64,000 nucleotides of DNA. Source: Eledone cirrhosa. Lineage: Eukaryota. The stretch covers positions 36,022,001 to 36,086,000 of the forward strand of contig OZ024744.1 in NCBI GenBank assembly GCA_964016885.1, given 5' to 3'. This document shows, one piece after another, positions 1 to 64,000 of this stretch (its first letter is position 1; each line of letters opens with the position of its first letter). The translations under genes were made by a program, and so were the position numbers. The notes beneath the pieces are model-generated. The model saw nothing but the letters and a program-made list of their open reading frames with translations, made no database searches and was not told the DNA's origin.

Positions 1-880
1 AGGCTTCTCAGCTGTTAATATGCATAAGGTAATTATATGCGTTCAACAATCTGGCAGGAAGTTATACGTTGCTGACGATAGCTAATAAGCTTGACACTAG
101 TACAGCGTTCCTTTGTCAGAGTTGAACAAACGAGCAACGATGGTTGCTGGACACTACGGCTTAATACCGGATATTTGTTTACAAACACACCGAGCATTAT
201 AATAAATGTTTGGTGAATCCATACGTGAATATATGTATGTGTGCATGTATGTATAGATATATATACATACTACTGTACGTCTGTATACATATATGTATGT
301 ACGTCTACATACTTATATTTAAGTAACAGCCGTACTAAGAGTGGGAAATGAAATTTTGTTTCATTTTTCCGTTTATCGTTTTCGGTGGACCCGGCCGATT
401 AACCCACTCGATATGCAAATTAGGCTTCTCAGCTGTTAATATGCATAAGGTAAGTATATGCGTTCAACAATCTGGCCGAAGGTATACGTTGCTGACGATA
501 GCTAATAAGCTTGACACTAGTACAGCGTTCCTTTGTCAGAGTTGAACAAACGAGCAACGATGGTTGCTGGACACTACGGCTTAATACCGGATATTTGTTT
601 ACAAACACACCGAGCATTAAAATAAATGTTCGGTGAATCCATACGTAAAGATATATATGTGTGCATGTATGTATATATATATACATACAACTGTTCGTTT
701 GTATACGTATATGTATGTACGTGTACATAATTATATTTAAGTAACAGCCGTACTAAGAGTGGGAAATGAAATTTCGTTTCATTTTTTCCGTTTATCGTTT
801 TCGGTGCACCCGGCTTATTAACCCACTCGATATGCAAATTGAGCTTCTCAGCTGTTAATATGTATAAGGTAAGTATATAC

Positions 881-967
881 GTTCAACAATCTGTCAGGAA
901 GGTATACGTTGCTGACGATAGCTAATAAGCTTGAAACTAGTACAGCGCTCCTTTGTCAGTGTTGAAC
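881..967 (+). ncRNA. Type I hammerhead ribozyme motif in the repeat unit (representative copy; present intact or mutated in nearly every unit)
   Basis: CTGACGA at 912-918, stem II agct-aata-agct, GAAAC at 933-937, stem III AC-TA-GT (palindrome ACTAGT), GUA triplet at 940-942, stem I cgttg/cagcg extended by gttcaaca/tgttgaac. Matches the established CUGANGA...GAAA...NUH core. Confidence 0.85.
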
Positions 968-3900
968 AAACGAGCAACGATTGTTGCTGGACACTACGGC
1001 TTAATACGTGATGTTTGTTTACAAACACACCGAGCATTATAGTAAATGTTCGGTGAATCCATACGTACATATATATATATGAGTGTGCATGTATGTATAT
1101 ATATATACATACTACTGTACGTCTTTATACATATATGTATTTTTAAGTAACAGCCGTACTAAGAGTGGGAAATGAAATTTCGTTTCATTTTTCCGTTTAT
1201 CGTTTTCGGTGCACCCGGCCGATTAACCCACTCGATATGCAAATTAGGCTTCTCAGCTGTTAATATGCATAAGGTAAATATATACGTTCAACAATCTGGC
1301 AAGAAGGTGTACGTTGCTGACGATCGCTAATAAGCTTGAAACTAGTACAGCGTTCCTTTGTCAGTGTTGAACAAACGAGCAACGATAGTTGCTGGACACT
1401 ACGGCTTAATACGGGATGTTTGTTTACAAACACAACGAGGATTATAATAAATGTTCGGTGAATCCATACGTACATATATATATGTGTGCATGTATGTATA
1501 TATATATATACATACTACTGTACGTTTCTATACATATATGTATGTACGTGTGCATACTTATATTTAAGTCAGACGTACTAAGGGTGGTAAATGAAATTTC
1601 GTTTCATTTTTTCCGTTTATCGCTTTCGGTGCACCCGGCCGATTAACCCACTCGATATGCAAATTAGGCATCTCAGCTGTTAATATGCATAAGATAAGTA
1701 TATACGTTCAACAATTTGGCAGGAAGGTATACGTTGCTGACGATAGCTAATAAGCTTGAAACAAGTACAGCGTTCCTTTGACAGTGTTGAACAAACGAGC
1801 AACGATGGTTGCTGGACACTACGGCTTAATACGGGATATTTGTTTACAAACACACCAAGCATTAAAATAAATGTTCGGTGAATCCATACGGAAAGATATA
1901 TATGTGTGCATGTATGTATATATAAATATATACATACTACTGTACGTCTGTATACATATATGTATGTACGTTTACATACTTATATTTAAGTAACAGCCGT
2001 ACTAAGAGTGGGAAATTTAATTTTGTTTCATTTTTCCGTTTATCGTTTACGGAGCACCCGGCCGATTAACCCACTCGATATGCAAATTAGGCTTCTCAGC
2101 TGTTATTATGCATAAGGTAAGTATATACGTTCAACAATCTGGCAAGCAGGTATACTTTGCTGACGATAGCTAATAAGCTTGAAACTAGTACAGCGTTCCT
2201 TTGTTAGTGTTGAACAAACGAGCAACGATGGTTGCTGGACACTACGGCTTAATACGGGATGTTTGTTTACAAACACACCGAGCATTATAATAAATGTTCG
2301 GTGTATCCATACGTACATATATATATGTGTGCATGTATGTATATATATATATATATATATACATACTACTGTACGTCTGTATACATATATGTATGTACGT
2401 TTACATACTTATATTTAAGTAACAGCCGTACTAAGAGTGGGAAATGAAATTTCGTTTCATTTTTTCCGTTTATCGTTTTCGGTGCACCCGGCCGATTAAC
2501 CCACTCGATATGCAAATTAGGCATCTCAGCTGTTAATATGCATAAGATTAGTATATACGTTCAACAATTTGGCAGGAAGATATAAGTTGCTGACGATAGC
2601 TAATAAGCTTGAATCTAGTACAGCGTTACTTTGTCAGTGTTGAACAAACGAGCAACGATGGTTGCTGGACACTACGGCTTAATACGGGATATTTGTTTAC
2701 AAACACACCGAGCATTAAAATAAATGTTCTGTGAATCATTACGTAAAGATATATATGTGTGCATGTATGTATATATATATATATACAATCTACTGTACGT
2801 TTGTATACATATATGTATGTACGTGTACATACTTATATTTAAGTAACCGCCGTACTAAGAGTGGGAAATGAAATTTCGTTTCATTTTTTTCCGTTTATCG
2901 TTTTCGGTGCACCCGGCCGATTAACCCACTCGATATGTAAATTGAGGCTTCTCAGCTGTTAATATGCATAAGGTAAGTTTATAGGTTCAACAATCTGGCA
3001 GGAAGTTATATGTTGCTGACGATAGCTAATAAGCTTGAAACTAGTACAGCGTTCTTTTGTCAGTGCTGAACAAACGAGCAACGATGGTTGCTGGACACTA
3101 CGGCTTAATACGGGATGTTTGTTTACAAACACACCGAGTATTATAATAAATGTTCGGTGAATCCATACGTACATATATATATGTGTGCATGTATATATAT
3201 ATATATATACATACTACTGTAACAGCCGTACAAAGAGTGGGAAATGAAATTTCGTTTCATTTTTTCCGTTTATCGTTTTCGGTGCACCCGGCCTATTAAC
3301 CCACTCGATATGCAACTTGACCTTCTCAGCTGTTAATATGCACAAGGTAAGTATATACGTTCAACAATATGTCAGGAAGGTATACGTGGCTGACGATAGC
3401 TAATAAGCTTGAAACTAGTACAGCGTTCCTTTGTCAGTGTTGAACAAACGAGCAACGATGGTTGCTGGACACTACGGCTTAATACGTGATGTTTGTTTAC
3501 AAACACACCGAGCATTATAATAAATGTTCGGTGAATCCATACGTACATATATATATGTGTGCATGTATGTATATATATATACATACTACTGTACGTCTGT
3601 ATACATATATGTATGTACGTGTACATACTTATATTTAAGTAACAGCCGAAATAAGAGTGGGAAATGAAATTTCGTTTCATTTTTTCCGTTTATTGTATTC
3701 GGTGCACCCGGCCGATTAAACCACTCGATATGCAAATTGGGCTTCTCAGCTGTTAATATGCATAAGGTAAGTATATACGTTCAACAATCTAGCAGGAAGG
3801 TATACGTTGCTGACAATAGGTAATAAGCTTGAAATTAGTACAGCGTTCGTTTGTCAGTGTTAAACAAACGAGCAACGATGGTTGATGGACACTACGGCTT

Positions 3901-3985
3901 AATACGGGATGTTTGTTTACAAACACACGGAGAATTATAATAAACGTTCGGTGAGTTCATACGTACATATATATATGTGTGCATG

Positions 3986-3989
<4 letters not shown>

Positions 3990-4050
<61 letters not shown>
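3990..4050. repeat. Expanded (TA)n microsatellite at the PLE insertion site
   Basis: About 30 TA units, compared with 5-10 at the same position in other units. A further (TA)10 lies at 7461-7480. Confidence 0.95.
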
Positions 4051-4056
<6 letters not shown>

Positions 4057-4570
4057 ATATTTGGGGAGGGTCATATTTGCGTAATATTGCCAGAATTAAT
4101 AACAGAACACACTCACTGTTTGGTTGGTTTTCGCTTCTCGCTGTCTTTTATATATATATATCTGCGATCTAACTTACTCGGTCCTCAATGTTGCCATTGA
4201 CTGACCGGCGGTCAAAAATAATAATACAGATACAATATAGACAAACACATATATATATAGTTTACATAAATCTTTCGTTGCACATCTGCAACATCGTCAG
4301 TGGTGTTATATTCATTGTTCCTCCTGTTGTGTTGTATGTCTACGCCATTTTTTTTGTTCAGTCTGTCTATATATTTATTTATTTATTTATTTGCTTGTTT
4401 GTTTATCTTATTTTATTTTGTCTTCTTTGCGCATGCGTGTGTGTATAGTGTTATGTGTGATGTGTGACTAGTGTGTATAGTGTTGTGTCTGCTGGGTGAC
4501 TAGTGTGTGTTTATGTGCTTGTGTATGTATTTATTTATCTTATTTTATTTAATTTAATTTACTTATTTAT

Positions 4571-5650
4571 TTATACTTCTCTTAGGTCAGTGTTGTTTGT
4601 TTGGGTGTTGTTGTTGTTCCACTCATTCTTTCTGTTTAGCTTTGGTCTTCTAATTTCTATTTCACTGGCCTCTCTGATTTGCCTATCTGCTGGGTCATTC
4701 CTATGTTTAGATATTATTCTAATTTCTATGTTGTCTATGTTACCGTCATGATGTTGTCTAGCATGTTCGTATAGTACTGACCCGTTTTTTCGTCCTTTTA
4801 GTTCCCCCCAGTGTTGGTCTATCCTTTCACCTATGCTACGAGCTGTCTCACCTATGTATGTTGTTGTCGTGTTTCTGCAAGTACCCTCTGTACATCTTAT
4901 GCTATAGACTACGTTTCTAGTTTTACAGTTTATCCGGGGGTTCACCTTACATATGATACATTTCCTATTGGTACAGTGGGTTTTCTTAAAAGGGTAGGTT
5001 TTGCTGATCAGGGATTTTATGGTGGTTCCTGGCTTTTCTACCACCTTTATTTTTAAGTGGGTCTTTCTCAGGGCCTTTCTACACTGGTTAGCTAATTTCC
5101 CTCCAGGGGTGGCGTCCACAAACATGACACTCTGATATCTCTGGTTGTCGTACCATGATGTGGCCTTCCCTATCTTATGTCTAGCCCTATCTAAGCTATT
5201 CCATGATTTGCTCCTGTATAGTGGGCAAATTCCTTTCATGTCCAGTTCTATGAGGGTCTTATACTTTTCCATGGCTCCTTCGTATACTCTGACTCTGTCT
5301 CTTTGGTTGTAGCCAGAGAACTGCATGCGGTTGATGAAGTGTTGGATGTGTCCTTCCATTTCTGTTGGGTCGCACATGCTGGACACATTCTTCATCACTC
5401 GTACCAAATCTGCGATCAGAATATTAAACTTAGCACTACTGGACATTGCTGAGTTTTTGAGTATCAGGTATTTGGAGGCCATGGGTTTAGCATAGTGTGA
5501 GTGGAGAATTTGGGCTCTCTCGTCTATAGTGTTAATCCAGAGTTCTGTGTCTAATACAGGTAGTCTATTGTTAGGGTGTTTGGAAGGGAAGTCTATAGTT
5601 ACAGTTATACTCTGGTGTATGGAATTAGCTATCTGCTGGATGCTTTCCAT
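4571..5650 (-). CDS. Inverted copy of the Penelope-like RT/GIY-YIG ORF (retains canonical YIGET)
   Basis: The 359-aa translation is identical to 5798-6877 except E for K in YIG(E/K)T. Confidence 0.9.
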   Translation of the reverse strand: MESIQQIANSIHQSITVTIDFPSKHPNNRLPVLDTELWINTIDERAQILHSHYAKPMASKYLILKNSAMSSSAKFNILIADLVRVMKNVSSMCDPTEMEGHIQHFINRMQFSGYNQRDRVRVYEGAMEKYKTLIELDMKGICPLYRSKSWNSLDRARHKIGKATSWYDNQRYQSVMFVDATPGGKLANQCRKALRKTHLKIKVVEKPGTTIKSLISKTYPFKKTHCTNRKCIICKVNPRINCKTRNVVYSIRCTEGTCRNTTTTYIGETARSIGERIDQHWGELKGRKNGSVLYEHARQHHDGNIDNIEIRIISKHRNDPADRQIREASEIEIRRPKLNRKNEWNNNNTQTNNTDLREV

Positions 5651-5797
5651 CGTGCTACGTTCTAAATCAAACTTGTTAGTGCTCTCTAGTGGGGGTGTTC
5701 TTATAACTATATTGATATCAATATAGACGATATCAATATAGTTATAAGAACACCCCCACTAGAGAGCACTAACAAGTTTGATTTAGAACGTAGCACG

Positions 5798-6877
5798 ATG
5801 GAAAGCATCCAGCAGATAGCTAATTCCATACACCAGAGTATAACTGTAACTATAGACTTCCCTTCCAAACACCCTAACAATAGACTACCTGTATTAGACA
5901 CAGAACTCTGGATTAACACTATAGACGAGAGAGCCCAAATTCTCCACTCACACTATGCTAAACCCATGGCCTCCAAATACCTGATACTCAAAAACTCAGC
6001 AATGTCCAGTAGTGCTAAGTTTAATATTCTGATCGCAGATTTGGTACGAGTGATGAAGAATGTGTCCAGCATGTGCGACCCAACAGAAATGGAAGGACAC
6101 ATCCAACACTTCATCAACCGCATGCAGTTCTCTGGCTACAACCAAAGAGACAGAGTCAGAGTATACGAAGGAGCCATGGAAAAGTATAAGACCCTCATAG
6201 AACTGGACATGAAAGGAATTTGCCCACTATACAGGAGCAAATCATGGAATAGCTTAGATAGGGCTAGACATAAGATAGGGAAGGCCACATCATGGTACGA
6301 CAACCAGAGATATCAGAGTGTCATGTTTGTGGACGCCACCCCTGGAGGGAAATTAGCTAACCAGTGTAGAAAGGCCCTGAGAAAGACCCACTTAAAAATA
6401 AAGGTGGTAGAAAAGCCAGGAACCACCATAAAATCCCTGATCAGCAAAACCTACCCTTTTAAGAAAACCCACTGTACCAATAGGAAATGTATCATATGTA
6501 AGGTGAACCCCCGGATAAACTGTAAAACTAGAAACGTAGTCTATAGCATAAGATGTACAGAGGGTACTTGCAGAAACACGACAACAACATACATAGGTAA
6601 GACAGCTCGTAGCATAGGTGAAAGGATAGACCAACACTGGGGGGAACTAAAAGGACGAAAAAACGGGTCAGTACTATACGAACATGCTAGACAACATCAT
6701 GACGGTAACATAGACAACATAGAAATTAGAATAATATCTAAACATAGGAATGACCCAGCAGATAGGCAAATCAGAGAGGCCAGTGAAATAGAAATTAGAA
6801 GACCAAAGCTAAACAGAAAGAATGAGTGGAACAACAACAACACCCAAACAAACAACACTGACCTAAGAGAAGTATAA
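5798..6877 (+). CDS. Penelope-like RT C-terminal part, Cys-rich linker and GIY-YIG endonuclease (5'-truncated; the open frame extends upstream to ~5723, IDDINIV)
   Basis: LPVLDTEL (RT motif 6/7-like), HYAKPM...SGY thumb region, linker CTNRKCIIC, VVYSIRC...C...YIGKT.R...R..QH, EH...H, REA.EI..RPKLN. These are GIY-YIG motifs with the PLE CCHH residues. Confidence 0.9.
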   Translation: MESIQQIANSIHQSITVTIDFPSKHPNNRLPVLDTELWINTIDERAQILHSHYAKPMASKYLILKNSAMSSSAKFNILIADLVRVMKNVSSMCDPTEMEGHIQHFINRMQFSGYNQRDRVRVYEGAMEKYKTLIELDMKGICPLYRSKSWNSLDRARHKIGKATSWYDNQRYQSVMFVDATPGGKLANQCRKALRKTHLKIKVVEKPGTTIKSLISKTYPFKKTHCTNRKCIICKVNPRINCKTRNVVYSIRCTEGTCRNTTTTYIGKTARSIGERIDQHWGELKGRKNGSVLYEHARQHHDGNIDNIEIRIISKHRNDPADRQIREASEIEIRRPKLNRKNEWNNNNTQTNNTDLREV

Positions 6878-7160
6878 ATAAATAAGTAAATTAAATTAAA
6901 TAAAATAAGATAAATAAATACATACACAAGCACATAAACACACACTAGTCACCCAGCAGACACAACACTATACACACTAGTCACACATCACACATAACAC
7001 TATACACACACGCATGCGCAAAGAAGACAAAATAAAATAAGATAAACAAACAAGCAAATAAATAAATAAATAAATATATAGACAGACTGAACAAAAAAAA
7101 ACACAACAAAAAAAAAATGGCGTAGACATACAACACAACAGGAGGAACAATGAATATAAC

Positions 7161-7201
7161 ACCACTGACGATGTTGCAGATGTGCAACGAAAGATTTATG
7201 T
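7161..7201 (+). ncRNA. Hammerhead-like motif in the 3' UTR/pLTR of the Penelope-like element (mirror copy on - strand at ~4264-4304)
   Basis: CTGACGA(7165-7171)-t-gttgca-gatg-tgcaac-GAAA(7189-7192) gives a perfect 6-bp stem II. Stem III (AG-AT-TT, UUA triplet) and stem I (2 bp) are weak. PLE pLTRs are known to carry minimal hammerheads. Confidence 0.5.
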
Positions 7202-10200
7202 AAACTATATATATATGTGTTTGTCTATATTGTATCTGTATTATTATTTTTGACCGCCGGTCAGTCAATGGCAACATTGAGGACCGAGTAAGTTAGATCG
7301 CAGATATATATATATAAAAGACAGCGAGAAGCGAAAACCAACCAAACAGTGAGTGTGTTCTGTTATTAATTCTGGCAATATTACGCAAATATGACCCTCC
7401 CCAAATATAACAATATCTGTTTCGACACACGATTTCATATAAAAAACCTCGCAAAACTAATATATATATATATATATATACATACTACTGTACGTTTGTT
7501 TACATATATGTATGTACGTGTACATACTTATATTTAAGTAACAGCCGTACTAAGAGTGGGAAATGAAATTTCGTTTCATTTTTTCCGTTTATCGTTTTCG
7601 GTGCACCCGGCGATTAACCCACTCGATATGCAAATTAGGCATCTCAGATGTTAATATGGATAAGGTAAGTATATACGTTCAACAATTTGGCAGGATGTAT
7701 ACGTTTCTGACGATAGCTGTGAATCCATACGTACATATATATATATGTGTGCATGTATGTATATATATATACTACTGTACGTCTGTATACATATATGTAT
7801 GTACGTGTACATACTTATCTTTAAGTAACAGTCGTACTAAGAGTGGGAAATGAAATTTCGTTTCATTTTTTCCGTTTATCGTTTTCGGTACACCCGGCCG
7901 ATTAACCCACTCGATATGCAAACTGGGCTTCTCAGCTGTTAATATACATAAGGTAAGTATATACGTTCAACAATCTAGCAGAAAGGTATACGTTGCTGAC
8001 AATAGCTAATAAGCTTGAAACTAGTACAGCGTTCCTTTGTCAGTGTTGAACAAACGAGCAACGATGGATGCTGGACACTACGGCTTAATACGGGTTGTTT
8101 TTTTACAAACACACCGAGCATTATAATAAATGTTCGTTGAATCCATACGTACATATATATATGTGTACATGTATGTATATATATATACTACTGTACGTCT
8201 GTATACATATATGTATGTACATGTACATACTTATATTTAAGTAACAGCCGTACTAAGAGTGGGAAATGAAATTTCATTTCATTTTTTCCGTATCGTTTTC
8301 GGTGCACCCGGCCTATTAACCCACTCGATATGCAAATTGGGCTTCTCAGCTGTTAATATGCATAAAGTAAGTATATACGTTCAATAATCTGGCAGGAAGG
8401 TATACGTTGCTGACGATAGCTAATAAGCTTGAAACTAGTACAGCGTTCCCTTGTTAGTGTTGAACAAACGAGCAACGATGGTTGCTGGACACTACGGCTT
8501 AATACGTGATGTTTCTTTACAAACACACCGAGCATTATAAAAAATGTTCGGTGAATCCATACGTACATGTATATATATGTGTGTGCATGTATGTATATAT
8601 ATATACATATTACTGTACGTCTGTATACATATATGTATGTACGTCTACATACTTATATTTAAGTAACAGCCGTACTAAGTGTGGGAAATGAAATTTCGTT
8701 TCATTTTTTCCGTTTATCGTTTTCGGTGAACCCGGCCGATTGACCCACTGGATATGCAAATTAGGCTTCTCAGCTGGTAATATGCATAAGGTAAGTATAT
8801 ACATTCAACGATCTAGCTGGAAGGTATACGTTGTTGACAATAGCTAATAAGCTTGAAACTACTACAGCGCTCCTTCGTCAGTGTTGAACAAACGAGCAAC
8901 GATGGTTGCTGGACACTACGGCTTAATACGGGTTGTTTTTTTACAAACACACCGAGAATTATAATAAATGTTCGGTGAATCCATACGTACATATATATAT
9001 ATATATATATGTGTGTGCATGTATGTATATATATATATACACAGTACTGTACGTCTGAATACACATATGTATGTACGTGTACATACTTATATTTAAGTAA
9101 GAGCCGTACAAAGAATGGGAAATGAAATTTCGTTTCATTTTTTCCGTTCATCGTTTTCGGTGCATCCGGCCGATTAACCCACTCGATATGCAAATTGGGC
9201 TTCTCAGCTGTTAATATTCATAAGGTAAGTATATACGTTCAACAATCTAGCAGAAAGGTATACGTTGCTGACGATAGCTAATAAGCTTGAAACTAGTACA
9301 GCATTCCTTTGTCAGTGTTGAACAAACGAGCAACGATGGTTGCTGGACACTATGGCTTAATACGTGATGTTTGTTTACAAACACACCGAGCATTATGAAA
9401 AATGTTCGGTGAATCCATACGTACATATATATATGTGTGCATGCATGTATATATATATACTACTGTACGTCTGTATACATATATGTATGTCCGTGTACAT
9501 ACTTATATTTAAGTAACAGCTGTACTAAGAGTGGGAAATGAAATTACGTTTCATTTTTTCCGCTTATCGTTTTCGGTGCACCCTGCCGATTAACCCATTC
9601 GATATGCAAATTGGGCATCTCAGCTTTTAATATGCATGAGGTAAGTATATACGTTCAACAATCTGCCAGGAAGGTATACGTTGCTAACGATAGCTAATAA
9701 GCTTGAAACTAGTACAGCGTTCCTTTGTCAGTGTTGAACAAACGAGCAACGATGGTTGCTGGACACTACGGCTTAATACGGGATGTTTCTTTACAAACAC
9801 ACGGAGCATTATAATATATGTTCGGTGAAGCCATACGTACATATATAAATGTGTGCATGTATGTATATATATATACATACTACTGTACGTCTGTATACAT
9901 ATATGTATGTACGTGTACATACTTATATTTAAGTAACAGCCGTACTAAGAGTGGGAAATCAAATTTCGTTTCATTTTTTAGGTTTATCGTTTTCGGTGCA
10001 CCCGGCCAATTAACCCACTCGATATGCAAACTGGGCTTCTCAGCTGTTAATATGCATAAGGTAAGTATATACGTTCAACAATCTAGCAGGAAGGTATACG
10101 TTGCTGACAATAGCTAATAAGCTTGAAACTAGTATAGCGTTCCTTTGTCAGTGTTAAACAAACAAGCAACGATGGTTGCTGGACACTACGGCTTAATACC

Positions 10201-13200
10201 CGATGTTTGTTTACAAACACGGCGAGCATTATAATAAATGTTCGGTGAATCGATACGTACATATATATATATATGTGTGTGCATGTATGTATATATATAT
10301 ACATACTACAGTACGTCTGTATACATATATGTATGTACGTGTACATACTTAAATTTAAGTAACAGCCGTACTAAGAGTGGGAAATGAAATTTCGTTTCAT
10401 TTTTTCCGTTTATCGATTTCGGGGCACCCGGCCTATTAACCCACTCGATATGCAAATTGGGCTTCTCAGCTGTTAATATGCATAAGGTAAGTATATACGT
10501 TCAACAATCTGGCAGGAAGGTATACGTTGCTGACAATAGCTAATAAGCTTGAAACTACTACAGCGTTCCTTCGTCAGTGTTGATCAAACGAGCAACGATG
10601 GTTGCTGGACACTACGGCTTAATACGTGATGTTTGTTTACAAACACACCGAGCATTATAATAAATGTTCGGTGAATCCATACGTACATATATATATGTGT
10701 GCATGTATGTATATATACATACTACTGTACGTCTGTATACATATATGTATGTACGTGTACATACTTATCTTTAAGTAACAGCCGTACTAAGAGTGGGAAA
10801 TTAAATTTCGTTTCATTTTTTCCGTTTATCGTTTTCGGTACACCCGGCCGATTAACCCACTCGATATGCAAACTGGGCTTCTCAGCTGTTAATATACATA
10901 AGGTAAGTATATACGTTCAACAATCTAGCAGGAAGGTATACGTTGCTGACAATAGCTAATAAGCTTGAAACTAGTACAGCGTTCCTTTGTCAGTGTTGAA
11001 CAAACGAGCGACGATGGTTGCTGGACACTACGGCTTAATACGCGATATTTGTTTATAAACACACAGAGCATTATAATAAATGTTCGGTGAATCCATACGT
11101 ACATATATATATATATGTGTGTGCATGTATGTATATATATATATATACATACTACTGTACGTCTGTATACATATATGTATGTACGTGTACATACTTATAT
11201 TTAAGTAACAGCCGTACTAAGAGTGGGAAATGAAATTTCGTTTAATTTTTTCCGTTTATCGTTTTCGGTGCACCCGGCCGATTAACCCAATCGATATGCA
11301 AATAGGGCTTCTCAGCTGTTAATATGCATAAGGCAAGTATATACGTTCAACAATCTGGCAGGAATGTATACGTTGCTGACAATAGCTAATAAGCTTGAAA
11401 CTAGTACAGCGTTCCTTTGTCAGTGTTGAACAAACGATCAACGATGGTTGCTGGACACTACGGCTTAATACGGGATGTTTGTTTACAAACACACCGAGCA
11501 TTATAATAAATGTTCGGTAAATCCATACATACATATATATATGTGTGCATGTATGTATATATACATACTACAGTACGGCTGTATACATATATGTATGTAC
11601 GTGTACATACTTATATTTAAATAACAGCCGTACTAAGAGTGGGAAATTAAATTTCGTTTCATTTTTTCCGTTTATCGTTTTCGGTGCACCCGGCCGATTA
11701 ACCCACTCGATATGCAAATTGGGCTTCTCAGCTGTTAATATGCATCAGGTAAGTATATACGTTCAACAATCTAGCAGAAAGGTATACGTTGCTGACGATA
11801 GCTAATAAGCTTGAAACTAGTACAGCGTTCCTTTGTCAGTGTTGAACAAACGAGCAACGATGGTTGCTGGACACTACGGCTTAATATGGGATGTTTGTTT
11901 ACAAAAACACCGAGCATTATAATAAATGTTCGGTGAATCCATACGTACATATATATATGTGTGCATGTATGTATATATACATACTACAGTACGGCTGTAT
12001 ACATATATGTATTTACGTGTACATACTTATATTTAAGTAACGGCCGTACTAAGTGTGGGAAATTAAATTTCGTTTCATTTTTTCCGTTTATCGTTTTCGG
12101 TGCACCCGGCCGATTGATCCACTGGATATGCAAATTAGGCTTCTCAGCTGTTAATATGCATAAGGTAAGTATATACATTCAACGATCTAGCTGGAAGGTA
12201 TACGTTGTTGACAATAGCTAATAAGCTTGAAACTACTACAGCGTTCCTTCGTCAGTGTTGAACAAACGAGCAACGATGGTTGCTGGACACTACGGCTTAA
12301 TACGGGTTGTTTATTTACAAACACACCGAGCATTATAATAAATGTTCGGTGAATCCATACGTACATGTATATATATGTGTGTGCATGTATGTATATATAT
12401 ATACATATTACTGTACGTCTGTATACATATACGTATGTACGTCTACATACTTATATTTAAGTAACAGCCGTACTAAGAGTGGGAAATGAAATTTCGTTTC
12501 ATTTTTTCCGTTTATCGTTTTCGGTGCACCCGGCCGATTAACTCGCTCGATATGCAAATTGGGCTTCTCAGCTGTTAATATGCATAAGGTAAGTATATAC
12601 GTTCAACAATCTGGCAGGAAGGTATACGTTGCTGACAATAGCTAATAAGCTTGAAACTACTACAGCGTTCCTTCGTCAGTGTTGAACAAACGAGCAACGA
12701 TGGTTGCTGGACACTACGGCTTAATACGGGATGTTTGTTTACAAACACACCGAGCATTATAATAAATGTTCGGTGAATCCATACGTACATATATATATAT
12801 ATGTGTGTGCATGCATGTATATATATATACATACTACTGTACGTCTGTATACATATATGTATGTACGTGTACATACTTATCTTTAAGTAACAGCCGTACT
12901 AAGAGTGGCAAACGAAATTTCGTTTCATTTTTTCCGTTTATCGTTTTCGGTACACCCGGCTGATTAACCCACTCGATATGCAAACAGGGCTTCTCAGCTG
13001 TTAATATACATAAGGTAAGTATATACGTTCAACAATCTAGCAGGAAAGTATACGTTGCTGACAATAGCTAATAAGCTTGAAACTAGTACAGCGTTCCTTT
13101 GTCAGTGTTGAACAAACGAGCAACGATGGTTGCTGGACACTACGGCTTAATACGCGATGTTTGTTTACAAACACACCGAGCATTATAATAAATGTTCGGT

Positions 13201-16200
13201 GAATCCATACGTACATATATATATATGTGTGTGCATGTATGTATATATATATACATACTACTGTACGTCGTATACATATATGTGTGTACGTGTACATACT
13301 TATATTTAAGTAACAGCCGTACTAAGAGTGGGAAATGAAATTTCGTTTCCTTTTTTCCGTATCGTTTTCGGTGCACCCGGCCGATTAACTCACTCGATAT
13401 GCAAATTGGGCTTCTCAGCTGTTAATATGCATAAGGTAAGTATATACGTTCAACAATCTGGCAGGAATGTATACGTTGCTGACAATAGCTAATAAGCTTG
13501 AAACTAGTACATCATTCCTTTGTCAGTGTTGAACAAACGAGCAACGATGGTTGCTGGACACTACGGCTTAATACGCGATGTTTGTTTACAAACACACCGA
13601 GCATTATAATAAATGTTCGGTGAATCCATACGTACATATATATATATGTGTGTGCATGTATGTATATATATATACATACTACTGTACGTCTGTATACATA
13701 TATGTATGTACGTGTACATACTTATATTTAAATAACTGCCGTACTAAGAGTGGGAAATGAAATTTCGTTTCATTTTTTCCGTTTATCGTTTTCGGTGCAC
13801 CCGGCCGATTAACCCACTCGATATGCAAATTGGGCTTCTCAGCTGTTAATATGCATCAGGTAAGTATATACGTTCAACAATCTAGCAGGAAGGTATACGT
13901 TGCTGACGATAGCTAATAAGCTTGAAACTAGTACAGCGTTCCTTTGTCAGTGTTGAACAAACGAGCAACGATGGTTGCTGGACACTACGGCTTAATATGG
14001 GATGTTTGTTTACAAAAACACCGAGCATTATAATAAACGTTCGGTGAATCCATACGTACATATATATATGTGTGCATGTATGTATATATACATACTACAG
14101 TACGGCTGTATACATATATGTATTTACGTGTACATACATATATTTAAGTAACAGCCGTACTAAGAGTGGGAAATGAAATTTCGTTTCATTTTTTCCGTTT
14201 ATCCTTTTCGGTGCACCCGGCCTATTAACCCACTCGATATGCAAATTGGGCTTCTCAGCTGTTAATATGCATAAAGTAAGTATATACGTTCAACAATCTG
14301 GCAGGAAGGTATACGTTGCTGACGATAGCTAATAAGCTTGAAACTAGTACAGCGTTCCCTTGTTAGTGTTGAACAAACGAGCAACGATGGTTGCTGGACA
14401 CTACGGCTTAATACGTGATGTTTCTTTACAAACACACCGAGCATTACAAAAAATGTTCGGTGAATCCATACGTACATGTATATATATGTGTGTGCATGTA
14501 TGTATATATATATACATATTAGTGTACGTCTGTATACATATATGTATGTACGTCTACATACTTATATTTAAGTAACAGCCGTACTAAGAGTGGGAAATGA
14601 AATTTCATTTCATTTTTTCCGTATCGTTTTCGGTGCACCCGGCCGATTAACTCACTCGATATTCAAAATGGGCTTCTCAGCTGTTAATATGCATAAGGCA
14701 AGTATATACCTTAAACAATCTGGCAGGAAGGTATACGTTGCTGACGATAGCTAATAAGCTTGAAACTAGTACAGCGTTCCCTTGTTAGTGTTGAACAAAC
14801 GAGCAACGATGGTTGCTGGACACTACGGCTTAATACGGGATGTTTGTTTACAAACACACCGATCATTATAATAAATGTTCGGTGAATCCATACGTACATA
14901 TATATATATATGTGTGTGCATGCATGTACATATATATACATACTACTGTACGTCTGTATACATATATGTATGTACGCGTACATACTTATATTTAAGTAAC
15001 AGCCGTACTAAGAGTGGCAAATCAAATTTCGTTTCATTTTTTCCGTTTATCGTTTTCGGTACACCCGGCTGATTAACCCACTCGATATGCAAACTGGGCT
15101 TCTCAGCTGTTAATATACATAAGGTAAGTATATACGTTCAACAATCTAGCAGGAAGGTATACGTTGCTGACAATAGCTAATAAGCTTGAAACTAGTACAG
15201 CGTTCCTTTGTCAGTGTTGAACAAACGAGCACCGATGGTTGCTGGACACTACGGCTTAATACGCGATGTTTGTTTACAAACACACCGAGCATTATAATAA
15301 ATGTTCGGTGAATCCATACGTACATATATATATATGTGTGTGCATGTATGTATATATATATATACATACTAGTGTACGTCGTATACATATATGTGTGTAC
15401 GTGTACATACTTATATTTAAGTAACAGCCGCACTAAGAGTGGGAAATGAAATTTCGTTTCCTTTTTTCCGTATCGTTTTCGGTGCACCCGGCCGATTAAC
15501 TCACTCGATATGCAAATTGGGCTTCTCAGCTGTTAATATGCATAAGGTAAGTATATACCTTAAACAATCTTGCAGGAAGGTATACGTTGCTGACAATAGC
15601 AAATAAGCTTGAAACTACTACAGCGTTCCTTCGTCAGTGTTGAACAAACGAGCAACGATGGTTGCTGGACACTACGGCTTAATACGCGATATTTGTTTAC
15701 AAACACACCGAGCATTATAATAAATGTTCGGTGAATCCATACGTACATATATATATATATGTGTGTGCATGTATGTATATATATATATACATACTACTGT
15801 ACGTCTGTATACATATATGTATGTACGTGTACATACTTATATTTAAGTAACAGCCGTACTAAGAGTGGGAAATGAAATTTCGTTTCATTTTTTTCCGTTT
15901 ATCGTTTTCGGTGCACCCGGCCGATTAACCCAATCGATATGCAAATGGGGCTTCTCAGCTGTTAATATGCATAAGGCAAGTATATACGTTCAACAATCTG
16001 GCAGGAATGTATACGTTGCTGACAATAGCTAATAAGCTTGAAACTAGTACAGCGTTCCTTTGTCAGTGTTGAACAAACGATCAACGATGGTTGCTGGACA
16101 CTACGGCTTAATACGGGATGTTTGTTTACAAACACACCGAGCATTATAATAAATGTTCGGTAAATCCATACGTAAATATATATGTGTGCATGTATGTATA

Positions 16201-17999
16201 TATATATACATACTACTGTACGTCTGTATACATATATGTATGTACGTGTACATACTTATATTTAAATAACAGCCGTACTAAGAGTGGGAAATGAAATTTC
16301 GTTTCATTTTTTCCGTTTATCGTTTTCGGTGCACCCGGCCGATTAACCCACTCGATATGCAAATTGAGCTTCTCAGCTGTTAATATGCATCAGGTAAGTA
16401 TATACGTTCAACAATCTAGCAGGAAGGTATACGTTACTGACGATAGCTAATAAGCTTGAAACTAGTACAGCGTTCCTTTGTCAGTGTTGAACAAACGAGC
16501 AACGATGGTTGCTGGACACTACGGCTTAATATGGGATGTTTGTTTACAAAAACACCGAGCATTATAATAAATGTTCGGTGAATCCATACGTACATATATA
16601 TATGTGTGCATGTATGTATATATACATACTACAGTACGGCTGTATACATATATGTATTTACGTGTACATACTTATATTTAAGTAACGGCCGTACTAAGTG
16701 TGGCAAATGAAATTTCGTTTCATTTTTTCCGTTTATCGTTTCCGGTGAACCCGGCCGATTGACCCACTGGATATGCAAATTAGGCTTCTCAGCTGTTAAT
16801 ATGCATAAGGTAAGTATATACATTCAACGATCTAGCTGGAAGGTATACGTTGCTGACAATAGCTAATAAGCTTGAAACTACTACAGCGTTCCTTCGTCAG
16901 TGTTGAACAAACGAGCAACGATGGTTGCTGGACACTACGGCTTAATATGGGATGTTTGTTTACAAAAACACCGAGCATTATAATAAATGTTCGGTGAATC
17001 CATACGTACATATATATATATGTGTGTGCATGCATGTATATATATATACATACTACTGTACGTCTGTATACATATATGTATGTACGTGTACATACTTATC
17101 TTTAAGTAACAGCCGTACTAAGAGTGGGAAATGAAATTTCGTTTAATTTTTTCCGTTTATCGTTTTCGGTGCACCCGGCCGATTAACCCAATCGATATGC
17201 AAATAGGGCTTCTCAGCTGTTAATATGCATAAGGCAAGTATATACGTTTAACAATCTGGCAGGAATGTATACGCTGCTGACAATAGCTAATAAGCTTGAA
17301 ACTAGTACAGCATTCCTTTGTCAGTGTTGAACAAACGATCAACGATGGTTGCTGGACACTACGGCTTAATACGGGATGTTTGTTTACAAACACACCGAGC
17401 ATTATAATAAATGTTCGGTAAATCCATACGTAAATATATATGTGTGCATGTATGTATATATATATACATACTACTGTACGTCTGTATACATATATGTATG
17501 CACGTGTACATACTTATATTTAAATAACAGCCGTACTAAGAGTGGGAAATGAAATTTCGTTTCATTTTTTCCGTTTATCGTTTTCGGTGCACCCGGCCGA
17601 TTAACCCACTCGATATGCAAATTGGGCTTCTCAGCTGTTAATATGCATCAGGTAAGTATATACGTTCAACAATCTAGCAGGAAGGTATACGTTGCTGACG
17701 ATAGCTAATAAGCTTGAAACTAGTACAGCGTTCCTTTGTCAGTGTTGAACAAACGAGCAACGATGGTTGCTGGACACTACGGCTTAATATGGGATGTTTG
17801 TTTTCAAAAACAACGAGCATTATAATAAATGTTCGTTGAATCCATACGTACATATATATATGTGTGCATGTATGTATATATACATACTACAGTACGGCTG
17901 TATACATATATGTATTTACGTGTACATACTTATATTTAAGTAACGGCCGTACTAAGTGTGGGAAATGAAATTTCGTTTCATTTTTTCCGTTTATCGTTT

Positions 18000-20900
18000 T
18001 CGGTGAACCCGGCCGATTGACCCACTGGATATGCAAATTGGGCTTCTCAGCTGTTAATATGCATAACGTAAGTATATACATTCAACGATCTAGCTGGAAG
18101 GTATACGTTGTTGACAATAGCTAATAAGCTTGAAACTACTACAGCGTTCCTTCGTCAGTGTTGAACAAACGAGCAACGATGGTTGCTGGACACTACGGCT
18201 TAATACGGGTTGTTTATTTACAAACACACCGAGCATTATAATAAATGTTCGGTGAATCCATACGTACATATATATATGTGGACATGTATGTATATATATA
18301 TACTACTGTACGTCTGTATACATATATGCATGTACATGTACATACATATGTTTAAGTAACAGCCGTACTAAGAGTGGGAAATGAAATTTCGTTTCATTTT
18401 TTCCGTTTATCGTTTTCGGTTCACCCGGCCTATTAACCCACTCGATATGCAAATTGGGCTTCTCAGCTGTTAATATGCATAAAGTAAGTATATACGTTCA
18501 ACAATCTGGCAGGAAGGTATACGTTGCTGACGATAGCTAATAAGCTTGAAACTAGTACAGCGTTCCCTTGTTAGTGTTGAACAAACGAGCAACGATGGTT
18601 GCTGGACACTACGGCTTAATACGTGATGTTTCTTTACAAACACACCGAGCATTATAAAAAATGTTCGGTGAATCCATACGTACATGTATATATATGTGTG
18701 TGCATGTATATATATATATATACATATTTCTGTACGTCTGTATACATATATGTATGTACGTCTACATACTTATATTTAAGTAACAGCCGTACTAAGAGTG
18801 GGAAATGAAATTTCGTTTCATTTTTTCTGTTTATCGTTTTCGGTGCACCCGGCCGATTAACTCACTCGATATGCAAATTGGGCTTCTCAGCTGTTAATAT
18901 GCATAAGGTAAGTATATACCTTAAACAATCTGGCAGGAAGGTATACGTTGCTGACAATAGCTAATAAGCTTGAAACTACTACAGCGTTCCTTCGTCAGTG
19001 TTGAACAAACGAGCAACGATGGTTGCTGGACATTACGGCTTAATACGGGATGTTTGTTTACAAACACACCGAGCATTATAATAAATGTTCGGTGAATCCA
19101 TACGTACATATATATATATATGTGTGTGCATGCATGTATATATATATACATACTACTGTACGTCTGTATACATATATGTATGTACGTGTACATACTTATC
19201 TTTAAGTAACAGCCGTACTAAGAGTGGGAAATGAAATTTCGTTTCATTTTTTCCGTTTATCTTTTTCGGTACACCCGGCTGATTAACCCACTCGATATGC
19301 AAACTGGGCTTCTCAGCTGTTAATATACATAAGGTAAGTATATACGTTCAACAATCTAGCAGGAAGGTATACGTTGCTGACAATAGCTAATAAGCTTGAA
19401 ACTAGTACAGCGTTCCTTTGTCAGTGTTGAACAAACGAGCAACGATGGTTGCTGGACACTACGGCTTAATACGCGATGTTTGTTTACAAACACACCGAGC
19501 ATTATAATAAATGTTCGGTGAATCCATACGTACATATATATATATGTGTGTGCATGTATGTATATATACATACTACTGTACGTCGTATACATATATGTGT
19601 GTACGTGTACATACTTATATTTAAGTAACAGCCGTACTAAGAGTGGGAAATGAAATTTCGTTTCCTTTTTTCCGTATCGTTTTCGGTGCACCCGGTCGAT
19701 TAAATCACTCGATATGCAAATTGGGCTTCTCAGCTGTTAATATGCATAAAGTAAGTATATACGTTCAACAATCTGGCAGGAAGGTATACGTTGCTGACGA
19801 TAGCTAATAAGCTTGAAACTAGTACAGCGTTCCCTTGTTAGTGTTGAACAAACGAGCAACGATGGTTGCTGGACACTACGGCTTAATACGTGATGTTTCT
19901 TTACAAACACACCGAGCATTATAAAAAATGTTCGGTGAATCCATACGTACATGTATATATATGTGTGTGCATGTATATATATATATATACATATTACTGT
20001 ACGTCTGTATACATATATGTATGTACGTCTACATACATATATTTAAGTAACAGCCGTACTAAGAGTGGGAAATGAAATTTCGTTTCATTTTTATCCGTAT
20101 CGTTTTCGGTGCACCCGGCCGATTAACCCAATCGATATGCAAATAGGGCTTCTCAGCTGTTAATATGCATAAGGCAAGTATATACGTTCAACAATCTGGC
20201 AGGAATGTATACGTTGCTGACAATAGCTAATAAGCTCGAAACTACTACAGCGTTCCTTCGTCAGTGTTGAACAAACGAGCAACGATGGTTGCTGGACACT
20301 ACCGCTTAATACGGGTTGTTATTTTACAAACACACCGAGCATTATAATAAATGTTCGGTGAATCCATACGTACATATATATATGTGTACATGTATGTATA
20401 TATATATACTACTGTACGTCTTTATACATATATGTATGTACATGTACATACATATATTTAAGTAACAGCCGTACTAAGAGTGGGAAATGAAATGTCGTTT
20501 CATTTTTTCCGTTTATCGTTTTCGGTACACCCGGCCGATTAACCCACTCGATATGCAAACTGGGCTTCTCAGCTGTTAATATACATAAGGTAAGTATATA
20601 CGTTCAACAATCTAGCAGGAAGGTATACGTTGCTGACAATAGGTAATAAGCTTGAAACTAGTACAGCGTTCCTTTGTCAGTGTTGAACAAACGAGCAACG
20701 ATGGTTGCTGGACACTACGGCTTAATACGCGATGTTTGTTTACAAACACACCGAGCATTATAATAAATGTTCGGTGAATCCATACGTACATATATATATG
20801 TGTACATGTATGTATATATATATACTACTGTACGTCTTTATACATATATGTATGTACATGTACATACATATATTTAAGTAACAGCCGTACTAAGAGTGGG

Positions 20901-23900
20901 AAATGAAATGTCGTTTCATTTTTTCCGTTTATCGTTTTCGGTACACCCGGCCGATTAACCCAATCGATATGCAAATAGGGCTTCTCAGCTGTTAATATGC
21001 ATAAGGCAAGTATATACGTTCAACAATCTGGCAAGAATGTATACGTTGCTGACAATAGCTAATAAGCTCGAAACTAGTACAGCATTCCTTCGTCAGTGTT
21101 GAACAAACGATCAACGATGGTTGCTGGACACTGCGGCTTAATACGGGATGTTTGTTTACAAACACACCGAGCATTATAATAAATGTTCGGTAAATCCATA
21201 CGTACATATATATATATATGTGTGCATGTATGTATATATACATACTACAATACGGCTGTATACATATATGTATTTACGTGTACATACTTATATTTAAGTA
21301 ACGGCCGTACTAAGTGTGGGAAATGAAATTTCGTTTCATTTTTTCCGTTTATCGTTTTCGGTGAACCCGGCCGATTGACCCACTGGATATGCAAATTAGG
21401 CTTCTCAGCTGTTAATATGCATAAGGTAAGTATATACATTCAACGATCTAGCTGGAAGGTATACGTTGTTGACAATAGCTAATAAGCTTGAAACTACTAC
21501 AGCGTTCCTTCGTCAGTGTTGAACAAACGAGCAACGATGGTTGCTGGACACTACGGCTTAATACGGGTTGTTTTTTTACAAACACACCGAGCATTATCAT
21601 AAATGTTCGGTGAATCCATACGTACATATATATATGTGGACATGTATGTATATATATATACTACTGTACGTCTGTATACATATATGCATGTACATGTACA
21701 TACATATATTTAAGTAACAGCCGTACTAAGAGTGGGAAATGAAATTTCGTTTCATTTTTTCCGTTTATCGTTTTCGGTTCACCCGGCCTATTAACCCACT
21801 CGATATGCAAATTGGGCTTCTCAGCTGTTAATATGCATAAAGTAAGTATATACGTTCAACAATCTGGCAGGAAGGTATACGTTGCTGACGATAGCTAATA
21901 AGCTTGAAACTAGTACAGCGTTCCCTTGTTAGTGTTGAACAAACGAGCAACGATGGTTGCTGGACACTACGGCTTAATACGTGATGTTTCTTTACAAACA
22001 CACCGAGCATTATAAAAAATGTTCGGTGAATCCATACGTACATGTATATATATGTGTGTGCATGTATATATATATATATACATATTACTGTACGTCTGTA
22101 TACATATATGTATGTACGTCTACATACTTATATTTAAGTAACAGCCGTACTAAGAGTGGGAAATGAAATTTCGTTTCATTTTTATCCGTATCGTTTTCGG
22201 TGCACCCGGCCGATTAACTCACTCGATATGCAAATTGGGCTTCTCAGCTGTTAATATGCATAAGGTAAGTATATACCTTAAACAATCTGGCAGGAAGGTA
22301 TACGTTGCTGACAATAGCTAATAAGCTTGAAACTACTACAGCGTTCCTTCGTCAGTGTTGAACAAACGAGCAACGATGGTTGCTGGACATTACGGCTTAA
22401 TACGGGATGTTTGTTTACAAACACACCGAGCATTATAATAAATGTTCGGTGAATCCATACGTACATATATATATATATGTGTGTGCATGCATGTATATAT
22501 ATATACATACTACTGTACGTCTGTATACATATATGTATGTACGTGTACATACTTATCTTTAAGTAACAGCCGTACTAAGAGTGGGAAATGAAATTTCGTT
22601 TCATTTTTTCAGTTTATCTTTTTCGGTACACCCAGCTGATTAACCCACTCGATATGCAAACTGGGCTTCTCAGCTGTTAATATACATAAGGTAAGTATAT
22701 ACGTTCAACAATCTAGCAGGAAGGTATACGTTGCTGACAATAGCTAATAAGCTTGAAACTAGTACACCGTTCCTTTGTCAGTGTTGAACAAACGAGCAAC
22801 GATGGTTGCTGGACACTACGGCTTAATACGCGATGTTTGTTTACAAACACACCGAGCATTATAATAAATGTTCGGTGAATCCATACGTACATATATATAT
22901 ATGTGTGTGCATGTATGTATATATACATACTACTGTACGTCGTATACATATATGTGTGTACGTGTACATACTTATATTTAAGTAACAGCCGTACTAAGAG
23001 TGGGAAATGAAATTTCGTTTCCTTTTTTCCGTATCGTTTTCGGTGCACCCGGCCGATTAACTCACTCGATATGCAAATTGGGCTTCTCAGCTGTTAATAT
23101 GCATAAGGTAAGTATATACCTTAAACAATCTGGCAGGAAGGTATACGTTGCTGACAATAGCTAATAAGCTTGAAACTACTACAGCGTTCCTTCGTCAGTG
23201 TTGAACAAACGAGCAACGATGGTTGCTGGACACTACGGCTTAATATGGGATGTTTGTTTACAAAAACACCGAGCATTATAATAAATGTTCGGTGAATCCA
23301 TACGTACATATATATATATGTGTGTGCATGTATGTATATATACATACTACTGTACGTCGTATACATATATGCATGTACATGTACATACATATATTTAAGT
23401 AACAGCCGTACTAAGAGTGGGAAATGAAATTTCGTTTCATTTTTTCCGTTTATCGTTTTCGGTTCACCCGGCCTATTAACCCACTCGATATGCAAATTGG
23501 GCTTCTCAGCTGTTAATATGCATAAAGTAAGTATATACGTTCAACAATCTGGCAGGAAGGTATACGTTGCTGACGATAGCTAATAAGCTTGAAACTAGTA
23601 CAGCGTTCCCTTGTTAGTGTTGAACAAACGAGCAACGATGGTTGCTGGACACTACGGCTTAATACGTGATGTTTCTTTACAAACACACCGAGCATTATAA
23701 AAAATGTTCGGTGAATCCATACGTACATGTATATATATGTGTGTGCATGTATATATATATATATACATATTACTGTACGTCTGTATACATATATGTATGT
23801 ACGTCTACATACATATATTTAAGTAACAGCCGTACTAAGAGTGGGAAATGAAATTTCGTTTCATTTTTATCCGTATCGTTTTCGGTGCACCCGGCCGATT

Positions 23901-26900
23901 AACCCAATCGATATGCAAATAGGGCTTCTCAGCTGTTAATATGCATAAGGCAAGTATATACGTTCAACAATCTGGCAGGAATGTATACGTTGCTGACAAT
24001 AGCTAATAAGCTCGAAACTACTACAGCGTTCCTTCGTCAGTGTTGAACAAACGAGCAACGATGGTTGCTGGACACTACCGCTTAATACGGGTTGTTATTT
24101 TACAAACACACCGAGCATTATAATAAATGTTCGGTAAATCCATACGTACATATATATATGTGTACATGTATGTATATATATATACTACTGTACGTCTTTA
24201 TACATATATGTATGTACATGTACATACATATATTTAAGTAACAGCCGTACTAAGAGTGGGAAATGAAATGTCGTTTCATTTTTTCCGTTTATCGTTTTCG
24301 GTACACCCGGCCGATTAACCCACTCGATATGCAAACTGGGCTTCTCAGCTGTTAATATACATAAGGTAAGTATATACGTTCAACAATCTAGCAGGAAGGT
24401 ATACGTTGCTGACAATAGGTAATAAGCTTGAAACTAGTACAGCGTTCCTTTGTCAGTGTTGAACAAACGAGCAACGATGGTTGCTGGACACTACGGCTTA
24501 ATACGCGATGTCTGTTTACAAACACACCGAGCATTATAATAAATGTTCGGTGAATCCATACGTACATATATATATGTGTACATGTATGTATATATATATA
24601 CTACTGTACGTCTTTATACATATATGTATGTACATGTACATACATATATTTAAGTAACAGCCGTACTAAGAGTGGGAAATGAAATGTCGTTTCATTTTTT
24701 CCGTTTATCGTTTTCGGTACACCCGGCCGATTAACCCAATCGATATGCAAATAGGGCTTCTCAGCTGTTAATATGCATAAGGCAAGTATATACGTTCAAC
24801 AATCTGGCAGGAATGTATACGTTGCTGACAATAGCTAATAAGCTCGAAACTAGTACAGCATTCCTTCGTCAGTGTTGAACAAACGATCAACGATGGTTGC
24901 TGGACACTGCGGTTTAATACGGGATGTTTGTTTACAAACACACCGAGCATTATAATAAATGTTCGGTAAATCCATACGTACATATATATATATATGTGTG
25001 CATGTATGTATATATACATACTACAATACGGCTGTATACATATATGTATTTACGTGTACATACTTATATTTAAGTAACGGCCGTACTAAGTGTGGGAAAT
25101 GAAATTTCGTTTCATTTTTTCCGTTTATCGTTTTCGGTGAACCCGGCCGATTGACCCACTGGATATGCAAATTAGGCTTCTCAGCTGTTAATATGCATAA
25201 GGTAAGTATATACATTCAACGATCTAGCTGGAAGGTATACGTTGTTGACAATAGCTAATAAGCTTGAAACTACTACAGCGTTCCTTCGTCAGTGTTGAAC
25301 AAACGAGCAACGATGGTTGCTGGACACTACGGCTTAATACGGGTTGTTTTTTTACAAACACACCGAGCATTATAATAAATGTTCGGTGAATCCATACGTA
25401 CATATATATATGTGGACATGTATGTATATATATATACTACTGTACGTCTGTATACATATATGCATGTACATGTACATACATATATTTAAGTAACAGCCGT
25501 ACTAAGAGTGGGAAATGAAATTTCGTTTCATTTTTTCCGTTTATCGTTTTCGGTTCACCCGGCCTATTAACCCACTCGATATGCAAATTGGGCTTCTCAG
25601 CTGTTTATATGCATAAAGTAAGTATATACGTTCAACAATCTGGCAGGAAGGTATACGTTGCTGACGATAGCTAATAAGCTTGAAACTAGTACAGCGTTCC
25701 CTTGTTAGTGTTGAACAAACGAGCAACGATGGTTGCTGGACACTACGGCTTAATACGTGATGTTTCTTTACAAACACACCGAGCATTATAAAAAATGTTC
25801 GGTGAATCCATACGTACATGTATATATATGTGTGTGCATGTATATATATATATATACATATTACTGTACGTCTGTATACATATATGTATGTACGTCTACA
25901 TACTTATATTTAAGTAACAGCCGTACTAAGAGTGGGAAATGAAATTTCGTTTCATTTTTATCCGTATCGTTTTCGGTGCACCCGGCCGATTAACTCACTC
26001 GATATGCAAATTGGGCTTCTCAGCTGTTAATATGCATAAGGTAAGTATATACCTTAAACAATCTGGCAGGAAGGTATACGTTGCTGACAATAGCTAATAA
26101 GCTTGAAACTACTACAGCGTTCCTTCGTCAGTGTTGAACAAACGAGCAACGATGGTTGCTGGACATTACGGCTTAATACGGGATGTTTGTTTACAAACAC
26201 ACCGAGCATTATAATAAATGTTCGGTGAATCCATACGTACATATATATATATATGTGTGTGCATGCATGTATATATATATACATACTACTGTACGTCTGT
26301 ATACATATATGTATGTACGTCTACATACTTATCTTTAAGTAACAGCCGTACTAAGAGTGGGAAATGAAATTTCGTTTCATTTTTTCCGTTTATCTTTTTC
26401 GGTACACCCGGCTGATTAACCCACTCGATATGCAAATTGGGCTTCTCAGCTGTTAATATGCATAAGGTAAGTATATACCTTAAACAATCTGGCAGGAAGG
26501 TATACGTTGCTGACAATAGCTAATAAGCTTGAAACTACTACAGCGTTCCTTCGTCAGTGTTGAACAAACGAGCAACGATGGTTGCTGGACATTACGGCTT
26601 AATACGGGATGTTTGTTTACAAACACACCGAGCATTATAATAAATGTTCGGTGAATCCATACGTACATATATATATATATGTGTGTGCATGCATGTATAT
26701 ATATATACATACTACTGTACGTCTGTATACATATATGTATGTACGTCTACATACTTATCTTTAAGTAACAGCCGTACTAAGAGTGGGAAATGAAATTTCG
26801 TTTCATTTTTTCCGTTTATCTTTTTCGGTACACCCGGCTGATTAACCCACTCGATATGCAAACTGGGCTTCTCAGCTGTTAATATACATAAGGTAAGTAT

Positions 26901-29900
26901 ATACGTTCAACAATCTAGCAGGAAGGTATACGTTGCTGACAATAGCTAATAAGCTTGAAACTAGTACAGCGTTCCTTTGTCAGTGTTGAACAAACGAGCA
27001 ACGATGGTTGCTGGACACTACGGCTTAATACGCGATGTTTGTTTACAAACACACCGAGCATTATAATAAATGTTCGGTGAATCCATACGTACATATATAT
27101 ATATGTGTGTGCATGTATGTATATATACATACTACTGTACGTCGTATACATATATGTGTGTACGTGTACATACTTATATTTAAGTAACAGCCGTACTAAG
27201 AGTGGGAAATGAAATTTCGTTTCCTTTTTTCCGTATCGTTTTCGGTGCACCCGGCCGATTAACTCACTCGATATGCAAATTGGGCTTCTCAGCTGTTAAT
27301 ATGCATAAGGTAAGTATATACCTTAAACAATCTGGCAGGAAGGTATACGTTGCTGACAATAGCTAATAAGCTTGAAACTACTACAGCGTTCCTTCGTCAG
27401 TGTTGAACAAACGAGCAACGATGGTTGCTGGACACTACGGCTTAATATGGGATGTTTGTTTACAAAAACACCGAGCATTATAATAAATGTTCGGTGAATC
27501 CATACGTACATATATATATATGTGTGTGCATGTATGTATATATACATACTACTGTACGTCGTATACATATATGCATGTACATGTACATACATATATTTAA
27601 GTAACAGCCGTACTAAGAGTGGGAAATGAAATTTCGTTTCATTTTTTCCGTTTATCGTTTTCGGTTCACCCGGCCTATTAACCCACTCGATATGCAAATT
27701 GGGCTTCTCAGCTGTTAATATGCATAAAGTAAGTATATACGTTCAACAATCTGGCAGGAAGGTATACGTTGCTGACGATAGCTAATAAGCTTGAAACTAG
27801 TACAGCGTTCCCTTGTTAGTGTTGAACAAACGAGCAACGATGGTTGCTGGACACTACGGCTTAATACGTGATGTTTCTTTACAAACACACCGAGCATTAT
27901 AAAAAATGTTCGGTGAATCCATACGTACATGTATATATATGTGTGTGCATGTATATATATATATATACATATTACTGTACGTCTGTATACATATATGTAT
28001 GTACGTCTACATACATATATTTAAGTAACAGCCGTACTAAGAGTGGGAAATGAAATTTCGTTTCATTTTTATCCGTATCGTTTTCGGTGCACCCGGCCGA
28101 TTAACCCAATCGATATGCAAATAGGGCTTCTCAGCTGTTAATATGCATAAGGCAAGTATATACGTTCAACAATCTGGCAGGAAGGTATACGTTGCTGACA
28201 ATAGCTAATAAGCTCGAAACTACTACAGCGTTCCTTCGTCAGTGTTGAACAAACGAGCAACGATGGTTGCTGGACACTACCGCTTAATACGGGTTGTTAT
28301 TTTACAAACACACCGAGCATTATAATAAATGTTCGGTGAATCCATACGTACATATATATATGTGTACATGTATGTATATATATATACTACTGTACGTCTT
28401 TATACATATATGTATGTACATGTACATACATATATTTAAGTAACAGCCGTACTAAGAGTGGGAAATGAAATGTCGTTTCATTTTTTCCGTTTATCGTTTT
28501 CGGTACACCCGGCCGATTAACCCACTCGATATGCAAACTGGGCTTCTCAGCTGTTAATATACATAAGGTAAGTATATACGTTCAACAATCTAGCAGGAAG
28601 GTATACGTTGCTGACAATAGGTAATAAGCTTGAAACTAGTACAGCGTTCCTTTGTCAGTGTTGAACAAACGAGCAACGATGGTTGCTGGACACTACGGCT
28701 TAATACGCGATGTTTGTTTACAAACACACCGAGCATTATAATAAATGTTCGGTGAATCCATACGTACATATATATATGTGTACATGTATGTATATATATA
28801 TACTACTGTACGTCTTTATACATATATGTATGTACATGTACATACATATATTTAAGTAACAGCCGTACTAAGAGTGGGAAATGAAATGTCGTTTCATTTT
28901 TTCCGTTTATCGTTTTCGGTACACCCGGCCGATTAACCCAATCGATATGCAAATAGGGCTTCTCAGCTGTTAATATGCATAAGGCAAGTATATACGTTCA
29001 ACAATCTGGCAGGAATGTATACGTTGCTGACAATAGCTAATAAGCTCGAAACTAGTACAGCATTCCTTCGTCAGTGTTGAACAAACGATCAACGATGGTT
29101 GCTGGACACTGCGGCTTAATACGGGATGTTTGTTTACAAACACACCGAGCATTATAATAAATGTTCGGTAAATCCATAGGTACATATATATATATATGTG
29201 TGCATGTATGTATATATACATACTACAATACGGCTGTATACATATATGTATTTACGTGTACATACTTATATTTAAGTAACGGCCGTACTAAGTGTGGGAA
29301 ATGAAATTTCGTTTCATTTTTTCCGTTTATCGTTTTCGGTGAACCCGGCCGATTGACCCACTGGATATGCAAATTAGGCTTCTCATCTGTTAATATGCAT
29401 AAGGTAAGTATATACATTCAACGATCTAGCTGGAAGGTATACGTTGTTGACAATAGCTAATAAGCTTGAAACTACTACAGCGTTCCTTCGTCAGTGTTGA
29501 ACAAACGAGCAACGATGGTTGCTGGACACTACGGCTTAATACCGGTTGTTTTTTTACAAACACACCGAGCATTATAATAAATGTTCGGTGAATCCATACG
29601 TACATATATATATGTGGACATGTATGTATATATATATACTACTGTACGTCTGTATACATATATGCATGTACATGTACATACATATATTTAAGTAACAGCC
29701 GTACTAAGAGTGGGAAATGAAATTTCGTTTCATTTTTTCCGTTTATCGTTTTCGGTTCACCCGGCCTATTAACCCACTCGATATGCAAATTGGGCTTCTC
29801 AGCTGTTAATATGCATAAAGTAAGTATATACGTTCAACAATCTGGCAGGAAGGTATACGTTGCTGACGATAGCTAATAAGCTTGAAACTAGTACAGCGTT

Positions 29901-32000
29901 CCCTTGTTAGTGTTGAACAAACGAGCAACGATGGTTGCTGGACACTACGGCTTAATACGTGATGTTTCTTTACAAACACACCGAGCATTATAATAAATGT
30001 TCGGTGAATCCATACGTACATATATATATATGTGTGTGCATGTATGTATATATACATACTACTGTACGTCGTATACATATATGTGTGTACGTGTACATAC
30101 TTATATTTAAGTAACAGCCGTACTAAGAGTGGGAAATGAAATTTCGTTTCCTTTTTTCCGTATCGTTTTCGGTGCACCCGGCCGATTAACTCACTCGATA
30201 TGCAAATTGGGCTTCTCAGCTGTTAATATGCATAAGGTAAGTATATACCTTAAACAATCTGGCAGGAAGGTATACGTTGCTGACAATAGCTAATAAGCTT
30301 GAAACTACTACAGCGTTCCTTCGTCAGTGTTGAACAAACGAGCAACGATGGTTGCTGGACACTACGGCTTAATATGGGATGTTTGTTTACAAAAACACCG
30401 AGCATTATAATAAATGTTCGGTGAATCCATACGTACATATATATATATGTGTGTGCATGTATGTATATATACATACTACTGTACGTCGTATACATATATG
30501 CATGTACATGTACATACATATATTTAAGTAACAGCCGTACTAAGAGTGGGAAATGAAATTTCGTTTCATTTTTTCCGTTTATCGTTTTCGGTTCACCCGG
30601 CCTATTAACCCACTCGATATGCAAATTGGGCTTCTCAGCTGTTAATATGCATAAAGTAAGTATATACGTTCAACAATCTGGCAGGAAGGTATACGTTGCT
30701 GACGATAGATAATAAGCTTGAAACTAGTACAGCGTTCCCTTGTTAGTGTTGAACAAACGAGCAACGATGGTTGCTGGACACTACGGCTTAATACGTGATG
30801 TTTCTTTACAAACACACCGAGCATTATAAAAAATGTTCGGTGAATCCATACGTACATGTATATATATGTGTGTGCATGTATATATATATATATATACATA
30901 TTACTGTACGTCTGTATACATATATGTATGTACGTCTACATACTTATATTTAAGTAACAGCCGTACTAAGAGTGGGAAATGAAATTTCGTTTCATTTTTA
31001 TCCGTATCGTTTTCGGTGCACCCGGCCGATTAACTCACTCGATATGCAAATTGGGCTTCTCAGCTGTTAATATGCATAAGGTAAGTATATACCTTAAACA
31101 ATCTGGCAGGAAGGTATACGTTGCTGACAATAGCTAATAAGCTTGAAACTACTACAGCGTTCCTTCGTCAGTGTTGAACAAACGAGCAACGATGGTTGCT
31201 GGACACTACGGCTTAATATGGGATGTTTGTTTACAAAAACACCGAGCATTATAATAAATGTTCGGTGAATCCATACGTACATATATATATATATGTGTGT
31301 GCATGCATGTATATATATATACATACTACTGTACGTCTGTATACATATATGTATGTACGTGTACATACTTATCTTTAAGTAACAGCCGTACTAAGAGTGG
31401 GAAATGAAATTTCGTTTCATTTTTTCCGTTTATCTTTTTCGGTACACCCGGCTGATTAACCCACTCGATATGCAAACTGGGCTTCTCAGCTGTTAATATA
31501 CATAAGGTAAGTATATACGTTCAACAATCTAGCAGGAAGGTATACGTTGCTGACAATAGCTAATAAGCTTGAAACTAGTACAGCGTTCCTTTGTCAGTGT
31601 TGAACAAACGAGCAACGATGGTTGCTGGACACTACGGCTTAATACGCGATGTTTGTTTACAAACACACCGAGCATTATAATAAATGTTCGGTGAATCCAT
31701 ACGTACATATATATATATGTGTGTGCATGTATGTATATATACATACTACTGTACGTCGTATACATATATGTGTGTACGTGTACATACTTATATTTAAGTA
31801 ACAGCCGTACTAAGAGTGGGAAATGAAATTTCGTTTCCTTTTTTCCGTATCGTTTTCGGTGCACCCGGCCGATTAACTCACTCGATATGCAAATTGGGCT
31901 TCTCAGCTGTTAATATGCATAAGGTAAGTATATACCTTAAACAATCTGGCAGGAAGGTATACGTTGCTGACAATAGCTAATAAGCTTGAAACTACTACAG
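18000..32000 (+). repeat. Higher-order repeat block with 8-10-unit periods
   Basis: Identical variant ORFs recur at 18470/21828 (3358 bp), and at 19737/23513/27715 and 20992/24768/28970 (3776 and 4202 bp). Confidence 0.85.
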
Positions 32001-35000
32001 CGTTCCTTCGTCAGTGTTGAACAAACGAGCAACGATGGTTGCTGGACACTACGGCTTAATATGGGATGTTTGTTTACAAAAACACCGAGCATTATAATAA
32101 ATGTTCGGTGAATCCATACGTACATATATATATATGTGTGTGCATGCATGTATATATATATACGTACTACTGTACGTCTGTATACATATATGTATGTACG
32201 TGTACATACTTATCTTTAAGTAACAGCCGTACTAAGAGTGGGAAATGAAATTTCGTTTCATTTTTTCTGTTTATCGTTTTCGGTACACCCGGCCGATTAA
32301 CCCACTCGATATGCAAACTGGGCTTCTCAGCTGTTAATATACATAAGGTAAGTATATACGTTCAACAATCTAGCAGGAAGGTATACCTTGCTGACAATAG
32401 CTAATAAGCTTGAAACTAGTACAGCGTTCCTTTGTCAGTGTTGAACAAACGAGCAACGATGGTTGCTGGACACTACAGCTTAATACGCGATATTTGTTTA
32501 CAAACACACCGAGCATTATAATAAATGTTCGGTGAATCCATACGTACATATATATATATATATGTGTGCATGTATGTATATATATATACATACTACTGTA
32601 CGTCTGTATACATATATGTATGTACGTGTACATACTTATATTTAAGTAACAGCCGTACTAAGAGTGAGAAATGAAATTTCGTTTAATTTTTTCCGTCTAT
32701 CGTTTTCGGTGCACCCGGCCGATTAACCCAATCGATATGCAAATAGGGCTTCTCAGCTGTTAATATGCATAAGGCAAGTATATACGTTCAACAATCTGGC
32801 AGGAATGTATACGTTGCTGACAATAGCTAATAAGCTCGAAACTACTACAGCGTTCCTTCGTCAGTGTTGAACAAACGAGCAACGATGGTTGCTGGACACT
32901 ACCGCTTAATACGGGTTGTTTTTTTACAAACACACCGAGCATTATAATAAATGTTCGGTGAATCCATACGTACATATATATATGTGTACATGTATGTATA
33001 TATATATACTACTGTACGTCTTTATACATATATGTATGTACATGTACATACATATATTTAAGTAACAGCCGTACTAAGAGTGGGAAATGAAATGTCGTTT
33101 CATTTTTTTCGTTTATCGTTTTCGGTACACCCGGCCGATTAACCCACTCGATATGCAAACTGGGCTTCTCAGCTGTTAATATACATAAGGTAAGTATATA
33201 CGTTCAACAATCTAGCAGGAAGGTATACGTTGCTGACAATAGGTAATAAGCTTGAAACTAGTACAGCGTTCCTTTGTCAGTGTTGAACAAACGAGCAAGT
33301 ATGGTTGCTGGACACTACGGCTTAATACGCGATGTTTGTTTACAAACACACCGAGCATTATAATAAATGTTCGGTGAATCCATACGTACATATATATATG
33401 TGTGCATGTATGTATATATATATACATACTACTGTACGTCTGTATACATATATGTATGTACGTGTAAATACTTATATTTAAGTAACAGCCGTATTAAGAG
33501 TGGGAAAAGAAATTTCGTTTCATTTTTTCCGTTTATCGTTTTCGGTGCACCCGGCCGATTGACCCACTGGATATGGAAATTAGGCTTCTCAGCTGTTAAT
33601 ATGCATAAGGTAAGTATATACGTTCAACGATCTAGCTGGAAGGTTTACGTTGTTGACAATAGCTAATAAGCTTGAAACTACTACAGCGTTCCTTCGTCAG
33701 TGTTGAACAAACGAACAACGATGGTTGCTGGATACTACGGCTTAATACGGGTTGTTTGTTTACAAACACACCGAGCATTATAATAAATGTTCGGTGAATC
33801 CATACGTACATATATATATGTGTACATGTATGTATATATATATACTACTGTACGTCTGTATACATATATGTATGTACATGTACATACATATATTTAAGTA
33901 ACAGCCGTACTAAGAGTGGGAAATGAAATTTCGTTTCATTTTTTCCGTTTATCGTTTTTGGTGCACCCGGCCTATTAACCCACTCGATATGCAAATTGGG
34001 CTTCTCAGCTGTTAATATGCATAAGGTAAGTATATACGTTCAACAATCTGGAAGGAAGGTATACGTTGCTGACGATAGCTAATAAACTTGAAACTAGTAC
34101 AGCGCTCCTTTGTCAGTGTTGAACAAACGAGCAACGATGGTTGCTGGACACTACGGCTTAATACGCGATGTTTGTTTACAAACACACCGAGCATTATAGT
34201 AAATGTTCGTTGAATCGATACGTACATATATATATATGTGTGTGCATGTATGTATATATATATACATACTACTGTACGTCTGTATACATATATGTATGTA
34301 CGTGTACATACTTATATTTAAGTAACAGCCGTACTAAGAGTGGGAAATGAAATTTGGTTCCATTTTTTCCTTTTATCGTTTTCGGTGCACCCGGCCTATT
34401 AACCCACTCGATATGCAAATTGGGCTTCTCAGCTGTTAATATGCATAAGGTAAGTATATACGTTCAACAATCTGGCAGGAAGGTATACGTTGCTGACGAT
34501 AGCTAATAAGCTTGAAACTAGTACAGCGTTCCCTTGTTAGTGTTGAACAAACGAGCAACGATGGTTGCTGGACACTACGGCTTAATACGTGATGTTTGTT
34601 TACAAACACACCGAACATTATAATAAATGTTCGGTAAATCCATACGTAAATATATATATGTGTGCATGTATGTATATATATATACATACTACTGCACGTC
34701 TGTATACATATATGTATGTACGTGTACATACTTATATTTAAGTAACAGCCGTACTAAGAGTGGGAAATGAAATTTCGTTTCATTTTTTCCGTTTATCGTT
34801 TTCGGTGCACCCGGCCTATTAACCCACTCGATATGCAAATTGGGCTTCGCAGCTGTTCATATGCATAAGGTAAGTATATACGTTCAACAATCTGGCAGGA
34901 AGGTATACGTTGCTGACGATAGCTAATAAGCTTGAAACTAGTACAGCGTTCCTTTGTCAGTTTTGAACAAACGAGCAACGATGGTTGCTGGGCACTACGG

Positions 35001-35599
35001 CTGAATACGTGATGTTTTTTTACAAACACACCGAGCATTATAATGAATGTTCGGTGAATCCATACGTACAGATATATATATGTGTGTGCATGTATGTATA
35101 TATATATACATACTATTGTACGTCTGTATACATATATGTATGTACGTCTACATACTTATATTTAAGTAACAGCCGTACTAAGAGTGGGAAATGAAATTTC
35201 GTTTCATTTATTCCGTTTATCGTTTTCGGTGCACCTTGCCTATTAACCCACTCGATATGCAAATTGGGCTTCTCAGCTGTTCATATGCATAAGGTAAGTA
35301 TATACGTTCAACAATCTGGCAGGAAGGTATACGTTGCTGACGATAGCTGATAAGCTTGAAACTAGTACAGCGTTCCTACCCCAGTGTTGAACAAACGAGC
35401 AACGATGGTTGCTGGACACTACGGCTTAATACGGGATGTTTGTTTACAAACACAGCGAGCATTATAATAAATGTTCGGTGAATCCATACGTACAGATATA
35501 TATATGTGTGTGCATGTATGTATATATATATACATACTATTGTACGTCTGTATACATATATGTATGTACGTGTACATACTTATATTTAAGTAACAGCCG

Positions 35600-38500
35600 T
35601 AATAAGACTGGGAATGAAATTTCGTTTCATTTTTTCCGTTTATCGTTTTCGGTGCACCCGGCCGATTGACCCACTGGATATGCAAATTAGGCTTCTCAGC
35701 TGTTAATATGCATAAGGTAAGTATATACGTTCAACGATCTAGCTGGAAGGTATACGTTGTTGACAATAGCTAATAAGCTTGAAACTACTACAGCGTTCCT
35801 TAGTCAGTGTTGAACAAACGAGCAACGATGGTTGCTGGACACTACGGCTTAATACGGGTTGTTTGTTTACAAACAAACCGAGCATTATAATTAATGTTCG
35901 GTGTATCCATACGTACATATATATATATGTGTGTGCATGTATGTATATATATATACATCCTATTGTACGTCTGTATACATATATGTATGTACGTCTACAT
36001 ACTTATATTTAAGTATCAGCCGTACTAAGAGTGGGAAATGAAATTCGTTTCATTTTTCCGTTTATCGTTTTCGGTGCACCCGGCCGATTAACCCACTCGA
36101 TATGCAAATTGGGCTTCTCAGCTGTTAATATGCATAAGGAAGTATATATGTTCAACAATCTGGCAGGATGGTATACGTTGTTGACGATAGCTAATAAGCT
36201 TGAAACTAGTACAGCGTTCCTACGTCAGTGTTGAACAAACGAGCAGCGATGGTTGCTGGACACTACGGCTGAATACGTGATGTTTGTTTACAAACACACC
36301 GAGCATTATAATAAATGTTCGGTGAATCCATACGTACAGATATATATATGTGTGTGCATGTATGTATATATATATACATACTATTGTACGTCTGTATACA
36401 TATATCTATGTACGTCTACATACTTATATTTAAGTAACAGCCGTACAAAGAGTGGGAAATGAAATTTCGTTTAATTTTTTCCGTTTATCGTTTTCGGTGC
36501 ATCCGGCCGATTAACCTACTCGATATGCAAATTAGGCATCTCAGCTGTTAATATGCATACGGTAAGTATATACGTTCAACAATTTCGCAGGAAAGTATAC
36601 GTTGCTGACGATAGCTAATAAGCTTGAAACTAGTACAGCGTTCCTACGTCAGTGTTGAACAAACGAGCAGCGATGGTTGCTGGACACTACGGCTGAATAC
36701 GTGATGTTTGTTTACAAACACACCGAGCATTATAATAAATGTTCGGTGAATCCATACGTACAGATATATATATGTGTGTGCATGTATGTATATATATATA
36801 CATACTATTGTACGTCTGTATACATATATGTATGTACGTCTACATACTTATATTTAAGTAACAGCCGTACTAAGAGTGGGAAATGAAATTTCGTTTCATT
36901 TTTTCCGTTTATCGTTTTCGGTGCACCCGGCCGATTAACCCACTCGATATGCAAATTGGGCTTCTCAGCTGTTAATATGCATAAGGAAAGTATATACGTT
37001 CAACAATCTGGCAGGAAGGTATACGTTGTTGATGATAGCTAATAAGCTTGAAACTAGTACAGCGTTCCTACCTCAGTGTTGAACAAACGAGCAACGATGG
37101 TTGCTGGACACTACGGCTTAATACGGGATGTTTGTTTACAAACACACCGAGCATTATAATAAATGTTCGGTGAATCCATACGTACAGATATATATATGTG
37201 TGTGCATGTATGTATATATATATACATACTATTGTACGTCTGTATACATATATGTATGTACGTGTACATACTTATATTTAAGTAACAGCCGTACTAAGAG
37301 TGGGAAATGAAATTTCGTTTCATTTTTTCCGTTTATCGTATTCGGTGCACCCGGCCGATTAACCCACTCGATATGCAAATTGGGCTTCTCAGCTGTTAAT
37401 ATGCATAAGGAAAGTATATACGTTCAACAATCTGGCAGGAAGGTATACGTTGTTGACGATAGCTAATAAGCTTGAAACTAGTACAGCGTTCCTACGTCAG
37501 TATTAAACAAACGAGCAACGATGGTTGCTGCACACTACGGCTTAATACGGGATGTTTGTTTACAATCACACCGAGCATTATAATAAATGTTCGGTGAATC
37601 CATACGTACATATATATATATGTGTGCATATATGTGTATATATATACGTACTACTATACGTTTGTATACATATATGTATGTACGCCTACATACTTATATT
37701 TAAGTAACAGCCGTAATAAGACTGGGAATGAAATTTCGTTTCATTTTTTCCGTTTATCGTTTTCGCTGCACCCGGCCGATTGACCCACTGGATATGCAAA
37801 TTAGGCTTCTCAGCTGTTAATATGCATAAGGTAAGTATATACGTTCAACGATCTAGCTGGAAGGTATACGTTGTTGACAATAGCTAATAAGCTTGAAACT
37901 ACTACAGCGTTCCTTAGTCAGTGTTGCACAAACGAGCAACGATGGTTGCTGGACACTACGGCTTAATACGGGTTGTTTGTTTACAAACAAACCGAGCATT
38001 ATAATTAATGTTCGGTGTATCCATACGTACATATATATATATGTGTGTGCATGTATGTATATATATATACATCCTATTGTACGTCTGTATACATATATGT
38101 ATGTACGTCTACAAACTTATATTTAAGTATCAGCCGTACTAAGAGTGGGAAATGAAATTCGTTTCATTTTTTCCCTTTATCGTTTTCGGTGCACCCGTCC
38201 GATTAACCCACTCGATATGCAAATTGGGCTTCTCAGCTGTTAATATGCATAAGGAAGTATATATGTTCAACAATCTGGCAGGATGGTATACGTTGTTGAC
38301 GATAGCTAATAAGCTTGAAACTAGTACAGCGTTCCTACGTCAGTGTTGAACAAACGAGCAGCGATGGTTGCTGGACACTACGGCTGAATACGTGATGTTT
38401 GTTTACAAACACACCGAGCATTATAATAAATATTCGGTGAATCCATACGTACAGATATATATATGTGTGTGCATGTATGTATATATATATACATACTATT

Positions 38501-41500
38501 GTACGTCTGTATACATATATGTATGTACGTCTACATACTTATATTTAAGTAACAGCCGTACTAAGAGTGGGAAATGAAATTTCGTTTCATTTTTTCCGTT
38601 TATCGTTTTCGGTGCACCCGGCCGATTAACCTACTCGATATGCAAATTAGGCATCTCAGCTGTTAATATGCATACGGTAAGTATATACGTTCAACAATTT
38701 GGCAGGAAAGTATACGTTGCTGACGATAGCTAATAAGCTTGAAACTAGTACAGCGTTCCTACGTCAGTGTTGAACAAACGAGCAGCGATGGTTGCTGGAC
38801 ACTACGGCTGAATACGTGATGTTTGTTTACAAACACACCGAGCGTTATAATAAATGTTCGGTGAATCCATACGTACAGATATATATATGTGTGTGCATGT
38901 ATGTATATATATATACATACTATTGTACGTCTGTATACATATATGTATGTACGTCTACATACTTATATTTAAGTAACAGCCGTACTAAGAGTGGGAAATG
39001 AAATTTCGTTTCGTTTTTTCCGTTTATCGTTTTCGGTGCACCCGGCCGATTAACCCACTCGATATGCAAATTGGGCTTCTCAGCTGTTAATATGCATAAG
39101 GAAAGTATATACGTTCAACAATCTGGCAGGAAGGTATACGTTGTTGATGATAGCTAATAAGCTTGAAACTAGTACAGCGTTCCTACCTCAGTGTTGAACA
39201 AACGAGCAACGATGGTTGCTGGACACTACGGCTTAATACGGGATGTTTGTTTACAAACACAACGAGCATTATAATAAATGTTCGGTGAATCCATACGTAC
39301 AGATATATATATGTGTGTGCATGTATGTATATATATATACATACTATTGTACGTCTGTATACATATATGTATGTACGTGTACATACTTATATTTAAGTAA
39401 CAGCCGTACTAAGAGTGGGAAATGAAATTTCGTTTCATTTTTTCCGTTTATCGTATTCGGTGCACCCGGCCGATTAACCCACTCGATATGCAAATTGGGC
39501 TTCTCAGCTGTTAATATGCATAAGGAAAGTATATACGTTCAACAATCTGGCAGGAAGGTATACGTTGTTGACGATAGCTAATAAGCTTGAAACTAGTACA
39601 GCGTTCCTACGTCAGTATTAAACAAACGAGCAACGATGGTTGCTGCACACTACGGCTTAATACGGGATGTTTGTTTACAATCACACCGAGCATTATAATA
39701 AATGTTCGGTGAATCCATACGTACATATATATATATGTGTGCATATATGTGTATATATATACGTACTACTGTACGTTTGTATACATATATGTATGTACGC
39801 CTACATACTTATATTTAAGTAACAGCCGTAATAAGACTGGGAATGAAATTTCGTTTCATTTTTTCCGTTTATCGTTTTCGGTGCACCCGGCCGATTGACC
39901 CACTGGATATGCAAATTAGGCTTCTCAGCTGTTAATATGCATAAGGTAAGTATATACGTTCAACGATCTAGCTGGAAGGTATACGTTGTTGACAATAGCT
40001 AATAAGCTTGATACTACTACAGCGTTCCTTAGTCAGTGTTGAACAAACGAGCAACGATGGTTGCTGGACACTACGGCTTAATACGGGTTGTTTGTTTACA
40101 AACAAACCGAGCATTATAATTAATGTTCGGTGTATCCATACGTACATATATATATATATGTGTGTGCATGTATGTATATATATATACATCCTATTGTACG
40201 TCTGTATACATATATGTATGTACGTCTACATACTTATATTTAAGTATCAGCCGTACTAAGAGTGGGAAATGAAATTCGTTTCATTTTTTCCGTTTATCGT
40301 TTTCGGTGCACCCGGCCGATTAACCCACTCGATATGCAAATTGGGCTTCTCAGCTGTTAATATGCATAAGGAAGTATATATGTTCAACAATCTGGCAGGA
40401 TGGTATACGTTGTTGACGATAGCTAATAAGCTTGAAACTAGTACAGCGTTCCTACGTCAGTGTTGAACAAACGAGCAGCGATGGTTGCTGGACACTACGG
40501 CTGAATACGTGATGTTTGTTTACAAACACACCGAGCATTATAATAAATGTTCGGTGAATCCATACGTACAGATATATATATGTGTGTGCATGTATGTATA
40601 TATATATACATACTATTGTACGTCTGTATACATATATGTATGTACGTCTACATACTTATATTTAAGTAACAGCCGTACTAAGAGTGGGAAATGAAATTTC
40701 GTTTCATTTTTTCCGTTTATCGTTTTCGGTGCACCCGGCCGATTAACCTACTCGATATGCAAATTAGGCATCTCAGCTGTTAATATGCATACGGTAAGTA
40801 TATACGTTCAACAATTTGGCAGGAAAGTATACGTTGCTGACGATAGCTAATAAGCTTGAAACTAGTACAGCGTTCCTACGTCAGTGTTGAACAAACGAGC
40901 AGCGATGGTTGCTGGACACTACGGCTGAATACGTGATGTTTGTTTACAAACACACCGAGCATTATAATAAATGTTCGGTGAATCCATACGTACAGATATA
41001 TATATGTGTGTGCATGTATGTATATATATATACATACTATTGTACGTCTGTATACATATATGTATGTACGTCTACATACTTATATTTAAGTAACAGCCGT
41101 ACTAAGAGTGGGAAATGAAATTTCGTTTCGTTTTTTCCGTTTATCGTTTTCGGTGCACCCGGCCGATTAACCCACTCGATATGCAAATTGGGCTTCTCAG
41201 CTGTTAATATGCATAAGGAAAGTATATACGTTCAACAATCTGGCAGGAAGGTATACGTTGTTGATGATAGCTAATAAGCTTGAAACTAGTACAGCGTTCC
41301 TACCTCAGTGTTGAACAAACGAGCAACGATGGTTGCTGGACACTACGGCTTAATACGGGATGTTTGTTTACAAACACACCGAGCATTATAATAAATGTTC
41401 GGTGAATCCATACGTACAGATATATATATGTGTGTGCATGTATGTATATATATATACATACTATTGTACGTCTGTATACATATATGTATGTACGTGTACA

Positions 41501-43000
41501 TACTTATATTTAAGTAACAGCCGTACTAAGAGTGGGAAATGAAATTTCGTTTAATTTTTTTCCGTTTATCGTATTCGGTGCACCCGGCCGATTAACCCAC
41601 TCGATATGCAAATTGGGCTTCTCAGCTGTTAATATGCATGAGGAAAGTATATACGTTCAACAATCTGGCAGGAAGGTATACGTTGTTGACGATAGCTAAT
41701 AAGCTTGAAACTAGTACAGCGTTCCTACGTCAGTATTAAACAAACGAGCAACGATGGTTGCTGCACACTACGGCTTAATACGGGATGTTTGTTTACAATC
41801 ACACCGAGCATTATAATAAATGTTCGGTGAATCCATACGTACATATATATATATGTGTGCATATATGTGTATATATATACGTACTACTGTACGTTTGTAT
41901 ACATATATGTATGTACGCCTACATACTTATATTTAAGTAACAGCCGTAATAAGACTGGGAATGAAATTTCGTTTCATTTTTTCCGTTTATCGTTTTCGGT
42001 GCACCCGGCCGATTAACCCACTCGATATGCAAATTGAGCTTCTCAGCTGTTAATATGCATAAGGTAAGTATATACGTTCAACGATCTAGCTGGAAGGTAT
42101 ACGTTGTTGACAATAGCTAATAAGCTTGAAACTAGTACAGCGTTCCTACGTCAGTATTAAACAAACGAGCAACGATGGTTGCTGCACACTACGGCTTAAT
42201 ACGGGATGTTTGTTTACAAACACACCGAGCATTATAATAAATGTTCGGTGAATCCATACGTACATATATATATATATGTGTGTGCATGTATGTATATATA
42301 TATACATCCTATTGTACGTCTGTATACATATATGTATGTACGTCTACATACTTATATTTAAGTATCAGCCGTACTAAGTGTGGGAAATGAAATTCGTTTC
42401 ATTTTTCCGTTTATCGTTTTCGGTGCACCCGGCCCTAACCCACTCGATATGCAAATTGGGCATCTCAGCTGTTAATATGCATAAGGTAAGTATATACGTT
42501 CAACAATTTGGCAGGAAAGTATACGTTGCTGACGATAGCTAATAAGCTTGAAACTAGTACAGCGTTCCTACGTCAGTGTTGAACAAACGAGCAGCGATGG
42601 TTGCTGGACACTACGGCTGAATACGTGATGTTTGTTTACAAACACACCGAGCATTATAATAAATGTTCGGTGAATCCATACGTACAGATATATATATGTG
42701 TGTGCATGTATGTATATATATATACATACTATTGTACGTCTGTATACATATATGTATGTACGTCTACATACTTATATTTAAGTAACAGCCGTACTAAGAG
42801 TGGGAAATGAAATTTCGTTTCATTTTTTCCGTTTATCGTTTTCGGTGCACCCGGCCGATTAACCCACTCGATATGCAAATTGGGCTTCTCAGCTGTTAAT
42901 ATGCATAAGGAAAGTAAATACGTTCAACAATCTGGCAGGAAGGTATACGTTGTTGATGATAGCTAATAAGCTTGAAACTAGTACAGCGTTCCTACCTCAG
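35600..43000 (+). repeat. Higher-order repeat block with a 5-unit (~2116 bp) period
   Basis: Variant ORFs recur at 36253/38368/40485/42601 and 36677/38792/40909. Confidence 0.85.
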
Positions 43001-46000
43001 TGTTGAACAAACGAGCAACGATGGTTGCTGGACACTACGGCTTAATACGGGATGTTTGTTTACAAACACACCGAGCATTATAATAAATGTTCGGTGAATC
43101 CATACGTACAGATATATATATGTGTGTGCATGTATGTATATATATATATACATACTATTGTACGTCTGTATACATATATGTATGTACGTGTACATACTTA
43201 TATTTAAGTAACAGCCGTACTAAGAGTGGGAAATGAAATTTCGTTTCATTTTTTCCGTTTATCGTATTCGGTGCACCCGGCCGATTAACCCACTCGATAT
43301 GCAAATTGGGCTTCTCAGCTGTTAAGATGCATAAGGAAAGTATATACGTTCAACAATCTGACAGGAAGGTATACGTTGTTGACGATAGCTAATAAGCTTG
43401 AAACTAGTACAGCGTTCCTACGTCAGTATTAAACAAACGAGCAACGATGGTTGCTGCACACTACGGCTTAATACGGGATGTTTGTTTACAAACACACCGA
43501 GCATTATAATAAATGTTCGGTGAATCCATACGTACATATATATATGTGTGCATGTATGTATATATATATACATCCTATTGTACGTCTGTATACATATATG
43601 TATGTACGTCTACATACTTATATTTAAGTAACAGCCGTACTAAGAGTGGGAAAAGAAATTTCGTTTCATTTTTTCCGTTTATCGTTTTCGGTGCACCCGG
43701 CCGATTAACCCACTCGATATGCAAATTAGGCTTCTCAGCTGTTAATATGCATAAGGTAAGTATATACGTTCAACAATCTGGCAAGCAGGTATACTTTGCT
43801 GACGATAGCTAATAAGCTTGAAACTAGTACAGCGTTCCTACGTCAGTATTAAACAAACGAGCAACGATGGTTGCTGCACACTACGGCTTAATACGGGATG
43901 TTTGTTTACAATCACACCGAGCATTATAATAAATGTTCGGTGAATCCATACGTACATATATATATATGTGTGCATATATGTGTATATATATACGTACTAC
44001 TGTACGTTTGTATACATATATGTATGTACGCCTACATACTTATATTTAAGTAACAGCCGTAATAAGACTGGGAATGAAATTTCGTTTCATTTTTTCCGTT
44101 TATCGTTTTCGGTGCACCCGGCCGATTGACCCACTGGATATGCAAATTAGGCTTCTCAGCTGTTAATATGCATAAGGTAAGTATATACGTTCAACGATCT
44201 AGCTGGAAGGTATACGTTGTTGACAATAGCTAATAAGCTTGAAACTACTACAGCGTTCCTTAGTCAGTGTTGAACAAACGAGCAACGATGGTTGCTGGAC
44301 ACTACGGCTTAATACGGGTTGTTTGTTTACAAACAAACCGAGCATTATAATTAATGTTCGGTGTATCCATACGTACATATATATATATATGTGTGTGCAT
44401 GTATGTATATATATATACATCCTATTGTACGTCTGTATACATATATGTATGTACGTCTACATACTTATATTTAAGTATCAGCCGTACTAAGAGTGGGAAA
44501 TGAAATTCGTTTCATTTTTTCCGTTTATCGTTTTCGGTGCACCCGGCCGATTAACCCACTCGATATGCAAATTGGGGTTCTCAGCTGTTAATATGCATAA
44601 GGAAAGTATATATGTTCAACAATCTGGCAGGAAGGTATACGCTGCTGACGATAGCTAATAAGCTTGAAACTAGTACAGCGTTCCTTTGTCAGTGTTGAAC
44701 AAACGAGCAACGATGGTTGCAGGACACTACGGCTTAATACGGGATGTTTGATTACAATCACACCGAGCATTATAATAAATGTTCGGTGAATCCATACGTA
44801 CATATATATATATGTGTGCATATATGTGTATATATATACGTACAACTGTACGTTTGTATACATATATGTATGTACGCCTACATACTTATATTTAAGTAAC
44901 AGCCGTAATAAGACTGGGAATGAAATTTCGTTTCATTTTTTCCGTTTATCGTTTTCGGTGCACCCGGCCGATTGACCCACTGGATATGCAAATTAGGCTT
45001 CTCAGCTGTTAATATGCATAAGGTAAGTATATACGTTCAACGATCTAGCTGGAAGGTATACGTTGTTGACAATAGCTAATAAGCTTGAAACTACTACAGC
45101 GTTCCTTAGTCAGTGTTGAACAAACGAGCAACGATGGTTGCTGGACACTACGGCTTAATACGGGTTGTTTGTTTACAAACAAACCGAGCATTATAATTAA
45201 TGTTCGGTGTATCCATACGTACATATATATATATATGTGTGTGCATGTATGTATATATATATACATCCTATTGTACGTCTGTATACATATATGTATGTAC
45301 GTCTACATACTTATATTTAAGTATCAGCCGTACTAAGTGTGGGAAATGAAATTCGTTTCATTTTTTCCATTTATCGTTTTCGGTGCACCCGGCCGATTAA
45401 CCCACTCGATATGCAAATTGGGCATCTCAGCTGTTAATATGCATAAGGTAAGTATATACGTTCAACAATTTGGCAGGAAAGTATACGTTGCTGACGATAG
45501 CTAATAAGCTTGAAACTAGTACAGCGTTCCTACGTCAGTGTTGAACAAACGAGCAGCGATGGTTGCTGGACACTACGGCTGAATACGTGATGTTTGTTTA
45601 CAAACACACCGAGCATTATAATAAATGTTCGGTGAATCCATACGTACAGATATATATATGTGTGTGCATGTATGTATATATATATACATACTATTGTACG
45701 TCTGTATACATATATGTATGTACGTCTACATACTTATATTTAAGTAACAGCCGTACTAAGAGTGGGAAATGAAATTTCGTTTAATTTTTTCCGTTTATCG
45801 TTTTCGGTGCACCCGGCCGATTAACCTACTCGATATGCAAATTAGGCATCTCAGCTGTTAATATGCATAAGGTAAGTATATACGTTCAACAATTTGGCAG
45901 GAAAGTATACGTTGTTGACAATAGCTAATAAGCTTGAAACTACTACAGCGTTCCTTAGTCAGTGTTGAACAAACGAGCAACGATGGTTGCTGGACACTAC

Positions 46001-49000
46001 GGCTTAATACGGGTTGTTTGTTTACAAACAAACCGAGCATTATAATTAATGTTCGGTGTATCCATACGTACATATATATATATATGTGTGTGCATGTATG
46101 TATATATATATACATCCTATTGTACGTCTGTATACATATATGTATGTACGTCTACATACTTATATTTAAGTATCAGCCGTACTAAGAGTGGGAAATGAAA
46201 TTCGTTTCATTTTTTCCGTTTATCGTTTTCGGTGCACCCGGCCGATTAACCCACTCGATATGCAAATTGGGCTTCTCAGCTGTTAATATGCATAAGGAAG
46301 TATATATTTTCAACAATTTGGCAGGAAAGTATACGTTGCTGACGATAGCTAATAAGCTTGAAACTAGTACAGCGTTCCTACGTCAGTGTTGAACAAACGA
46401 GCAGCGATGGTAGCTGGACACTACGGCTGAATACGTGATGTTTGTTTACAAACACACCGAGCATTATAATAAATGTTCGGTGAATCCATACGTACAGATA
46501 TATATATGTGTGTGCATGTATGTATATATATATACATACTATTGTACGTCTGTATACATATATGTGTGTACGTCTACATACTTATATTTAAGTAACAGCC
46601 GTACTAAGAGTGGGAAATGTAATTTCGTTTCATTTTTTCCGTTTATCGTTTTCGGTGCACCCGGCCGATTAACACACTCGATATGCAAATTGGGCTTCTC
46701 AGCTGTTAATATGCATAAGGAAAGTATATACGTTCAACAATCTGGCAGGAAGGTATACGTTGTTGATGATAGCTAATAAGCTTGAAACTAGTACAGCGTT
46801 CCTACGTCAGTGTTGAACAAACGAGCAACGATGGTTGCTGGACACTACGGCTTAATACGGGATGTTTGTTTACAAACACACCGAGCATTATAATAAATGT
46901 TCGGTGAATCCATACGTACAGATATATATATGTGTGTGCATGTATGTATATATATATACATACTATTGTACGTCTGTATACATATATGTATGTACGTGTA
47001 CATACTTATATTTAAGTAACAGCCGTACTAAGAGTGGGAAATGAAATTTCGTTTCATTTTTTCCGTTTATCGTATTCGGTGCACCCGGCCGATTAACCCA
47101 CTCGATATGCAAATTGGGCTTCTCAGCTGTTAATATGCATAAGGAAAGTATATACGTTCAACAATCTGGCAGGAAGGTATACGTTGTTGACGATAGCTAA
47201 TAAGCTTGAAACTAGTACAGCGTTCCTACGTCAGTATTAAACAAACGAGCAACGATGGTTGCTGCACACTACGGCTTAATACGTGATGTTTGTTTACAAA
47301 CACACCGAGCATTATAATAAATGTTCGGTGAATCCATACGTACATATATATATGTGTGTATGTATGTATATATATATATACATCCTATTGTACGTCTGTA
47401 TACATATATGTATGTACGTCTACATACTTATATTTAAGTAACAGCCGTACTAAGAGTGGGAAAAGAAATTTCGTTTCATTTTTTCCGTTTATCGTTTTCG
47501 GTGCACCCGGCTGATTAACCCACTCGATATGCAAATTGGGCTTCTCAGCTGTTAATATGCATAAGGAAAGTATATATGTTCAACAATCTGGCAGGAAGGT
47601 ATACGCTGCTGACGATAGCTAATAAGCTTGAAACTAGTACAGCGTTCCTTTGTCAGTGTTGAACAAACGAGCAACGATGGTTGCTGGACACTACGGCTTA
47701 ATACGGGATGTTTGATTACAATCACACCGAGCATTATAATAAATGTTCGGTGAATCCATACGTACATATATATATATGTGTGCATGTATGTGTATATATA
47801 TACGTACTACTGTGCGTCTGTATACATATATGTATGTACGTCTACATACTTACATTTAAGTAACAGCCGTACTAAGAGTGGGAAAAGAAATTTCGTTTCA
47901 TTTTTTCCGTTTATCGTTTTCGGTGCACCCGGCCGATTGACCCACGGGATATGCAAATTAGGCTTCTCAGCTGTTAATATGCATAAGGTAAGTATATACG
48001 TTCAACGATCTAGCTGGAAGGTATACGTTGTTGACAATAGCTAATAAGCTTGAAACTACTACAGCGTTCCTTAGTCAGTGTTGAACAAACGAGCAACGAT
48101 GGTTGCTGGACACTACGGCTTAATACGGGTTGTTTGTTTACAAACAAACCGAGCCTTATAATTAATGTTCGGTGTATCCATACGTACATATATATATATA
48201 TGTGTGTGCATGTATGTATATATATATACATCCTATTGTACGTCTGTATACATATATGTATGTACGTCTACATACTTATATTTAAGTATCAGCCGTACTA
48301 AGTGTGGGAAATGAAATTCGTTTCATTTTTTCCGTTTATCGTTTTCGGTGCACCCGGCCGATTAACCCACTCGATATGCAAATTGGGCATCTCGGCTGTT
48401 AATATGCATAAGGTAAGTATATACGTTCAACAATTTGGCAGGAAAGTATACGTTGCTGACGATAGCTAATAAGCTTGAAACTAGTACAGCGTTCCTACGT
48501 CAGTGTTGAACAAACGAGCAGCGATGGTTGCTGGACACTACGGCTGAATACGTGATGTTTGTTTACAAACACACCGAGCATTATAATAAATGTTCGGTGA
48601 ATCCATACGTACAGATATATATGTGTGTGCATGTATGTATATATATATACATACTATTGTACGTCTGTATACATATATGTATGTACGTCTACATACTTAT
48701 ATTTAAGTAACAGCCGTACTAAGAGTGGGAAATGAAATTTCGTTTCATTTTTTCCGTTTATCGTTTTCGGTGCACCCGGCCGATTAACCCACTCGATATG
48801 CAAATTGGGCTTCTCAGCTGTTAATATGCATAAGGAAAGTATATACGTTCAACAATCTGGCAGGAAGGTATACGTTGTTGATGATAGCTAATAAGTTTGA
48901 AACTAGTACAGCGTTCCTACGTCAGTGTTGAACAAACGAGCAACGATGGTTGCTGGACACTACGGCTTAATACGGGATGTTTGTTTACAAACACACCGAG

Positions 49001-50849
49001 CATTATAATAAATGTTCGGTGAATCCATACGTACAGATATATATATGTGTGTGCATGTATGTATATATATATATACATACTATTGTACGTCTGTATACAT
49101 ATATGTATGTACGTGTACATACTTATATTTAAGTAACAGCCGTACTAAGAGTGGGAAATGAAATTTCGTTTCATTTTTTCCGTTTATCGTATTCGGTGCA
49201 CCCGGCCGATTAACCCACTCGATATGCAAATTGGGCTTCTCAGCTGTTAATATGCATAAGGAAAGTATATACGTTCAACAATCTGGCAGGAAGGTATACG
49301 TTGTTGACGATAGCTAATAAGCTTGAAACTAGTACAGCGTTCCTACGTCAGTATTAAACAAACGAGCAACGATGGTTGCTGCACACTACGGCTTAATACG
49401 GGATGTTTGTTTACAAACACACCGAGCATTATAATAAATGTTCGGTGAATCCATACGTACATATATATATGTGTGCATGTATGTATATATATATACATCC
49501 TATTGTACGTCTGTATACATATATGTATGTACGTCTACATACTTATATTTAAGTAACAGCCGTACTAAGAGTGGGAAAAGAAATTTCGTTTCATTTTTTC
49601 CGTTTATCGTTTTAGGTGCACCCGGCCGATTAACCCACTCGATATGCAAATTGGGCTTCTCAGCTGTTAATATGCATAAGGAAAGTATATATGTTCAACA
49701 ATCTGGCAGGAAGGTATACGCTGCTGACGATAGCTAATAAGCTTGAAACTAGTACAGCGTTCCTTTGTCAGTGTTGAACAAACGAGCAACGATAGTTGCG
49801 GGACACTACGGCTTAATACGGGATGTTTGATTACAATCACACCGAGCATTATAATAAATGTTCGGTGAATCCATACGTACATATATATATATGTGTGCAT
49901 ATATGTGTATATATATACGTACTACTGTACGTTTGTATACATATATGTTTGTACGCCTACATACTTATATTTAAGTAACAGCCGTAATAAGACTGGGAAT
50001 GAAATTTCGTTTCATTTTTTCCGTTTATCGTTTTCGGTGCACCCGGCCGATTGACCCACTGGATATGCAAATTAGGCTTCTCAGCTGTTAATATGCATAA
50101 GGTAAGTATATACGTTCAACGATCTAGCTGGAAGGTATACGTTGTTGACAATAGCTAATAAGCTTGAAACTACTACAGCGTTCCTTAGTCAGTGTTGAAC
50201 AAACGAGCAACGATGGTTGCTGGACACTACGGCTTAATACGGATTGTTTGTTTACAAACAAACCGAGCATTATAATTAATGTTCGGTGTATCCATACGTA
50301 CATATATATATATATGTGTGTGCATGTATGTATATATATATACATCCTATTGTACGTCTGTATACATATATGTATGTACGTCTACATACTTATATTTAAG
50401 TATCAGCCGTACTAAGTGTGGGAAATGAAATTCGTTTCATTTTTTCCGTTTATCGTTTTCGGTGCACCCGGCCGATTAACCCACTCGATATGCAAATTGG
50501 GCTTCTCAGCTGTTAATATGCATAAGGAAGTATATATGTTCAACAATCTGGCAGGAAGATATACGTTGTTGACGATAGCTAATAAGCTTGAAACTAGTAC
50601 AGCGTTCCTACGTCAGTGTTGAACAAAAGAGCAGCGATGGTTGCTGGACACTACGGCTGAATACGTGATGTTTGTTTACAAACACACCGTGCATTATAAT
50701 AAATGTTCGGTGAATCCATACGTACAGATATATATATGTGTGTGCATGTATGTATATATATATACATACTATTGTACGTCTGTATACATATATGTATGTA
50801 CGTGTACATACTTATATTTAAGTAACAGCCGTACTAAGAGTGGGAAATG

Positions 50850-53800
50850 AAATTTCGTTTCATTTATTCCGTTAATCGTTTTCGGTGCACCTTGCCTATT
50901 AACCCACTCGATATGCAAATTGGGCTTCTCAGCTGTTCATATGCATAAGGTAAGTATATACGTTCAACAATCTGGCAGGAAGGTATACGTTGCTGACGAT
51001 AGCTGATAAGCTTGAAACTAGTACAGCGTTCCTTTGTCAGTTTTGAACAAACGAGCAACGATGGTTGCTGGACACTACGGCTTAATACGTGATGTTTGTT
51101 TACAAACAAACCGAGCATTATAATTAATGTTCGGTGAATCCATACGTACATATATATATATGTGTGTGCATGTATGTATATATATATACATCCTATTGTA
51201 CCTCTGTATACATATAAGTATGTACGTGTACATACTTATATTTAAGTAACAGCCGTACTAAGAGTGGGAAATGAAATTTCGTTTCATTTTTTCCGTTTAT
51301 CGTTTTCGGTGCACCCGGCCGATTAACCTACTCGATATGCAAATTAGGCATCTCAGCTGTTAATATGCATAAGGTAAGTATATACGTTCAACAATTTGGC
51401 AGGAAAGTATACGTTGCTGACGATAGCTAATAAGCTTGAAACTAGTACTGCGTTCCTACGTCAGTGTTGAACAAACGAGCAGCGATGGTTGCTGGACACT
51501 ACAGCTGAATACGTGATGTTTGTTTACAAACACACCGAGCATTATAATAAATGTTCGGTGAATCCATAGGTACAGATATATATATGTGTGTGCATGTATG
51601 TATATATATATACATACTATTGTACGTCTGTATACATATATGTATGTACGTCTACATACTTATATTTAAGTAACAGCCGTACTAAGAGTAGGAAATGAAA
51701 TTTCGTTTCATTTTTTCCGTTTATCGTTTTCGGTGCACCCGGCCGATTAACCCACTCGATATGCAAATTGGGCTTCTCAGCTGTTAATATGCATCAGGAA
51801 AGTATATACGTTCAACAATCTGGCAGGAAGGTGTACGTTGTTGATGATAGCTAATAAGCTTGAAACTAGTACATCGTTCCTACGTCAGTGTTGATCAAAC
51901 GAGCAACGATGTTTGCTGGACACTACGGCTTAATACGGGATGTTTGTTTACAAACACACCGAGCATTATAATAAATGTTCGGTGAATCCATACGTACAGA
52001 TATATATATGTGTGTGCATGTATGTATATATATATACATACTATTGTACGTCTGTATACATATATGTATGTACGTGTACATACTTATATTTAAGTAACAG
52101 CCGTACTAAGAGTGGGAAATGAAATTTCCTTTCATTTTTTCCGTTTATCGTTTTCGGTGCACCCGGCCGATTAACCCACTCGATATGCAAATTGGGCTTC
52201 TCAGCTGTTAATATGCATAAAGAAAGTATATACGTTCAACAATCTGGCAGGAAGGTATACGTTGTTGACGATAGCTAATAAGCTTGAAACTTGTACAGCG
52301 TTCCTACGTCAGTATTGAACAAACGAGCAACGATGGTTGCTGCACACTACGGCTTAATACGGGATGTTTGTTTACAAACACACCGAGCATTATAATAAAT
52401 GTTCGGTGAATCCATACGTACAAGTATATATATGTGTGTGCATGTATGTATATATATATACATACTATTGTACGTCTGTATACATATATGTATGTACGTG
52501 TACATACTTATATTTAAGTAACAGCCGTACTAAGAGTGGGAAATGAAATTTCGTTTCATTTTTTCCGTTTATCGTTTTCGGTGCACCCGGCCGATTAACC
52601 CACTCGATATGCAAATTAGGCATCTCATCTGTTAATATGCATAAGGTAAGTATATACGTTCAACTATTTGGCAGGAAGGTATACGTTGCTGTTGATAGCT
52701 AATAAGCTTGAAACTAGTACAGCGTTGCTTTTGTCAGTTTTGTACAAACGAGCAACGATGGTTGCTGGACACTACGGCTTAATACGTGATGTTTGTTTAC
52801 AAACAAACCGAGCATTATAATAAATGTTCGGTGAATCCATACGTACATATATATATGTGTGCATGTATGTATATATATATACATCCTATTGTACGTCTGT
52901 ATACATATATGTATGTACGTCTACATACTTATATTTAAGTAACAGCCGTACTAAGAGTGGGAATTGAAATTTCGTTTCATTTTTCCGTTTATCGTTTTCG
53001 GTGCACCCGGCCGATTAAGCTGCTCGATATGCAAATTGGGCTTCTCAGCTGTTAATATGCATAAGGTAAGTATATACGTTCAACAATCTGGCAGGAAGGT
53101 ATACGTTGCTGACGATAGCTAATAAGCTTGAAACTAGTACAGAGTTCCTACGTCAGTGTTGAACAAACGAGCAACGATGGTTGCTGGACACTACGGCTTA
53201 ATACGGGATGTTTGTTTACAAACACATCGAGCATTATAATAAATGTTCGGTGAAACCATACGTTCATATATATATATATGTGTGCATGTATGTATATATA
53301 TATACATCCTATTGTACGTCTGTATACATATATGTATGTACGTCTACATACTTATATTTAAGTAATAGCCGTACTAAGAGTGCCAAATCAAATTTCGTTT
53401 CATTTTTTCCGTAACGTTTTCGGTGCACCCGGCCGATTAACCCACTCGATATGCAAATTAGGCATCTCAGCTGTTAATATGCATAAGGTAAGTATATACG
53501 TTCAACAATCTGGCAGGAAGTTATACGTTGCTGACGATAGCTAATAAGCTTGAAACTAGTACAGCGCTCCTTTGTCAGTGTTGAACAAACGAGCAACGAT
53601 GGTTGCTGGACACTACGGCTGAATACGGGATGTTTGTTTACAAAGACACCGAGCATTATAATAAATGTTCGGTGAATCTATACGTAAATATATATATGTG
53701 TGCATGTATGCATATATATATACATACTACTGTACGTCTGTATACATATATGTATGTACGTCTACATACTTATATTTAAGTAACAGACGTACTAAGAGTG

Positions 53801-56800
53801 GGAAAAGAAATTTCGTTTCATTTCTTCCGTTTATCGTTTTCGGTGCACTCGGCCGATTAACCCGCTCGATATGCAAATTGGGCTTCTTAGCTGTTAATAT
53901 GCATTAGTTAAGTATATACGTTCAACAATCTAGCAGGAAGGTATACGTTGCTGACGATAGCTAATAAACTTGAAACTAGTACAGCGTTTCTTTGTCAGTG
54001 TTGAACAAACGAACAACGATGGTTGCTGGACACTACGGCTTAATACGTGATGTTTGTTTACAAACATACCGAGCATTATAATAAATGTTCGGTGAATCCA
54101 TACGTACATATATATATATGTGTGTGCATGTATTTATATATATATATACATCCTATTGTACGTCTGTATACATATATGTATGTACGTCTACATACTTATA
54201 TTTAAGTAACAGCCGTACTAAGAGTGGGAAATGAAATTTCGTTTCATTTATTCCGTTAATCGTTTTCGGTGCACCTTGCCTATTAACCCACTCGATATGC
54301 AAATTGGGCTTCTCAGCTGTTCATATCCATAAGGTAAGTATATACGTTCAACAATCTGGCAGGAAGGTATACGTTGCTGACGATAGCTGATAAGCTTGAA
54401 ACTAGTACAGCGTTCCTTTGTCAGTTTTGAACAAACGAGCAACGATGGTTGCTGGACACTACGGCTTAATACGTGATGTTTGTTTACAAACAAACCGAGC
54501 ATTATAATTAATGTTCGGTGAATCCATACGTACATATATATATATGTGTGTGCATGTATGTATATATATATACATCCTATTGTACCTCTGTATACATATA
54601 AGTATGTACGTGTACATACTTATATTTAAGTAACAGCCGTACTAAGAGTGGGAAATGAAATTTCGTTTCATTTTTTCCGTTTATCGTTTTCGGTGCACCC
54701 GGCCGATTAACCTACTCGATATGCAAATTAGGCATCTCAGCTGTTAATATGCATAAGGTAAGTATATACGTTCAACAATTTGGCAGGAAAGTATACGTTG
54801 CTGACGATAGCTAATAAGCTTGAAACTAGTACAGCGTTCCTACGTCAGTGTTGAACAAACGAGCAGCGATGGTTGCTGGACACTACAGCTGAATACGTGA
54901 TGTTTGTTTACAAACACACCGAGCATTATAATGAATGTTCGGTGAATCCATAGGTACAGATATATATATGTGTGTGCATGTATGTATATATATATACATA
55001 CTATTGTACGTCTGTATACATATATGTATATACGTCTACATACTTATATTTAAGTAACAGCCGTACTAAGAGTAGGAAATGAAATTTCGTTTCATTTTTT
55101 CCGTTTATCGTTTTCGGTGCACCCGGCCGATTAACCCACTCGATATGCAAATTGGGCTTCTCAGCTGTTAATATGCATCAGGAAAGTATATACGTTCAAC
55201 AATCTGGCAGGAAGGTGTACGTTGTTGATGATAGCTAATAAGCTTGAAACTAGTACATCGTTCCTACGTCAGTGTTGAACAAACGAGCAACGATGGTTGC
55301 TGGACACTACGGCTTAATACGGGATGTTTGTTTACAAACACACCGAGCATTATAATAAATGTTCGGTGAATCCATACGTACAGATATATATATGTGTGTG
55401 CATGTATGTATATATATATACATACTATTGTACGTCTGTATACATATATGTATGTACGTGTACATACTTATATTTAAGTAACAGCCGTACTAAGAGTGGG
55501 AAATGAAATTTCGTTTCATTTTTTCCGTTTATCGTTTTCGGTGCACCCGGCCGATTAACCCACTCGATATGCAAATTGGGCTTCTCAGCTGTTAATATGC
55601 ATAAAGAAAGTATATACGTTCAACAATCTGGCAGGAAGGTATACGTTGTTGACGATAGCTAATAAGCTTGAAACTTGTACAGCGTTCCTACGTCAGTATT
55701 GAACAAACGAGCAACGATGGTTGCTGCACACTACGGCTTAATACGGGATGTTTGTTTACAAACACACCGAGCATTATAATAAATGTTCGGTGAATCCATA
55801 CGTACAAGTATATATATGTGTGTGCATGTATGTATATATATATACATACTATTGTACGTCTGTATACATATATGTATGTACGTGTACATACTTATATTTA
55901 AGTAACAGCCGTACTAAGAGTGGGAAATGAAATTTCGTTTCATTTTTCCGTTTATCGTTTTCGGTGCACCCGGCCGATTAACCCACTCGATATGCAAATT
56001 AGGCATCTCATCTGTTAATATGCATAAGGTAAGTATATACGTTCAACTATTTGGCAGGAAGGTATACGTTGCTGTTGATAGCTAATAAGCTTGAAACTAG
56101 TACAGCGTTGCTTTTGTCAGTTTTGTACAAACGAGCAACGATGGTTGCTGGACACTACGGCTTAATACGTGATGTTTGTTTACAAACAAACCGAGCATTA
56201 TAATAAATGTTCGGTGAATCCATACGTACATATATATATGTGTGCATGTATGTATATATATATACATCCTATTGTACGTCTGTATACATATATGTATGTA
56301 CGTCTACATACTTATATTTAAGTAACAGCCGTACTAAGAGTGGGAATTGAAATTTCGTTTCATTTTTCCGTTTATCGTTTTCGGTGCACCCGGCCGATTA
56401 AGCTGCTCGATATGCAAATTGGGCTTCTCAGCTGTTAATATGCATAAGGTAAGTATATACGTTCAACAATCTGGCAGGAAGGTATACGTTGCTGGCGATA
56501 GCTAATAAGCTTGAAACTAGTACAGAGTTCCTACGTCAGTGTTGAACAAACGAGCAACGATGGTTGCTGGACACTACGGCTTAATACGGGATGTTTGTTT
56601 ACAAACACATCGAGCATTATAATAAATGTTCGGTGAAACCATACGTTCATATATATATATATGTGTGCATGTATGTATATATATATACATCCTATTGCAC
56701 GTCTGTATACATATATGTATGTACGTCTACATACTTATATTTAAGTAATAGCCGTACTAAGAGTGCCAAATCAAATTTCGTTTCATTTTTTCCGTAACGT

Positions 56801-59800
56801 TTTCGGTGCACCCGGCCGATTAACCCACTCGATATGCAAATTAGGCATCTCAGCTGTTAATATGCATAAGGTAAGTATATACGTTCAACAATCTGGCAGG
56901 AAGTTATACGTTGCTGACGATAGCTAATAAGCTTGAAACTAGTACAGCGCTCCTTTGTCAGTGTTGAACAAACGAGCAACGATGGTTGCTGGACACTACG
57001 GCTGAATACGGGATGTTTGTTTACAAAGACACCGAGCATTATAATAAATGTTCGGTGAATCTATACGTAAATATATATATGTGTGCATGTATGCATATAT
57101 ATATACATACTACTGTACGTCTGTATACATATATGTATGTACGTCTACATACTTATATTTAAGTAACAGACGTACTAAGAGTGGGAAAAGAAATTTCGTT
57201 TCATTTCTTCCGTTTATCGTTTTCGGTGCACTCGGCCGATTAACCCGCTCGATATGCAAATTGGGCTTCTTAGCTGTTAATATGCATTAGTTAAGTATAT
57301 ACGTTCAACAATCTAGCAGGAAGGTATACGTTGCTGACGATAGCTAATAAACTTGAAACTAGTACAGCGTTTCTTTGTCAGTGTTGAACAAACGAACAAC
57401 GATGGTTGCTGGACACTACGGCTTAATACGTGATGTTTGTTTACAAACATACCGAGCATTATAATAAATGTTCGGTGAATCCATACGTACATATATATAT
57501 ATGTGTGTGCATGTATTTATATATATATACATCCTATTGTACGTCTGTATACATATATGTATGTACGTCTACATACTTATATTTAAGTAACAGCCGTACT
57601 AAGAGTGGGAATTGAAATTTCGTTTCATTTTTCCGTTTATCGTTTTCGGTGCACCCGGCCGATTAACCTGCTCGATATGCAAATTGGGCTTCTCAGCTGT
57701 TAATATGCATAAGGTAAGTATATACGTTCAACAATCTGGCAGGAAGGTATACGTTGCTGACGATAGCTAATAAGCTTGAAACTAGTACAGAGTTCCTACG
57801 TCAGTGTTGAACAAACGAGCAACGTTGGTTGCTGGACACTACGGCTTAATACGGGATGTTTGTTTACAAACACATCGAGCATTATAATAAATGTTCGGTG
57901 AAACCATACGTTCATATATATATATATGTGTGCATGTATGTATATATATATACATCCTATTGTACGTCTGTATACATATATGTATGTACGTCTACATACT
58001 TATATTTAAGTAATAGCCGTACTAAGAGTGCCAAATCAAATTTCGTTTCATTTTTTCCGTAACGTTTTCGGTGCACCCGGCCGATTAACCCACTCGATAT
58101 GCAAATTAGGCATCTCAGCTGTTAATATGCATAAGGTAAGTATATACGTTCAACAATCTGGCAGGAAGTTATACGTTGCTGACGATAGCTAATAAGCTTG
58201 AAACTAGTACAGCGCTCCTTTGTCAGTGTTGAACAAATGAGCAACGATGGTTGCTGGACACTACGGCTGAATACGGGATGTTTGTTTACAAAGACACCGA
58301 GCATTATAATAAATGTTCGGTGAATCTATACGTAAATATATATATGTGTGCATGTATGCATATATATATACATACTACTGTACGTCTGTATACATATATG
58401 TATGTACGTGTACATACTTATATTTAAGTAACAGCCGTACTAAGAGTGGGAAATGAAATTTCGTTTCATTTATTCCGTTAATCGTTTTCGGTGCACCTTG
58501 CCTATTAACCCACTCGATATGCAAATTGGGCTTCTCAGCTGTTCATATGCATAAGGTAAGTATATACGTTCAACAATCTGGCAGGAAGGTATACGTTGCT
58601 GACGATAGCTGATAAGCTTGAAACTAGTACAGCGTTCCTTTGTCAGTTTTGAACAAACGAGCAACGATGGTTGCTGGACACTACGGCTTAATACGTGATG
58701 TTTGTTTACAAACAAACCGAGCATTATAATTAATGTTCGGTGAATCCATACGTACATATATATATATGTGTGTGCATGTATGTATATATATATACATCCT
58801 ATTGTACCTCTGTATACATATAAGTATGTACGTGTACATACTTATATTTAAGTAACAGCCGTACTAAGAGTGGGAAATGAAATTTCGTTTCATTTTTTCC
58901 GTTTATCGTTTTCGGTGCACCCGGCCGATTAACCTACTCGATATGCAAATTAGGCATCTCAGCTGTTAATATGCATAAGGTAAGTATATACGTTCAACAA
59001 TTTGGCAGGAAAGTATACGTTGCTGACGATAGCTAATAAGCTTGAAACTAGTACAGCGTTCCTACGTCAGTGTTGAACAAACGAGCAGCGATGGTTGCTG
59101 GACACTACAGCTGAATACGTGATGTTTGTTTACAAACACACCGAGCATTATAATAAATGTTCGGTGAATCCATACGTACAGATATATATATGTGTGTGCA
59201 TGTATGTATATATATATACATACTATTGTACGTCTGTATACATATATGTATGTACGTGTACATACTTATATTTAAGTAACAGCCGTACTAAGAGTGGGAA
59301 ATGAAATTTCGTTTCATTTTTCCGTTTATCGTTTTCGGTGCACCCGGCCGATTAACCCACTCGATATGCAAATTAGGCATCTCATCTGTTAATATGCATA
59401 AGGTAAGTATATACGTTCAACTATTTGGCAGGAAGGTATACGTTGCTGTTGATAGCTAATAAGCTTGAAACTAGTACAGCGTTGCTTTTGTCAGTTTTGT
59501 ACAAACGAGCAACGATGGTTGCTGGACACTACGGCTTAATACGTGATGTTTGTTTACAAACAAACCGAGCATTATAATAAATGTTCGGTGAATCCATACG
59601 TACATATATATATGTGTGCATGTATGTATATATATATACATCCTATTGTACGTCTGTATACATATATGTATGTACGTCTACATACTTATATTTAAGTAAC
59701 AGCCGTACTAAGAGTGGGAATTGAAATTTCGTTTCATTTTTCCGTTTATCGTTTTCGGTGCACCCGGCCGATTAAGCTGCTCGATATGCAAATTGGGCTT

Positions 59801-61000
59801 CTCAGCTGTTAATATGCATAAGGTAAGTATATACGTTCAACAATCTGGCAGGAAGGTATACGTTGCTGGCGATAGCTAATAAGCTTGAAACTAGTACAGA
59901 GTTCCTACGTCAGTGTTGAACAAACGAGCAACGATGGTTGCTGGACACTACGGCTTAATACGGGATGTTTGTTTACAAACACATCGAGCATTATAATAAA
60001 TGTTCGGTGAAACCATACGTTCATATATATATATATGTGTGCATGTATGTATATATATATACATCCTATTGTACGTCTGTATACATATATGTATGTACGT
60101 CTACATACTTATATTTAAGTAATAGCCGTACTAAGAGTGCCAAATCAAATTTCGTTTCATTTTTTCCGTAACGTTTTCGGTGCACCCGGCCGATTAACCC
60201 ACTCGATATGCAAATTAGGCATCTCAGCTGTTAATATGCATAAGGTAAGTATATACGTTCAACAATCTGGCAGGAAGTTATACGTTGCTGACGATAGCTA
60301 ATAAGCTTGAAACTAGTACAGCGCTCCTTTGTCAGTGTTGAACAAACGAGCAACGATGGTTGCTGGACACTACGGCTGAATACGGGATGTTTGTTTACAA
60401 AGACACCGAGCATTATAATAAATGTTCGGTGAATCTATACGTAAATATATATATGTGTGCATGTATGCATATATATATACATACTACTGTACGTCTGTAT
60501 ACATATATGTATGTACGTCTACATACTTATATTTAAGTAACAGACGTACTAAGAGTGGGAAAAGAAATTTCGTTTCATTTCTTCCGTTTATCGTTTTCGG
60601 TGCACCCGGCCGATTAACCCGCTCGATATGCAAATTGGGCTTCTTAGCTGTTAATATGCATTAGTTAAGTATATACGTTCAACAATCTAGCAGGAAGGTA
60701 TACGTTGCTGACGATAGCTAATAAACTTGTAACTAGTACAGCGTTTCTTTGTCAGTGTTGAACAAACGAACAACGATGGTTGCTGGACACTACGGCTTAA
60801 TACGTGATGTTTGTTTACAAACATACCGAGCATTATAATAAATGTTCGGTGAATCCATACGTACATATATATATATGTGTGTGCATGTATTTATATATAT
60901 ATACATCCTATTGTACGTCTGTATACATATATGTATGTACGTCTACATACTTATATTTAAGTAACAGCCGTACTAAGAGTGGGAAAAGAAATTTCGTTTC
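50850..61000 (+). repeat. Higher-order repeat block with an 8-unit (~3384 bp) period plus partial copies
   Basis: Recurrences at 50864/54248, 51940/55324 and 53208/56591/59965, with shared rare variants such as gctgttgatag, aagctgctcg and tgccaaatcaaa. Confidence 0.85.
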
Positions 61001-61439
61001 ATTTTTTCCGTTTATCGTTTTCGGTGCACCCGGCCGATTAACCCACTCGATATGCAAATTGGGCTTCTCAGCTGTTAATATGCATAAGGTAAGTATATAC
61101 GTTCAACAATCTGGCAGGAAGGTTTACGTTGCTGACGATAGCTAATAAGCTTGAAACTAGTACACCGTTCCTTTGTCAGTGTTGAACAAACGAGCAACGA
61201 TGGTTGCTGGACACTACGGCTTAATACGGGATGTTTGTTTACAAACACACCGAGCATTATAATAAATGTTCAGTGAATCCATACGTACATATATATATAT
61301 GTGTGCATGTATGTATATATATATACTACTGTACGTCTGTATATATATATGTATGTACGTGTACATACTTATATTTAAGTAACAGCCGTACTAAGAGTGG
61401 GAAATGAAATTTCGTTTCATTTTTTTCGTTTATATATAT

Positions 61440-61706
61440 ATAGTTATGTAATAAACCACATAAGATAATTATTTCGTTTACCAGTGGTTTTTTGAAGGCA
61501 GATATTTATATCTGTCTTCAGTCGTCAGAACGAATAAATAAGTTTTATTTCTTCGTTCTGACGACTGAAGACAGATATAAATATCTGCCTTCAAAAAACC
61601 ACTGGTAAACGAAATAATTATCTTATGTTGTTTATTACATAACTATGTTCTGAAGCCTACATTGAGCACTCTCTTTTCCTTTACCTTTCTTACGGAAATA
61701 CTTCAT
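61440..61706. mobile_element. ~102-bp-arm palindrome with a one-sided ~59-nt tail between (TA)n tracts; probable short Penelope pLTR-type insertion
   Basis: Arms 61440-61541 and 61545-61646 (2 mismatches seen, loop gtt), tail 61647-61706. Same architecture as 4049-7460. No coding evidence. Confidence 0.55.
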
Positions 61707-61720
61707 ATATATATATATAT

Positions 61721-61972
61721 ATGAAGTATTTCCGTAAGAGTTTTCGGCTTGTATTGGCCGATAGTACTTCTTGTGGTTTTGATTGCCCTGATGACTCCTT
61801 AATAGGAGGAAACATTGTTGGCTAATAAAGACTTTTGATGTATTGAAGGCTTCTTTGTTTTATTTTCATAATTCTTCGGCTCTGTTTAATTACATTGAGC
61901 TATACATTTTACTGTCATTTCTATAATACGAAGAGGGTGTTTAACTCCAACACGCTCCAGTATTTTAATCCT
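61721..61972 (+). mobile_element. Probable solo Penelope-like pLTR fragment between (TA)n tracts
   Basis: Contains the minimal hammerhead and AATAAA, and is bounded by TA microsatellites at 61705-61722 and 61972-62011. Confidence 0.55.
61782..61829 (+). ncRNA. Minimal type I hammerhead ribozyme motif followed by AATAAA (Penelope pLTR-like)
   Basis: gcc-CTGATGA(61788-61794)-ctcct-taat-aggag-GAAAC-att-GTT-ggc-t-AATAAA. Confidence 0.8.
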
Positions 61973-62314
61973 TATATATATATATATATATATATATGCA
62001 TATATATATATAATTCTCCGTTGTTTACAAAACACAGCCCCTTCCCTTCAGTCAACTTCTGGAAACCCTTACAGTTTCGGTATATACACTATCGATTCCA
62101 GTGCACACGGAACAGTAGCAGGGCAAAACATGGAATCAAAATGTATCTTTCGACGAATTACACAAACAAATGCAAAATATGTGCTACAGACAGGTGTGTT
62201 TGAACTGAAAACGAAGTGATAAACATACCAATATACGGTGTGTAATTAACTTAGCCAAGAAATATAGTAAAATAAATAGGTTGGGCGTTAGTCCTGAGAC
62301 GCAATGGTATCGAG

Positions 62315-62481
62315 TAGGGTTTCCTAAACTTTTTCAAACACAAAACCCTTTTTGGTTCACAATTTATTTTCGGGAACCCTAAAGTTTAATACTGTTATAT
62401 GGTCGTAATATAAATATGCTCCTGCTCTTGTTTCACAGGAGAACAGATACTCGTTTGAGGAATCCACTTTGGGCACCACTG
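62315..62481. mobile_element. Degenerate hAT (Charlie-like) MITE, 167 bp
   Basis: Termini tagggtttcctaaac / ctttgggcaccactg resemble CAG(T/G)G(G/T)TTCCCAAA-type TIRs. Flanked by an 8-bp near-duplication, gtatcgag (62307-62314) / gtatagag (62482-62489). Confidence 0.6.
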
Positions 62482-62598
62482 GTATAGAGTGAGCGATGGC
62501 ACGTCCAGTCGCAGAAAGGGCTGTGGCCACGTATAAGGTGATGGAAGGAAGAGGAGTGGGTAGTGACTGGAGGAGGTGAATGAGGGGGAAAGAGGGAT

Positions 62599-62649
62599 TG
62601 TGTGTGTGTGTGAGAGAGCGAGAGCGAAAGAGATAGAGAGAAAGAAAGA

Positions 62650-62727
<78 letters not shown>
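62599..62727. repeat. (TG)n followed by (GA)n microsatellite
   Basis: Direct reading of the sequence. Confidence 0.95.
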
Positions 62728-62729
<2 letters not shown>

Positions 62730-62975
62730 CTGGGACTGAAGAGAGGAAAAGGAGGAGGTAGGTGATGTAAAATCTTCTTTTAGATAAGTGTTAAACGTCC
62801 TAAGACCGTATCAAATATCGAAAAAAGCAAAGAAAGGACCAGACAAAGAGAATGGAAAAAAGAGGGGCAGTCTGTCCCTATTTGTGGTCAGAAGAGAGCG
62901 ATATTTATATAGCATGGTAATGGGTTGGCCGTTCTTTGTATTTAAATAAGCAACGATATTGTTGTGGTCAAAGGT

Positions 62976-63338
62976 ACAAACAAACACACTCACACACACA
63001 GAGACAGACACAGCAACACACACAGAGACACACACACAGAGACACACACACAGACACACACATGCAGACACACACACATACACACACACAGATACAGACA
63101 CACACACACAGATTCACACATATACACACACATACACATACACACACATATACACACACATATATATACACACACACATACACATACATACACACACATA
63201 CACACAGACATACATACACACATACACACACACACATACACACGCACAGACACACTCATACATACACACTACACACACATATGCACACATACATACATAC
63301 ACATACATACACACACAGACACACACACACATACACAG

Positions 63339-63373
<35 letters not shown>

Positions 63374-63375
63374 CA
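62976..63375. repeat. Degenerate (CA)n / CATA / CAGA compound microsatellite
   Basis: Direct reading; it explains the HT/VC-rich pseudo-ORFs. Confidence 0.95.
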
Positions 63376-63470
63376 TTGTCAAAGCTCTTTCATTTTGTGA
63401 CCTCCTCAGTGACTAGTTTTTTTTGTGTCCCTCCTTTGTTTTGTTTTACGCTATCTTGTTTATATATATA

Positions 63471-63500
63471 CTAGCAGAATGGTCCGGCGTTGCTCGGGAT
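63471..63500 (-). mobile_element. Helitron-like 3' terminus (GC-rich hairpin then CTAG); the body probably extends rightwards
   Basis: The minus strand reads cccgagcaacgccgg-accattctg-CTAG|t into (TA)n, which is the established Helitron 3' signature. The 5' end was not located. Confidence 0.6.
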
Positions 63501-64000
63501 TCTAAACATAGATTGGAATGTTTATCCCCCTTTTCAGAAACAGTTTCGTCGTCGTATGTTCACCAATTGATGCAGAAGTCCTATTGAAGTGAAGTCACCA
63601 TGGGTGAATAGGCAAATAATTTTCCATTAAGATTTTTCAAAAGCATGTAATTGCGTTCCCTCTCTTTTTTGTTGTTGTTTTTGCTGCTGTGGAGCCTCGT
63701 GAAATAAATACGTTTGTTTATATTTTGTTATTGTGCATGCAAAAATATCTGTACACGAATATATAATTATATATATATATATATATATATAGTAATAATA
63801 ATAAATTTCAAGACTAAAATTCAAAGAGGGCTCGATAAGGATAAATATATATCAAATATATAAGAACCGTAGAGCAAACATTTATTAAAATAACAGATTA
63901 AAGTTTGAGCAAAGAATCGCTGCTTTCACCCTTAACCGGATCTTCTGAAACTAACAAAGTCAATCTGTAAACGCAGAAGTGGATATTTCAAAAACGTTGC

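What the first reader, a model, noticed from the sequence alone, without database searches (positions are those of the whole stretch)
1..61430. A >58-kb satellite whose ~420-bp unit is a hammerhead ribozyme cassette (giant retrozyme-like array)
Seen: every unit has CTGACGA...GAAAC-TA-GTA with stems I-III. Stem I continues as gttcaaca-at-ctggc-agga-aggtat-acgttg / cagcgt-tcct-tt-gtcag-tgttgaac, about 23 bp with internal bulges, which is unlikely by chance. Known: tandem type I hammerhead repeats occur in newt satellite 2, schistosome Sm-alpha, Dolichopoda pDo500 and metazoan non-LTR retrozymes, where palindromic stem III allows dimeric ribozymes and unit-length linear or circular RNAs. Inference: this is such a family amplified to ~135+ copies with higher-order structure. 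A read-through transcript could be cut into ~420-nt monomers or circles. I cannot tell whether this family has already been described. The U.U at positions 10.1-11.1 is non-canonical.
Basis: partly seen in the sequence, partly recalled or inferred. Interest (0 to 1): 0.9.

Follow-up and report, generated by a model that had tools for sequence, protein, structure and literature searches.

The report
Decaying hammerhead retrozyme array, Penelope-inserted
This 66-kb array of about 149 repeats, each with a hammerhead ribozyme motif (intact in only about a third), belongs to a known kind of animal mobile repeat, and the ends of its relatives across the genome match those of Penelope retrotransposons, which likely pasted it in as a multi-copy block that later expanded and decayed.

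Summary
The array is real: 138 units (median 422 bp) in the window, 149 in all (about 66 kb). The type I hammerhead is real too, with compensatory changes against two sister families about 62% identical. But only 52 of 138 units keep the core and 38 keep core plus stems; the core is no better conserved than the rest of the unit. It is one locus of a dispersed family (4,586 exact 40-nt core matches): a non-LTR retrozyme, a known kind, with arrays up to 300 units already reported.

Copies end at two fixed sites about 57 nt apart in (TA)n, and 12 of 12 two-armed insertions have one end of each type. That is the Penelope 'tail' signature, also shown by a young 1,210-aa Penelope-like family, one copy of which sits inside this array. 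Young sister-family insertions are already arrays (up to 25 units, letter-identical in both arms). The array is likely one such insertion, later enlarged by 5-, 8- and 9/10-unit duplications. Cleavage, expression, a circular template and the partner element are untested or not found.

The parts
1..61433 (+). Retrozyme family A array: 138 units in the window (median 422 bp). It continues 11 units upstream to G000:C28:36017405, where it abuts an RTE/BovB-like LINE (LINE label recalled from the translated motifs).
881..967 (+). Example hammerhead cassette with long bulged stem I: CGTTG 907-911, core 912-918, stem II 920-931, GAAA 933-936, palindrome ACTAGT 936-941, predicted cut after A942, CAGCG 943-947
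4050..7460 (.). Two-armed (head-to-head palindromic, 98.9% identical arms) 5'-truncated Penelope-like insertion in the (TA)n tract of one unit. The left arm ends at the short site; the right arm carries a 45-nt tail (7416-7460).
5690..6877 (+). Open frame, 395 aa stop to stop: C-terminal part of a 1,210-aa Penelope-like RT + GIY-YIG protein. Mirror copy at 4571-5758 on -.
17656..34029 (+). Region of 9/10-unit higher-order repeats (approximate bounds)
34030..51377 (+). Region dominated by 5-unit higher-order repeats (approximate bounds)
51378..61433 (+). Region of 8-unit higher-order repeats (approximate bounds)
61375..61433 (+). 'Tail' of the last unit, between the family's short 3' end site (61374) and long 3' end site (61433). 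The array ends exactly at the long site and runs into (TA)n.
61440..61704 (.). Small two-armed insertion of an unrelated hammerhead-like family (family C; core degenerate here) in the array's terminal (TA)n; short end left, about 57-nt tail right

Best explanation
The array is one locus of a dispersed, non-coding hammerhead repeat family (a non-LTR retrozyme) whose copies end at two fixed sites in (TA)n, and it was likely pasted in as a multi-unit block by the enzymes of a Penelope-like element, then enlarged by local block duplications while its ribozymes decayed. Steps. (1) INFERRED: a tandem donor is transcribed and neighbouring hammerheads pair through the ACUAGU palindrome and cut after GUA, releasing a ~420-nt highly structured RNA that is ligated into a circle. 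(2) SHOWN as a footprint, enzyme INFERRED: a Penelope-type GIY-YIG endonuclease nicks both strands of a (TA)n tract, and reverse transcription starts inside the RNA at two sites 216 and 273 nt after the cut site, one site per strand. This gives head-to-head arms with a tail on one end only. (3) SHOWN for sister family D, INFERRED for this locus: each arm can be many units long from the start (up to 18 per arm, 25 per insertion), most simply because the RT goes round a circle. (4) SHOWN: all units here share one founder type, radiate star-like, and were later multiplied in 5-, 8- and 9/10-unit blocks; core bases mutate as freely as the rest. Step odds: Penelope-type mobilisation 0.9; founder ribozyme active 0.8; born multi-unit 0.75; circular template 0.55.
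For: Dispersed: 4,586 exact 40-nt core matches, reversed-pattern control 0. Ends: in 35 family A loci 42 ends were called (22 long, 20 short), and 12 of 12 loci with both arms called have one of each (0.5^12 = 2e-4 if arms chose freely). The same holds for 13 of 13 two-armed family B loci and 10 of 10 paired arms of the Penelope-like family. The 133-unit array on C1 has a short inverted end and a long end; this array ends at the long site. In vitro a Penelope RT starts at two internal sites that bound the tail and extends both strands (PMC11167929). Autonomous element present: 105 scored matches, nearly all 99% identical, many with ~1,217-aa open frames; atlas neighbours carry HTH_animal and GIY-YIG. 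Ribozyme selected between families: sisters B and D are 62% identical to A; 8 of 18 pairs change on both sides, 92% of cells pair against 33-43% when slid, and the core columns are invariant. All three families fold as circles into parallel branched structures, 40-60 kcal/mol below block shuffles. Born as arrays: 51 of 53 full D units at 4 loci on 3 chromosomes are letter-identical, in both arms. Single founder: two bases fixed in all 145 aligned units; array one clade in all 200 bootstrap trees, with an open base. No selection in the array: non-majority fraction 0.073 in core columns, 0.034 elsewhere; alleles per column 0.92 against 0.97. Dispersed copies of the same type lie nearer the array's column-majority than any living unit in 9 of 9 segments, so the decayed units are not recent donors.
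Against: No cleavage or RNA data. In one study only 1 of 9 predicted retrozyme dimers cleaved in vitro. The partner element was not found: the unit has no sequence likeness to the 3' regions of the two Penelope-like families seen (score 28 against shuffles 24+/-3; four more UTRs within or just above the shuffle range), and tail lengths differ (44-60 nt in the element, 57 in A, about 70 in B/D). Two of 20 loci fetched for a dead core (L174, 2 units; L187, 3 units) have all units dead at G12, and several D insertions are mixtures of unit types rather than one type or a clean period (L175, L183, L188). The identical D type occurs at 7 loci, so a homogeneous linear multimer from a sister array could also be the template. 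Hammerhead cleavage was not needed for the anole element in vitro. This array's own 5' end is lost at a LINE, so its second arm cannot be checked. Covariation rests on 8 sequences that are really 2-3 lineages. No Rfam hammerhead match.
Confidence: 0.75

Rival explanations
1. Penelope-type enzymes move the element, but the template is an uncut linear multimer transcribed from another array; the hammerhead is incidental to mobility and no circle is needed.
For: Hammerhead mutants did not affect insertion by the anole element in vitro. All-dead insertions L174 and L187 and mixed-type insertions exist. One D type sits in several homogeneous arrays that could feed each other.
Against: Core and stems are conserved with compensatory changes between families 62% identical. 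The longest arm of that D type (18 ribozymes) has no longer donor in the assembly. In four dimer-periodic insertions (C1:49.6, 19.3, 54.24, 47.24 Mb) one of the two units carries a change in or next to the ribozyme, as expected if uncut dimers were circularised; this is a small, hand-picked set.
Confidence: 0.3
2. An ordinary satellite that grew from one orphaned Penelope terminal repeat (pLTR) purely by unequal crossover, as proposed for retrozyme arrays in the 2026 preprint.
For: Higher-order repeats show that local duplication did enlarge the array; the core is not under selection here; the model is stated.
Against: No pLTR homologue was found. The family has its own fixed ends and thousands of dispersed copies. 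Zero-divergence insertions in family D already hold up to 25 units in two opposed arms on different chromosomes. The array's tree has a star-like base, with 38 lineages at 4% and 22 at 5% divergence.
Confidence: 0.12
3. The giant array is kept by the host as a factory for ribozyme-cut RNAs or circles.
For: 38 of 138 units are still intact; retrozyme circles are abundant in other animals.
Against: Core-breaking variants have spread through the higher-order repeats. Units are about twice as far from the founder type (mean 7.6 differences in 222 sites) as dispersed copies of that type (median 4).
Confidence: 0.05
4. The array length or the identical young arrays are assembly artefacts.
For: Identical tandem units are hard to assemble; no read piece spanning the tested stretch was listed.
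Against: Units here differ by about 6% with ordered higher-order structure. Ends are precise and reproducible across loci. 13,747 contigs of one public run lie on the unit, with a (TA)n loose end at the long site in 56 of them.
Confidence: 0.03

Closest known systems
Metazoan non-LTR retrozymes (PMC7229834: coral 220-245 bp, mussel 350-390 bp, axolotl 330/350 bp; bioRxiv 10.64898/2026.07.22.740005)
   Same: Tandem non-coding units under 450 bp, GC under 50%, a type I hammerhead per unit with a short palindromic helix III, thousands of dispersed copies, long arrays (62-mers in coral, 180 in axolotl, 300 in a beetle), co-occurrence with Penelope-like elements. U.U at the base of helix II as in axolotl HHR_Amex2.
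   Different: A different sequence family; most units here are decayed; expression and cleavage not shown. Two fixed 3' ends, opposed arms, one-sided tail and (TA)n targeting are not mentioned in the main texts of these two papers (term searches; supplements not seen). No pLTR homologue found, unlike 24 of 57 Xenopus families.
EN+ Penelope-like elements, Neptune-type architecture (10.1101/2021.04.23.441226; PMC11167929)
   Same: 5'-truncated tandem and inverted insertions, a tail on one end only, microsatellite targets, two internal RT start sites, hammerhead upstream of the 3' end.
   Different: The repeat encodes no protein, has a canonical hammerhead rather than a minimal one, has a longer tail (57-70 nt against 30-40), and inserts as many short units. 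The clade label 'Neptune' rests on the CxxC linker motif as described, not on a tree.
Newt satellite 2, schistosome Sm-alpha, cricket pDo500 (recalled; the first two are cited)
   Same: Satellite-like tandem repeats with type I hammerheads that likely need dimers.
   Different: No sequence comparison was made; no tRNA-like part or A box was found here; no Rfam hammerhead model matches.

Membership tests
non-LTR retrozyme | Tandem units of about 150-450 bp, GC below 50% | tested here: met
   median 422 bp; GC 36-38%
non-LTR retrozyme | Type I hammerhead core and helices I-III in the unit | tested here: met
   52 of 138 cores, 38 fully paired; covariation across families
non-LTR retrozyme | [quoted passage not shown] | tested here: met
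   9 adjacent intact pairs among 149 units; the stricter wording 'in all repeats' is not met
non-LTR retrozyme | No protein coding, no tRNA-derived part | tested here: met
   longest ATG frame 112 aa, not shared by all units; no tRNA gene
non-LTR retrozyme | Dispersed copies across the genome | tested here: met
   4,586 exact matches; hits on many contigs
non-LTR retrozyme | Self-cleavage in vitro | not testable with these tools
   needs transcription assay; ACUAGU self-duplex -4.8 kcal/mol against +2.4 for the common ACUACU variant
non-LTR retrozyme | Expressed as unit-length linear and circular RNA | not testable with these tools
   needs RNA data that the tools did not offer; see Tried and rejected
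non-LTR retrozyme | Target-site duplication | tested here: inconclusive
   both ends run into (TA)n, which hides a duplication
Non-autonomous element moved by a Penelope-like element | Fixed 3' ends at two sites, tail on one arm of inverted insertions, variable 5' truncation | tested here: met
   12 of 12 A loci, 13 of 13 B loci, same as 10 of 10 element pairs
Non-autonomous element moved by a Penelope-like element | Intact autonomous element in the genome | tested here: met
   1,210-aa frame, tandem 4.1-kb copies, 99% identical family; Pfam and PDB gave no match; atlas lead GIY-YIG; RT motifs read from recall
pLTR-derived retrozyme | Sequence homology to the pLTR of an autonomous element | tested here: not met
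   none against the two element families held; other families in the genome were not sampled
Rfam hammerhead families | Match at gathering score | tested here: not met
   0 matches; none among 116 at E<=10

The most novel reading that the evidence does not exclude
This genome records the full retrozyme life cycle. A Penelope enzyme pair nicks both strands of a (TA)n tract and rolls round one ribozyme-made RNA circle from two start sites, one per strand, so 10-kb satellite arrays are born in a single event with opposed arms. Circle size (monomer, dimer, multimer) is set by which donor ribozymes still cut. Satellite birth by rolling-circle retrotransposition could then be reconstituted from a still-intact 1,210-aa element and a letter-identical young RNA, both in hand.
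Probability: 0.4. Interest if true: 0.75.

Novelty: new member of a known kind. Interest (0 to 1): 0.5.

Why it matters
The array itself is a large but ordinary, decaying example of a known class. Its value is as an entry to an open question: which element moves animal retrozymes, and how their tandem arrays arise. Published support for Penelope-like elements is co-occurrence, shared hammerheads and pLTR likeness in frogs. Here three related families carry the insertion signature of these elements, and the youngest shows arrays that are multi-unit at zero divergence. That favours birth as arrays over growth from a monomer and supplies named reagents for a direct test.

Tried and rejected
RNA evidence: no RNA holder listed; 4 runs of unknown kind in 2 studies. 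Two of them were laid as contigs: organism A holds the family at very high depth and organism B holds a diverged relative (533-nt contig, 18 differences over 364 nt); neither says anything on expression. Rfam: only AT-hairpin miRNA models, all below gathering score. Pfam and PDB sequence search did not recognise the element's protein. Search for a partner pLTR: local alignments against five 3' regions, element hits near retrozyme loci (13 of 150 ribozyme-bearing loci had a hit; I looked at only some, and saw no unit joined to an ORF), and a pattern for further stem II types (5 hits; 4 are A variants by sequence, 1 an old A relative). Test of selection in family D by counting core mutants: 20 G12 and 3 G5 mutants against 8 at a control site outside the ribozyme: uninformative. 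Idea that dead ribozymes never fill a whole insertion: rejected by L174 and L187. Idea that each young insertion has a private sequence type (suggested by 11 loci): rejected for the one type tested, which sits at 7 loci. Idea that U3-A8 units are compensated active cores (such a variant is described): unlikely, 15 of 16 also have a broken helix III. Pol III promoter: no A box; a B-box-like 8-mer on - in 114 places, taken as chance. Earlier findings of the scan: nothing returned. The host was not identified; 'octopus' and 'cephalopod' were used only as guesses in paper searches, which listed no paper on hammerhead repeats in that group.
Full report
OBSERVATION. The window lies at G000:C28:36022001-36086000 in a 3.0-Gb genome. 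A ~420-bp unit is repeated 138 times on + from 1 to 61433, with one gap at about 4050-7460. Eleven more units lie upstream, so the array has 149 units over about 66 kb. Its 5' end abuts a LINE-like endonuclease frame. The claim that every unit has the core is wrong: 52 of 138 match the core pattern, and 38 of 138 also keep stems I and II. Among all 149 units the C3/G8 pair reads CG in 70, CA in 39, TG in 21, TA in 16, other 2, unparsed 1; helix III is broken in 37. Rfam has no matching hammerhead model.

THE RIBOZYME IS REAL AT FAMILY LEVEL. Two sister families were found in the same genome: B (465 bp) and D (465-468 bp). B and D are 94% identical to each other and 62% to A over the whole unit; a pattern fitting D gives 5,277 matches, control 0. 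In an alignment of 8 cassettes the core columns and ACTAGT are invariant while stems I and II change on both sides: 8 of 18 pairs, 92% of cells paired against 33-43% when partners are slid. These 8 rows are only 2-3 independent lineages. The whole unit folds well below dinucleotide shuffles (z -6.8; opposite strand -5.1), and A, B and D give parallel branched circles. A monomeric helix III is unfavourable and the ACUAGU duplex favourable, which fits the dimer model described in PMC4209133. Activity is untested.

THE FAMILY IS MOBILE AND HAS PENELOPE FOOTPRINTS. The intact 40-nt core occurs 4,586 times. I examined 35 family A loci: 6, 21 distinct ones among the first 30 places, and 8 from fetched stretches; nearly all were chosen by an intact or near-intact ribozyme and most lie on contig C1. 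Copies are 5'-truncated at varied places but end at two sites, 216 and 273 nt after the cut site, and run into (TA)n. Of 42 ends called, 22 were long and 20 short; 5 loci gave no call; all 12 loci with two opposed arms called had one of each. Family B shows the same in 13 of 13 two-armed loci. The gap in the array is a palindromic, 5'-truncated copy of a protein-coding element that sits in a unit's own TA tract. Its family has a 1,210-aa frame and over 100 near-identical copies. I read RT and GIY-YIG motifs in it from recall; Pfam and PDB did not recognise it, and atlas neighbours carry HTH_animal and GIY-YIG. Its insertions end in (TA)n with one short and one tailed arm in 10 of 10 pairs. Inverted 5' copies, a one-sided tail and microsatellite targets are known marks of Penelope-like elements, and the tail lies between two internal RT start sites in vitro. 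The retrozyme therefore behaves as a Penelope passenger. The particular partner is not identified: no likeness to the 3' regions of the two element families held.

HOW THE ARRAY AROSE. In family D, 12 loci picked from the listing for being multi-unit show near-zero divergence within and between arms and a median of 7 differences between loci. One type occurs as 69 copies at 7 loci; at the 4 loci read, 51 of 53 full units are letter-identical, with arms of up to 18 ribozymes. Such arrays are long before any divergence, so they were likely inserted as arrays. The window's array looks like an old one. All 145 aligned units share two bases rare elsewhere (0 and 2 of 28 other units), the 25 sampled units form one clade with an open base, pairwise divergence is about 6%, and it ends exactly at the long site. 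A second old array of 133 units on C1 keeps both a short inverted end and a long end. Later growth was by block duplication (periods 9/10, 5, 8); 145 units fall to 70 lineages at 2% and 22 at 5%. The core is not spared. The array's marker occurs 199 times, 90 of them in the array. Nine segments from 7 of 10 such dispersed loci are all closer to the array's column-majority than to any living unit, so they are siblings or early offspring. One of them shares two derived core changes with array units, which may be parallel mutation.

CIRCLE OR LINEAR TEMPLATE. A circle explains long identical arms most simply and is the published proposal. Four dimer-periodic insertions each have one altered ribozyme. 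Against: L174 and L187 consist only of G12-dead units, several insertions are mixtures, homogeneous sister arrays could serve as linear donors, and cleavage was dispensable for the anole element in vitro. I put the circle at 0.55.

COMPARISON AND NOVELTY. The element meets the testable features of metazoan non-LTR retrozymes. Arrays of 180 and 300 units are on record, and so is the U.U pair. A Penelope link is already proposed. Term searches of the two main retrozyme papers found no mention of tails, opposed arms or microsatellite targets for retrozymes, and six library searches listed no paper on this point or on this family. The library lacks most subscription papers, repeat databases were not available, and supplements were not seen; they may list this family. 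Papers seen: 10.64898/2026.07.22.740005, parts 1-3 of 5 (abstract to end of discussion) plus term search; PMC7229834, parts 2-4 of 6 plus term search; PMC11167929, parts 1-2 of 4; PMC4209133, part 1 of 4 plus passages; 10.1101/2021.04.23.441226 and PMC6765202, passages only.

VERDICT. A new member of a known kind. The giant array is a decaying relic, less surprising than scored; the surrounding family gives unusually clean evidence on how retrozymes move. Interest 0.5.

Noticed in passing
window 61440-61704; L084:1235-1445: Family C: a short unrelated hammerhead-like element with long stem II and near-palindromic stem III, inserted as two opposed arms with a one-sided ~57-nt tail in (TA)n.
   Followed up: partly
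L104-L123 (B), L124-L193, L211-L214 (D): Sister retrozyme families B and D; D looks currently active, with letter-identical multi-unit insertions on several chromosomes and a GUU cut site.
   Followed up: yes
L156+L157 (G000:C1:56.39 Mb): D insertion with 11+11 ribozymes; one arm carries a single variant with an exact 3-unit period and the other arm lacks it.
   Followed up: partly
L014, L022, L045, L091: A second, older Penelope-like family (54-70% aa identity to the young one) with a minimal hammerhead-like motif in its 3' region and the same short/tailed ends.
   Followed up: partly
loci L007-L081: Many further hammerhead-like motifs of other families in flanking DNA, including 310-bp tandem pairs in L047 and L076; the genome is rich in such elements.
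   Followed up: no
L018-L020 + L094-L096 (G000:C1:96.98-97.04 Mb); L088-L090 (C1:51.77-51.79 Mb): Two more large family A arrays, 133 and 50 units, each its own clade with its own higher-order repeats.
   Followed up: yes
L011:3000-5404: LINE-like element (endonuclease frame with a stop; RTE/BovB label recalled) whose 5' end abuts the array's first unit.
   Followed up: partly
window 61900-61970; L066 and L085: A short stretch between TA tracts recurs, reversed, beside a Penelope-like end on another chromosome; possibly another small (TA)n-associated element.
   Followed up: no
window 62612-63361: (GA)n and (CA)n microsatellite blocks downstream of the array.
   Followed up: no
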